Source: Eledone cirrhosa (taxonomy: Eukaryota). Taken from it: DNA of 64,000 nt. The position numbers and the translations under genes are program-made. Under the pieces are notes generated by a model that was given only the letters and a program-made list of their open reading frames with translations, did not search any database and was not told where the DNA came from. Where the stretch lies: assembly GCA_964016885.1 (NCBI GenBank), contig OZ024751.1, forward strand, positions 51,832,001 to 51,896,000. Reading direction: 5' to 3'. Positions within the stretch are counted from its first letter, which is position 1; the number at the start of each line of letters is the position of its first letter. This document shows positions 1 through 64,000 of the stretch, piece after piece.

Positions 1-108
1 AGTTTAACAATGAAAGAAAAACACCCAATGACTACTTGATATACTTGTTTGTGTAAGAAAACAAATCAAGCGCCATAAACTATATATACATATTATACAC
101 AAAGGCAC

Positions 109-179
<71 letters not shown>

Positions 180-206
180 TGTGTGTGTCTGTCTGTATAA
201 TATATA

Positions 207-3200
207 TCATCATCATCATCATCATCAACGTTTAACGTCCGTGTTCCACGCTTGCATGGGTTTGGACGGGGGTAGTCCCACTTGAGGCAAGAGTGATTGT
301 CTTGCTCGCATAGGACTGTCTGGCAGGTTTTCTACAGTTGGATGCCCTTCCTAACACCAACCACATTTACAGTGTGGGTCTGGGAGGTTTTTACCGTGTT
401 GCCTACACGGCCACATTACAGCGTGGACTGTGTGTTTTTTTGTCGTGACACCTACACGATCTCATTTGTTTCGGCCTCGATGGCGCGGCACCAACATAAC
501 TTTACATAGAACGGGGTGGTGTGGATCGGGTGGGGGTGGTGGGACGGGGTGTATTTTGTTAGAGATGCCTACTGGCTGGAGTAGGTTTTACTATATATTT
601 AGGTAAGGCGGGTCTTCTCTGTTACTGAGTACCGCCAAAGGTCTCGGTCCAGTGACATTGTCTTGGAGAGGTGTAAGTGTGTGATGTCGGAGTTTATCAG
701 CTCGTCCCAGGTTTTTCTAGGTCTGCCTATTCCGTGACTACCGTCTATCTTTATTGCCCTGCACTTTGTTATACAGCTATCGACTTTCATGCGCATCACG
801 TGTCCATACCAACATAGCCTTCTCTCGAGTAAACAACATCTGATCCCTCTTATCTCTAATTTATTCCTTAGTTCGTTTATGCTTTGCCGTTCACGTATAT
901 TACTGTTACACATCCAGCGGAGCATGCAAGCTTCGTTCCTCTCTAGTCTGCGTATATCCTCTGCACACAATGCCCAGGTCTCACTGCCATGCAGCATTGC
1001 TGTTCGTATGCAGGCATCGTACAACCTGCCTTTCATTTTTAGTGAGAACCCTTTAGCAGCTAATAGTGGTATAAGCTCTCTGAACTTTTTCCAACCAGTT
1101 CTGACTCTAGCTACAGTACTTTCAGAGCACCCTCCCCCACTGCTGATTTTATCGCCCAGGTAACGGAAGCTGTCCACTATTTCTATAGAACCCTCTGCGC
1201 AATTGAAAGAGCTAGTAGTTTGTGGGCACTTGCTGCTACTTATTGCACCAGAGCACCGGCCACATGTAAAATCTATGTTCTTAGTTAGCCTACCTGTGAT
1301 CCCACTACATCTTTTATGCACCCATACTTTGCATTTAGGACATAAAATGGAGTTTCTACCTACGCCTTTCCTACACACCGAGCACGACCATTTCCCAGAA
1401 GGGACCGCCGCCTTGTTTTCTTTCCTACAAACTAGTACTTTGGTCTTAGCCAGGTTAATTTTAAGTCCTTTTGACTCTAGGCCGTGCTTCCATGTTTGGA
1501 ATTTCTTCTCTAGCTCGGCCATTGATTCCGCTATGAGTGTCAGGTCGTCTGCGTATAGGAGTTCCCATGGGCAGCCTGTCTTGAACTCCTCTGTTATGGC
1601 CTGAAGGGCAATAATAAATAGTAGTGGACTGAGAACAGAGCCCTGATGGACGCCGACTTTTACGCTAAACTCTTCACTATATTCGTTGTTAATTCTAACC
1701 TTGCTGACTGTTTCTTTATACATGGCTTGTATAGCCCTCACAAGCCATTCGTCAACGCCTAGTTTTCTAAGAGCCCACCAGATAATGGAGCGGGGGACTC
1801 TGTCGAAGGCTTTCTCCAAGTCGACAAAAGCTAAGTAGAGGGGTTTACCTTTAGCTAGGTACTTCTCTTGTAGTTGTCGTACTATGAAAAGAGCGTCTGT
1901 GGTACTTTTGCCTGACACAAACCCGAACTGCATTTCATCTAGGTCAATTCTCTCTCTGATTAGTTGCGCTATTACTCTTTCCGTGACCTTCATGACCTGG
2001 TCGATTAATTTAATGCCTCTATAGTTACTCCTATCTAGGGCGTCTCCTTTACCCTTATAACAGTTAACGATGATGCTGCTATGCCAGTCCTTCGGAACAA
2101 CCCCGTTCTGTACGACTTGGTTAACTATGCGGGTGACCATGGTGTGTCCCACCGTGCCAGATGCCTTCAGCATCTCAGCAACTATTTCCGAAGGCCCAGC
2201 CGCCTTACCAGTCTTCATATCCTTGATTGCCTTACTTATTATACTCCCCTCGACTAACACTGCTGGTCCCTCTATTGGGTCGATATGGGGGAGACTGCCT
2301 TTCTCCCAATTATTCTCCTCATTTAGAAGCCTTTCATAGTGACACTTCCAAGCTACCTTCTTATCAGCGTCGGTGATGGCAAGTGTGCCATCGTCGTTTA
2401 GTACACACTTCTCCCCGACAATATCACGGTTTTCCTTGACGCATTGCCTAGCAATCCTGAACACCTCACGTTTTTGGTCATCGCGTTGTAGAACATGCTT
2501 GAACTTTCTTTCCTCAGCTTCCCTTCTTGCTAAGTACACTTGTCTCCTAGCTTCCCTCCTGGCCACTTGATAGTCCTCTCTACTTCCCCCATCCCGCCAT
2601 ACTTTCCAAGCCTGCTTTTTGGCCTTAATTGACCCCTCCACCTTACTGTTCCACCACCATGTTACTCTCCTCCTGCCTACAGGCCTGCTCCAGCCACAGA
2701 CCTCGTCTGTCGCCAACAGCAGGTTTGCTTTCAGAAATTCCCACTCTCCCTCTATATTGTCCGACTCTAAATGTTCTTCCTTACTGTCGAAAGCATCAAG
2801 TAATATGCTTTGAAATTTATTCCTGGCTGTGGGGTCCTTTAGCTTCCATATTTTCCTCCTGAGGATAGTCCTCTTCTGTTGTCGAGTACGTCTCGTCCTG
2901 ACTATGAGGTCGCTAATTATCAGTCTATGTTGGGAGGTGCATTCTTCATGGGGGAGGGATTTAGTGTTAACAACAGACACTCTGTCACGTCTTCTGGTAA
3001 GGATATAATCTACCTGGCTTGTGTGTTCCCCGGATCTATAGGTGATCAGGTGATTGTCACGTTTTTTGAAGTTAGTGTTACAGATAGTTAGGTTATTTGC
3101 ATCACAGAATTCCAGGATTCTGGAGCCTTCCTCATTTCTAGTACCAAACCCATAGCCTCCATGGATTTCGTCGTAGCCGTCACAATGTTGTCCAACGTGA

Positions 3201-4565
3201 CCATTTAGGTCGCCTGCGATAATTATATAGTCACTGTCGGATATTTGGGAGGTAGTTAGCATCAGTGTCTCATAGAATCTGTCTTTTATAGTGCCGGGCA
3301 GTCCGGATTGGGGTGCGTACGCAGATATTACTGTCACCGTAGTTCTATTGAGGACAAGTCGTATTTTAATTATTCTGTCGTTCACTCTATTTACGTCTAT
3401 TATCTTATCTGCCCACTTTTCTGCTACCATGATTCCTACTCCACCCAGCCCATCGTCGTTTCCCACCCAGAAAAGCTTATAACAACGTTTTTTACCCTCA
3501 ATGAACCTAGCAGACCCACCCCTCCACCTGGTCTCTTGAATACAACAAACATCGACCTCCTTACGTTCAAGCATTTCTACAACCTCGTTAGCGCGACCCT
3601 TTAGGGTGCCTACATTTATGGTACCAACTCTGAAGTTTTGGATTGCGTTTGGGGGTTGGGGGCGGTGAGGGGCGGGGGGCGATGGGGTTATGTTAGCCGT
3701 CCGCGGTCGAAACAATGAGGAGTGCTCGCATTCTCGTCCAAGGGGTGAATTTGTCTTTATCTTTGGCATTGTCGCTGAGCGTCCAGATTTTTCTCTCTCA
3801 CCTCCACTCTCCAGGATTCCGCAGTCCATCCATCCATCATATATCGTATATCGAAAGGCAACCAGGCAAGCGATAGTATAGGCCTCTGGTTTCTGATTGG
3901 TCCGCGTAGTAATACTGGTGATACGTGGGGGCTCTGTTTTATGATTGGTCCACGTAATAGCAATGGTGGTGTGTGGGGGTGGGAGGGAGGGGTGTTGGGT
4001 AGCTAGCAAGAAGGTAATGATTGAGAGGGGTCTATGCATTTAACAAGCGATTAACAAAAATACAAAATTTGTTCTGTTAAATACGTCCAAAAACCTAAAC
4101 GTATTTAGCACTTAATAGAAACAGAAAATGTAGTTTGTTTTAGCGATAGTTTGGCTATTTGGACTTGAATACGAAATGTGGATTGTTTTGAAAATACGCT
4201 AGGAGAGAGAGAGAGAGAGATGAAGTCTGTACATTACGTTTACATGAATTTCGTTTGGACAGCAGGCAAAGAAATGAAATTTGGCGAAGTGAATTCCTAT
4301 CATATATTTATAGGGAGAGAGAGAGAGAGAGAGTGCGAGGGTAGGGGGCCACATGATGGCTGTGGGTGTTAGGCGTTTGACCGCCCCGTGCCTTCGAAGA
4401 AGGAAGAAGGAAAGGATTTTGCTTTTTTGTTTTGAAGATACGCTAGAATTAGGGATTGGGGTTTGAAAATACGTTAGGAATTAAGGTTTGAAAATAGCTA
4501 GCAAGAAGGTAATGATTGAGAGGGGTCTATGCATTTAACAAGCGATTAACAAAAATACAAAATTT
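207..4565 (-). mobile_element. RTE-clade LINE, subfamily A, apparently full length, (GAT)n tail
   Basis: Uninterrupted APE-RT ORF; 3'UTR 207-598 ends in a hairpin plus (GAT)n; 5' region carries a 71-bp direct repeat. Confidence 0.95.
599..3769 (-). CDS. RTE ORF: APE endonuclease, reverse transcriptase and PHD finger (1056 aa from the likely start MPKIK)
   Basis: GTINVGTL, IQETRW, GDLNGHVG, QVDYIL; RT QFGF, FVDLEKAFD, QGSVLSP, YADD; the second copy's ORF also starts MPKI. Confidence 0.95.
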   Translation of the reverse strand: MPKIKTNSPLGRECEHSSLFRPRTANITPSPPAPHRPQPPNAIQNFRVGTINVGTLKGRANEVVEMLERKEVDVCCIQETRWRGGSARFIEGKKRCYKLFWVGNDDGLGGVGIMVAEKWADKIIDVNRVNDRIIKIRLVLNRTTVTVISAYAPQSGLPGTIKDRFYETLMLTTSQISDSDYIIIAGDLNGHVGQHCDGYDEIHGGYGFGTRNEEGSRILEFCDANNLTICNTNFKKRDNHLITYRSGEHTSQVDYILTRRRDRVSVVNTKSLPHEECTSQHRLIISDLIVRTRRTRQQKRTILRRKIWKLKDPTARNKFQSILLDAFDSKEEHLESDNIEGEWEFLKANLLLATDEVCGWSRPVGRRRVTWWWNSKVEGSIKAKKQAWKVWRDGGSREDYQVARREARRQVYLARREAEERKFKHVLQRDDQKREVFRIARQCVKENRDIVGEKCVLNDDGTLAITDADKKVAWKCHYERLLNEENNWEKGSLPHIDPIEGPAVLVEGSIISKAIKDMKTGKAAGPSEIVAEMLKASGTVGHTMVTRIVNQVVQNGVVPKDWHSSIIVNCYKGKGDALDRSNYRGIKLIDQVMKVTERVIAQLIRERIDLDEMQFGFVSGKSTTDALFIVRQLQEKYLAKGKPLYLAFVDLEKAFDRVPRSIIWWALRKLGVDEWLVRAIQAMYKETVSKVRINNEYSEEFSVKVGVHQGSVLSPLLFIIALQAITEEFKTGCPWELLYADDLTLIAESMAELEKKFQTWKHGLESKGLKINLAKTKVLVCRKENKAAVPSGKWSCSVCRKGVGRNSILCPKCKVWVHKRCSGITGRLTKNIDFTCGRCSGAISSSKCPQTTSSFNCAEGSIEIVDSFRYLGDKISSGGGCSESTVARVRTGWKKFRELIPLLAAKGFSLKMKGRLYDACIRTAMLHGSETWALCAEDIRRLERNEACMLRWMCNSNIRERQSINELRNKLEIRGIRCCLLERRLCWYGHVMRMKVDSCITKCRAIKIDGSHGIGRPRKTWDELINSDITHLHLSKTMSLDRDLWRYSVTEKTRLT

Positions 4566-5179
4566 ATATATGTATATATAGTTTATGGCTTTATCTCTCT
4601 CATTCTCCTTTCTTCCTCTTTTTCTCTTTGTCTCCTTTCTTTATAGTTTGTGTGTGGGAATGTTAGTGCATGTGCATGCACACACACACACACACACTCA
4701 CTCACTCACATATGCCCAACACATACAAGTATAGAAAAACAAACATAAAATATATACACATATATACAGCTCTCTTCCCACCACCTCCACACCTGACTTT
4801 CTTTTTATGGGAAACTTATTACAGAAAAATTAAATACCACAAGAGAGGTGAAGAGAGAGAGAGGGAGAGAGGAAGAGGAGAAAGAAAGGAGACAAAGAAA
4901 AAAAGAAGAAAGAAGAGAGAGAGAAAGAAAATATAATTACCAGCTATAAGAACAAGCAATAAAATTAAATGTGAAGAGAGTCCCCTTTCTCCCCCACCCC
5001 ACCATCAATGACCAAGACAACATAGAGTAGAGAGGATCCTCTGCACATGTCGAGTACCTGGGAAAATATAGGGTTGTCATCATATATATGCAAGCATGGA
5101 ACATGGACGTTAAACGATGATGATGATGATGATGATATATAAAGTCTAAAGTCTGTCTTAAACCAGAAGGTTCATTTGG

Positions 5180-5420
5180 CCGGTGCTTATCCTGGTTTCA
5201 TGGTGTGAAGCGACTGAGAGTACAAGGCTCCCTCCTGGACAGGACGCCAGTCAATCGCAGCGTTAAACCCCCAGCTATTGCTGGTACTCATTTTCAGCTG
5301 AGTATACTGGAGTAACGTGAAATGAATTGTTTTGCTCAAGAACACATGCAGCCCAGGAATCGAACCCACAACATTATGATCATAAGTCCAACACCCTTAC
5401 CACTAGGCTATGTTCCTCCA
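5180..5420 (-). mobile_element. tRNA-SINE with V-domain-like body
   Basis: tagcctagtggtaag, ggttcgattcc; ctgcgattgactggcgtcctgtccagg. Confidence 0.65.
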
Positions 5421-5436
5421 CTCATATATATATATA

Positions 5437-6570
5437 TCTATACATATATATAAAACTGGAGTTGTGTGTCCTCATTTTTGCAAAGTCTATACAAATCTAC
5501 ATTTCTTCTCCGATTGACTTCAAACTTGCATTTATATATTCCTTGCGGTCTAAAGATATTAACTGCAGCTTTTATTTTTCAATTTTCTGTTGTTAAAGGG
5601 GTGTTAGGTGTGCCCGTATATGTCTGTATGTCTGACTGTCTGCATTATGACATTATGACAAACACGTCATTGCTGACGTATTAGCTTCGCTATTTTCCGT
5701 TCATTGCCAGGGAACGTCTTCACAAACCAAAGTATCGTCTTCCTGTTTTCTTTCGGTTGCAATGTTTTTCAAAATATTTACTTCTGCGTTCACAGATTGA
5801 TTTTTTTTAGTTTCAGAAGATCCCGTTAAGGGTGAAAGCAGCGATTCTTTGCTTAAACTTTAATCTGTTATTTTAATATATAATATAAGCGAGGCAAGCC
5901 AGCCCAGTTGCCACTTCTTGCCAATAAACATTAACCCTTTGTGCGCCATTCATCTAACTGTAGACCAACAAATACCAACTAAACGGAGCATTGACAAGAA
6001 CGATGGCGAATGAATCTTCGAGGTAAGCAGTTTCCCCCCGAGCTGTTAGTTCACGCGGGATTCTCTGCTACACCTTTTTGTAATAATACCGAACAACGTA
6101 CTGCTGGTCACTCCTTCCTCCAAAAGCCATACAAAGCGGATATGTGCATCGGGCAGATGGATCGGGTGCAAATCTACACCAGGCCTACGCGAGAAATTCA
6201 CAAGGGACTGCACCAAGAGGGATAAAGAGAAAGAGTAACTTAGTGGAAAGAGTGTGAATGAACTTTTGAGTTAAGTAGCCTACGCCTTACTGCTATTGCA
6301 CTGGAACCTTCTGCCAATTTAACCTGTGACTTTCTCTTTCACATTTACTCCAACAGGCCAAAACAGAGGAGTATGAAAAGAAGGGGCTCAACAATATTTC
6401 TATGAACAATGCACGTAGGCAGCTAAACTGTACTTTCAACTTATTAATTTTCACCAAATAAAACAAGTTTCCTGTCGGTATATTTTCGTGGGCACTCACA
6501 AATAAACGTTTCTCATTGGAGGTGCTATTACCAATGTTCTTACCCGTGCAACGCCGGGATACACTGCTAG
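5437..6570 (+). mobile_element. Non-autonomous Helitron-like element
   Basis: A|TCTATAC 5' end; subterminal hairpin CCCG-tgcaacgc-CGGG then CTAG|T. Confidence 0.65.
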
Positions 6571-6688
<118 letters not shown>

Positions 6689-6716
6689 GTAAGTTAGTAA
6701 GGTATATATATCTCAC

Positions 6717-6782
6717 CTTATAGAACTGTTGTTGTTTATCAGGCAGTTTTCTAGCATGTCGCAAAACCTTTTGTAGGTCAGC
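6717..6782 (-). CDS. INTS14: INTS14 coding exon 8 (terminal exon not found in window)
   Basis: ADLQKVLRHARKLPDKQQQFYK; ctctag/GTGAG; 66 nt, phase 0/0. Confidence 0.95.
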
Positions 6783-7770
6783 CTAGAGATAAACACAAGA
6801 AAGAAGAAATAATAACATTAACACCAAGAAATACCCCACACCACCATGCCCTTGAAAACAACAATATTAACAGCAATAACAGTAGTGGCAACAAAGAAGT
6901 ACTGAATGCAGACATTGCACAATTGCTAGAAATAGCAGAAATATCTCTTTCAAATCACACACTTTATCATCTCATGGAGATATGTATGTAGTTACTCAAC
7001 CTGCTAAAGAACACAGGTTGGTAGGTAGGTAGGTAGATCATTAAATAACACAGGTAGGTAGGCAGGTAGATCATTAAATAACACAGGTAGGTAGGCAGGT
7101 AGGCTGGTAAGCAGGTAGGTAGGCAAGTAGGTATGTGTAAGATATGATATACATGTGGGCCATTGAGGTGTTCTCCGAGAACCTTTTTAAATTTTTATAT
7201 ATAAGATATAATATAATATACAGGTGGACTATAAGCAAAACTAAAAAAAAACCCTCAAAACTGGACCATTACAAAAAAAAAAAAAGCTATTGATCATTGC
7301 TCTACACAGTTGTTTAACATGTTAGATATAGCTGATAAATCACCTTCGAAATCACACCTGAAATTCTTAGAAAAGGGAAGCACATGCTGGATAGCATAGA
7401 CCTAAATGCAGCATGTTTTTTTTTTTTAAATGATGCAAGGGTCATGAGTCTGTTTAATTAGGGTTGAACTGGGAATAAACAGATTGTGTAGATTTGTTTT
7501 GTATGTGTTCCATTATCCAATCACATTACACCATCTACAGTATGATATACATGATATAAATCCTGCTGGAACCTATTGTATGGTTCTCAGTTAGGGCCTA
7601 TTGTATTGTTCTCAGTTAGGGCCTATTGTATGGTTCTGAGTTAGGGCCTATTGTATAGTTCTCAAGTAAGCTGCAGATGACATGGTATACCTGGGACAAC
7701 TGCCACATCACCAAGTCACATCATGCCAGGTTTAGTTGTTCTGCTGGCTGTATGGCAACTGTAACAACAA

Positions 7771-7998
7771 TTAACCCTTTAGCATTTACATTACTCTATA
7801 TTTACTATTATATTTTCATGGTAAAGGCTTTACCTCGCATAATTATCTCACATAATATCGAATCTATGAGATTTTGATATCATTTATTTTGGGAACAATA
7901 CCTTAACGTTAGTATGAGCAGCCAGTTACGGTTGGTTTGAACAGAAAAAGGTGAGAGAATTCTGGCAGATATGACCGGTTTAAATGCTAATGGGTTAA
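7771..7998. mobile_element. piggyBac-type MITE, TTAA target (copies 24068-24283, 37078-37306, 38380-38594, 38783-39011)
   Basis: TTAA-CCCTTTAGCATTTA ... TAAATGCTAA(A/T)GGG-TTAA terminal inverted repeats. Confidence 0.85.
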
Positions 7999-8314
7999 AG
8001 GAACAAAGGTGGTCTGCTTGACTGCTATCACTTCATCATTGCTCCAAATATCTTAATAACATTGTGTAGTTAAATATTTCATAGTTGAAAGACTATACTA
8101 AAGCTAAAGAAGAAGCTTGTGTGAGTTCTTTTTTATTTTGTGTGAAAGAGGAAGAGAAAAAAAAAAAATACAAGATTTATGATAATGTGTGAACCAGAGC
8201 ATGAATGTGTAAAGGTTGTCAGAGCACAAATGGAAGTATGTTAACAGCACGAATTTGTGGAAACATAGCTACATGTGCCTATAATTCACTGAAATGGCAC
8301 TTGTTTATAGATAT

Positions 8315-9174
8315 CCAAAGTGTTGATGAGTAGAAAAGAGGACAAAACTCTGATTCCATCAAGGAAATGGCCATGTTTGATATGCAGAAAAGGAACTGGC
8401 ATAAATTCTATAAAATGTACACAATGCAGATCTTGGGTACACAAGAGATGTAGTGGGATAGCAGGCAAACTAACAGGTAGGGAGAAATACGTATGCAGTA
8501 GATGTACAGGGAAATTTGACAGACACATTTTTCAAATGCAGGTGGGTGCTATAGAAGTGGTTGATAGCTTCCGGTACCTAGGTGATCAGATTAGCATGGG
8601 AGGGGGGTGTTCCAAGGCCATAGTATCTAGAATAAGGATGGGTTGGAAGAAGTTTAGGGAGCTGCTTCCTCTGCTGACGAAGAAGGGTTTCTCCCTGCAT
8701 ACAAAAGGCTGGTTATATGATGCCTGTGTGAGGTGCGCGATGCTGCATGGTAGTGAGACATGGGCAGCAACTGCAGAGGATATGCGACAGCTGGAAAGAA
8801 ATGAGGCAAGCATGCTCCATTGGATGTGCAATGTCAATGTGCGTGAACGGCCGAGCATGGATGTGTTGAGAGAGAAACTGTCTGAGAGGGATAAATTGTA
8901 GTGTGCGGGAGAGGAGACTGCGATAGTATGGACATGTGATGCACATGGAGGATGACCGATGGGTGAAGAAGTGGCAAGAAATGCCAGTTGAAGGAAGATG
9001 TAGTAGAGGAAGACCATGAAAAACATGGGCGGAGGTGGTGAGAGCAGACCTCAGATCGCTGAAGTTCACGGTGGAGATGACGAAGAACCATGACAAGTGG
9101 AGAGATGCTGTGCTGAATAAGACCCGTCCCACCCTTGTAAGCAGGGAAAAGCGGACGTAAAATGATGATGATGA
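8315..9174 (+). mobile_element. RTE subfamily C, 5'-truncated
   Basis: PHD plus C-terminus (AMLHGSETW); very short 3' end with hairpin and (GAT)n. Confidence 0.9.
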
Positions 9175-9209
9175 TATACATATATACACAAACACACATA
9201 TATAAATAA

Positions 9210-9253
<44 letters not shown>

Positions 9254-9501
9254 AAATAAAATTTCATTTCTCACTCTTAGTACGGCTGATACTTAAATAT
9301 AAGCATGTATATGTACATACATTTATGTATACAGACGTACAGTAGTATGTATATACATACATACATGCACACATATATATATGTACGTATGGGTTTACCG
9401 AACATTTATTATAATGCTCGGTGTGTTTGTAAACAAACATCCCGAATTAAGCCGTACAGTGTCTAGCAACCATCGTTGCCCTTTTGTTCAACACTGACAA
9501 A

Positions 9502-9556
9502 GGAACGATGAACTAGTTTCTAGCTTATTAGCTGTCATCAGCACCGTATACCTTCC
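9502..9556 (-). ncRNA. Minimal type-I hammerhead ribozyme
   Basis: CGGUG-CUGAUGA-C-AGCU(AAUA)AGCU-A-GAAA-CUAG-UU-CAUCG; palindromic ACUAGU in stem III. Confidence 0.8.
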
Positions 9557-9762
9557 TGTCAGTCGATTGAACATTTGAAAGTATATACTTTCCTTATGCA
9601 TATTAACGGCTGAGCAGCCTAATTTGCATATCGAGTGAGTTGGTCGGCCGGGTGTACCGAAAATGATAAATTGAAAAAATGAAATATATATGTGTGCATG
9701 TATGTATGTATATACATACTACTGTACGTCTGTATACATATATGTATGTACGTATACATGCT

Positions 9763-9796
<34 letters not shown>

Positions 9797-9902
9797 ATAT
9801 ATACACACACACAAACACATATATATACATACATAGACACACACACACACACACACATATATACATACATAGACACACACACACACATATATACATACAT
9901 AG

Positions 9903-9964
<62 letters not shown>

Positions 9965-10162
9965 CATATATACATATATGGTGTAGTACCAAATCAAGCA
10001 CTCTATGTACAGGCAGAGTGTATACAATAGAAAAAAAACGAGGAAGTTTTGTTTACATATAAAAGATATTTATTCTGTATCGACCTGTTAAGCACGTTTC
10101 GCAAAGGATTGGCTCAAGGGCACCAGAGGATTGATGTGACAAAAAAAAAAAAATTTTGTTAC

Positions 10163-10260
10163 ATTGCCAGTCTGAGGAGCAGATCGATACTGTTGTCAGG
10201 TCCATAACTCCTATGGGTGACCTTGAGCCAATCCTCTGTGAAACGCGTGTAACGTTGATA
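10163..10260 (+). ncRNA. Hammerhead motif with long stem II (paralog of 27574)
   Basis: CUGAGGA-GCAGA...UCUGU-GAAACGCGUGUA; an inverted partial copy lies at about 10080-10140. Confidence 0.6.
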
Positions 10261-10379
10261 CACAATAAATATTTTTTATATGTAAATGAAACATCCTCAT
10301 TTTTTTCTTTATATATATATATACATATACATACACACACATATATACATATATATATATTTTTTGGTGTTTGGTAAAA

Positions 10380-10770
10380 GAAGTAGGGTAGCCATTTTCA
10401 GTGAGAATTATCAGGAATTCCACCATGCTGACATGTCTGTTGCGACCCTCACTGCATCTGTTGTGTATCCTGGAGATCTCATCCTATATATAGGTAATTT
10501 TGACTCAATAGGGAAGGGCAGTCATGGTGCACAAAAATATTTCTGCAGGCATCCTTCTTGTAAAATTTGGTGTATATGGATCCTGCCTCTGTGACTCTTA
10601 GTGTAGAGAAAGGGATCCAGTGGTCTCTGAGTGCTCCACCTCAAATTTCATTTAGACGTCTACATTTTTGAAGATGTAAATCTTGACAGCTTTTTCATGG
10701 GATGAAGTGAGCATGTGGATATCAACATAACTGGAGAAGCTGCTGCCACATTCCAACGTGAAGAAAAGTG
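10380..10770 (-). mobile_element. Old Penelope-like RT fragment
   Basis: Across frameshifts: SYVDI (eroded YVDD), MKFEVE, TKFYKK...IFVHHD, EISRIHNRCS...ILTENGYP. Confidence 0.6.
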
Positions 10771-11150
10771 TTATAGACACTACCTCTACCCTTTGACCAG
10801 TCTCAAATACCCAGAAAAGTGTCCTAAGTGCTACCTCTATCCTCTGACCAGTCTCAAATACCCAGAAAAGTGTCCTAAGTGCTACCTCTATCCTCTGACC
10901 AGTCTCAAATACCCAGAAAAGTGTCCTAAGTGCTACCTCTATCCTCTGACCAGTCTCAAATACCCAGAAAAGTGTCCTAAGTGCTACCTCTACCCTCTGA
11001 CCAATCTCAAATACCCAGAAAAGTGTCATAAGTACTACTGCTACCCTCTGACCAGTCTCAAATATCCAGAAAAGTGTCATAAGTGCTATCTCTACCCTCT
11101 AACCAGTCTCAAGTATCCAGAAAATTATCATAGGTGCTACCCTTTCCTCT
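10762..11150. repeat. 51-bp minisatellite, about 7.5 copies
   Basis: Unit accagtctcaaatacccagaaaagtgtcctaagtgctacctctatcctctg. Confidence 0.9.
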
Positions 11151-11322
11151 GGGGATACATTATAAAACAACTGTGTGAGATAACAAAATGAAGATAAAGA
11201 AGAGATAAAACATGAGTGGGTGGATAGGTGGTAATGGGATGGCTAGCAGCAGTAGTAGTAGGAGCAGTATGAAGAGGACAAACAGCAACAAAGAGTATCT
11301 GTGTGAGGTAGTAGTGACATAC

Positions 11323-11498
11323 TTGTAAACCAGATGTCTTGATCCAAACTACACAGCTTTGGGCATAACTCCTTTTATCTGTTGGTCTGATGGGGAATGG
11401 TGTTTTACTGTCATCACTGCCATAGGGAGATTCTTCACCAAATTCATAAACTGGTCCCAGATGTTTAACGTTGCCAAGCCAACAGATGCTATTTTCAC
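11323..11498 (-). CDS. INTS14: INTS14 coding exon 7
   Basis: WLGNVKHLGP...SPYGSDDSKTPFPIRPTDKRSYAQSCVVWIKTSGLQ; ttttag/GTATGT; 176 nt, phase 1/0. Confidence 0.95.
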
Positions 11499-11544
11499 CT
11501 AAAAATAAATAAACAATATAAATATATATATAAATTGTGCAAGG

Positions 11545-11705
11545 TCAGCTTTTATCACATCATCCCAGGTCTTCCTACTTCATAACTTCCATCAACTTTG
11601 ATAGCGTTGCACCTTTTTATACAGCTGTCATCCTTCATACCATACCAATGCAATCTCCTCTCTAGCATACTGCATCTGATCCCTCTTATGCCCAATTTTG
11701 CTTTG
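11545..11705 (-). mobile_element. RTE C-terminal fragment
   Basis: LGIRGIRCSMLERRLHWYG...GRP. Confidence 0.75.
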
Positions 11706-11744
11706 TCGTTTGTGTATATTACTATTGCACATACATCATTAACA

Positions 11745-12020
11745 AACGGAAAAGGAGTCATCCTTCATCATGATAATGCTAGACTTCACACTGCACAAAA
11801 GACCAAAGATCTAGAAAAATATGCCTGGGAAATTATGCTTCACCCACCATATTCCCGGGACCTCACAGTAACAGATTACCATCTCTCTAGCAGTTTGCAA
11901 AATCATTTGAGTGGATTAAGACTTCCTTCAAGAGAAGAAGTCGAAAATGAGTTAGTTTCCTTTCTTAGTTCAAAACCTAAAGAATTTTATGAACATAGAA
12001 TTAAAAAGCTTTCGTTTTGA
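11745..12020 (+). mobile_element. Mariner transposase fragment
   Basis: ILHHDNARLH...HPPYSRDLTVTDYHL (HDNARPH and YSPDL motifs). Confidence 0.85.
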
Positions 12021-12344
12021 CCCAATACACAAGTTTGTAATTGGATATTATAGCTTGGTTTTACTGTTTTTCCCATTTTAGCTATCAAGTTACCTGGACT
12101 GTGACAGTATCAATAACAAAAATGCATTATGACAATTCTAGGTGATATAGGTGACAATATTAGTTTATAACCTTAAAATAGAGGAGTGAGTACAATGCCA
12201 AGAAAGTGGGTATTAACAACATAGTTGTCACATAAACATTAGTATGGCTGAGGAAATACTTGGCAATATCGATTACATCTCTTCATACTCACAGTTCAAA
12301 CCTCTTCTGAGGTCAACTTTACCTTCCACCCAACCTAAATACCA

Positions 12345-12590
12345 TTCTTCTTCTTCGCCCACTTATTCCTGAGAGGGTCGTGGGGGCAGAGTCCTCAAAC
12401 ACTCCTTCCAGCGAGTCCTCTCGGAAGCAACCATCTCAAACTGATCAGGCTGGATCCCCAAGTGTGACCAGCCAAGCTCATGGATGTTATCCAACCATCT
12501 TACTCGGGGTCTATCCCTAGGTCTCCTACAGGTTGGTTTTGCCCGTAAAATCTGTCCAGCAATTCTTTCCCTGAAACATTCTAACCAATA
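12345..12590 (-). mobile_element. Distinct RTE/Expander-like 3' fragment with (GAA)n tail
   Basis: Translates as RRPRDRPRVRWLDNI...RTRWKECLRTLPPRP-stop, then gaagaagaagaa. Confidence 0.65.
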
Positions 12591-12828
12591 GCATTCAAGT
12601 ACTGCAATTGATATAGTTGACTTATATTGTAGGCACAGTCATGGCTGTGTGGTTTAAAAGTTTACTTCTAAAGTATATAATTCCATATCTGGTCACAATG
12701 CTGTCTGAGTAAATTTGGTAGATAGGAACTCTAAAGGCCTATTGTTTGTGTGTGTATGTGTGTTAGTGTATATCTTTACCTCCAAAACACTGTTGATGAC
12801 ATGTAACTAGATATATTTGCCTACTTAC

Positions 12829-12908
12829 CTGGTTCAAACAATGACAACATTAAGTTTGACTTTTTCTTGCTGTCTGCCCAAGAATATAACATTCCATACC
12901 AGTTTTCG
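12829..12908 (-). CDS. INTS14: INTS14 coding exon 6
   Basis: ENWYGMLYSWADSKKKSNLMLSLFEP; cacag/GTAAG; 80 nt, phase 2/1. Confidence 0.95.
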
Positions 12909-13256
12909 CTGTGATATAAAGGAAGACAATTAAATAGAAACATTAAATAAAATGAAATAAATAAATAAACAAAGAACTCTCTAGAAAACACTCTTATGTC
13001 AATGTGTAGGAGACATGGTGAAAAGGCTCCCAGTCCACAATGTAAATGTGGTTGGTGTTAGGAAGGGCATCCAGCTGTAAAAAAAACCTGCCAGAGACAC
13101 TTCAGTGAGAGCAAATCATGGTCTCCCGGCCATTCCCGCATCTGATAGAACAAAACTGTCTAACCCATGCTAGCATGCAAGAAGGACGTTAAATAATACT
13201 AATAATAATAATAATAATAATAAGAAGAAGAAGAAGAAGAATAATAGCGGCGACGA

Positions 13257-13308
<52 letters not shown>

Positions 13309-13852
13309 TCATCATTTTACGTCCGCTTTTCCCTACTTGCAAGGGTGGGACGGGAACTGTGTATATATATATAGATATATATATATATATATAAATAAAT
13401 ATACACGGGTGTGTATGATTGTGTATAGAAGATTATATTAATAAAAGGAATTCCAACTTTGTCTGATTTACTCGTTTTATTTACAATCCTTTAAAATTAT
13501 AATGATATTATAATGAAATAGTATGGTAGAATATTAACTGTTAAATGTTAATTGAACAAGTTCTTTCATGCTTTCCCAATCTTCAGGTTCATATTCAGTG
13601 ATGACAGTCAAGTTTGCAATTTTCAACTGTAATGAGATGGGTAAAATCTGTGCCTTATATACAGTAAAAAGGGGCTACAGAATGCTAGGTTTTGCAGACT
13701 GTATTTCGACCAATTTGTGTGTAGATTCACTAGATTACTAAAGCTGATTGGTTTAGGCGTCACGGTTAGCTGAGCATGTCTAACGACCTCTATTTGACCC
13801 TATCCAAAGCATCAATTGTTTTGCTATTTTTAAACAATGATGATGATGACAA

Positions 13853-13915
<63 letters not shown>

Positions 13916-14180
13916 ATAATCATAAAAGGACGATTTGTTATGTCTTCCTTACGTTTATTGAGTAGTGATGCGCGTTTTGCTATTGATCAGCTCAAGGTTC
14001 GATCTGCATCGATCTGGTCTGATCTGGCCCGACGACCTTTTGTTTCCAGAGTCAGGCCAGATCGATACAGATCGAACCTTGAGCTGATCAATAACGAAAC
14101 GTCTGTCACTATTCAATAGACGTAATGAAGACATAACAAATCGTCCTTTTATTATTATAATTACACTCTGTGTAATTATA

Positions 14181-14372
14181 GGCGGGGGATTGGCAGTATC
14201 GGTAGAAGGTCGGATGCCATGCTTTGCAGCATAGAGTTACGGCCCATTTATGGTCTGAGTTCAAATTCCGCCGAGGTTAACTTTGCCTTTCATCCTTACG
14301 GGGTCGATAAAATAAAGTACCAGTAATGTACTGGGTAATTGCTGGCCTTGTGCCAAAAGTAGAAACAATTAT
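14181..14372 (+). mobile_element. Second tRNA-SINE family (copies near 23830, 40728, 40915, 44348, 45431, 50760 minus, 55047, 55395, 55696, 56758)
   Basis: Recurrent tggcagtatcggtaga...gagttcaaat...gcctttcatccttacggggtcgataaaataaagtacc; resembles a MetaSINE-type core. Confidence 0.8.
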
Positions 14373-14780
14373 AATTACACTCTGTTTAGTTCTACACCTC
14401 TAGCAAACTACGCATGGAGTGTTCACTCAGGTGAACCTACAGTAACTGCACGTTACACTCCTTAGACATATATATATATATATTGAAAAAGGACAAAGAC
14501 AATGAAAAAAACCCAGAAAGAAGGACACTCCCATCTCCTTAGTCAATCTCTGGAAATCACTACAGTTTTGGTGCATTAAGGTTGACGCCATTCATTCCAA
14601 TGCACATTGGAACATAATAAAACACGTAGAGACAAGTTAAGCCTTTAGGTAAATTACACAAATATAGTGTGCACAGGGGCTTATCCAAAGGGAGTTTAGC
14701 AAGGCTTTTGGAGATAGTAGTCTATACAACTGGTTGACCATCGTGCTGCCAACCATTTTAGTTAGCTCTTACAACGTGTA

Positions 14781-14962
14781 CAGATACAGTGTAGCTATTC
14801 TAAACCAGATACAGTGTAGCTATTGTAAACCAGATACAGTGTAGCTATTCTAAACCAGATACAGTGTAGCTATTGTAAACCAGATACAGTGTAGCTATTG
14901 TAAACCAGATACAGTGTAGCTATTCTAAACCAGATACAGTGTAGCTATTCTAAACCAGATAC
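14781..14962. repeat. 25-bp minisatellite, about 7 copies
   Basis: Unit cagatacagtgtagctatt(c/g)taaac. Confidence 0.9.
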
Positions 14963-15400
14963 ACACAGTATAAATAACATCATAAACATGTTGACTAAGT
15001 CACGTTGAATATGATAAAAGTTATTACAAGAAAGACTATAGGAAAAAAGGAAATGCATAATTCCCACACTAAATGAATTCAGTTAATACCAGTAATTATT
15101 TATGACATTTCAAGAAAATGTATTCCTTTATTGTGTTTCATTGTGTTATTCTCTCACAATCTTAACGTACTTCAAGTCAACCCAAAATAGGTATCAGTTA
15201 ACTTTATATTTACATATCTAACCCATGCCAGCGTGGAAAAATGGACATAAGATGATGATGATGATGATGATATTTACATACATTTACAAAACATGTAAAT
15301 GCACATGAGATTTCAGTTGAAGCCATTAGCACAGTGAGCCAACAACAGAATCTCTACAATAGGTAAAAAAAAAACTATGCCATTATCATCCTTATCATCA

Positions 15401-15940
15401 CGAGGTGTCACAACAAAAAGCACCCAGTCCACACTGTACACTGGTTGTGTAGGTGTCACGACAAAAAGCACCCAGTCCATGCTCTAAAGTGGTTGTGTAG
15501 GTGTCACGACAAAAAGCACCCAGTCCACACTGTACAGTGGTTGTGTAGGTGTCACGACAAAAAGCACCTAGTCCACGCTGTACAGTGGTTGTGTAAGGTG
15601 TCACGACAAAAAGCACCCAGTCCACACTGTACAGTGGTTGTGTAGGTGTCACGACAAAAAGCACCTAGTCCACGCTGTACAGTGGTTGTGTAGGTGCCAT
15701 GACAAAAAGCACTTAGTCCATGTTATAAAGTGGTCGTGTAGGCGACACGGCAAAAGCACCCAGCACTCACTGTAAATGTGGTTGGTGTTAGGAAGGGCAT
15801 CCAGCCGTAGAAACCAAACGAAAATCAGTTCTGTGTGAGGCAATCATGGTTCCCCAACCTGATCCTTCACAAAGGGACAGCCCATCCTACCCATGTTAGT
15901 GTGGAAGATGGACGTTAAACAATGATGATGATGATGATGA
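15401..15940 (+). repeat. RTE 3'UTR fragment with about 8 tandem copies of a 48-bp unit
   Basis: Unit ggtgtcacgacaaaaagcacccagtccacactgtacagtggttgtgta, followed by the RTE tail and (GAT)n. Confidence 0.85.
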
Positions 15941-16319
15941 TCATCATCATCATCATACTTGCATGGGTAGGATGGGCTCTATCCAGTACATTCCCCTTCC
16001 CCTCATAGTGTTACTTATTCATATACTCTCTCAGGTTCAACATTTCAGGAAACTCTTTTCAGTTTAGTTTGACACTTCTTCCTCTAATGTTTCCGTCATA
16101 AATAGACCTAGCTCGCCACTTGTGACGATAGGAAAGGCATGTATGTCCTACTGTAAAAGAACAACCCACAAATTACAGAATACAACCAATACGAGCCTAT
16201 GAAGAAGTCTTTCCTTCCATAGTTACTGAAAATGCTAGAAATAACAGCAAAATCTTCCTTAAATTACACCCTACTGTCATAAAAAAAGAGTTCAGTGGAT
16301 ACTGTCATGATGTCGATTG

Positions 16320-19300
16320 AAATGGTGATGATAGTTGGAGTAGTTGTAATGGTGTTTGCAGTGGTGGTAGTGGTTGTGGTGATGATGGTTGTAGTGGTGG
16401 TGGTGGTTGTGATGGTAGTGGTTGTGGTGATGATGGTTGTAGAGGTGGTGGTGGTTGTGGTGGTAGTGGTTGTGGTGATGATGGTTGTAGTGGTGGTGGT
16501 GGTGGTAGTGGTTGTGGTGATGATGGTTGTAGTGGTGGTGGTGGTTGTGATGGTAGTGGTTGTGGTGATGATGGTTGTAGAGGTGGTAGAGGTGGTGGTG
16601 GTTGTGGTGGTTGTGGTGGTAGTGGTTGTGGTGATGATGGTTGTAGTGGTGGTGGTGGTGGTTGTGGTGGTAGTGGTTGTGGTGATGATGGTTGTAGTGG
16701 TGGTGGTGGTGGTAGTGGTTGTGGTGATGATGGTTGTAGTGGTGGTGGTGGTTGTGATGGTAGTGGTTGTGGTGATGATGGTTGTAGAGGTGGTGGTGGT
16801 TGTGGTGGTAGTGGTTGTGGTGATGATGGTTGTAGTGGTGGTGGTGGTGGTAGTGGTTGTGGTGATGATGGTTGTAGTGGTGGTGGTGGTTGTGATGGTA
16901 GTGGTTGTGGTGATGATGGTTGTAGAGGTGGTGGTGGTTGTGGTGGTAGTGGTTGTGGTGATGATGGTTGTAGTGGTGGTGGTGGTGGTAGTGGTTGTGG
17001 TGATGATGGTTGTAGTGGTGGTGGTGGTTGTGATGGTAGTGGTTGTGGTGATGATGGTTGTAGAGGTGGTGGTGGTTGTGGTGGTAGTGGTTGTGGTGAT
17101 GATGGTTGTAGTGGTGGTGGTGGTGGTTGTGGTGGTAGTGGTTGTGGTGATGATGGTTGTAGTGGTGGTGGTGGTTGTGGTGGTAGTGGTTGTGGTGATG
17201 ATGGTTGTAGTGGTGGTGGTGGTGGTTGTGGTGGTAGTGGTTGTGGTGATGATGGTTGTAGTGGTGGTAGTGGTTGTGGTGATGATGGTTGTAGTGGTGG
17301 TGGTGGTGGTGGTTGTGGTGGTAGTGGTTGTGGTGATGATGGTTGTAGTGGTGGTGGTGGTGGTTGTGGTGGTAGTGGTTGTGGTGATGATGGTTGTAGT
17401 GGTGGTGGTGGTGGTTGTGGTGGTAGTGGTTGTGGTGATGATGGTTGTAGTGGTGGTAGTGGTTGTGGTGATGATGGTTGTAGTGGTGGTGGTGGTGGTG
17501 GTGGTTGTGGTGGTAGTGGTTGTGGTGATGATGGTTGTAGTGGTGGTGGTGGTGGTTGTGGTGGTAGTGGTTGTGGTGATGATGGTTGTAGTGGTGGTGG
17601 TGGTGGTAGTGGTTGTGGTGATGATGGTTGTAGTGGTGGTGGTGGTTGTGATGGTAGTGGTTGTGGTGATGATGGTTGTAGTGGTGGTGGTGGTTGTGGT
17701 GGTAGTGGTTGTGGTGATGATGGTTGTAGTGGTGGTGGTGGTGGTTGTGGTGGTAGTGGTTGTGGTGATGATGGTTGTAGTGGTGGTGGTGGTTGTGGTG
17801 GTAGTGGTTGTGGTGATGATGGTTGTAGTGGTGGTGGTGGTGGTTGTGGTGGTAGTGGTTGTGGTGATGATGGTTGTAGTGGTGGTAGTGGTTGTGGTGA
17901 TGATGGTTGTAGTGGTGGTGGTGGTGGTGGTTGTGGTGGTAGTGGTTGTGGTGATGATGGTTGTAGTGGTGGTGGTGGTGGTTGTGGTGGTAGTGGTTGT
18001 GGTGATGATGGTTGTAGTGGTGGTGGTGGTGGTTGTGGTGGTAGTGGTTGTGGTGATGATGGTTGTAGTGGTGGTAGTGGTTGTGGTGATGATGGTTGTA
18101 GTGGTGGTGGTGGTGGTGGTTGTGGTGGTAGTGGTTGTGGTGATGATGGTTGTAGTGGTGGTGGTGGTTGTGGTGGTAGTGGTTGTGGTGATGATGGTTG
18201 TAGTGGTGGTGGTGGTGGTGGTTGTGGTGGTAGTGGTTGTGGTGATGATGGTTGTAGTGGTGGTGGTGGTGGTTGTGGTGGTAGTGGTTGTGGTGATGAT
18301 GGTTGTAGTGGTGGTGGTGGTTGTGGTGGTAGTGGTTGTGGTGATGATGGTTGTAGTGGTGGTGGTGGTTGTGGTGGTAGTGGTTGTGGTGATGATGGTT
18401 GTAGTGGTGGTGGTGGTTGTGGTGGTAGTGGTTGTGGTGATGATGGTTGTAGTGGTGGTGGTGGTGGTTGTGGTGGTAGTGGTTGTGGTGATGATGGTTG
18501 TAGTGGTGGTAGTGGTTGTGGTGATGATGGTTGTAGTGGTGGTGGTGGTTGTGGTGGTAGTGGTTGTGGTGATGATGGTTGTAGTGGTGGTGGTGGTGGT
18601 AGTGGTTGTGGTGATGATGGTTGTAGTGGTTGTGGTGATGATGGTTGTAGTGGTGGTGGTGGTTGTGGTGGTAGTGGTTGTGGTGATGATGGTTGTAGTG
18701 GTGGTGGTGGTTGTGGTGATGATGGTTGTGGTGGTAGTGGTTGTGGTGATGATGGTTGTAGTGGTGGTGGTGGTTGTGGTGATGATGGTTGTAGTGGTGG
18801 TGGTTGTGGTGGTTGTGGTGGTAGTGGTTGTGGTGATGATGGTTGTAGTGGTGGTGGTGGTTGTGGTGGTAGTGGTTGTGGTGATGATGGTTGTAGTGGT
18901 GGTGGTGGTGGTTGTGGTGGTAGTGGTTGTGGTGATGATGGTTGTAGTGGTGGTGGTGGTTGTGGTGGTAGTGGTTGTGGTGATGATGGTTGTAGTGGTG
19001 GTGGTGGTTGTGGTGGTAGTGGTTGTGGTGATGATGGTTGTAGTGGTGGTGGTGGTGGTTGTGGTGGTAGTGGTTGTGGTGATGATGGTTGTAGTGGTGG
19101 TGGTGGTTGTGGTGGTAGTGGTTGTGGTGATGATGGTTGTAGTGGTGGTGGTGGTTGTGGTGATGATGGTTGTAGTGGTGGTGGTGGTGGTGGTTGTGGT
19201 GGTAGTGGTTGTGGTGATGATGGTTGTAGTGGTGGTAGTGGTGATGATGGTTGTTGTGGTGGTGGTGGTGGTTGTGGTGGTAGTGGTTGTGGTGATGATG

Positions 19301-20705
19301 GTTGTAGAGGTGGTGGTGGTTGTGGTGGTAGTGGTTGTGGTGATGATGGTTGTAGTGGTGGTGGTGGTTGTGGTGATGATGGTTGTAGTGGTGGTGGTGG
19401 TTGTGGTGGTAGTGGTTGTGGTGATGATGGTTGTAGTGGTGGTGGTGGTTGTGGTGATGATGGTTGTAGTGGTGGTGGTGGTTGTGGTGGTAGTGGTTGT
19501 GGTGATGATGGTTGTAGTGGTGGTGGTGGTTGTGGTGATGATGGTTGTAGTGGTGGTGGTGGTGGTTGTGGTGGTAGTGGTTGTGGTGATGATGGTTGTA
19601 GTATTTGTGAAGTTGATGGTTGTAGTGGTGGTGTTGATGGTTGTAATGGTTGTGGTATTGACGATGGTTGTAGTGGTTGTGGTATTGACGATGGTTGTAG
19701 TGGTTGTTGTATTGATGATGGTTGTAGTGGTTGAGGTATTGACGATGGTTGTAGTGGTTGTGGTATTGACAATGGTTGTAGTGGTTGTGGTATTGACGAT
19801 GGTTGTAGCAGTTGTGGTATTGACGATGGTTGTAGTGGTTGTGGTATTGACAATGGTTGTAGCAGTTGTGGTATTGACGATGGTTGTAGTGGTTGTGGTA
19901 TTGACAATGGTTGTAGCAGTTGTGGTATTGACGATGGTTGTAGTGGTTGTGGTATTGATGATGGTTGTAGTGGTTGTTGTATTGATGATGGTTGTAGTGG
20001 TTGTGGTATTGATGATGGTTGTAGTGGTTGTTGTATTGATGATGGTTGTAGTGGTTGAGGTGTTGACGATGGTTGTAGTGATTGTGGTATTGACAATGGT
20101 TGTAGTGGTTGTGGTATTGACAATGGTTGTAGCAGTTGTGGTATTAACGATGGTTGTAGTGGTTGTGGTATTGATGATGGTTGTAGTGGTTGTGGTATTG
20201 ATGATGGTTGTAGTGGTTGAGGTATTGACGATGGTTGTAGTGATTGTGGTATTGACAATGGTTGTAGTGGTTGTGGTATTGACAATGGTTGTAGCAGTTG
20301 TGGTATTAACGATGGTTGTAGTGGTTGTGGTATTGATGATGGTTGTAGTGGTTGAGGTATTGGCGATGGTTGTAGTGGTTGTGGTATTGACAATGGTTGT
20401 AGTGGTTGTGGTATTGACAATGGTTGTAGCAGTTGTGGTATTAACGATGGTTGTAGTGGTTGTGGTATTGATGATGGTTGTAGTGGTTGAGGTATTGACG
20501 ATGGTTGTAGTGGTTGTGGTATTGACAATGGTTGTAGTGGTTGTGGTATTGACAATGGTTGTAGCAGTTGTGGTATTAACGATGGTTGTAGTGGTTGTGG
20601 TATTGATGATGGTTGTAGTGGTTGAGGTATTGACGATGGTTGTAGTGGTTGTGGTATTGACAATGGTTGTAATGGTTGTGTTGATGGTTGTAGTGGTTCT
20701 GGTGC
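16320..20705. repeat. 4.4-kb GTN/ATG trinucleotide-phased satellite with two sub-arrays
   Basis: Variable units of roughly 30-57 bp (gatgatggttgtagt(ggt)n...) to about 19600, then about 27-bp units (gacgatggttgtagtggttgtggtatt). Confidence 0.95.
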
Positions 20706-20729
20706 TTTAATAAAACAGGAGGAACTTAC

Positions 20730-20934
20730 CCCACTTCAGTAAGAGCAACCATGCCTTCAACTTTCAAACTTCCATGTAGTAAGACACTAAAAGACGGCGC
20801 CTTGCCACCTTCAGCAGCAGCTGCTGCTGCTGCTGCAGCCGCTGCTGCCGCTTTCCCTGCCTCGTCTGTGGTCGATGAAACATCTTCATCTCCATCTTTA
20901 GATTCTTTGTTATTGTTAGTGTCTCCATTGGATT
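20730..20934 (-). CDS. INTS14: INTS14 coding exon 5 (acidic linker with Ala13)
   Basis: GKAPSFSVLLHGSLKVEGMVALTEVG; ttccag/GTAAG; 205 nt, phase 1/2. Confidence 0.93.
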
Positions 20935-21537
20935 CTGGAAATGGGAAAGAAATTTTGTAGCAAAATGCAAAAAGCAAAAAAAAAAATTATTATTATTATT
21001 ATTTGTGCTTTTCCTCTTCTTTCAGTTTTGTTTCCATTTCTTGCTGGGTTTCTCTGTGATATGTAGGACAGAGAAACTCACATCATACATTGATAAACCA
21101 CAAAAATAAACCCCAGATTGTTCACACCATGCACTTTACACAGTCACAAGTATATCATTTGCTTTATGCATGTACACATTATCTATTGAAAATCACATTT
21201 ACAACAGAATGATATTCAATCATATAGGAGTAATCAGTTATTTACAACTTACATAATTCTGGAATATAATCAAATAAAGTTATGTAAAGAAAATTACTAA
21301 GATGGTTATTCTTCTCAATACCAGTTAAAAAATAAAAAAAATGTTTGCACTTCTTGCAGTGGTAGTAATCTAGGAGTCATTCTAAAATAATGTTGTTCCT
21401 TTTCTGAACATTACTAGTGCTCCTACAATCACTGTATTGTAATGACCTTGAGATGCCACATTTTTTTCAATTTCAATGAGCAAATCTTTATATTTTCTTA
21501 GCTTGTCGAATTCTTTTACTACAATATTGTGATCACA

Positions 21538-21540
<3 letters not shown>

Positions 21541-21568
<28 letters not shown>

Positions 21569-23487
21569 CCGTTTTACGTCCGTTCTTCCACACTAGCATG
21601 GGTTAGACGGGTTGTCCTGTTGTGGGCAGTGTCTGGTCGGCTGACCATGCCTTGCTCATACAGGAACTGATTTGGCTTGATTTCTACAGCTGGATGCCGT
21701 TCCTAACACCAACCTCATTTACAGTGAGTGCTGGGTGCTTTTTCGTGGCGCCTACACGTCCACTTTACAGTGTGGGCTGGGTGCTTTTTTGCCGTGGCAC
21801 CTCCACGACCACCTTGCAGTGGGGGGTGTGGGGGCATATTGTCTATATGCTTCAGCTTGTACCCATGGGAGGTCGGGTACTCTGTATTACTGCGTGACGC
21901 CAGAAGTCACGGTCGTGTGTCATTGTCTTTGAGAGGTGCAATTGGGTAAGGTCGGCTTTTATCACCTCATCCCAGGTCATCTTGGGTCTCCCCACTCCGC
22001 GGTTTCCATCAACTTCTAGTGCTCTGCACCTTTTTATGCAGCTGTCATCCTTCATACGCATCACATGTTCATACCAGCGCAACCGCCTCTCCTGCACACA
22101 GCATTTGATACCTCTTATGCTCAGTCTCTCTCTCAATTCATTTATGCTTTGTCGTTCACGTATATTACTGTTACACATCCATCGGAGCATACAGGCTTCG
22201 TTTCTCTCTAATCTACGTAAGTCTTCCACCTTCAGCGCCCAGGTCTCACTACCATGCAACATCGCTGTTCGGATACACGCATCATACAGTCTGCCTTTCA
22301 TTCTGAGGGAGAAGCCTTTTGCAGCTAGCAGTGGTAGTAGTTCCCTAAACTTCTTCCATCCCGTTCTTACCCTAGTTATTGTACTTTCTGAACACCCACC
22401 TCTGCTGCTAATTCGGTCAGAAGCTGTCTACTGTTTCTACAGGGCCCTCCCAGAGATTGGTGGTACTTGTTTCCTGTGGCTGTTTGCTGCTTGCTGTATC
22501 AGCACAGCTGCTGCATGTGAATCCTACATTCTTAATTAAGCTTCCTGAGATCCCGCTACATCTCTTGTGTACCCATTGTTTGCATTTGGGGCAGAGAATG
22601 GAGTTCCTACCTACACCTTTCCTACATACTGAGCAAGACCATTTCCCTGAGGGGATCTGGGTTCTGTTTTCTCGTCTACTTACAAGGACCTTAGTCTTTG
22701 TCATGTTGACTTTGAGACCCTTTCTTTCTAGTCCCTGCTTCCAAGTTTGGAATTTATTCTCTAGTTCTACCATAGATTCAGCTATGAGTGCGAGGTCATC
22801 AGCATACAGGAGTTCCCATGGGCATCCGGTCTTAAACTCCTCCGTTATTGCCTGCAGGACTATGATGAACAGGAGAGGGCTAAGAACAGAGCCCTGGTGG
22901 ACCCCAACCTGTACGCTAAATTCCTCGCTATACTCATTGTTAATCCTAACTTTGCTGACTGCTCCCCTATACATGGCTTGTACCGCTTTCACAAGCCATT
23001 CATCTTCTCCTAGTTTTCTAAGAGCCCACCAGATTACAGAACGTGGAACTCTGTCAAAGGCTTTCTCAAGGTCGACAAATGCCAAGTAGAGTGGCTTACT
23101 TTTAGCTAGGTACTTTTCCTGTAATTGCCTCACAAGGAAGAGGGCATCAGTGGTGCCTCTCCCTGGTACAAACCCAAATTGCATCTCGTCTATTTTCACC
23201 CGGTCCCTAATCAGCTGTGCTATAACTCTTTCTGTTACTTTCATGACCTGGTCCATCAACTTTATACCTCTATAGGTTCCTCTATCTAGTGCATCGCCTT
23301 TACCTTTGTAGCAGTTGACAATAATGCTATGCACCAATCTTTTGGTATGGCACCTTCTAGTATTACCTGGTTAACGATACGTGTGGTTATAGTGTGACCT
23401 ACAGACCCAGATGCCTTCAGCATCTCGGCAGCTATACCCGATGGACCGGTTGCCTTCCCCATCTTCATATCTTTGATTGCCTTACTT
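21541..23487 (-). mobile_element. RTE subfamily B, 5'-truncated and frameshifted
   Basis: RT and PHD fragments; 3'UTR with (GAT)n tail. Confidence 0.92.
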
Positions 23488-24647
23488 GGATGCTCATATC
23501 AATGTGCAAGATTCAGTGCAACCAACTGGCCAAAACTTCCTCAAAAGGTGTCCACTAAGCACCCAAGATATGGTTCCACTATGAGCAGGGTACTGTACGG
23601 CCAACTGGCCAGACCCTCCTCATAACGGGACCACCCAGTTCCACACTGAATGTGGTTGGTTTTAGGAAGGGCAAAAAATGCTTTGCCACATTTAGTGATA
23701 GCCCTTTACATTCTGAGTTCAAATCCCACAGCAGAGTTGATAAAATAAGCACCAGATCAATGCAATCAACTTTCCTCATCCCACAAATTGTTGGCCTTGT
23801 GCCAAAATTAGAAAATAAAAACCCGGATTGTGGTAGTCTGGCAGAATTGGTAGAGCATCAGACAAAGTGCCTTTGTAGTATTTGTTCTGGTTCTCTACAT
23901 TCTGAGTTCTATTCCTATTCAGGTACTTTGCTGTTCATCCTCTGTGGGTTGATAAAAGAAAGTACCAGTCAAGTACTGGGAGTCAGTATAATCTACATTC
24001 CCCTTCCCACCAAATTGCTGGCCTTGTGCCTAAATTATAAACCATTATTTCAAAGAACATTTGACACTCAACTCTTTAGCATTTATACCGGCCATATCCA
24101 GCCAGAATTCTCTCACCTCTTTCTGTTCAAGCCGGCTGTAACCAGTCACTCATGCTAATGTTAAGGTATTGTTCTCAAAATAAATAATATCAAAATCCCA
24201 TAGATTTGATATTATGTGAGGTAAAGCCTTTACTGTGAAAATATAAAAGTAAATATAGAGTAATGAAAATACTAAGGGGTTAAATATATCAAAGATTGGA
24301 CTAAGTAATATAGCAGTAGCAGCAACAACAACAAAAATGGGTGGTTGTCAACAAGTAGATTTTGGTAACACAATCTGGACTCAGGTATGTGAGACATGTG
24401 AGGACAAGCTGATAAAACAACAAAGGATAGAAATGAAAAGATTGACAAAATCCCTACACCAACACAATGGAGAGTTTATCTGTAATTATATACATTTACT
24501 GAAATGTAAAGGAATGTGACTTACATTAAACAAGCTTAGTACCATGCAGGAAGATTACAACAGAAAAATATATATATAACGCCTAAGCTGGTTGTTAAGT
24601 TGTTTTTCTAATGACCCCTAATCCCACTATATTATACAAAGTATGTA

Positions 24648-24825
24648 CAGTGAAATTCCATTATAACGAAATTCATGGGGTATAAAAAAAATTTGTTGTG
24701 GCGAAAAATTCTTTATAACAAGAAACAAATTGAGCATTTGTTGGTTATTACTTTGGGGATTGAAAAAAATATTCTTATACTGAAAGATTTGTTATAATGG
24801 TATTGTTATAACAGAATTTTACCTG
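24648..24825. mobile_element. Tigger/pogo-like MITE
   Basis: TA-CAGTGAAATTCCATTATAAC ... GTTATAACAGAATTTTACCTG-TA. Confidence 0.65.
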
Positions 24826-25576
24826 TATTTATGTTTGTGGGTTGGATTGTGGATGGGATGGGTAGGTCAGAGAGTACCAGTAAGGCTCATCAGATGATAT
24901 TGCAGTGAGTCATATATAAATTTGTATTCGATAGATAAGACTTAATCTGAAATAACACCCACAATATCAACACACTGTATGTATGTATATATATATATAA
25001 TATACATACATACATCATCATCATCATCATATATACATATACACAAACATATATACATACATATACATATATAACAAATACATATATATACATGTATACA
25101 TCCATATTCTCTCTCACACACACATATATACATACATATATACGCATACACATATATATATAATATTATACACACATTCACACATATTATCATTTCCTTT
25201 ATCTTTTTCCATGCTGGTACAGGTTGGACAGGTTATAGCAGTTCAAGTCAGTTCTATTTAGAGTTACTGCCTACCTAGGCTGGATCGAGGACACCATGAT
25301 CATATGTTCCAGATTTTGGGGGGCATGGTTTCTGCAGTTGGATCTTCAAAACTTCCATGCTTTCTGAAATTCGCCAACACTACACCTGATATTCCCCCTA
25401 CACACACACACACACACTAGTATCTGTGTGCATATCAAGACTCAAACACTGTTCTCTTTTTTAACATTTGTATATTATTCTATGTACTATACATGCCCCT
25501 TTGATGAGTTGAAGTGCACCTGAGCACTATACACAATAATTTCCATTATTATTATTATCATTATTATATACTTATG

Positions 25577-25912
25577 GAGGCACATGGGTTAGTGGCTAGA
25601 GCATTGGCCTTGCAATCGAAAGGTTGTGAGTTCAATTCTCAGACCGGGTGATGTGTTGTTTCCTTGGGCAAGACACTTTATTTCACATTGCTCCAGTTTA
25701 CTCAGCTGTAGAAATGAGATGATAGGGACTGGTGTCCCTATCACTCCACTGTAAAGTGGACATGTAGGCGCCACGGAAAAAAAAAAGCACCCAGCACTCA
25801 CTGTAAATGAGGTTGGTGTTAGGAAGGGCATCCAGCTGTAGAAATCAAGCCAGAATCAGTTCCCGTCCCACCTTTGCAAGCAGGGAAAAGTGGACGTAAA
25901 ATGATGATGATG
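25577..25912 (+). mobile_element. tRNA-SINE with CORE-like body and RTE tail (other copies at 26902-27260, 42490-42815, 51611-52000, all minus)
   Basis: A box agtggctagagc, B box gagttcaattc; ccttgggcaagacact; RTE 3' end plus (GAT)n. Confidence 0.85.
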
Positions 25913-26519
25913 ATACCCTTTCTAATACCAACCACTTTAGAGTGTGTACTAGAGAGGTTGTCATGTCCTCAGTAAGATAAAACAACTATCACTTCTTTAC
26001 AAAATTGAGTAAAATTAGTAAAAATTATCAGTAAATGTTGTTGTTTAGTCCTAGGTCAATCCTGTTTGAGTAAACCTATGATGAAAGGCATTACAGGCAT
26101 GACCTGTGGTGTATCCAGGGCCACATTTTATAATGTGACCTTCCTCTTTTAAGACAATATAGTGAGATTTGAGAGAGATTTTGCTGCTATTTCTAACAAA
26201 TCATACAACTGTATAGAGATTTGTTTGTTTTTTATTAGTTTTGACACACAGAACAATGCAATTTCCCAGTATGAAACACAGAAACACTACACCCTAGTCA
26301 CACAATATGGTTACAACTGGACGTTGTATACAATGTGGTATTTACAATTTTGTTACTATGTATATATGTTGTAACCATAGAGTATGACCAGGGTGTAGTG
26401 TTGCATACAATTGCATTGCATTGTTGTGTGTCGAAACTAATAAAAATAACAAAAAAACTCTAGACAGTTGTATGATTTGCTAGAAATAGCAGCAAAATCT
26501 CTCTTGTAAATACCAGATT

Positions 26520-26745
26520 TGTGAAGGCGTGTAGCCTGAATGGTTAGAGGATTGGATTCGCAATCGTGAGATTGTGAGTTCGATTCCTGGACGGGGTGAT
26601 GCATTATGTCCTTGAGCAAGACACTTTATTTCACGTTGCTCCTTTTACCTGGAGTTGCGACCGATAGATAGTAATAGCAATTGGAAAGACCAATGGAAAC
26701 ATTGTTTCCTCGGTCTGATTTCACGAAAGTCGATCGACTATCATA
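26520..26745 (+). mobile_element. tRNA-SINE family (second copy 53810-54050)
   Basis: tggttagaggattggattcgcaatc...gagttcgattcc...ccttgagcaagacact. Confidence 0.65.
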
Positions 26746-27573
26746 TCATATATATATATATATAAATTGAAAATAGGATGCGCGCACAACAAAGACAATG
26801 GAAAAGAAAACCAAAACTGGTAGATAGTAATAGCAATTGGAAAAACCAATGGAAACATTGTTTCCTTGGTCCGATTTGACGAAAGTTGATCGACTATCAT
26901 ATCATCATCATCATCATCATTTTACGTCCGCTTTTCCCTGCTTGCAAGGGTGGGACGGGAACTGATTCTGGCTTGATTTCTACAGCTGGATGTCCTTCCT
27001 AACACCAACCTCATTTACAGTGAGTGCTGGGTGTTTTTTTTCCATGGTGCGTACATGTCCACTTTACAGTGAGGGCTGGGTGCTTTTTTGCTGTGACACC
27101 TCCACGACCACTTTGCAGGGGAATGATAGGGAACCCAGTATTATCATCTCATTTCTACAGCTGAGTAAACTGGAGCAATGTGAAATAAAGTGTCTTGCTC
27201 AAGGAAACAACACATCACCCGGTCTGAGAATTGAACTCACAACCTTTCGATTGCAAGGTCAATATGTATATATATATATGAATTGAAAATAGGATGCGTG
27301 CACAGCAAAGACAATGGAAAAGAAAACCAAAAAACGGAAATATATATATATTATATATATAGGGATGGTAACGTGAGTTAGTGTAGGTTCATCCAAGTGA
27401 GCACTCGATGCGTAATTAGTGTAAATATAATATAATAATAAAAGCACGATTTGTTATGTGTTCATTACATTTATTTATATTATATATAGTGTAGGTAGTA
27501 CAGTGAAGTACTGGTGTTGGTACCAAATCAAGCACTCTAAACACAGGCACAACAAAAATATATCTTTTGTCAC

Positions 27574-27672
27574 ATCACCAGTCTGAGGAGCAGATTGATA
27601 TTGGCGTCGGGTCCATAACTCCTATGAGTCACCTTGAGCCAATCCTCTGCGAAACACGTGTAACAGGTTGAT
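27574..27672 (+). ncRNA. Hammerhead motif with long stem II
   Basis: CUGAGGA-GCAGA...UCUGC-GAAACACGUGUA; stem I AUCACCAGU/ACAGGUUGAU (imperfect). Confidence 0.7.
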
Positions 27673-28204
27673 ACGCAATAAATATTTTTCATATGTAAAC
27701 GAAACTTCCTTGTTTTTTTCTATTTTTTTCTATGTGTGTGTAGGAGTACTCAATATGGAAGTTTTGATATTCTTTTTATTACTGCTAAATAGTGAGTCAT
27801 GTTACTTTAGAATTTCCCACGTTTACCACAGAGTAATCAGACAAGAACTAATGTTTCAATAGCAGACACAGTATAAATAAAGGAAGACTCAAGGTGGGAG
27901 AGGGGGATTTTAAATGAAGGGGAGGGTAATTAAAATAGGGTGAACAGGGTGGTGGTGGCAGTGGGTGAAGGGATAATGGATATAGCCATAAAACTGGTCA
28001 GTGGTAGGCAGGTGATGAATGTGAAGGTGGGTATAAATGTTTTAATATAGAAAAGCTTCTACAGGACTAGAACTGTTTGATTCGTGAGAAATCATGTATA
28101 TATATATATATATACATATTGTTATATTTGGGGAGGGTCATATTGTTATAATATTGCCAGAAATAATAAAACACACTCACTGTTTCAAAACCTTGCAAAA
28201 CAAA

Positions 28205-28296
28205 TATATATATATATACATACATATATACATACACATATATATACATATATATATATATACATACATACATACATATATATATACATACATACA

Positions 28297-28328
<32 letters not shown>

Positions 28329-28650
28329 CATATATATACATACATACATATACATATATATACATACATACATATACATATATATACATACATACATATA
28401 TATACATACATACATATACATATATATACATATACATATATATACATACATATACATATATATACATACATACATATATATACATACATACATATACATA
28501 TATACATACATACATATACATATATACATACATACATATACATATACATATATATACATACGTACATGTACATATACATACATACATATACATATTTATA
28601 CATACATACATACATATATATATACATACATATACATATACACACACATA

Positions 28651-28700
<50 letters not shown>
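28205..28700. repeat. (TA/TACA)n compound microsatellite
   Basis: Read directly; it generates many spurious YI/HT ORFs. Confidence 0.95.
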
Positions 28701-28701
<1 letters not shown>

Positions 28702-28702
<1 letters not shown>

Positions 28703-29340
28703 TAGCAGCAGTACCCAGCGTTGCCTGGGTAGGTCAAATAATATCTGCTTTGATGAAAAGGTGTTGATCTTAGCGACTGCTTCTCGATGACTCATCTATG
28801 GCCACACACAGGCCATGCGGAGGAGGGTGGTGATGACCTCTATCACTGAGAAATGCAGGTGACTGACGAAGGGGCATGCTGGGGAAGGGAGGTAATGACC
28901 TCTAACACTAAGCCAAATTTCCTCACGCTACTTGATTGGAAACCGATGAATTCTCAAATACACAACTAAAAGCTCAGACAACGTCAGTGGCCATCCTTTT
29001 GCCTTTGACCATCCATAAGATGAGCAATGATAGGTTCTATCGTGATATAAAAGTTGAACCAAATAAATTGATTTATGTGTGAGGTGGAGCCGAAGTTTCG
29101 AATTTGAACGAAATCGGTTGAAAAATGTGGGAGCTAGAGCCGAAAATGCGGAAATTTGAGCGAAAAGGTGGTATTTTCGAATATTTAAGCAGCTGCCACA
29201 CCGTTCCTGAACAAAAAATCCAAAATGTAAAGCCACTTTAAGACGTGAAAAAATCAGATCTAGCGTAGTGTAAAATTTGAACAAAGTAGGTTGATTAATG
29301 TGGGAGCTAGAGCCGTGTTCATTTAATGAACACTGGCGAG
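28702..29340 (-). mobile_element. Non-autonomous Helitron-like element (5' end uncertain)
   Basis: Minus-strand 3' end ACCCAG-gcaacg-CTGGGT...CTAG|T. Confidence 0.55.
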
Positions 29341-30000
29341 AGCTTCAAGATAGAAAAGATTCATCCAGTACTCCACCAACACGCTAAAATAGAACATAAG
29401 GGCAAATTAGAGAACAGAAATAAAAATAAAATCTACACACAGAAAAGATGCACTGTTTAGACCAATCACAGAGGCAATAAACATAAATGAACTCCAACCA
29501 AAATTAAATAGAAAACATGAATAGAATAACATCACAACTTACAATTAAGGACAAAATGAAAACACACACACATAGAACAAACAACCTACCAGTAACATGT
29601 AAATAAACAAATAAATAAACAAATAAAAACACACACAGACACCCGGATGTAACACATGTGCAAACTAAGCACACAACACACACAAAAACAAAATAGCGTA
29701 GGATAGAACAAAGGAGAGGCACAAAACGAAGAGAAGAATCCCCAGTCACTGAAGAGGTCACAGAATGTGTGACAAAAGAACTTTGACAATATATGAACAA
29801 CTGTCTGGTTGTGGAACCAACCAGCCGGAAATTTATAAATTTAATTTATAATAAATTGAAGTGAAAGCAACTGGTGCGTGTTTCTTATTGGCAACATGAC
29901 CCTCCCAAAGTATAACAATGTCGGTTTCAACACACATTTTCAGATAAAGAATCTTGCTAAACAAATTCAGAAACGAAATATATATGTATATATATATATA

Positions 30001-33000
30001 TCATCATCATCATCATCATCATCGTTTAAAGTCCATCTTCTACGCTTGCATGGGTTTGGACGGGAGTTTTCCCACTTGAGGCAAGAGTGGTTGTCTTGCT
30101 CGCATAGGACTGTCTGGCGGGTTTTCTACGGCTGGATGCCCTTTCTAACACCAACCATGTTTACAGTGTGGACTGGGAGGTTTTTACCGTGTTACCTACA
30201 CGGCCACATTACAGTGTGGACTGTGTGTTTTTTTGTCGTGACACCTACACGACCTCATTTGTTTCGGACTGGATGTTGTGGTACCAACATAACTTTACAT
30301 TGAAAGGGGTGGTGTGGATGGGGTCGGGGTAGTGGGACGGGGTGTATTTTTGTTAGAGGTGCCTACTGACTGTAGTAGGTTTCACTTTGTAGTTAGGTAA
30401 GGCGGGTCTTCTGTATTACTGTGTAGCGCCAAAGATCTCGGTCCAGTGACATTGTCTTGGAGAGGTGTAAGTGTGTGAGGTCGGAATTTATCAAGTCGTC
30501 CCAGGTTTTTCTGGGTCTGCCTACTCCGTGGCTACGATCTATTTTTATTGCCCTGCACTTTTTTATACAGCTGTCGTCTTTCATGCGCATCACGTGACCA
30601 TACCAACGTAGTCTTCTCTCGAGTAAACAACATCTGATCCCTCTTATTTCTAATTTTTCCCTTAGTTCGTTTATGCTTTGCCGTTCACGTATATTACTAT
30701 TACACATCCAGCGGAGCATGCAAGCTTCGTTCCTCTCCAGTCTGCGTATATCCTCTGCACACAATGCTCAGGTCTCACTGCCATGTAACATTGCTGTTCG
30801 TATGCAAGCATCATACAGCCTGCCTTTCATTTTTAGAGAGAACCCTTTAGCGGCTAATAGTGGTATAAGCTCTCTGAACTTTTTCCATCCAGTTCTGACT
30901 CTAGCTACTGTACTTTCAGAGCACCCTCCACCACTGCTGATTTTGACACCCAAGTAACGGAAGGGGTCCACTATTTCTATAGAACCATCTGTGCAATGGA
31001 ATGAGCTAGTATTCTGTGGGCACTTGCTGCTACTTATTGCACCAGAGCACCGGCCACATGTAAAATCTATGTTCTTAGTTAGCTTACCTGTGATCCCACT
31101 ACATCTTTTATGCACCCATACTTTGCATTTGGGACATAAAATGGAGTTTCTACCTACTCCTTTCCTACACACTGAGCATGGCCATTTCCCGGATGGGACC
31201 GGTGCCCTATTTTCCTTCCTACAAACTAGAACTTTAGTCTTAGACAGGTTAATTTTAAGGCCTTTTTATTCTAGGCCATGCTTCCATGTTTGGAATTTCT
31301 TCTCTAGTTCGGCCATTGATTCCGCTATGAGCGTTAGATCATCTGCGTATAGGAGTTCCCATGGGCAGCCGGTCTTGAACTCCACTGTTATAGCCTGAAG
31401 GGCAATAATAAATAGTAGGGGGCTAAGAACGGAGCCCTGATGAACACCAACTTTTACGCTAAACTCTTCACTATATTCGTTGTTAATTCTAACCTTGCTG
31501 ACTGTTTCTTTATACATGGCTTGTATAGCTCTCACAAGCTATTCATCAACACCTAGTTTTCTAAGAGCCCACCAGATAATGGAACGGGGGACTCTGCCAA
31601 AGGCTTTCTCAAAGTCGACAAAAGCTAAGTATAGGGGTTTACTTTTAGCTAGGTACTTCTCCTGTAGTTGTCGTACAATGAAAAGAGCGTCTGTGGTACT
31701 TTTACCTGACAGAAACCCGAACTGCATTTCATCTAGATCAATTCTCTCTCTGATTAGTTGCGCTATTACTTTTTCTGTGACCTTCATGACCTGGTTGATT
31801 AATTTAATGTCTATCTAGGGCATCTCCTTTACCCTTGTAGCAGTTAATGATGATGCTGCTACGCCACTCCTTCGGAACAACCCCATTCTGTATGACTTGG
31901 TTTACTATCCGAGTGACCATGGTGTGTCCCACCGTTCCAGAAGCTTTCAGCATTTCAGCAACTATTTCCGAAGGCCCAGCCGCCTTACCCGTCTTCATAT
32001 CTTTGATTGCCTTACTTATTATACTACCTTCGACTAACACTGCTGGTCCCTCTATTGGATCGATGTGGGGGAGTCTGTCTTTCTCCCATTTATTCTCCTC
32101 ATTTAGTAGCCTTTCGTAGTGACACTTCCAAGCTACCTTCTTATCAGCGTCAGTGATGGCAAATACACCATCATCATTAAGGACACACTTCTCCCCGACA
32201 ATATCACGGTTTTCCTTGACACATTGCCTAGCAATCCTGAACACCTCACGTTTTTGGTCCTCGCATTGTAGAACATGCTTGAACTTTCTTTCCTCTGCTT
32301 CCCTTCTTGCGAAGTACACTTGTCTCCTAGCTTCCCTCCTGGCCACTTGATAGTCTTCTCTACTTCCCCCATCCCGCCATACTTTCCAAGCCTGCTTTCT
32401 GGCCTTAATTGACTCCTCCACCTTACTGTTCCACCACCACATTACTCTCCTCCTGCCTATAGGCCTGCTCCAGCCACAGACTTCGTCTGCCGCCATCAGC
32501 AAGTTTGCTTTCAGGAATTCCCACTGTTCCTCTATATTGTACGACTCTAATTGCTCTTCCTTACTGTCGAAAGCATCAAGTAATATGCTTTTAAATTTAT
32601 TACTGGCTGTGGGGTCCTTTAGCTTCCATATTTTTCTCCTGAGGATAGTCCTCTTCTGTTGTCGAGTACGTCTCGTCCTGACTATGAGGTCGTTAATTAT
32701 CAGTCTATGTTGGGAGGTGCATTCTTCATGGGGGAGGGATTTAGTGTTTACAACAGACACTCTGTCATGTCTTCTGGTAAGGATATAATCTACCTGGCTG
32801 GTATGTTCCCCTGATCTGTAGGTGATCAAGTGATTGTCTCGTTTTTTTAAGTTAGTGTTACAGATAGTTAGGTTATTTGTGTCACAGAATTCCAGGATTC
32901 TGGAGCCTTCCTCATTTCTAGTACCAAACCCATAGTCTCCATGGATTCCGTCATAGCCGTCACAATGTTGTCCAACGTGACCATTTAGGTCGCCAGCAAT

Positions 33001-33780
33001 AATTATATAGTCACTGTCGGTTATTTGGGAGGTAGTGAGCATTAGTGTCTCATAGAATCTGTCTTTTATAGCGCCAGGCAGTCCGGATTGGGGTGCGTAT
33101 GCAGATATTACTGTCACAGTAGTTCTATTTAGAACAAGTCTTATTTTAATTATTCTGTCATTCACTCTATTTACGTCTATTATCTTATCCACCCATTTTT
33201 CTGCTAACATGATTCCTACCCCACCCAGCCCATTGTCATTTCCCACCCAGAAAAGCTTATAGCATCGTTTTTTACCCACAATGAATCTAGCAGACCCGCC
33301 CCTCCACCTGGTCTCTTGGATACAGCAAACATCAACCTCCTTACGTTCAAGCATTTCTACAACCTCGTTAGGGCGGCCTTTTAAGGTGCCTACATTTATG
33401 GTACCAACTCTGAAGTTTTGGATTGCGTTTGGTGGGTGGGGCGTGGGGAGGGGTGAGGGGGATGGGGATGGGGTTGGGGTTATGTTGGCCATCCGCGGCC
33501 GAAACAAAGAGGAGGAGTCCTTGCCCTTTCGTCCGGCAGCATGAGGTGAATTTGTCGTTATCTTTGGCATTGTCTCCGAGTGTCCAGATTCTTCAGACTC
33601 TCCAGAAATTCCTTAGTCCATCCATCATATCGAAAAGCAACCAGGAGAAGTGATAGCATAGGCCGCTGACTTATGATTGGTCCAAATAATAATGGTGGAG
33701 AGTGGGGGCGGGAGGGATGGGTATGGGGTAGTTAGTGAGGAGAAGGTTTTAAATAAAGCAATAACAGTAACAAGCGATTA
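30001..33780 (-). mobile_element. RTE subfamily A, near-full-length disabled copy
   Basis: Same protein split into ORFs 31804-33570, 31539-31787, 31266-31535, 30768-31172 and 30393-30764 by stops and a frameshift; same 3'UTR and tail; 5' limit approximate. Confidence 0.93.
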
Positions 33781-34156
33781 AAATACACAAGATTATTTAG
33801 AACAGCCAGACAGAATTATAGAATAGCATTGAGAAAGTAGGATTTGGATTCTGGGCGATTATACAGATATATGGATGAATGAACCGAAGGGTGGGGAGAC
33901 AAGAAGAAATGGTATTTTTACATTACATTTCGTAGAAGTGGACAGACCATTAATAAGAGTTGACAAATTCTGAGATTCGTACCTCGTAAAAGGTTTATTT
34001 ATATTTGGTGCGAGTAGGGAGCGATCGAGAGAGAGAGAGAGGGACCAACAGTCGCGTATGTGATAGAGAGGGGGGAGGGGGGTTGATAGAGATTTAGAGG
34101 GCCGAGAGAGGCCATTTTTATGAATCCTGGAAAATTTCAGCCAAAAATGGTAGTTA

Positions 34157-34245
<89 letters not shown>

Positions 34246-35501
34246 GAGAGATAGAGAGAGAGGGGAGGGGGGAGCCATGTCTCTAGTGCAGTAATCAGTA
34301 CACCAGCATAGCAACTTACAACCATATCAATTGGGAAGGGAAAAGAGGTGAGGTCATTTACCTCATTGCACTCATAAGAATCCACTCTCAACCCAATTGT
34401 GATAACATGGCTTTGAAAAGAAGGCAATGATGAAATATAGTTCTGTAGGCCAATCCTCCATAACCTCTCTGTATGTGGGAGGTTAGGGAATTAATGGCAG
34501 ATCAGCAAGAAGGAGGCTGATGACATATGTAAGTGTTATGTCTGTGTCTATGTATTTGACTGTGTGTATTTCTGTATGTCTGTGCATTTGTGTGTATGTA
34601 TGTATATGTGTGTGTGTGTGAGTGTATGTGAGTGTGTGTATTTGCGTGTGTTTCTGTGTGTGTGTGTATGTAAGTACATGTGTGTAGGGTGCATTTGTGT
34701 GTGTTTCTGTGTAGGTGTGTATGTACATACATGTGCATATGTAAGTACATGTGTGTGTATGTTTTTGTGTGACTGAGATGGGAGATGGGAGGAAGCAGCA
34801 ACAATGATTATCTGGTCTACTAGTGATGTTGATGATGGTGGTGATAGTGGTGATAGTGATGATGATGGTGATGATAGTGAGTGTTGGTGATGGTGATGAT
34901 AATGGTGGTGGTTATAATGTTGAAGATGATCATGATGATAGTGTTGGTGATAGTAATGATGTTGATGACAGTGATGATACCACACTATTACCACTAATAT
35001 CCCCCACCACCACTGCTACCCCCCCCCCCCCCCACTGCTAACAGCCCCACCCCCATCACCACCATTGCTAACACCCACACCACCACCACTGCTTACATCC
35101 CCACCACCACCACCAGATAAATATTACTAACACCCCACTCCCATTAACACATTTTGCATGATTGTCAACATTATTCAATCATCAAAACAATAATAACAAC
35201 AACAATAAAGATAGCATTATTTTTGTCAAAACTGTCCTTTATGCTAACAGTAGTGGTAAAACTGTTGGCCATTATTATTACTTACATAATCTTGATTGGA
35301 TAACATTACTTGTAAAAACACCATGTGCTTTAAAAACATGTGTTATAAATATTATGATTGCCTCCACCATTGCTGTTGTTATTGCTATACATCAGATTTA
35401 CCATGCTTGCATGGTTGGACAGGTTTACTCCACAGTACCTTGCCACTTCTTGTGATGCCTTGTCCTCTCCTTTGTGAGGATCAACATTCTGAACTCAACT
35501 G

Positions 35502-36000
35502 TCACCATTCCTACCCATATCCTGTCATTACAGGTCTGTCTCTACTATAGCTCCCTTCAACCTGTCTTCTTCCTTTGTCAGGGTCACCATTCTGAGATCA
35601 AGTATCACCATTCCTACCCATGTCCTGTCATTACAGGTCTGTCTCTACCATAGCTCCCTTCAACCTGTCTTCTTCCTTTGTCAGGGTCACCATTCTGAGA
35701 TCAAGTATCACCATTCCTACCCATATCCTGTCATTACAGGTCTGTCTCTACCATAGCTCCCTTCAACCTGTCTTCTTCCTTTGTCAGGGTCACCATTCTG
35801 AGATCAAGTATCACCATTCCTACCCATATCCTGTCATTACAGGTCTGTCTCTACCATAGCTCCCTTCAACCTGTCTTCTTCCTTTGTCAGGGTCACCATT
35901 CTGAGATCAAGTATCACCATTCCTACCCATATCCTGTCATTATAGGTCTGTCTCTACTATAGCTCCCTTCAACCTGTCTTCTTCCTTTGTCAGGGTCATC
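35502..36000. repeat. About 103-bp tandem repeat, about 5 copies
   Basis: Unit tcaccattcctacccatatcctgtcattacaggtc...gagatcaagta. Confidence 0.9.
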
Positions 36001-36394
36001 TTCTTAGTGAAGTTCAGCAAACTGAGATCAGCTTTCATCACTTCTTACCATGTCTTACTTCATCATTATCATCAACATCACCGTTTAACATCAATATTTC
36101 CATGCTTACATGAGTTAGACGGGTCGTCCAGGCCGGGAGGCAAGTCTTGCCAGGTTTGGCTATGTGTTGCTCCTTCCTCCCATGAGGACTGTAAATTTGG
36201 TTGGGTATTTTACAGCTGGATGCCCTTCGTTACACCAACCACGTTTACAGTGTAGAACTGGATGGCTCCATTATAAAGACGGACAGGTACTGGATATTTT
36301 CAAAATTAATTGATGCTTACCAAACCATGCCAGATGATGACAATGATATATATATACATGCAACATGCATGTATGCATTTATATATATATATAA

Positions 36395-36437
<43 letters not shown>

Positions 36438-36794
36438 TCTCTTTATTGTTGATAAACATTCCCAGTACACTCTGTAAAGTAGGTGGTGATAGGAAGGGCA
36501 TTCAGCCATAAAAACCTGTCAAAAAAAGAGTCAATTGGACTCGTACTGATGCCACAGTAAAATGCACTCAGTAATGCACAAGAATGGGAGTGAGATGCAG
36601 GCTTCCTGACCACATGAGTGATCAGTAGCTTCATTTGAGTAGTAACTTGGTCTGTGAAGTCCTGTCCAACACTTGGTAGCAAAGAAAACGGACAGGAAAT
36701 GGTCAACTGGAGGATAAAGCAGAAGGTACTGGCCCTAATTGTTGCATAGTGTAAATCAAACCCAGAACTTCTACATTGTAAAATTACAACTTAC

Positions 36795-36937
36795 CTTCTT
36801 TATGTCTGTCTTTAACACATGGTAAAACAAGATGCCGTGAAAGTATTGGAGGACTGGCTATGTCAGCAATGTCCAAAAAGCCACAAATTTCTAATTTTGT
36901 TCCAATTTTAGCATCGATAATTTCAAAGTCTTTCACT
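36795..36937 (-). CDS. INTS14: INTS14 coding exon 4
   Basis: LEICGFLDIADIASPPILSRHLVLP; tttcag/GTAAG; 143 nt, phase 2/1. Confidence 0.95.
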
Positions 36938-37932
36938 CTGAAACAAGATTAAGAAATGATTTGAACCTTTTTGTTACAATATTTCTAATGAAAAACATTG
37001 CCTATGATTTTTTAATAATTTAGAAGATGATCAAACATTTGGAAGGATTTTTTGTAATATAACTAATTGTCTCATTATTAACTCTTTAGCATTTACATTA
37101 CTCTGTATATACTATTGTATTTTCAAGGTAAACTCTTCATTTCACATAATTATCTCACATAATATCGAATCTATGAGATTTTGATATTATTTATTTCGAG
37201 AACAATACGTTAACATATGTATGAGCAGCTGGTTATGGCTGGTTTGAACAGAAAGAGGTGAAAGAATTCTGGCCATATAGGGATGGTTTAAATGCTATAG
37301 GGTTAAGCTGGTGTTTGACAGTTTTTAGATAAATATAAACACTTTAAAACAAGCTGTTTTGTAACATAGAACCAGGGACGGTTTCAGGCAATTTACTATT
37401 AAAAGGGTTATTGTCAGCTTATAAAGGAGGTAGACTTAGGCAAAGAGTTGGCATGGTCATTAGAGCATAGGACAAAATACCTTGCAGTATTTGTTACAGC
37501 TGTTTGTACTTGACCAGGGCAGAGGATTGGGAGAATTGTTAGAGCATCAGACAAGATGTGTTGTGTTATTTGACCTGGCTCTTTGCTTTCTGATTTAAAT
37601 ATTCCACTATGGCCTACTTGGACAATAAACTTAATCCAGTGCCCAGTTTAACACCACCATTTTGTTCAAGGGTGCCTTTAGCAAAGTCCAGTCTATCTCA
37701 AGCATTCAGACTAGGTTTCTTGCTTGACAGTACCTTCTCCATCCTACCTCTTCTTTGTCTAAGAGGCCCTGAAATGGGTCGTGGGCATTAGTTATAGTAG
37801 AAAACACCTTTCCTTTCCAAAGTGCAGCAACGTAGTGAGATAGAACACAAAAAAAATCATGGTTTTAAAACAAACTTCTTGACCATACAGCCATGCCTTC
37901 ACCTACATACACACCTCTCTCTCTATATATAT

Positions 37933-37976
<44 letters not shown>

Positions 37977-39011
37977 TGAGAAAGAGCTAGAAGAATCAAC
38001 AAACACAAACAAATAGTCACACACACACCTATCTATTAGTACACATTATCACAGCACTCTTATATAATCAATATGTGACAGATGTGGTTGGTGACACCTA
38101 ACTAACATAAACAAACACTTTTAATGGAATGATGATGATTGTGGTGGTGGTGATGGTGGTGGTAGTTGTCCTTGTGGTTGTGGTGATGGTAGTGGTAGGG
38201 GTTGTCATTGTGGTTGTTCTGATGATGATGATGATGCTCATAACAATGTTGATAATGGTGATGGTGATAATGATAACAGTAACTGAAACAATTACAATTA
38301 TGATAAAATGTTAAATATATTTTCTCCCTTGTCCTTAATTACTTTCTGAGTTCAAATCCTGCCAAGATGAATTATTACCTTAACCCTTTAGCATTTACAT
38401 TGCTCTATATATTAACCCTAATCTATCCCTTTAACATTTAGATTACTTTATATTTACTATTATATTTTCATGGTAAGGCTTTACCTCACATAATTATCTC
38501 ACATAATATCAAATCTATGAGATTTTGATATTATTTATTTTGAGAACAATACCTTAATATCAGGATATGGCCGGTTTAAATGCTAAAGGGTTAAGAAGGA
38601 CTTTAGACTTAGACTTATTTTTATTATGTATGGTTTCCACAGTGATAATTACTGGGTCTTCTATTGTCTGTCAGGTCTCAACAAGGAACTTAGACAGACA
38701 GTACTTTCCTGAATATATATAGGCAGTGCCCAACAGAGCAGTCTTTTGTAGGAGAGAAATTTGTGATTTGAGGTTTATTTTCTTAACCTTTTAGCATTTA
38801 AACTGGCTGTATCCAGCCATAATTTTCTCACCTCTTTCTATTCAAACTGGCTGTAACTAGCCACACATACTGATGTTAAGGTATTGTTCTCCAAATAAAT
38901 AATATCAAAATCTTATAGATTCGATATTATGTGAGATAATTATGTGAGGTAAAGTCTTTACCATGAAAATATAATAGTGTATATAGATTAATTTAAATGC
39001 TAAAGGGTTAA

Positions 39012-39800
39012 GATACCTTCTCAGTTTTAGTGTTATCGAACCCAAAGCACCAATGACAACAGGAATTATCTTGATGTTGTCAAGTGGTATAAACCACATT
39101 TGTTCAATCTTCAAATCAATATATTTAATTATTTTTTCAATATCTTTCAAGGCTATGTTATGCTCTGTTTTTTTGAGATGATAACATCAATAATCGAGCA
39201 TTCACAGCAGCTACTGCTAGATAAAGGCCAACTTTCCCCCAATTGCACCTCTCAAGGGCAATGACACACGACTGTGACCTCTGGCGTCACAAAGTAATAC
39301 AGAAGACCCGACCTCCCACAGGAACAAGCCGAAGCTGAAGCATATAGACAATATGCCCCCCTCCCCTCTACCCACTACAAAGTGGTCATGGAGGTGCCAC
39401 GGCAAAAAAGCATCCAGCCCACACTGTAAAGTGGTTGTGTAGGCGCCATGGGAAAAAAGCACCCAGTACTCACTGTAAATGAGGTTGGTGTTAGGAAGGG
39501 CATCTAGCTGTAGAAATCTCAGCCAGAATCAGTTCCTGTATGAGCAAGACAAGGTCAGCCGACTGGACACTGCCCACAACAGGGCAACCCGTCTAACCCA
39601 TGCTAGCGTGGAAGAACGGACGTAAAAAGGTGATGATGATGATCATCATTACGAACCTCAATATCAAGTCTGTTGTGTTCATGTTTGCTGTTTGTTTGGA
39701 TAGTGAAACCCCACAGTATTACTATTATTATTGTTTCATTACTGAAAACTATGTCTTTGAATTCACTTACGTCATACTCTTGGCAAAACAACAAAAACCA
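39012..39800 (-). mobile_element. R4/Dong-like RLE non-LTR relic, split by the RTE-B insertion
   Basis: ILWGFTIQTNSKHEHNRLDI (about 39650-39730) and KYIDLKIEQMW...IIPVVIGALGSI (about 39020-39150) are RLE C-terminal motifs. Confidence 0.7.
39217..39645 (+). mobile_element. RTE subfamily B 3' fragment
   Basis: Matches 21560-21960 inverted. Confidence 0.85.
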
Positions 39801-40609
39801 TCTGCTAAATGCTCAGTTGACCTTCAGTTAACTAGAGCTCTTGTGTTTATTTGTGTATATCACTGTCTTGTTTCTGTTGGATTATATAAGAAAGACTGCA
39901 AGTGAGAGGCAACACCTGTCACAATGTCACTCTGAACATAATCCTTCCCCTTCTCTACCCCCCCCCCCCCTCTCTCACTAAATATAACCATTGCATTCCT
40001 TGTAAATTGCATCTGAAATGCCACCCTTATCTTCATTACCAACCCTACTCTCTATAATCAAGCTGCTATTAAAACACAATTAGATACTTGCGACCAGTAG
40101 AGCTCAATGATTGCTAAACATAGGGTGGTGGCGCTATTGTGCATTCTCTTCTTATTCACTATAATCATCATCATCATCCTCATCGCAATCATTATCATCA
40201 CCACTACCAAAGCTACTACAACCATCATCATCATCACCAATACAAAAAGCCACCATAACCATCATCACCACAATCATTATTATTGTCATCATCACTACCA
40301 AAGCTACAATCATCATCATCACCAACACCAAAGCCACTACAACCATCATCATCATCACCAATGCAAATCTTCATTATCATTTTTCATAAGTAGCTCTGGG
40401 CCATGTTCCACTGCCCCTACCCTCTCTCTATCAAATGAATACCTAATCAGCAAAACTAGTAGAACCCGTTTTTCACGCTATTCTGCAGAAAGAACTTTCT
40501 GGTTTAGCTATGACGTGGATCTATTTTATATTGACGTCACATTTAATAAATTAATCTATAAAAATATACATGTGTGTGTGTATATATATATATAAATATA
40601 CATGTGAAC

Positions 40610-40701
40610 ATATATCTGAGGAGCTTCCAATTCCAGAGTCAGGATCGATCATTAATGGATTGTTCCTTGAACTAATTGGCAGTGAAACATATGTAATATG
40701 T
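40610..40701 (+). ncRNA. Hammerhead motif with long stem II
   Basis: AUAUAU-CUGAGGA-GCU...AGU-GAAACAUAUGUA-AUAUGU. Confidence 0.55.
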
Positions 40702-41084
40702 AATTAAATATACATATGATTCTTTGGTGGATTGGCAGTATTGGTAGAGGGTCGGACGCCATGCTTTGACGTATAGAGTTACGGCCCTTGCCATTCTGAG
40801 TTCAAATCCCGCCAAGGTTAACTTTGCCTTTCATCCTTACGGGGTCGATAAAATAAAGTACCAGTAATGCACTGGGTATTTGCTGGCCTTGTGCCTAAAG
40901 TAGAAACAATTATATTGGATTGGGAGTATCGGTAGAGGGTTGGACTCCATGCTTTGCAGCAAATAGTTACGGCCTGCCGAGGTTAACTTTGCTTTTCATC
41001 CTTACGGGGTCGATAAAATAAAGTACCAGTAATACACTGATTAATTGCTGGCCTTGTGCCAAAAGTAGAAACAATCATCATGAT

Positions 41085-41435
41085 CATCATTTTACGTCCG
41101 CTTTTCCCTGCTTGCAAGGGTGGGACAGGTCTTATTCAGCACAGCATCTCTCCACTTGTCACGGTCCTTCGTCATCTCCACCGTGAGCTTCAGCGATCTG
41201 AGGTCTGTTTTCACCACCTCCGCCCATGTTTTTCGTAGTCTATCTCTACCACGTCTTCCTTCAACTGGTATTTCCTGGCACTTCTTCACCCATCAGTCAT
41301 CTTCCACGCGCATCACATGTCCATACCACCTCAGTCTCCTCTCTCGCACACTACATTCTATTCCTCTCAGACACAGTTTCTCTCTCAACACCTTTATGCT
41401 GGGTCGTTCACGCATATTGACATTGCACATCCAAC
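41085..41435 (-). mobile_element. RTE subfamily C 3' fragment
   Basis: Reverse-complement match to about 8820-9170. Confidence 0.85.
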
Positions 41436-43688
41436 TATATATATACATGCGTGAGTTTGTGTGTGTGTGTATATGTGTTAATTAATTCTAGTGCATTAGA
41501 ATTAAGCACTCCATATCACATATACCATTTCTTCTATGATATGGATTTATATAGGCTGATCCACAACAGAGTATCGATATATGCATGATCACAAAGACAG
41601 GGTGCTATTTTGTTCTAAACTGTCATTATGCACATTTATGAATAGGTCAGTGAACATTACATAATGTAATCAGGCAGACACGCCTTCATCAGACGGTTGG
41701 CTAAAGATAAATAAAACGTTTACATAATGCTAGTGACATATTGGACTATGTTCACAGCTGTCTCTGTTTTGACTGTGTTGTGGATGTTTGCTCAATTATC
41801 TAACTTCTGGTTATGATTTATGGATTTGTTGTTATCTTATCTTCTAAGGTCATGTTGACAGTCACAAACAGTATTTTTATTTCCAGGCTGTACTATATTA
41901 CATAATATAGCTATAGCGTTTTAGTTAACACTGCATTTTTTTATAAGTAACAGTAAGCTACATTCTGTATGTCTGTTTCTCTCTCTCTAATATATATTCT
42001 TCTTCTTCTATACATCTGTTACCAGTGGTTTGATGAAGCTCCTCCACTCTGTGTAGCACTTCCTCAGCTTTTTTGCAGGTGTTTGCATCATCATCATCAT
42101 CAACGTTTAACGTCCGTGTTCCATGCTTGCATATATATATATATGTGTTGTGTGTATATATATATATATTTATCACCCATGCTAACATGGAAGGTGGATG
42201 TTAAACGGCGATGATATATATATATACTCTTTTTTTTTTTACCTATTCCAGCCATCTGGCTGAGGCCATGCTGGGGCACCGCCCTTGTATGTGCACACAT
42301 ACACACATATATATATTAACCATGTACATCTGGTTTAAAATAGGTACACTGTAGCCATGTGTGTCATTAAGAAGTGACTAAAAGGGTTGGTGTTAGGAAA
42401 GGCATCTGGTTGTAAAACATTGCCAAAAAAAGTCTCATCCAACCCATAGAAAAGTTAATGTAAAAATGATGATGAGTGTGATATCATTTCATTTTACGTC
42501 CACTTTTCCCTGCTTGCAAGGGTGGGACGGGAACTGATTCTGGCTTGATTTCTACAGCTGGATGCCCTTCCTAACACCAACCTCATTTACAGTGAGTGCT
42601 AGGTGCTTTTTTGCCGTGGCACCTCCACGACCACTTTACAGTGGAATGATAGGGACTGGAGTCCCTATCATCTCATTTCTACAGCTGAGTAAACTGGAGC
42701 AATGTGAAATAACGTATCTTGCTCAAGGAAACAACACATCACCCGGTCTGAGAATTGAACTCACAACCTTTCGATTGCAAGGCCAATGCTCTAACCACTA
42801 AGCCCTGTGCCTCCATATATATATATATATATTCAGTTTAGTCAGGCTTTTCAGGGCTGAGGAGAAAAGGAATCCTAAACCCAAATGCTTTTAATAGAGA
42901 GAACTCACCTAAAAGCATTCATCATTATCATTTAACGTCTGTATAAGCATGGGCAAGGCTTGAGAAATGAAGATAGAAAAGTAATGACGAAGATATAACG
43001 TACATGTACTTTAGATATAAATATGTCAATTCTTAAATATATATACAGTATGGTGAGGAATGTACAGGGAAGAAACATAGAAGGCAAGGGAGGTAATAAA
43101 AAAAATATATATTTAGTTCTTAGGTTGGCGAGTTGTTTAGCTACATGTCAAGACTAATTGAGCAGACCATTCCACCTTATTTTCAGACATTGTATTCAGT
43201 ATTACATTACCCAATGTATCGTTTCTTACCCCAGTTGGTAAGGTGTGATTAGAAGGAAATTTGGCTGCTATTTGTAGCAAGTCATTCAACCACAGAGATG
43301 GACGCTGGAAGAGGTTGATATTAATACAAGCATCAGATAGCAACAGAAAATATAATAAAAACTGACTGAGCAAACCTATGGTCAAAAACATTCCAGCCAT
43401 GACAACCCCATCTTTTTCTTGAGCATAACATGTGTAGGACTACATTATCCAATAAGTACCTCTCTTTTCAAGACGGAAGGTTGTAAATTGAGAGACACAT
43501 GGCTGTTGTTTCTAGCATGAGGCATTTTATTTGTCACTCTACCATAGCATAAAAAGACACAGAAGGAGAGTGGCGAATAAGAAGGAAGAGAAGAAGGAGT
43601 AGGAGAGAAGAAATATTAACATCCATTATAACTAATGTAAACACACACAATGTGCAAAATTTGGTCAATAATAAAGAAGAATACGTAC

Positions 43689-44080
43689 TTCTCATAAGGT
43701 TCTGGTGGTGGATATAGTTGGACTGTACATTTTAGTTGACCACAAGTCAATGTCATAACATAGGGAGAGAAAATATCATCAGCAAATCTTTGAAACATCT
43801 GTTGAACTGATTTTGTGGAAAGAGCAGCATCTGGGGTATAAACATCACCTCCATAACCGTTAATGTCAATTAATTTTTGAAAGAGTGGCAATGAAATGCG
43901 GAGGTTAGGATCCGATGGAGGTGCAATGCACAGTACATATAGTTTACATCTGGTACTGAAAGGTAACGGAAAGCTTCCCTTTTCACTGCTGCTCTTTGAT
44001 TCTCTTTTATGATATTTCTGTAATGAGTAAGACAAGGAACCAGGACCAACACCGGAACAACCATCTGTGATTAACAGAAC
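43689..44080 (-). CDS. INTS14: INTS14 coding exon 3
   Basis: VLLITDGCSGVGPGSL...FPLPF...LTCGQLKCTVQLYPPPEPYE; tttcag/GTACGT; 392 nt, phase 0/2. Confidence 0.95.
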
Positions 44081-45671
44081 CTGAAATAGATTGAGATTGA
44101 CATTCAAAAGAGTCATAAGACAGCTGTTGTCACTTAATATATATATATACATATATATATTAAGAGAGAGAGAGACACACACATATATATGTGTGTGTGC
44201 AATATATATATACATATACTTTTTCATTACCACATTTATAATGAAAGATATTGCCTATGATTTTCAGATCATTTCGAAAATAATTAAGAATTGGGAGAAA
44301 TTTAATCATGTAACTAACTTCCTCATTTTTTAGTTGGTGTAGAGCAGTGGATAGGCAGAGTCATAATAGCACCAAACAAAAGGTTCTGCGATATTTAGTT
44401 ATTGCCTTTTATCTTCTGTGTTCAAATCCCACCAACGTCAGCTTCACCTTTCACCCTTTTGAGGTCAATAAAATAAAGTACCAGTAAAGTATTCAGGTGC
44501 AGTATAATTGACTTTTCCCTTCCCACAAATTGTTGGCCTTGTGCTTAAATAAGAAATCATTAAGTTGGTGTTTGTAGCATAAATTAACATTTGTATTTAT
44601 CTAAAAATCTTCCATCATAATTTTCTGCAAGAACTGTTAAGTTTTGTTCCAAACATAAGCATAATAATGAGAAAGTTAGCCATACTACTAAATTCCTTGA
44701 AATTCTTGAATATTTTCAAAATGATACAAACATCAAAGACAATGTTTTTCATGAGCAATATGGTAATGAAAGGGTTAAAGTGGAAATATTGCATTTATAT
44801 CATTTATACTTTTGGAAAAAAACAAAAACTGACTGTGAGCAGAGAGTCTCTATGTGGCTGCTTAACATGCTAAAGATAGCAACCAAATATCCCTAAAATC
44901 ATACACTTAACTGTTTTAAATAACAACAAGCAGCCATTTCCTCAGACAGGTTTGATACTCATTGTGATGTCCTTTTTCAGGCAATGTTATACGGCCAGAT
45001 GCCCTTCTTGGCACCCACAATGTTTTAACTGCCGCTTATGACACAGAAATACGGTGTACCTATTCTGAACTGGATACACATAGCAAACAACTGTCTTAAA
45101 TGAAGGAAATATTAGATAATATAGTCTTAGATACCCTTAAAAAGGTGGGGTGAACATGGATCAAATACTTTTGATCCAAGGTTTGTTTAATTGAGATAAC
45201 CTAGGTCTAAACACCAACAACAACATGAACTTGTCAATACTTCCCATCTATAAATTCGAAATGCCAATGGAAAACATTTGACAAGGAACAAAACAAAAAA
45301 ACATGATAGCCGTGGTGATTTAAATTACTTCCCTTTGAACAAAAGCAAATATTTTGCTGTAAAGCAAATATTCGAAGTCAGAGTTATTATTATTATAAGT
45401 CACAGTTATTATTATAAGAGACAAGGGTGATGGATTGGCAGTATCGGTAGAGTGTCGGACACCATACTTTGCAGCATAGAGTTACGGCCCTTTACAGTCT
45501 GAGTTCAAATTCCGCCGAGGTTAACTTTGCCTTTCATCCTTATGGGGTTGATAAAATAAAACACCAGTAACGTACTAGGTCGATTTAATCGACTTTCCCC
45601 TCTCCTCAAATTACTGGCCTTGTGCCTATACTAGAAATCATTATTATAAGAGACAACAGACTGCAACTCAC

Positions 45672-45842
45672 CTGAGATGTGGCAAAGATACTCCATTCTT
45701 CAGTTATGATTGAATTCACTCCACTCAATGCTGTTTCAATGCATGTTTTGCTGTATTCTTCCACTTTATTTAGCGCATTCCTTATTTGTTCAACATCACG
45801 TGTAAAAGGGACCAGTTGTTCCCAGAGATAAGAAAATACTAC
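45672..45842 (-). CDS. INTS14: INTS14 coding exon 2
   Basis: VVFSYLWEQLVPFTRD...KTCIETALSGV...EEW; tattttag/GTGAGT; 171 nt, phase 0/0. Confidence 0.95.
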
Positions 45843-46053
45843 CTAAAATATTAATGAAAAGGACAGGTAAAGGCTGTTTGTGTACGGTTTACAATTACAT
45901 AACAGATACCATGAAAATATGTACAACTGCTATTGCATAATAAATATCATAGCTTTCTACTTCATAATATATATGTATTTTGCATTATATTATTTGATAT
46001 GATATGAAGTTATCGCTTGCATGTATTACTGTTGAAGCTTATAACAATATGTA

Positions 46054-46142
46054 AATTCCTGAGGATATGTAGACCGACGGACAGATGCATCGTGTATATC
46101 GTGGTATGGCCTGCCGTTATACATTGAAACATATGTAGAATT
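46054..46142 (+). ncRNA. Hammerhead motif with long stem II
   Basis: AAUUC-CUGAGGA-U-AUGUA...UACAU-U-GAAACAUAUGUA-GAAUU. Confidence 0.7.
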
Positions 46143-46172
46143 AAAATTATGTTTTTAAATTATATCTCCATT

Positions 46173-46207
<35 letters not shown>

Positions 46208-46955
46208 GAGTGTTTATATTAAGAGAGATTGAAATTTAAGTTTGATATATTTTATTCATAATCATGCATAACACGTTTCACAAATGATCAGCTCAGGGCC
46301 AATTGGAGTTGATTAAGGCCGCAAGATGATCATTTCGAAAACAAGTGTTATACATGACTACATAAAACTGAAACTTTTTCTCTTATTTAATATTATATAC
46401 ACACACACATATATATATGAAGCAACATTCGCCATCTTATCTACTCGCCAGATGAAAACTATACCTAAGTTAAACCATAAAACTTTACAAGTAATATAGG
46501 AGCATGTTTTGAAACCTAAGGTAATGATCAACTGTGTCAAACAGGCATTCATAATATTTCAGCTCTGTTGATAACATACAGCGCACCTTTTCTTTCATCC
46601 TTTCTAAAGAAACCCTTGTTATAACATATATATATATGTATATATACACATATACATATGTGTATATATATATATATGTTGACTAAAGAAATTTTAGCCT
46701 GATAGAGGGGTTTAGAACCCTCAGAGAAATCGAAAAAGATGAGTATTGACGTACATGTACGTCAATACTCATCTTTTTCCATTTTTCTGAGGGTTCTAAA
46801 CCCCTCTATCAGGCTAAAATTTCTTTAGTAAAAAAATATGGTGAAAGCTTCTATTTTCTAATTTCAAACTTGCTCGCTGTTTCAAAACATACTTACTTGA
46901 TATATATATATATACACACACACATATATATATATACATACATACACACACACAC

Positions 46956-47043
<88 letters not shown>

Positions 47044-47096
47044 TATATATGTATATCAGAAAAAATAAAATCTATTGAAATGTGGAAGGATCTTAC

Positions 47097-47258
47097 AAGT
47101 GATGTAAATTCTAATTTACAATTGGTTCCCATATAATCCAGTAGTGTGTTAATTCCTTGTATAGCTAGATGTCTCCGTTGATATTCTTCAGAGAATTCTG
47201 GCAGGTTTACAGGTCGACTCATTGACAGTGAGCCATCCAGAAGGATGATGGTCGGCAT
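47097..47258 (-). CDS. INTS14: Integrator subunit 14, coding exon 1 (VWA start; exon begins 47266)
   Basis: MPTIILLDGSLSMSRPV...EEYQRRHLA...KLEFTSL matches the INTS14 N-terminus; acceptor ttttcag at 47267, donor GTAAGA at 47096; phase 0. Confidence 0.95.
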
Positions 47259-48202
47259 GGTGACAGCTGAAAAGTAAGAAATACAAGATTGCTATTAACC
47301 TTTTATTAACATATTTCTAATGAAAAGCATGTAACCTTCACCCTACTTCTAACCTTAAAGTACATATTCGCAAGAATCTTATGAATCTGATGAGATATTG
47401 TCATTTTCTTATTTTGAGCTCTAATGTCAAAGATTCCATGTGTATGTATATATATATATATATAAATCAGGATGGATTCAGTTTGAAACTGGTTAGACCA
47501 TTACTCAACAAACTACTCGATAGTTGAGGTAGTAAAGCATGGTTACATTATAAAGAGCCGGGACTCAATTCTTTATAATATATATATATGTTATGTTTAG
47601 GGATGTTCATATTGCCAATAAAAACACACGAACTTTCACTTCAGCTTTATTATTATTAATTGATAATTGTGTCAAAGCTCTTTCGTCACACATTTTGTTA
47701 CCTCCTCGATGACTATTCTTCTTTGAAATGAAAGTCAAATACTGCTTGCGTTTTTATTGGCAAAATTGGCAATATAACGATCGATCCCCAAACATAACAA
47801 TATCTGTTTCAACACACGATTTCACATCAAGAATCTAGCAAAACAAATACATACACGTGTGTGTGTGTACTGCTCATTATCTTAGCTAAGTGATGAGTCG
47901 TGTTGCGCTGAAATGTCACCTGTGTACTCACGGGATCACCAGACAAGAGTATACAGGTGGAACCCTTGAGTAACAAGACTCATCACTTAGTCACAATAAA
48001 AAAATATTATTTAACTCTACTTCGGTATCGAGTACACATTCACACGTCCATCAACATTACACGGATATGTGTGTATCTATGTATATAAACAGTTTGTTGA
48101 CAAGAATAGCATTGCTTGAATTTTCACAGATAAAAAAGAATAAAAGAAAAGAAAAACTCCCAAAACTGAAAAATGTTTGGCGTTTAATGAAGTTGTACTT
48201 AC

Positions 48203-48764
48203 TAAAAATCTGGTGATATAATACCTAGAATGAAAAAAATCACAATAGTTTTGGCTTTCTGTATAAAAGCATGCCTCTTTAAATTACTGATCTTCCGCCG
48301 CTGTTCTTTGAAACGAGACTATTTTGTCAACATAATTTTATTCCGGAGATCTAAATATATCTGGACAAGAAAATTGAAAATATATATTTTAAAAAATATC
48401 TACAATACGAAAGATGTGATAATTAACTAAAACAATCTTTTAAATCATTTGAAATATTTATAAATGTAATTAGACACGATAGGTTAAATTTATTTTACCG
48501 GATTTATATTCTCCTGCAACGTAAATACACTATTCACCGTCTGCATTATTTGAGATAATTTTATTATGTCATTTTTTTTCATTTGTGTAGAAAGTCACTA
48601 TAACATCCAATTTTACCCTTCGTTCAAATTCCAGGATTCTTGATTTTATAAGAAATAAATATTATTAATGAATAGACATTATAATAAGAGTCAAACCAAT
48701 GAAAACCTTCCGGTCTTAGATATAGTTTTCTCAGTCGTTTCCTATTTGCGTATACTAATAAAAA
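48203..48764. promoter_or_regulatory. Putative bidirectional promoter with first non-coding exons (INTS14 minus, orphan gene plus)
   Basis: Unique sequence between divergent genes; minus donor GTAAGT at 48202, plus donor GTAAGT at 48765; TTCCGG (ETS-like) near 48341 and 48708; TCAGTC Inr-like at 48731. Confidence 0.4.
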
Positions 48765-51700
48765 GTAAGTAAAATTTGAAAACACCAAGTCAAACATCGA
48801 AGCGACGAAATGTACTAAGTTTCTGCTACAAGAATGTTTATATATAAACTTACACACACACATTCTCTTACTGGTTTCAGTCATTAAATCAAGAAGTGCT
48901 GCGACATCTTGAAGGATTTTTTTTTTTGTTATATCGACCCCAGAACCTATTGTAAAGTCTGGTACTTATTTCATTGATTTCTATTTATTACAGGACATAA
49001 GCAGTACCAGTGGTTAAATACAGACACACACATATCTTTGATGAATCGGAGGTCCTGACTTGTGGCATGGTTTCTCATGTACTGGGTGCATTTTATCATG
49101 GTACCGGCACTACCACTTTATTGAGTTGACTGGGTGCACTACCTCTTTACAAAGTGAACTGGCTGCATTTTATTAAGACATCAGCACTACGTCTTTACAG
49201 AGTGTAGCGAGATCATTGTGTCCTCAGTAGGGTAAAAAGAGACAGTAATATGAGAGGTGGGAGTGAAAGTAGGCTGGAAGATGGACTGTATCAGAAGCAA
49301 TGATAGCTATATGTTTGTTGCTGGTGGAGAGAAGATAAAAAGAGAAGACAAGTGTTGAGTAGTAAGTGCTGCTAGAAGTGGCTTTGAGGTGAGAGACTGA
49401 TGGCTGGCATCTCAGAAGTAGGGGAGGTAAATTCATAAGATTGAAGACCAGCGTGCAGTCTTAATGTTAAGATCAGACTAGTCCTACAATTAAGATAGAC
49501 CAATCATACTGTTAAAGTAGGTCATTCTTATTAAAATAAGACTATTCCTATAATTAACTTTAAGGCTCGTCTTTCTGTAATGATAACATAAGTCATACGG
49601 TTAAGATAAGGCTAGTTGTTCTGTGGAGATAAGACCAGTTCTACTGTCAAAGTAAGACTAGTCCACCTGTTAAGAGCAACTATGTAGTCCTACAGTTATC
49701 GATTTTTTTTTATTTTCTGACTTCTACGTGTGAACAACTTTAAGCTGTTACATTATTTTTCTGGGCTTCCATAAAAGTCAGCAAGGCATGAAGGTAAATG
49801 AACAAAAGGAAGAAAACAAACTGGATTGAGATTAAGAAGAGGGGGAGACAATAGAGAGATAAAGGGAAGGAAACTGAGAAAGAGAGCTGTTGGTGGGTAG
49901 GAAAGAACGATAGGGAAATAGAGAAAGAGAGAAGGTGGACAGGTAAAGAGACAGAGGACGGGAAGAAATAGAGGGAATGAGACAAAACAGCAAAGCATTG
50001 TATTCAATTTTCACGGACACATTTTCTTTGAAAAATTCTTTTCGGCGTAATCATTGTAAAATGTATTTAAGAAGGTAAGAATGTTAATTGATTCCCCCCT
50101 CCATTTCTGCACCCCCCACTCTCTTAAAAAGAAATGTTAAAACTCTTTTAATCTTTCCTATATATAATTGGAGGAATTTTTTGAAAATATCTCGTTAGCT
50201 TTGCCGTAATTATTGCGTATAAGATAAGGTTTAGAGTTAAGGTTCATTCAGTTTAGGGTTAGGTAAATATTGGTAAAGTTACCTTCGTCGGCTTGTGTGT
50301 ATGTGTGTAAAAGTGTAGTCACTGTAAATAGTCTGACTATATATTTTCAATTTGCTCCTTCCCACATTCTGGTTGATACGGTAAAGGTGGGATCACTACA
50401 TCTGTAGCCGAACAGAATAAAATTGAAAAATAGCAGGAATTATAGGCAAACTATATTTTGGGGGGAGTTTGGAAGATAACTTGAAAAAATTATGAACAGT
50501 TTTAATTTTGATATGAGAACTTTCAAATAAGAAGTCTTGTATTATAACATCAGGGATGGTTTCCAGTAAGTTGATATGGGAATGGTTAAGCTGTTAACAG
50601 GTAGTTTACTATTACTAACAACAACACAACCACCACCAATATTAATACTAACACCAACACAACTACCACTAGTACTACTATCAACAACAATAACACTACT
50701 ACTAACAACAACACAATCACTACAACTACTAACAACAACAACATAACCACTACCACTAATAATGGTTTCTTAAATAGGCACAAGGCCAGCAATTTTGGGG
50801 GAGGGGAAAGTCGATTAAATCGACCCCAGTGCGTGACTGGTACTTTATTTTATCGACCCCGTAAGGATGAAAGGCAAAGTTAACCTCGGCGGGATTTGAA
50901 CTCAGGCCGTAAAGGACCATAACTATGCTGGAAAGCATAGTGTCTGACACTCTACCGACACTGCCAAAACACGACACAACTAACTACATCACTAACAGCC
51001 AATCCTCTACTCATATAACAGACAATGAACAATAGGGTTTAGTAAGCAGTGTAGCTGTGAATCATACATTTATTCAACTTGTATTCATCATCATCATCGT
51101 CACTCACCCTTCTATACTGTCATGGGTTGATTGAGACTTTTGAGGACAGGGATACTGTGTGTATCCATTCTAAAAACTGGGATACACACAGTTCTGTACA
51201 GAGTACAGAGTAAGTCGTTCAAAGGTCAATGAAATCAATAAACATCATTAAATGTTGGGATTGATTGTAATTGATTGCACACAAGCCCAAAGCCAAAATG
51301 TAGGACCCTGTAGAGATGTTACAAACAATTAAAGGGCATATGCACGCACACATACAAAGAGCAAATGCATACATACACACACAAAGAGCTTACATACACA
51401 CATACAAAGGGTATATGCATTCATACATACAAATACATGTACATGCATGCAATATAGATATATAGATAGATAGATAGGTGTGTTATTGTTTTAGTATTTG
51501 AAGTAACATTTAAAGGGCATGTATATATAAAATATATATCAAAGAATATATACATTTGTGTGTGTGCATAGATTGAGAGACAGATAGATGCTTGCATATA
51601 TGTATGTATATCATCATCATCATCATTTTATGTCCGCTTTTCCCTGCTTGCAAGGGTGGGACGGGAACTGATTCTGGCTTGATTTCTACAGCTGGATGCC

Positions 51701-52064
51701 CTTCCTAACACCAACCTCATTTACAGTGAGTGCTGGGTGCATTTTTTCCATGGCGCCTACACGTCCACTTTACAGTGTGGGCTGGGTCCTTTTTTTTTTA
51801 CGTGGCATCTCCACGACCACTTTGCAGTGGAATGATAGGGACCCTAATCCTATTATCTCATTTCTACAGCTGATTAAACTGGAGCAATGTGAAATAAAGT
51901 GTCTTGCTCAAGGAAACAACACATCACCCTTTCTGAGAATTGATCTCACAACCTTTCGATTGCAAGCTCATTGCTCTAACCACTAACCCATGTGCTTCCA
52001 TATATATATACACACATACACACACACACATTCATACATAATACATAAATGTATGCATCTCTCC

Positions 52065-52108
<44 letters not shown>

Positions 52109-52210
52109 ATTGACAAAGAACATATGGTAATATATTGATTGCCTTTCCATTATACCCAAACCTACATTTCATCGTATTCAGACCTTTTGTTTTCCTGTTT
52201 CATTTTATAG

Positions 52211-52309
52211 CATGGCTGTTTAGCACAGCTAAGGCTGTGTGGAGGCATCGATGCTATGCTACAACTATGAACTCTTCAGTCTTCATCTCTAGTTTTTGAT
52301 CAACCTCAA
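52211..52309 (+). other. Probable 5'UTR exon of the orphan gene
   Basis: cattttatag acceptor and gtaagt donor; stops in all three frames. Confidence 0.45.
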
Positions 52310-53249
52310 GTAAGTGGTGCTTCTGTTGTTTCTGTCAGTTTTGTCAATGTTCTTAACATATTATTCTTACTATACATATTCTCACACACACACATATATA
52401 TATAGGAGACGAGTCAGGGCCCAAACGGCTGAGCTCCGCCCATTTTAACAGCTAGATCCAAAATGGCCGGAGCTCTGCCATCGGGGTCCTGACTCTTCTC
52501 CTGTTACCTAATCTACTACCCTAACTATTGAGTACTCTGGTGCGTTATGGTCCACCTGGTATCCTACCACACCCTCTTTGTTATATATATATTCATATAT
52601 ATATATATAAATAGTTTAGGGACTGTAACGTCAAGGAAATCATTCTGTCATTACCATAAAAGAAGCCCGATGAGCTTTTGATTTCAAAGTCAGGCCTGGT
52701 TAATACAGATCAAACCTTGAGCTGATCAATCACGAAACGCACGTCACACCTCAATAAATGTAATAAAGATTTAACACCTTGTCCATATTATATATATATA
52801 TATACCCTTGCAAGCAGGGAAAAGCGGATGTAAAATGATGATGATGATGATGATGATGAACATGTGGATATTCAGATACACACACACATGCTCACACACA
52901 GACATACCCACATTTACCCTCACACATATGCACACAAAATAATTCTGCTACAGACAATATAGAAAGTCACAAACACACACATAGAGACATGCATACACAC
53001 ATTCATCCGACACACGTGAAAATACACACACGCATACACACACAAATGTACACACATACTTAAGAACAATAGAAGAAAATCACATATACACACACGCACA
53101 CAAATAACAAAGAACTCACAGACATACACACTTATCTCCAAAAGATGATGCGTCCTACACACCAGTGCATCTTATACTCTGAGATATATGATATTATATA
53201 CATGTCTTTTTTTCCTGTTTCAGGCTAGAGAAAGTAAAATATTTCCAAT

Positions 53250-53347
53250 ATGTCTAACAGTATTATAGCTGCACTGACTGCTGCCAGTGCTATTGCGGTG
53301 ATTAACCTCATCTTTATCATTGCTTTCATTATTTGGAGATGTAAACG
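53250..53347 (+). CDS. Orphan single-pass membrane protein, coding exon 1 (TM helix); exon starts 53224
   Basis: MSNSIIAALTAASAIAVINLIFIIAFIIWRCK(R); acceptor tttcctgtttcag; in-frame upstream TAA at 53235; donor GTAAAT; phase 2. Confidence 0.75.
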
Positions 53348-53384
53348 GTAAATACAATTTATATATTTCCCTGCAGTATTTGTG

Positions 53385-53700
53385 TGGGAAGGCATGTGGT
53401 TTTGTGGTTAGGGAATTTGTCTCACGATTGTATGGTCGTCAGATCAATTCCTGGTGGTGCGTTGTGTTCTTGAACAAGACACTTTTGCACCAGTTTACTC
53501 AGCTGCCAAAAATGAGTTGCACCTATAATTCGAAGGGCCAGCTTTGTCACATTCTGTGTCACACAGAATCTCCCTGAGAACTACGTTAAAGGTACACATG
53601 TTTGTGTAATGCTCAGCCACTTGCACATTAATTTCACAAGCAGGCTGTTCCGTTGATCAGATCAACTGGAACACTTGTCATCGTAACTGACAGAGTGCCT
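53385..53700 (+). mobile_element. tRNA-SINE family (second copy 62308-62600)
   Basis: Shared head and body aagggccagc...aatctccctgagaac. Confidence 0.6.
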
Positions 53701-54510
53701 TCCATTCCACTTGGGTGGCAAGTTATTTGATCTGAGACAGGGTTTTGAAACAAAAGCATTTATACCGTGGAAAAGTCATTTTAATCACAGTTAAACTTAT
53801 TTGGGTGAAGGTGCATGGCTGAGTGATTAGAGAATTGGATTCGCAATCATGAGGTTGTGAGTTCAATTCCTGGACTGGGTGATGCGTTATGTCCTTGAGC
53901 AAAACACTTTATTTCATATTGCTCCTTCCTTTTGGAATTGCAACCAGTAGATAGTATTAGCAATTGGAAACAATGTTTCCTCGGTCTGATTTGACGAGCT
54001 CTATTTCACTTGTTAAGCAAATGAGTTCTGAGATCTTGTTGATCGACTGTTATATATACTTATTTGGCAAGTGATTTGATCTGAGATTGTGTGTTGAAAC
54101 CAAAGCAATTACATTGTAGAAGAGTCATTTGAGCTATTAAAAAAAAAAATCTTGCTAACTTCACTTTACATCTATCATTTATTTCTTGTTGACCAAATTT
54201 TCCTCAACTGTTTGCAACCTGGTCATTCAAATAATTGCACTCCACTACTTTTTTTTTCAAGTCTGGTACATATTTTATCGATCACTTTTTGTCAAACTGT
54301 TAAGTTAAAGTTAATAAACCCAGACATGGATACACTAACACACACACATGGGAAATGGATATAAAATGATGACAATGGAGTCATCTTCTTCATCTTGGTC
54401 TTTTTAAACATTTTAACCTCATCTTTTCTGTTTTGTAAGACATATCATTTCAAACTATTTCCTGCAAGTTCATCCTAATATTTATGATTTTCTTTCAACA
54501 ATAAAAAAAG

Positions 54511-54812
54511 GTGGAGAAAACCAAAGCCTGCTGCCATGACTCCACTGTCGTCCCAACCAACTGTATTGAAAAGAAAGCCCATAAATATCAACAGAATAGA
54601 TTTGAACCAAGAACACTTTACTGTGCCACCACAAAACTCCTACATTTATACATTACCAAGTGAAATACAGCCAGTTCCTCACAGAAATCCTATTCCATAT
54701 CACATGCAATCAAACAAACCCCTTAATAGAGGATGGCCACCTTCTGAACAGTTTTTAACCATGAATGATTCAATTATCTGGCGTCCAGTTGAGAATAACG
54801 GTTTTCTTCCTG
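54511..54812 (+). CDS. Orphan membrane protein, coding exon 2 (Pro-rich tail)
   Basis: AG at 54509-10 restores the frame (CG+G=Arg); WRKPKPAAMTPLSSQ...NNGFLP; donor GTAAAT at 54813; phase 1. Confidence 0.7.
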
Positions 54813-54938
54813 GTAAATATCTCAATAGAATTTTGGAACGTTGGTTCATTCCTTTACTCTTTTTATTCATATTATTTATCATCATCATCTCCGTTAAACA
54901 TTCATTTTTCCATGAATGGGTTAGATGAGAAAAGGAAA

Positions 54939-55016
54939 TGCTTACAGCACCTAGATTTCCCAAGCGGTCACCTATCTAAGTACTAATTGGTAATCAGACG
55001 AGAACTGGTGTTTTCA
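54939..55016 (-). pseudogene. 5S rRNA-derived fragment with internal deletion
   Basis: tgaaaacaccagttctcgtctgat...ttagtacttagataggtgaccgcttgggaa...gtgctgtaagc follows the 5S consensus. Confidence 0.75.
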
Positions 55017-55877
55017 TATTATATTATTTATGGTGATGAAAAGCAGTGGATTAGCAGAATTGTTAGAGCATCAAATGCTTTGTGGTATTTGTTCCAGCTC
55101 TCTACGCTCTGAATTCAAATCCCACTAAGGTGAACTTTGACTTTCGGCCTTCCAGAGTCAATAAAATATAGTACCAGTTAAATACTGAGGTTGATACAAT
55201 CGATTTCCCCAAATACCAAATTGCTAACCTTGTGCCAATATTAGAAAAAATATTTATAATATTTATTATTTATCTTATATACTATTTTCATTATATATAT
55301 TTATGTATTTACATTATATATTATTTATGATGATGATGATGATGATATTTACATCATATATTATTTTCATTATATATTATTTATTATTTAGTAGGCGGTG
55401 GATTGGCAGTATCAGTAGAGGGTCAGACGCCATTCTGAGTTCAAATCACGCTGAGGTTAACTTTGCCTTTCATCCTTAGGGGGTTGATAAAATAAAGTAC
55501 CAGTAATGTACTGGGATAATTGCTGGCCTTGTGCCAAAAGTAGAAACAATTATTTACCTTATGTATTATTTACATTATATATTCTTTATTATGTATTATT
55601 TGCATTATATATTCTTTATTATGTATTATTTGCATTATATATTCTTTATTATGTATTATTTACATTATATATTATTTATTATGTATTATTCACAATCCCG
55701 CCGAGGTTAACTTTGCCTTTCATCCTTACGGGGTCGATAAAATAAAATACCAGTAATACACTGGGATAATTGCTGGCCTTGTGCCAAAAGTAAAAACAGT
55801 TATATATTATTTACATTATATATTATTTATTATATATTATTTTCATTAAATATTATTTATTATGTATTGTTTTCCAG

Positions 55878-55896
55878 ACACAGAAGAAGAAAATCT
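55878..55896 (+). CDS. Orphan membrane protein, 19-nt microexon
   Basis: ttgttttccag|ACACAGAAGAAGAAAATCT|gtaagt; phase 1/2; encodes DTEEEN. Confidence 0.7.
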
Positions 55897-56324
55897 GTAA
55901 GTAATATTTTCATCTATGAAAGATGTGAATTGGCTATCTTTCATCCTTTCAAAGTCAGTAAAGTACCAGTTTAATATTGAGGGTGATTCATTCATTATCT
56001 TTTTCACTTTCTCACTCTCAAAGAAATCATCTCTGTTCAGACCCAAGATTAAGGAGCCTTCTTTACCTTTAACTATTTATAAATACAATAAGTTTCATAA
56101 AAATGTAGTAAATTGTGAATCTTGACAACTCATGCTTGTATGGAAAAATTTCTGTTAATAGAATTATTAAAATTTATATATATTATTTGAATGTTATATT
56201 TTTATTAATAATTTTCTATAGTTAGACTTTGTACCATTTGTAGAAAATTATATAATTTAATATTTCTTGGTTATTATTAAAATTATTTTAAATGTTCTTT
56301 CTTTTTTCTTTTTAACTCTTCCAG

Positions 56325-56331
56325 GGACTCA
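56325..56331 (+). CDS. Orphan membrane protein, 7-nt microexon
   Basis: Long polypyrimidine tract then ccag|GGACTCA|gtgagt; phase 2/0; encodes LDS. Confidence 0.68.
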
Positions 56332-56996
56332 GTGAGTATAATTTTTTATTTATCTCATTATTCATAATCTAATAATTATAAAATAATGAAAAATATGTAT
56401 CCATATGCCAGGTGGTACTATTAAGTTAGACATGTCCTGGGCCAATACTGGCCAAAACACATCACTGGCTGAAACACAGCACTGGCTGAAAAAAAGCGCT
56501 GACTGAAACCCAATACCCAGTTCACCCTGTAAAGTGGTTGGCTTTAGGAAGAGCATCCAGCCATAGAAACCATGCCAAATATGAAATGTAAGGAGCAAAA
56601 TTGATTGCTCCAATTCTCAGCTTGGAAGAGGGATGTAAAATGATGACAACATTCTTTCAAGGTCAATAAAATAACGAACCTGTTATGTACTGGGGTAGAT
56701 ATAATCAATTTTCCCCTTTCTCCAAATGTTTGTCCTTGCGCCAATGCAAGAAAGATTGGATTGGCAGTATCAGTAGAGCATCAGACACCATGCTTTGTGG
56801 CACTGAGTTACAACACTTTACGTTCTGATTTCAAATCCCACTGTTGTTAGCTTCACCTTCCATCCTTACGGGGCTCGATAAAGTAAAGTATCAGTAATTC
56901 ACTGGGGTTGATTTAATCAAGTTTGCCAAAAATTGTTGGCTTTGTACCTGAATCAGAAATCATTATAATAATGTTTTTTTTAATGTCCACTTTCAG

Positions 56997-57101
56997 AATG
57001 TGAAACCTGACTACATGAAAAGACAGAGGGATCCAAATATTGGGTCAGTAAAATATCTACCTGAATTCAATGGTGAAGTATATTATTCCAGGAATATATG
57101 A
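56997..57101 (+). CDS. Orphan membrane protein, terminal coding exon
   Basis: actttcag|NVKPDYMKRQRDPNIGSVKYLPEFNGEVYYSRNI-TGA; phase 0. Confidence 0.68.
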   Translation, partial: NVKPDYMKRQRDPNIGSVKYLPEFNGEVYYSRNI

Positions 57102-57417
57102 TATATGTAGATTGATGTCCATTTGATTTGAAGACATTTTGGAAGGTAAGGAGAAAGAGAGAGAAAAAATAATTAGGAAGTGGAACTAAAAGATTGTTCT
57201 CAATTTATCTACTTCCTAACATGCACATATACACACATATATATATGTGTATATAGATATATATATTTATTTATATATATATAGATATATTTATGTATTT
57301 ATATATATATATAACCAGGAATGATCGAAGCATATTCTATATTACATATATGATTGGCACCTTCCAGCCTGATAAGTTGAGCACTCTACAGTTTCAGGAA
57401 ATTAACCAACATACACC

Positions 57418-60400
57418 ATGGACGTTTATAAATTGGATTATTCTATTAAAAATATACCTACTCCTTCCAACACCACCTATACCAAATTATTAATCGATAA
57501 AATTGAACAAGTCATAAAAAGAATGAGATGGAAGGCTATGATTTTCAATGGACAATTCTGTGTTGATTCTAATGAGTACTTTGACATTAAATCTCGCAAA
57601 TACCCACCTAGAGTTAAGGACATGGCCAACTTCCAAATAGACCTAGTTAACTTAATTAGTGAATTAAAATATCTAAGTACAACAATAATTTTCAATCCAA
57701 ACTCTTTAACGACATCTCTAATTTTAAACACTACAAATACTTTCGTTTTTTCTGACAAAACCAAAAATCTTTTTGAAGTAAATAACAATTTGTATAACCA
57801 ACTATTAACAGATAGCATTACGGCTAAATATCAAATAGCTAACATTAATACTTACAACACCATTAATAATGAAGCTAAAGCCCTAGCTAGTTCTTTAAAA
57901 ATAGATAACCGGATTGAAAGCCTAGCTAAATGTAAAGCATATATTACCCTTAAAGACCATAAATTAGACTTTACTAATCGACCTAGTTGTAGACTAATTA
58001 AATCTGCTAAATCTGAAATTGGCCTTGCGAGTAAAAAAAATCTTAAGAAAAATAATACTTCAAATAAGAACTATGACTGACTTATCTCAGTGGTTAAATA
58101 CATCCTCTGTTATTTCTTGGTTTAATAATATACAAGGAAAAAATAAGTGTAGATTTACCCAATTTAATATTGTTGATTTTTACCCCTCTATCACCGAATC
58201 CTTATTATCAAAAGCCTTAGATTTTGCTAGACTTTTCATTAATATTTCTAAATTAGAAGAAGACGTTATCTTTCATGCTAGGAAAACACTACTCTTTTCT
58301 AATGAAGGTACCTGGGTTAAAAAATCAAGCCCTGAAAACCTCTTTTGATGTTGCGATGGGCTCATATGATAGTGCCGATGTGTGCGACTTAGTAGGATTA
58401 TTCCTCCTCCACACCCTTAAAGAGAAATGTCCTTGCCATAATATCGGCTTCTACTGAGACAACGGTTTGCCATAACCTTAATAAATTCCGTTAAGACTTA
58501 ATTAATACCTTTGCTAACCTAAACCTTAAAATTACTATAGATACGAATCTTACTAATTCTAACTTTCTTGATATCAATCTTGACCTACTTACCGCCTCTT
58601 TTAAACCTTATCATAAACCTAATGAAAATTTAAGATATATATACACAAAGAGTCATGCCATCCCCCTATAGTCTTTAAAAATCTTATTCCTAATATTAGC
58701 CGTAGGATTTCTACCTTATCTTCGTCTATAGACATTTTTAACAAAGCCGGCCCCCAATAACAGCGGCTTCACCGAACAAATTAAATATTTACCTACTCCT
58801 CTTTCTAACATTAAACACAATAACAGGAAAAGAAAATTTATTTTTTTACACCCCCTTCTCTCTAACTGTTAAAACTAACGTAGGAAGAAAATTCCTCAAC
58901 CTCCTAGACAAACATTTTCCCCCTAATCATAGATGTAATAAGATATTTAATAGAAATGTAGTTAAAATCAGTTACTCTTGCTGCCCATCAATGAAAACTA
59001 AAATGACCAACTCTAATGGTACTAGAATAAATCCAGGATGCAGTTGCCGGAAGAATGCCCATTACAGGGTAAATGTAATACCAAATCTATTGTGTATGAG
59101 GCCAAATTGACACCGATGATTAATAACCAGCTAGCCAGGAGTGAACGATATGTTGGCATGACTCAGGACAGATTTAAAATCAGATACTATGCACATGTCG
59201 CTTCTTTCAAACACCCTGAAAAAAGAACAGCAACGGCGCTGGCAAATAAAGTGTGGGAGTTTAAAGACAAAAACATTCTGTTCACTATTGGTTGGTCTAT
59301 TTTAGACCATTCAAGAGAGTACTAAAGGGGCACAAAGAACTGTTCTTTGTGTTATACCGAAAAATTTAGAATTCTCCAAAATTGAAAACCCCTCCCACTT
59401 GTGTCAACTCTAAGACCAAGATCTTTAGATGTTGTCCGCACCTACTTTTTAACTGGATTAACACACCGACGATTACTCAACCACCTTGAGTTTCTTCTTT
59501 ACTTATCACGCCTTCCACTCCCTACCAATATCATTACCTTATGAACACATACTTTCTACCAATATATACTTTTTCTCCCTCATCTCTTTCTATATATTTC
59601 TTTACTTTTATTTTTTATTTTATTTATTTATTTTTTTCAATTGACTTATAATTCCCCCTTCCTACTTTCTACCATACCTTTAACACATACACACCCACCA
59701 CCTTCATCCTTTAACCTATCCAGATATCATCACAAGCACTCACACTCTACTACAACTTTTACACCCCTTTTCTCCCTTACCTGTTCTTAATAATTGTTTT
59801 TATTATTTTATTTCAGTTTTACTCCCCCTTGTCCTTACTAGGTTTTTAAGTATACTCACATAAGGTTGTATGTGGGCGCATATGCTGACAGGCTTATGTG
59901 TACATACATATATACGTGTTTTTATTATTTATAAGTATGTGTGTGTGTGTGTATATATATGTTTGTGTATGTGTACGCGCATTTATAAGCATAGGGATAT
60001 TTATTTAGTCGGTTATTCAACAAAAATATATAATTTTAACTGATTTGAAGCACTCGACAAGTCTTCTGGAGTATAATACCACCCCTTTTTTTTCATTTTT
60101 TCATTTTTTGGTACTCCCCTTTTATACTCCCACCTGCGAGCGTGTGTGTATTTATAGTTTGTCTGCCTATATGTTTATGTACACACATACGCACATGTAT
60201 GTATGTGTGTGTGTATATTTATATATATTTATATATGTATATATATATGTGTGTGTATGTGTTTGTATATATATGTTTTTGTATATATGTGTATAGATTT
60301 ACATATATAGATATACAAATATATGTAAAGATTTACATATATTTGTATGCGTGTGTTAATTTGTTATTGCGTGCGCGCGCGTATGTGTACGTGGGTTATG

Positions 60401-61160
60401 TACCTTTGAGATTCATTTATCTAATTTATTGTAGGTTTTTTTGTATGTGTATGTGTGTGTATATGTATGTATGTTTGTGTATATGTATATATATGTGTAT
60501 GTATATGTACGTATATTTATTTTACATATGTGTTTTTGTGTATAGATATGTATGCATGTATATGTGTATATATGTATATGCATATCGTGTGTATTTGTTT
60601 ATTTTTAAGTTGTTTCTATTTATTTCCCCTCCCCCACACATCCCCTTTTTTACTTTTTGTTTTTGATTTTGATTTTTACTTTCTTATATATATATACTTT
60701 GTATTTTTTGTTCTTATTTATTTATTTAGTTATTCCTGTTTCTAAACTTCTTCCCGTATTTGTGTGTACATTTTTGAGTGCATATATATCTGTGTATATG
60801 TATCATCATCGTGTATGTATTTATGTTCCTGTCCGTATTTCTATTTAGACGCAAATACGCTTATGTGAGAAAGTATATGTCTTCGTACTATTAAGTATAT
60901 GCGTGTAGTTGAGTGTGTGTATGTTTATGTTCTGGATATTTATTATTTTTTTATATATATATTTTTTATATTTATTTTTTTTCCCCTATTTCATTTTCGC
61001 CTGTTTTTTTTTCAGCCTCACTTTCATATTTCTTAAATTTTGTTTTCAAATCTATATTTAATAAAAACACCATGTTATTTATTCATTCTGACGACTGAAA
61101 ACAGACACATCTGCCTTCAAGAAACCACTGGTAAATGAAATAATTATTTTATGTTGTTTA
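57418..61160 (+). mobile_element. Decayed Penelope-like element (RT plus GIY-YIG) with a hammerhead downstream
   Basis: FNIVDFYPSI, AMGSYDSADVCDLVG, CPLQGKCNTKSIVYEA...YVGMTQDRFKIRY; many frameshifts; coding ends near 59460; link to the HHR at 61082 is inferred. Confidence 0.85.
61082..61139 (+). ncRNA. Type-I hammerhead ribozyme
   Basis: UUCAUU-CUGACGA-[UGAA..CAGA-CACA-UCUG..UUCA]-GAAACCACUGGUA-AAUGAA; 6-bp stem I. Confidence 0.8.
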
Positions 61161-62755
61161 TTACATAACTAATATATATATATATATATATATATAAGAA
61201 AAATAAATGTGAAGACTAAATCCGAAGAGGGCTCGATAAGGATTATATATATATATATATAAATATATAAACCTGTTAAGGGTGAAAGCAGCGATTCTTT
61301 GCTTAAACTTTAATCTGTTCTTATAATAAATATATATATATATACACACACGCATACACATATATGTGTATGTGTGTACATATATATAGTACTAAAAAAA
61401 CATAACAAAATATTAGGGGTGGGAAAACGCGCACGCTCAAACATACCACAAGAGCCACTGGAGCTTCCCTCTAATAATTTTTGTGGCAAGCCAGCACATT
61501 CACAGCATTGCAACAGATAATAGCAAGGCTAAAACGTTAGAATAGCCAAGCACCCTCACCAGGAGCATCATCTCATACGTTGGTAAGGCAAGCTACCACC
61601 AATGACGAGAACCTTGTTGTCAACCGTGCAACTCCTCCAAGCATCTTAAATGTCACTGGCTGGAAAAAAATAGTTTTGGGTTTTTTTTTTATTCTGTTTG
61701 GCTGTGGATGCAGTGATCAGTGACATTCACCTTTACTGCAACATCTAGGATGTTGGAAAGAACAAAAGAGTTACTAAAAGATATGAGAGAAATATATGTG
61801 TGTGTTGATCCTCTATCAGCTTCAATGACAAGTGTTCTACTTGTATATAAATTCAGCATTTTCCACGCTCACACGATAATCAATATTATTCAAGCATTAA
61901 ATAATTCAAATATATGGAAAATAAAAAATAAAAATTTAATAATGATATAAGTAAAATTTGTTTTAAAATGATAAAATAGATTTTATAGAGTTTTTATTTT
62001 AATCTTTACTTCTCTGAAAGTAAAATCATTTCAGCTTTCATATACATAGACATCTTCCAATCTGTTATAATTGTATTCATATCTAGAATGTATTTATGTC
62101 AAAATGTTTGTGACGTAAACAAGATTGAAGTGTCCCAGCAACAAAGATATCTCGTACAAAAGTTACAAATACTGCTCTGACTTCCTCCGAATGTTGCTGA
62201 ATTTAGGTAGCAAACATGTTAGGGTCTCCTAGTACTATTTGCGGTAATGTTTAACAGTCTGATGCCCTTCTAGATGCCAACCCTTTTAGTCACCTCTTAC
62301 TATATGCAGGCACATGGCTTAGTGGTTAGGGTGTTCTGCTCACAAACAAGCTCTTTAATCTGATATTTGGTGACATATTGTGTCCGTGTCCAATGTGCTC
62401 CAGTCCTCTCAGCTGACAAAAATGAGTTGTTTGTAATTCAAAGGGCCAGCCTTATCACTCATTGCTTCACACTAAATCTCCCTGAGAACTTACATTCATG
62501 GTATATGTCTCTATAGAATGCTCAATCACGTGTCTGTTAATTTCATGAGCAGGCTAATCCATTGTACAAACAACTGGAAAACTCAGTCAGAACCGATGGA
62601 AGGTTCAGCATACACACAATATGCAAGCAAGGATATAACTATTATGGCAAAATACTAAGACTGATACTTATCACAAATTTATTTAAAGTGTATATTACAA
62701 AAAATTCATAAGGATATATACTAAAACAAGGAATTGGTTGCATATTTCTTCCTCT

Positions 62756-62850
62756 TCATTTCTGAATCACTTTTCGTATCTCTTCAGCATCTCTCTGAAG
62801 TTCTTCATTGTCAGGGTCTATTTTTAAGGCAGCCTCATAGTCCTGTAAAC
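62756..62850 (-). CDS. DNAAF4: DNAAF4 last coding exon
   Basis: [31 protein letters not shown]-stop, the characteristic DYX1C1 C-terminus. Confidence 0.92.
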
Positions 62851-63094
62851 CTGTAATTTTAATCCAGAACCAATAGTTAGCTAAGCAGAGAAAAATTGTC
62901 AAAATAGATATTAATTGGCATATAATGACATATCTTTGGAGAAAGTTAGCCTATTATCAGCCTTAGTAAATAACTGGTATATATATATTGTAATGATAAG
63001 AACCAATTTGAACCAGGATTTAGAAGCATGTTTTCCTCTAAAACATTAAATCATTTAATAATAATTATAATTATAATGATAAACAACAATTTAC

Positions 63095-63200
63095 CTTCCA
63101 CAAAAAGCTCCATCTTACAGAATGCTGTACCCCTTCTCACAAATGCTTTGCACCTGCTGCTGGCATTTTGGGGTACTGGTGGAACTAGTAGATCCAATGC
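63095..63200 (-). CDS. DNAAF4: DNAAF4 penultimate exon
   Basis: [35 protein letters not shown]; aacag/GTAAA; 106 nt, phase 0/1. Confidence 0.92.
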
Positions 63201-63384
63201 CTGTTCAATGAGAAGAAATGCATTTTACACTTATGTTTTGATTGGTTTGGAAATAAAGTTTCCTAGATCCAATCCAATACTATGCAATAAGACAAGCACC
63301 AGAGATCAAAACACATTGGTACATAGTGTACATGTAAATACTTGTATATATTTTTTATTAAATGATTCATCGCAGAAAGGTCTT

Positions 63385-63590
63385 GTTTCTGTATTTTTCA
63401 ACATAGACCCCCTTGCGGTCCATACACTTCTTCGATAGGTGTTGCAGTGCTTCTAGCTTGTATCCCATTGGTGAAGAAGCTTTCAACCTGTAGGTCAAAA
63501 AGTCATCAACAACAGATATGATGTCATCATCACTGTGATACTGGTTCCCAGCCAAGTGTCTTTTCGTGTTGGGAAACAGATGATAGCCAA
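63385..63590 (-). mobile_element. Mariner transposase C-terminal fragment in a DNAAF4 intron
   Basis: YHLFPNTKRHLAGNQYHSDDD...KCMDRKGVYVEK. Confidence 0.75.
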
Positions 63591-63652
63591 GACCTGTTAA
63601 TGGACCAGTCTCAAATTGACATATATAGTGTTTAAAAACAAGAATCTATTAC

Positions 63653-63725
63653 CTTTGAACTGTCTTCAATACATTTCATATAATTATTTACTTTAAGGTG
63701 GCAAGCAGCTCTGTTAGAATATAGA
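63653..63725 (-). CDS. DNAAF4: Dynein axonemal assembly factor 4 (DYX1C1), TPR exon
   Basis: LYSNRAACHLKVNNYMKCIEDSSK; ttcag/GTAAT; 73 nt. Confidence 0.9.
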
Positions 63726-63799
63726 CTGAACAAGAAGTAAATATTAAGGAAAAATACAGCAAACTTATGATAAATGTTTTGATAAAACATCTGAGCTCC

Positions 63800-64000
63800 C
63801 TCAATAGAGAAATGTTAGCTTTGTAGGTAAAGAAACCTCAATAGAGAAGTGAGAGCTTAGTCTGTAGAGAACCCCTAATAGAGAAGTGAGAGCTTAGTTG
63901 GTAGAGAACCCCTAATAGAGAAGTGAGAGCTTAGTCGGTAGAGAACCCCTAATAGAGAAGTGAGAGCTTAGTCGGCAGAGAACCCCTAATAGAGAAGTGA
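63800..64000. repeat. 37-bp minisatellite running off the window edge
   Basis: Unit agaacccctaatagagaagtgagagcttagtcggtag. Confidence 0.85.

Follow-up and report, generated by a model that had tools for sequence, protein, structure and literature searches.

Hammerhead motifs with a 60-nt stem II as probable truncated 3' ends of Penelope-like elements

What kind of element leaves behind dispersed hammerhead ribozyme motifs with a stem II of about 60 nt? What hammerheads contribute to Penelope-like elements (PLEs) is still a question, and their census depends on descriptors limiting domain II to about 24 nt. The window analyzed here, a stretch of 64,000 nt of DNA, contains four type I hammerhead motifs with a complete core, all on the plus strand, which had been suggested to belong, possibly, to non-autonomous pLTR- or retrozyme-like RNA elements:

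10162..10262, plus strand: long-stem hammerhead, family A; core at 10172, domain II 10179-10239, stem III ACGCGTGT, predicted cut after 10251
27573..27673, plus strand: long-stem hammerhead, family A; core at 27583, domain II 27590-27650, stem III ACACGTGT, predicted cut after 27662
40606..40706, plus strand: long-stem hammerhead, lineage C; core at 40616, domain II of 61 nt, stem III ACATATGT, predicted cut after 40695
46049..46148, plus strand: long-stem hammerhead, divergent lineage D; core at 46059, domain II of 60 nt, stem III ACATATGT, predicted cut after 46137

The core, for which we used the consensus of PMC3088659 (C3 U4 G5 A6 N7 G8 A9 / G12 A13 A14 / A15.1-U16.1 / H17), is complete at all four reported sites. 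The CTGAGGA half-cores start at 10172, 27583, 40616, and 46059 and the GAAA half-cores at 10240, 27651, 40684, and 46126, enclosing domains II of 61, 61, 61, and 60 nt, and the cuts predicted earlier after 10251, 27662, 40695, and 46137 coincide with the H17 positions that we found. An initial strict scan matched at 40616 only. The pattern CTGANGA-N55-66-GAAAC-NNNN-GTH matches four times, while the mean count is 0.01 when the whole window is shuffled (100 shuffles) and 0.013 when shuffling is local (150 shuffles); its spacer range was set after data inspection, and a wide range still gives 7 matches against 0.58. None of the 11 differences between the copies at 10172 and 27583 falls in the 13 core positions (P = 0.16). 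Constrained folds place all three helices around the core, with helix I open, at 27583, 40616, and 46059, whereas at 10172 helix I is reduced to 2 bp. The closing stem I of the original prediction is present in the folds at 40616 and 46059; at 27583, the best-preserved copy, it consists of segments of 2, 3, and 3 bp, the first two separated by an A.A mismatch and the last two by a bulge, and at 10172 it is poorly closed, with two contiguous pairs, because of a 2-nt deletion.

Two additional long-stem copies, both with a U4C core (CCGA(T/C)GA) at 14029 and 52667, had been overlooked in the original prediction, as had inverted partial copies and two short-stem hammerheads:

14019..14118, plus strand: long-stem hammerhead, family B, decayed; CCGACGA at 14029, U4C core, domain II of 60 nt
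52657..52785, plus strand: long-stem hammerhead, family B, between two (TA)n runs; CCGATGA at 52667, U4C core, domain II of 60 nt

Both window copies of family B carry U4C together with a C.A mismatch at the stem I base; the family is nevertheless repeated. The intact copies fall in lineages A, C, and D, so that the several sequence families originally described are borne out and family B is added to them. The short-stem hammerheads lie at 9541 (minus strand) and 61088 (plus strand). All four intact cores are located within introns of an INTS14-like gene, on its opposite strand; an argument from strand is weakened because the short hammerhead at 9541 sits on the gene's own strand.

The half-cores are 60-61 nt apart in all six copies from four lineages, and five of these copies share a single homologous structure in their long stem II; the divergent lineage D (46059; E 5e-4) lacks the shared inner motif. 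When five copies are aligned, 84.8% of the stem II cells pair, a value reached by none of 500 shuffles and compared with 22-36% in slid controls, both controls being inflated because the structure was drawn from the same sequences. Changes on both sides of the pair occur in 8 of 21 pairs, with about three lineages contributing to the covariation, and five pairs are invariant. RNAalifold recovers the same long stem unprompted. Folded alone, domain II outperforms its shuffles at two sites, 27583 (z -2.1) and 40616 (z -2.0), and not at 10172, 46059, 52667, or 14029. The basal pair of the stem (10.1-11.1) is G-C at 27583 and 52667, G.U at 10172 and 40616, U.U at 46059, and C.C at 14029. Within the stem, five of the six copies share a near-invariant helix, GUC(A/G)GG / CCUUGA, at a fixed distance from the core:

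27605..27639, plus strand: conserved inner module of stem II; (A)GUC(A/G)GG pairs with CCUUGA(G/A)C, with one bulged U

This helix is a candidate RNA signal recognized by a PLE protein. Our least certain suggestion is that the outer part of stem II may be dispensable for catalysis and offer a handle recognized by its sequence, probably by the protein of the element itself. An identity of the inner module with a K-turn or SECIS element, judged by eye against their consensuses, was dropped, as it needs a register that covariation does not support.

Stem III reads ACGCGTGT at 10172, ACACGTGT at 27583, and ACATATGT at both 40616 and 46059. Three of the four are perfect 8-nt palindromes, as had been noted, and ACGCGTGT is self-complementary only with two G.U pairs. 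As a hairpin this stem costs +2.4 kcal/mol, whereas an 8-bp duplex between two copies yields -7.0 to -10.3 kcal/mol. The self-complementary stem III agrees with the earlier assignment to hammerhead-derived sequences of the Penelope type. The family A majority has G at 27656 and C at 27659 (79% each in X1; 82% and 85% in X4), and since public contigs favor these bases the family-majority stem III is ACGCGCGU. The proposal that self-complementarity is kept across different sequences consequently holds between families (ACGCGCGU versus ACAUAUGU) but not for ACACGUGU, which is a minority variant within its family with two CpG-type transitions that are symmetric by chance.

Family A, represented by 27583, is highly repeated in public contigs and occurs also in a second organism (organism B). 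In X1, contig depth sums to about 11,000 across the core and 39,000 close to the 3' end, compared with 21-23 for the unique flank, the profile expected of a 5'-truncated repeat. Many contigs join tail and 3' end with the two lying on opposite strands, and the loose ends at the tail ends are TA runs. Among the variant rows listed for organism B, A>T at 27641 (88%) would disrupt one of the proposed pairs if its partner stays unchanged. At G12, 268 of 432 plus-mate RAD reads of X5 have A. By eye, the family A tail resembles a stretch of Naiad-2_Chem, a weak lead.

The surroundings of the copies carry further pieces of both families:

9979..10025, minus strand: tail of an inverted family A copy with a GAGTGCT motif, ending beside a TA-rich run (opposite-strand contig joints)
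10026..10144, minus strand: inverted, internally deleted family A 3' unit without the 5' half-core (83% over 112 nt to 27614-27724)
10154..10308, plus strand: direct tail-less family A 3' unit, then (TA)n (85.5% to 27549-27721)
13915..14027, minus strand: inverted copy of family B lacking the tail, abutting (TA)n and head to head with its direct counterpart (88% over 116 nt)
14119..14465, plus strand: family B 3' end with tail, ending beside (TA)n, interrupted at ~14180-14367
27362..27480, minus strand: inverted family B 3' end with tail, between two (TA)n runs (91% to 14115-14159; 84% to 14406-14456)
27490..27547, minus strand: inverted family A tail abutting (TA)n (joints 27535-27549 to 27707-27724, opposite strands)
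27548..27724, plus strand: direct family A 3' unit lacking the tail (highly repeated in the public contigs from two organisms)
46206..46300, minus strand: inverted 3' half of a related long-stem copy without the 5' half-core, abutting (TA)n (E 0.16)

PLE insertions are recognized by an inverted truncated copy, a one-sided tail, and a microsatellite target (PMC8557442), a signature that three loci of the window display. Inverted, 5'-truncated neighbor copies are present at 10026-10144, which stands head to head with the direct copy at 10154..10308, and at 13915-14027, and the inversion at 27490-27547 consists of tail only. Tails are confined to one end at three loci; they measure 47-95 nt, longer than the 30-40 nt described (PMC8557442). 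The interruption at ~14180-14367 in the family B tail is a SINE-like repeat with a duplicated target. A (TA)4+ run lies within 13 nt on at least one side of every unit except 9541, against a window background of one run per 571 nt on average. The predicted setting in TA microsatellites accordingly stands for the presence of a run close to each core, but runs flank both sides only at 10172, with one to the left at 27583 and 40616 and one to the right at 46059.

Within the window we found no ORF for an RT or a GIY-YIG domain next to the six long-stem copies, and the PLE origin rests on architecture because no such ORF is linked to them. A candidate PLE ORF upstream of 46059 was rejected, being an INTS14-like exon. 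The window also holds a decayed Hydra-type PLE with its own hammerhead (57315-61170); it was rejected as the parent of the long-stem copies given that its hammerhead differs.

We posit that the four sites are probably 5'-truncated 3' ends of PLEs and that the parent RNA would cleave itself in dimeric form. As PLE biology suggests, the reverse transcriptase-endonuclease of the element would nick at (TA)n, begin copying at or near the tail, stop early, and often invert; early stops and inversions would scatter short 3' ends that still hold the ribozyme. Two stem III palindromes of one tandem parent transcript would form an 8-bp helix with each other, making cleavage possible after GUA or GUC; the solitary copies in the window are predicted to cut poorly or not at all.

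The parent may instead have been a short non-autonomous element of fixed length (~110-250 nt), retrozyme-like, possibly spreading via circular RNA and borrowing PLE enzymes, which we regard as possible but unlikely. None of the six copies has an adjoining ORF. The starts of the two family A window copies are only a few bases apart, and of the 24 contig pieces in a listing that keeps the longest, 14 begin at 27548-27553. One listed joint connects 27690 to 27548, the 40616 copy is bracketed by direct repeats of 15 nt that differ at one position (40593, 40705) and lie 112 nt apart, and retrozymes are derived from pLTRs by Li et al. (2026, bioRxiv 10.64898/2026.07.22.740005). However, depth climbs toward the 3' end and several contigs reach 150-900 letters upstream of 27548, a lone ribozyme could not release a unit-length circle, and according to Li et al. 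(2026) most PLE insertions are 5'-truncated single repeats. This window shows no head-to-tail tandem repeats with hammerheads and no second intact copy within 1 kb of any site. Given that neither a linked ORF nor a tandem array was found, the term retrozyme is unsupported, and the retrozyme-like character originally proposed gives way to an architecture that fits truncated PLE 3' ends.

We also think it rather improbable that the hammerheads are catalytically dead or dispensable relics whose sequence or fold persists as a signal for protein binding or at the DNA level, cleavage being irrelevant. Both family B copies have an open stem I base and U4C, a change that considerably lowers activity in vitro (PMC3088659), and the five invariant stem II pairs are expected under sequence recognition. 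In vitro insertion by an Anolis PLE is unaffected by ribozyme mutants, with no reads ending at the cut site (PMC11167929); minimal PLE hammerheads are weak cutters even as dimers (PMC4209133) and eight of nine Xenopus retrozyme dimers did not cut (Li et al. 2026). The relic reading is, however, difficult to reconcile with a full core retained in four lineages and a stem III that is palindromic in two different sequences, ACGCGCGU and ACAUAUGU. It is also at odds with organism B, where, among the 40 of 112 variant rows listed, the majority core changes fall at N7 (88%) and H17 (89%), both tolerated positions, and lead only to allowed bases.

That the ribozyme cleaves as a monomer is improbable. 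Here the internal loop that follows the first 3-5 pairs of stem II would dock on the mismatch and bulge of stem I and offset the weak stem III. At 27583 the modeled active monomer fold lies only 3.3 kcal/mol above the free minimum, and its stem I A.A mismatch and bulge are at a fitting distance from the stem II internal loop; yet stem III would then comprise 2 bp and a palindromic 4-nt loop (+2.4 kcal/mol), and the palindrome would have no use in a monomer. Chance matches in AT-rich repeat DNA, for which one might cite the TA-like stem I of 40616 next to microsatellites and the four of six domain II segments that fold no better than shuffles alone, are vanishingly improbable in view of the four matches against 0.01 expected, the fixed spacing, common inner module, and covariation, and the repetition of the family in two organisms.

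Searches for relatives beyond the window began from pattern or ORF queries. Pattern scans of public collections returned three viral and 85 prokaryote loci, with a half-core upstream in 3 of the 88; a metagenome scan gave one locus, within a GC-rich coding region, and two further scans gave three and two loci. Model scoring of nine pattern-scan loci produced no full hit, and none of the loci from the public-collection pattern scans is a relative of the long-stem hammerheads. The Hydra-type ORF of the window yielded no loci as a query, whereas an alignment of 39 of its 52 relatives yielded 16 genome-contig loci (8 from one assembly) and none in viral contigs. The hammerheads found at these loci are all short; the scan required three contiguous stem I pairs and would pass over copies like 27583, and the model search set no limit on stem I pairs. 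The literature searched contains no description of the long-stem form.

A repeated family with a covarying 60-nt stem II reveals a blind spot in the hammerhead census and suggests re-reading the Naiad half-cores. Family A, with an intact core, and family B, with U4C, form a natural pair within one genome for asking whether cleavage matters for spread. A bolder proposal, which we offer tentatively and consider unlikely in full, is that the 60-nt module with its bulged helix loads the element's own RT-endonuclease, uniting ribozyme and loading signal in a single RNA fold, and marks an overlooked, actively cutting class of Penelope-type hammerheads; cephalopod-like genomes would then contain hundreds to thousands of long-stem ribozymes, and some of the "hammerhead-less" Naiad elements known just from flagged half-cores would be accounted for as well.

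How do these motifs compare with known systems? Non-LTR retrozymes, described by Cervera and De la Pena (2020, PMC7229834) and by Li et al. (2026), are likewise non-coding and pLTR-related with a type I hammerhead but are defined by tandem repeats and circular RNAs and have a short helix II. The U.U at the helix II base of 46059 has a counterpart in axolotl HHR_Amex2. The spike-moss hammerheads of PLE-X1, marked as deviating in PMC8557442 File S2, have a similarly enlarged loop 2 (35 and 29 nt); unlike the window copies they belong to plant, endonuclease-less, rDNA-targeted elements, their domain II is shorter, and they share no common sequence with ours. Among the 150 of 171 Rfam matches listed, none is to a hammerhead model, and none of these models matched at 27540-27720 or 40595-40725 up to E 10; the miss is not specific to the long stem, since Rfam also overlooks the short hammerhead at 9541.

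Hydra-clade PLE hammerheads (PMC8557442 File S2; 61088; loci L091-L105) resemble the long-stem copies in (TA)n targeting, a 3' hammerhead, a self-complementary stem III, and an AGCACTC / GAGTGCT motif ~100-150 nt downstream of the ribozyme. They differ in that the long-stem tail motif is oriented the other way, their domain II is 11-24 nt (29 hits, 13 of 16 loci; 26 nt at 61088), and their stem III is mostly 9-10 nt. The cases labeled "HHR_half_core" among Naiad elements by Craig et al. (2021, PMC8557442 File S1) are also PLE 3' ends with a (TA)n preference; half-cores 35-50 nt apart were flagged there and not interpreted, and a nematode consensus just before Naiad_Hcon ends in CUGAUGA, 50 nt closed by GUCC/GGAC, and GAAAC (PMC8557442). 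The 3' ends of the octopus elements Naiad_Obim and Naiad_Ovul do not match the window families by eye, and the window motif strings were not found in a long-stem context in the PMC8557442 supplement.

A close likeness is to the minimal hammerheads that metazoan PLEs carry in their pLTRs, as described by Cervera and De la Pena (2014, PMC4209133), which have the same type I topology and full core, a short palindromic helix III predicted to need a dimer, and mostly solitary copies of truncated elements with some close inverted pairs. In contrast, the window copies have a palindrome of 8 nt, a stem II with a conserved inner helix, an interrupted stem I in family A, no extra base between A9 and 10.1, and no general G10.1-C11.1 pair. 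The published descriptor in the supplement allows a helix II of 3-7 bp and a loop 2 of 3-10 nt, hence a domain II of at most 24 nt, and the expectation that standard descriptors would miss these motifs is confirmed for this one by the 60-61 nt of all six copies. Judged from sequence, the long-stem hammerheads are likely a variant of the known PLE kind, unusual in a stem II of ~60 nt where 10-25 nt is usual.

The window contains the four hammerhead motifs of the original prediction, with cores starting at 10172, 27583, 40616 and 46059, and the predicted cut positions (H17) fall at 10251, 27662, 40695 and 46137, as expected. Domain II, the stretch between the two half-cores that forms stem II, measures 61, 61, 61 and 60 nt, respectively, and the hammerhead pattern matches four times against 0.01 expected by chance (seven against 0.58 with a wide spacer range). 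In two further copies, at 14029 and 52667, domain II is 60 nt long and the core reads CCGA(T/C)GA. We refer to these copies as family A (10172, 27583), family B (14029, 52667), lineage C (40616) and divergent lineage D (46059). When a model built from five long-stem copies was run on the window, the 24 matches included 46059 (E 5e-4); the inverted copy lying at 13956-14045 scored E 0.002, the stretch 46259-46365 scored E 0.16, and no other match had E < 0.4. Stem I of 10172 lacks 2 nt, family B combines U4C with a C.A mismatch at the stem I base, and 46059 carries a U.U at the stem II base, which PMC3088659 and PMC7229834 describe as tolerated. Judged by their sequences, these sites are genuine hammerheads of the Penelope type whose stem II is structured and 60 nt long, a new form of the known hammerheads of Penelope-like elements (PLEs).

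The long stem II of five of the six copies is a single common structure. Their alignment is nearly gap-free; 46059 was omitted because it aligned out of register. Two-sided changes occur in 8 of the 21 proposed pairs, a covariation resting on about three lineages with the structure drawn from the same sequences, and pairing is found in 84.8% of 105 cells, a level reached by 0 of 500 shuffles (slid controls, 22–36%). RNAalifold gives the same long stem, and folding of single copies is better than shuffles in only two of six. The GUC(A/G)GG / CCUUGA helix with its bulged U hardly varies among the aligned copies; such invariance, which does not prove pairing, suggests sequence recognition. Read on its reverse strand, the conserved 3' arm (10220-10228 and the equivalent place in other copies) is TCAAGGTCA in the 10172 copy, which we take to be a nuclear-receptor-like site, and the invariance of this arm could have a DNA-level cause.

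Public contigs (3,168 in set X1, 3,303 in X2 and 4,625 in X4) and 1,269 RAD reads (X5) were placed on 27370-27800, a stretch that also contains other repeats. Over the core, the summed X1 depth, which does not equal copy number, comes to about 11,000; the values are about 39,000 for 27685-27699 and 21–23 in the flank. Among the 40 of 112 variant rows listed, the majority changes in a second organism bearing family A alter N7 (88%) and H17 (89%), both to allowed states, and 27641 (88%), where the proposed pair is broken unless its partner is also altered. G12 is replaced by A in 5% of the depth in X1, 2% in X4 and 268 of 432 plus-mate reads in X5. None of the 11 differences between 10172 and 27583 falls in the 13 core positions (P 0.16, not significant).

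Positions 27656 and 27659 are G and C in most public copies (79% in X1; 82–85% in X4), and the stem III of family A is therefore ACGCGCGU. The ACACGUGU palindrome originally proposed is present in the window copy but is a minority variant, probably derived by CpG decay. The 8-mer ACGCGCGU also occurs for family B in loose ends of public contigs, and a second palindrome, ACAUAUGU, is shared by 40616 and 46059. A 2-bp stem III hairpin costs +2.4 kcal/mol versus -7.0 to -10.3 for the 8-bp duplex of two copies.

Three insertions combine direct and inverted parts with a tail, a one-sided extension such as 27490-27547:
9979-10310, inverted copy with tail, head to head with a tail-less direct copy
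13915-14465, inverted copy without tail, direct copy with tail
27490-27724, inversion limited to the tail
This arrangement is the one that PMC8557442 describes for PLE insertions, with 5' truncation, an inverted copy, a single-end tail and (TA)n targets. Contig joints connect the tail with the 3' end on opposite strands; of the 15 joints listed out of 144, 13 are of this opposite-strand kind. Neither a tandem partner near any long-stem site nor an adjoining ORF was found in the window. Taken together, the sequences indicate that long-stem hammerheads are probably scattered as truncated element ends. A SINE-like repeat (14157-14384, 17-nt target duplication) lies within the family B tail and is therefore younger than that insertion.

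The surrounding DNA is repeat-rich animal DNA with LINE-type ORFs:
at least 47258 to 6717, minus strand, INTS14-like gene, eight exon matches
about 57315-61170, plus strand, decayed Hydra-type PLE, pieces matching a 655-aa RT-endonuclease protein at 43–69%
57418-59421, plus strand, its RT and GIY-YIG pieces
61088, plus strand, its hammerhead (26-nt domain II, stem III ACCACTGGT, 6-bp stem I)
42067, minus strand, decayed relative of the 61088 type, identical stem III, broken GAAA
9541, minus strand, intronic hammerhead of the ordinary minimal type on the host gene's strand (6-bp stem I, domain II of 14 nt, palindrome ACTAGT)
599-4039, minus strand, LINE-type element, open 1146-aa frame, endonuclease and RT motifs by eye
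16200-20700, intronic 4.4-kb GGT/GAT-rich tandem array, extreme GC skew
Decayed relatives of the LINE-type element lie at about 8300, 21850-23370 and 30400-33600, and 46059 is about 200 nt from INTS14-like exon 2. The Hydra-type PLE has a long microsatellite-filled 3' region, a (TA)n run on each side and an N-terminus like that of Hydra-1_Obim (by eye; PMC8557442). These features, together with octopus SINE sequence, suggest that the DNA is from an octopus-like genome. The motif AGCACTC occurs on the plus strand at 9996, 27399, 27530, 57379 and 60048. It lies about 40 nt upstream of the Hydra-type ORF start codon, has the same direction in two Hydra-type loci from other records (L094, L100) and is reversed relative to the ribozyme in long-stem family tails; it is a candidate endonuclease or promoter signal. 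Animal-type PLEs with hammerheads also occur in prokaryote genome records (L090-L105), mostly symbiont or metagenome bins, and are likely host DNA within those bins.

The sequences themselves show the motif, the covarying long stem, the palindrome, the repeated nature of the family and the anatomy of the insertions. We infer that a PLE RT-endonuclease would start copying at the tail, as an Anolis element does in vitro (PMC11167929), with early stop and inversion following. Dimer cleavage is predicted in tandem parent transcripts, on the basis of PMC4209133 and PMC6765202, and solitary copies would be mostly inert. The outer stem II may act as a protein handle, the least sure step. Cleavage might instead have no role in spread: family B spreads despite its weakened core, ribozyme mutants left insertion unaffected in vitro (PMC11167929), and eight of nine dimers from Xenopus remained uncut (bioRxiv 10.64898/2026.07.22.740005). 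All four intact cores are intronic and opposite in strand to the host gene, which fits selection against sense copies, although n is small and the short 9541 hammerhead lies on the gene's strand.

In predicted working, the long-stem copies resemble the dimer-type hammerheads of PLEs but exceed the minimal family in size. Standard descriptors would overlook them, as originally anticipated, since the minimal descriptor in PMC4209133 allows at most 24 nt. Hydra-type loci of other animals gave 29 hammerhead matches in 13 of 16 loci, with a domain II of 11–24 nt, and File S2 of PMC8557442 gives loops of 4–10 nt for Hydra elements and of 29–35 nt for two deviating plant elements. Rfam gave no match to the long-stem copies among the 150 of 171 rows listed, nor at 27540-27720 or 40595-40725 up to E 10 (the short control at 9541 was also missed), octopus Naiad 3' ends compared by eye did not match, and the available portions of PMC6155905 and PMC6962438 contain nothing about long stems. 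Our literature search, with repeat databases outside its scope, found no description of the long-stem form, and an earlier one may exist. Closest among published examples are the eight Naiad cases labeled 'HHR_half_core' in PMC8557442, whose half-cores are 35–50 nt apart and which include one consensus with a closed 50-nt domain II.

Follow-up and report, generated by a model that had tools for sequence, protein, structure and literature searches.

Vertebrate transmembrane adaptors (TRAPs) are defined by an outside part of a few residues, one helix and a non-enzymatic tail carrying Tyr residues (PMC3342071). No major sequence homology links LAT to NTAL, and CxxC is missing from LAX (PMC3342071), so a protein with neither such homology nor CxxC may still be a TRAP; the CxxC motif is present in LAT, NTAL and PAG (PMC3342071), and CxC in SCIMP (PMC7655920). 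Here we analyse a gene in a 64,000-nucleotide stretch of DNA (the window), whose product is modelled with the same tiny outside part, helix and non-enzymatic Tyr tail as the vertebrate TRAPs LAT, NTAL, PAG, LIME, SCIMP, LAX and GAPT. Unlike LAT, NTAL, PAG and SCIMP, which carry a juxtamembrane CxxC or CxC, the octopod protein has neither, a single Cys (Cys31) being found in all three full-length sequences compared; and whereas LAT, NTAL, LAX and GAPT present several Grb2-binding YxN motifs, the window protein and its Octopus bimaculoides relative present none and that of O. sinensis one. A motif scan of the window protein found no YxN, YxxPhi, YxxM, ITIM, class I/II SH3, PPxY or dileucine motif, and Pfam gave no match to TRAP families at E values up to 1. 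The likeness to LAT-type TRAPs drawn in an earlier note on this DNA thus holds for the architecture only and is not supported for the motif set, CxxC and CxC included.

A second described system is the eMIC microexon programme, which dates from bilaterian ancestors and is marked by UGC near the 3' splice site (bioRxiv 10.1101/2021.02.24.432780). The two microexons of our gene resemble the eMIC/SRRM4-dependent neural microexons in size (<27 nt) and in their strong GTRAGT donors. The UGC feature is absent, with 0 TGC in the 40 nt before either microexon acceptor, and, unlike the eMIC case, the lengths of 19 and 7 nt and their sum of 26 are not multiples of three.

All elements of the gene lie on the plus strand. 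Exon 1 (53224..53347) opens with a 26-nt leader containing in-frame stops, followed by the ATG at 53250 and a 98-nt coding part (53250-53347) for residues 1-33. Exon 2 (54511..54812, 302 nt), whose acceptor has a weak pyrimidine tract, encodes residues 34-133, a disordered Pro/Asn-rich tail. The 19-nt microexon (55878..55896) and the 7-nt microexon (56325..56331) follow, and the 105-nt coding stretch of exon 5 (56997..57101) supplies residues 143-176 and ends at the stop. Our recomputed splice bears out the proposal of five GT-AG exons with matching phases: AG and GT ends are present at all five exons, the lengths 98+302+19+7+105 add up to 531 nt, giving 176 aa and a stop, and the cumulative phases across the four junctions are 2, 1, 2 and 0. 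We regard this five-exon model and its 176-aa product as almost certainly right.

The gene had been described as hidden, which it is not, because Octopus orthologues are already annotated in RefSeq and UniProt: O. bimaculoides XP_014772478.1 (LOC106870792, UniProt A0A0L8HHQ4), O. sinensis XP_029646630.1 (LOC115220624) and O. vulgaris CAI9733868.1, a 79-aa piece, all three named uncharacterized or hypothetical. The window protein (176 aa, against 169 aa for the full-length Octopus forms) is identical to that of O. bimaculoides (P0003) at 97/169 residues and to that of O. sinensis (P0004) at 96/169. Exon by exon, 22/33 residues are identical to O. bimaculoides in exon 1, with the same start Met and no gap, 59/98 in exon 2, and 15/30 in exon 5, where 23/30 are similar, again gap-free. 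The mismatches have a mean BLOSUM62 score of +0.21 (O. bimaculoides) and +0.27 (O. sinensis), compared with -0.59 +/- 0.19 in a neutral model of 3000 simulations at matching identity, the observed mean being somewhat inflated by optimal alignment; only 70/3000 simulations stayed stop-free. Substitutions are conservative far above the neutral simulation, which points to selection on the protein. The two Octopus proteins are 91% alike, so only two independent lineages are compared, and the 57% between window and Octopus indicates that the window comes from a more distant octopod or holds a paralogue. On these alignments, the locus is a real, uncharacterized gene that appears to be an orthologue-like copy of the Octopus LOC106870792/LOC115220624 gene, and it adds a distant second lineage for a membrane protein that is unstudied and seemingly octopus-restricted, revealing which parts selection keeps.

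The lineage-restricted character suggested previously agrees with our searches. A phmmer search with exon 2 alone, without size restriction, returned a single match among 1.84 billion proteins (E 9.7e-29), to the Octopus family. Among proteins of up to 296 aa, the O. bimaculoides protein matched itself only (1 of 23 candidates), and an alignment-based search gave 2 matches of 337 candidates, both Octopus. A word search with exon 2 among 80-256 aa proteins returned nothing, although that set contains the 169-aa O. bimaculoides protein, so this search has low sensitivity and its empty result carries little weight. Pfam showed no family above cut-off for this protein, the PDB sequence search gave two matches that were not significant (E 0.69 and 2.2), and the ESM Atlas structure search reached TM values of 0.30 or less. 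Provisionally, the gene may therefore be octopod-restricted, as the matches in these searches were to Octopus alone.

Support for the two microexons is good, and without both of them the conserved last exon is not read in frame. We scanned for YAG preceded by at least 10/13 pyrimidines and followed by a GTRAG donor within 3-39 nt. In the 2.2 kb of 54813-56996 only two such sites occur, namely the 19-nt and 7-nt exons already named in the earlier note, while the whole window contains 9 on both strands; locally shuffled DNA produced at least two in 16/500 trials. As neither length nor the sum is a multiple of three, dropping microexons loses the tail end: omission of one or both causes a frameshift that truncates the product to 137-141 aa. 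Two O. bimaculoides RefSeq isoforms coincide with such products, the end of isoform X2 (135 aa) being exactly that predicted for skipping both microexons, and the end of isoform X1 (143 aa) exactly that for skipping the 7-nt one. These ends, rather than the Octopus DNA itself, imply a pair of 16+7 nt in O. bimaculoides, the 16 nt from the tail of isoform X1 and the 7 nt from isoform X1 against the 169-aa forms, so the first microexon is 19 nt in the window versus an implied 16 nt in Octopus. The Octopus family otherwise has the same start, helix, Cys and last-exon frame, and the same exon borders and phases, as implied by the match between isoform ends and window skip products. Both NCBI isoforms are without the last conserved block that the window model retains, which suggests that these two models have either overlooked the 7-nt exon, and with it lost the conserved C-terminal end, or captured genuine exon skipping. 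The linker that the microexons encode is poorly conserved (1/12 residues of 134-145 identical), so they probably serve to bring the last exon into frame. A single 26-nt exon and an extended exon 5 were each considered in place of the two microexons and rejected, as the window contains no GT or AG where needed.

Three of four sequencing runs were aligned to the window. Run X4 (88 million letters, of unrecorded type) contains a 214-nt contig of which only the first 169 letters align, on 54510-54678, the remaining 45 lying elsewhere; its match ends at 54510 and hence stops at the predicted exon-2 acceptor, with one shared G. Contigs of runs X1 and X2, which derive from a single sample, possibly the one behind the window sequence, run unbroken through 54264/54266-54965, past the exon-2 borders. 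No read or contig crosses any microexon junction among the joints listed, a table dominated by repeats, and X4 has no piece over the microexons or exon 5 among those listed.

For the product, a single-pass membrane protein of type III (N-out/C-in) with a disordered tail and no enzyme domain is predicted. The predicted transmembrane helix I5-W29 (53262..53336, plus strand) is placed by a hydropathy peak of 2.58, AlphaFold and conservation. In agreement with the tiny ectodomain, single helix, basic patch and juxtamembrane Cys described earlier, the outside part has 4 residues, no charge precedes the helix and six K/R follow it, AlphaFold on an Octopus orthologue gives a helix at 3-35 with the rest at low confidence (pLDDT <50 at 117/169 residues, from a 4-row alignment), and Cys31 (53340..53342, plus strand), a possible palmitoylation site, is conserved in O. 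bimaculoides and O. sinensis. An ectodomain spliced ahead of the helix was set aside because the reading frame is closed by stops ahead of the ATG and the start Met lines up with that of the orthologues. Within the tail conservation forms islands: the best 21-residue window, 45-65, has 18/21 residues conserved, equalled in 88/5000 permutations, while the best 10-residue window is unremarkable (2169/5000).

The best-conserved block contains K53-L64 (54569..54604, plus strand), a fit to the loose MAPK D-motif consensus (PMC4670726) kept in all three full-length sequences; the pattern is common by chance (1198-4555/5000 shuffles) and was chosen with the sequence already in view. Nor is there a conserved S/T-P site that would serve a docked MAPK. 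The only conserved YxxP, a Crk-type SH2 motif (PMC5043372), is Y79-T-L-P (54647..54658, plus strand), YTVP in both Octopus orthologues; YxxP arises in 1302/2000 shuffles and was likewise picked after the fact, and the narrower [IV]Yx[VL]P (26/2000), written after seeing the sequence, was discounted as evidence. Of the Tyr motifs highlighted before, YIYTL, DYMK, YLPEF and VYYS, none is YxxPhi, YxN or YxxM, YLPEF is not conserved in Octopus, and Tyr conservation is at background (4/7 Tyr versus 71/133 tail residues).

Feature comparison in the ESM Atlas placed the Orthopoxvirus OPG164/A36R family (PF05950) on top (0.92, 163/256 features shared). OPG164/A36R, too, is anchored in the membrane at its N terminus and carries Tyr residues in its tail. 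It differs in that there is no sequence or Pfam match and the signal is lost without the helix; the family accounts for only 3 of the ten best matches and is marked probably wrong by the tool. Clusters of SCIMP (0.88) and LIME1 (0.87), and those of opalin, FAM163, stannin and C1orf185 (0.87-0.89), are leads only at these values below 0.9. Without the helix, the tail has no usable Atlas match and the Atlas matches vanish, so the SCIMP/LIME1 likeness is that of a membrane anchor. Pfam hits to the Syndecan tail (12.9-16.7 bits, cut-off 25.2) and the cadherin tail (Cadherin_C_2, 15.6-16.5 bits, cut-off 31.5) cover the helix region only and were rejected.

What the protein does can be read in several ways, of which we tentatively prefer a membrane-anchored scaffold that would hold signalling proteins through short motifs in its disordered tail. 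A small accessory subunit, binding a receptor, channel or pump mainly via its helix with the tail in a regulatory role, is a weaker candidate. Exon 1 is the most identical of the three large coding parts, and the Ala/Ser/Thr-rich half of the helix and the polar Asn19 are kept in all three sequences; such features favour helix-helix contacts. Yet the excess of identity over exon 2 is small, and subunits of this kind seldom have a tail as long as these 140 residues, with conserved islands in it. Slightly less probable still is a tissue-specific membrane protein that acts in trafficking or structure, as a tether for cytoskeleton or vesicles, rather than a kinase-signalling scaffold: it would fit the missing canonical signalling motif set and the architecture common to the opalin, FAM163, stannin and C1orf185 clusters, but these are sub-threshold leads and the tail lacks a YxxPhi, dileucine or PPxY sorting motif.

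An outright phosphotyrosine hub like LAT or NTAL, working in the blood or nerve cells of octopus, is improbable, for the architecture and four conserved Tyr are set against the single Cys, the lack of YxN in the window and O. bimaculoides proteins, background-level Tyr conservation and a named motif lost in the orthologues. The alternative of an open frame joined by chance, or of a gene copy that is decayed or non-coding, is largely refuted: the weak exon-2 pyrimidine tract, four upstream ATGs and the microexon junctions unseen in reads would allow it, but colinear annotated orthologues share the start, exon borders and last-exon frame, substitutions are biased to conservative ones and the X4 contig ends at the exon-2 acceptor.

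In the preferred scaffold, Cys31 would be palmitoylated, block 45-65 could dock a MAP kinase or similar partner, phosphorylated Y79 in YxxP might bind a Crk-type SH2 domain and block 146-163 a further partner. Leaving out either microexon would truncate the protein ahead of the last block; with the stop of the skip products lying in the last exon, their mRNA would likely escape decay. A bolder version, which we consider a long shot, is an octopod-invented transmembrane scaffold convergent with vertebrate TRAPs and built as an AND gate, both microexons in giving the full adaptor and either out a stable tail-less form, with isoforms X1 and X2 as real regulated products and not annotation misses. 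If the signalling scaffold is true, the vertebrate transmembrane adaptors would have a counterpart in an invertebrate; a literature search on this theme listed no paper that, by its title and the opening of its abstract, concerns such a protein.

Finally, with an acceptor at 53223/53224, exon 1 is an internal exon, likely preceded by an untranslated exon. A still earlier candidate first untranslated exon (50330..50565, plus strand; start approximate and weak) would end at a donor-like CCA|GTAAG at 50565/50566; X4 cover is low in bins 50151-50652 around it. The likely 99-nt 5' untranslated exon (52211..52309, plus strand) has AG and GTAAGT ends and contains the four upstream ATGs, each of which meets a stop ahead of the main ATG. 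In bin 52159-52409 the X4 depth is 1.26, the value given by 99 nt x 3.2 / 251, an arithmetic match with no joint listed.

The earlier note had proposed a hidden orphan gene on the plus strand at 53224-57101, encoding a 176-aa single-pass adaptor of the LAT/TRAP type, and its gene structure holds. The five exons (53250-53347, 98 nt; 54511-54812, 302 nt; microexons 55878-55896, 19 nt, and 56325-56331, 7 nt; 56997-57101, 105 nt) all have AG/GT ends, and the 531 nt encode 176 aa. With either microexon or both skipped, the reading frame changes and the protein ends at 137, 141 or 137 aa. Scanned blind for a strong acceptor with a GTRAG donor 3-39 nt downstream, 54813-56996 yielded two sites, and these are the two microexons. 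The pattern occurs nine times over both strands of the window; when 54813-56996 was shuffled locally 500 times, 16 of the trials contained it at least twice. Alternative AGs at 55884 and 55887 inside the 19-nt microexon would give 13- or 10-nt forms with unchanged phase.

The gene adds a distant new member to an Octopus family that is annotated but has not been studied; it combines an adaptor-like build with a pair of microexons that sets the frame. Searching the exon-2 peptide by phmmer against 1.84 billion cluster representatives gave a single match (E 9.7e-29), the 169-aa O. bimaculoides protein P0003. Its cluster has four members, every one named uncharacterized: XP_014772478.1/A0A0L8HHQ4 (O. 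bimaculoides, 169 aa), XP_029646630.1 (O. sinensis, 169 aa), and the O. bimaculoides isoforms X1 (three accessions, 143 aa) and X2 (135 aa). A profile search added CAI9733868.1, a 79-aa piece from O. vulgaris. In searches that included no squid control, no non-Octopus relative was matched by the broad exon-2 phmmer search, by a word search insensitive enough to miss P0003, or by P0003 and profile searches covering proteins up to 296 aa.

The window protein aligns with P0003 end to end, with identities of 22/33 in exon 1, 59/98 in exon 2, 1/8 in the microexon linker and 15/30 in exon 5. Where residues differ, the substitutions are conservative (BLOSUM62 means of +0.21 and +0.27, versus -0.59 +/- 0.19 in a neutral simulation matching identity), and the simulation kept a stop-free frame in 70 of 3000 runs. 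The window gene is thus an octopod copy, orthologue or paralogue, selected for its protein. A non-working gene is hardly credible.

The Octopus microexons were deduced from isoform protein ends, without Octopus DNA. Isoform X2 ends four residues past exon 2, like the window product with both microexons skipped, and the two four-residue tails share their first and last letters; isoform X1 has the beginning of the linker, after which it runs out of frame. These ends imply O. bimaculoides inserts of 16 and 7 nt, versus 19 and 7 in the window; in Octopus an extended exon might account for the 7 nt, an option that the window sequence does not allow. The complete linker is found in records from three Octopus species and is the least conserved part (1/12 identical at 134-145); therefore, its length modulo three seems to be the property kept. 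Neither microexon acceptor has a TGC within 40 nt, in which the pair differs from eMIC-type neural microexons as described in bioRxiv 10.1101/2021.02.24.432780. We take the microexons to be mostly constitutive, and isoforms X1 and X2 to be either minor forms or the result of alignment misses; skipping may nevertheless be regulated. The conserved last block of the 169-aa records is missing from the short O. bimaculoides NCBI models P0005 and P0006 (XP_052829278-81), likely through a missed 7-nt exon, or else through real skipping.

Six accession and locus identifiers are not mentioned in the main texts searched, a set that excludes supplements (expression tables) and most subscription papers. 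Literature listings on octopus microexons, mollusc transmembrane adaptors and octopus orphan genes contain nothing on this gene; the microexons treated in the accessible part of 10.64898/2026.09.05.749416 are those of fly.

The N-terminus consists of four uncharged residues and a hydrophobic segment, I5-W29, followed by six K/R within 30-40, and the predicted topology is N-out, C-in, without a signal peptide. An AlphaFold model of the orthologue, built on a 4-row alignment, has a single helix, 3-35, and 117 of 169 residues at pLDDT <50. Pfam returned no family above its own cut-off, syndecan and cadherin matches being confined to the helix. An Atlas feature search ranked poxvirus OPG164 at 0.92 and opalin, C1orf185, SCIMP, LIME1, stannin and FAM163 at 0.87-0.89; the tail alone gave no usable match.

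The best-kept part of the tail is residues 45-65 (18/21; 88 of 5000 permutations), and 112-121 (8/10) and 146-163 (12/18) are also well kept. K53-L64 matches the loose MAPK D-motif consensus in all three sequences (consensus as in PMC4670726), and Y79 lies within the sole conserved YxxP, the Crk SH2 consensus according to PMC5043372. Both patterns are frequent in shuffles, and no conserved S/T-P site was found. Our preferred, tentative reading is a membrane-anchored protein that might serve as a scaffold through a few short motifs, every functional step of which we infer. An accessory subunit binding through the helix is rather unlikely; a trafficking or structural role is slightly less likely again.

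Transmembrane adaptor proteins, as defined in PMC3342071, expose little outside the cell, cross the membrane by a single helix and have a tail that bears Tyr motifs but no enzymatic function; by the same source CxxC is present in LAT, NTAL and PAG and absent from LAX, and SCIMP has CxC (PMC7655920). The window protein has one Cys, unlike LAT, NTAL, PAG and SCIMP. Patterns for YxN, YxxM, YxxPhi, ITIM, class I/II SH3 and PPxY found none, and Tyr is conserved at 4/7 positions versus 71/133 for tail residues overall. The LAT-type reading first suggested is thus supported in part, for its build but not for its motif set, and a LAT-like phosphotyrosine hub is improbable. The scaffold reading stays ahead of it.

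Of four runs of unrecorded kind that cover the stretch, three were examined: X1, X2 and X4 (distinct from the isoforms of similar name), the last from a different sample. X1 and X2 contigs are continuous over intron and exon. In X4, only letters 1-169 of a 214-nt contig are placed, on 54510-54678; the contig therefore departs from the genome at the exon-2 acceptor. Its depth accounts exactly for the two bins there (2.03 and 0.13), and the bin that includes 52211-52309 has a depth of 1.26, as a 99-nt exon would give at the contig's depth, which hints at an untranslated exon. No X4 piece among those listed lay over the microexons. The 52211-52309 segment contains four ATGs with short upstream frames, which could damp translation.

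INTS14 lies head-to-head with the 176-aa gene on the minus strand (20729-20986, 43616-43990, 46893-47258; ATG 47258), and the first two of these segments match Pfam IntS14_b-barrel with scores above its cut-off; we take 46893-47258 to be its likely first coding exon. The exon at 20726-20986 carries a run of ~13 Ala within the beta-barrel match, and directly after it stands a 4.4-kb trinucleotide-type tandem array (16264-20706), probably an intronic satellite; it gives a 1480-codon Thr-rich minus-strand frame, and most of the other phases have long frames too. Tail-to-tail with the 176-aa gene, 62759-63170 (minus) holds the last exons of a TPR protein, presumably DNAAF4/DYX1C1, with weak TPR Pfam matches below cut-off. 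Broken plus-strand frames at ~57340-59500, beginning ~240 nt past the stop codon, resemble a Penelope-like retroelement, Pfam giving no informative match on them; they may cut or supply the transcript 3' end. A 1146-codon minus-strand frame at 599-4039, in which an endonuclease, a reverse transcriptase and a PHD-like Cys cluster all pass their Pfam cut-offs, is a LINE, and broken LINE copies lie at ~21850-23370 and ~30390-33610.
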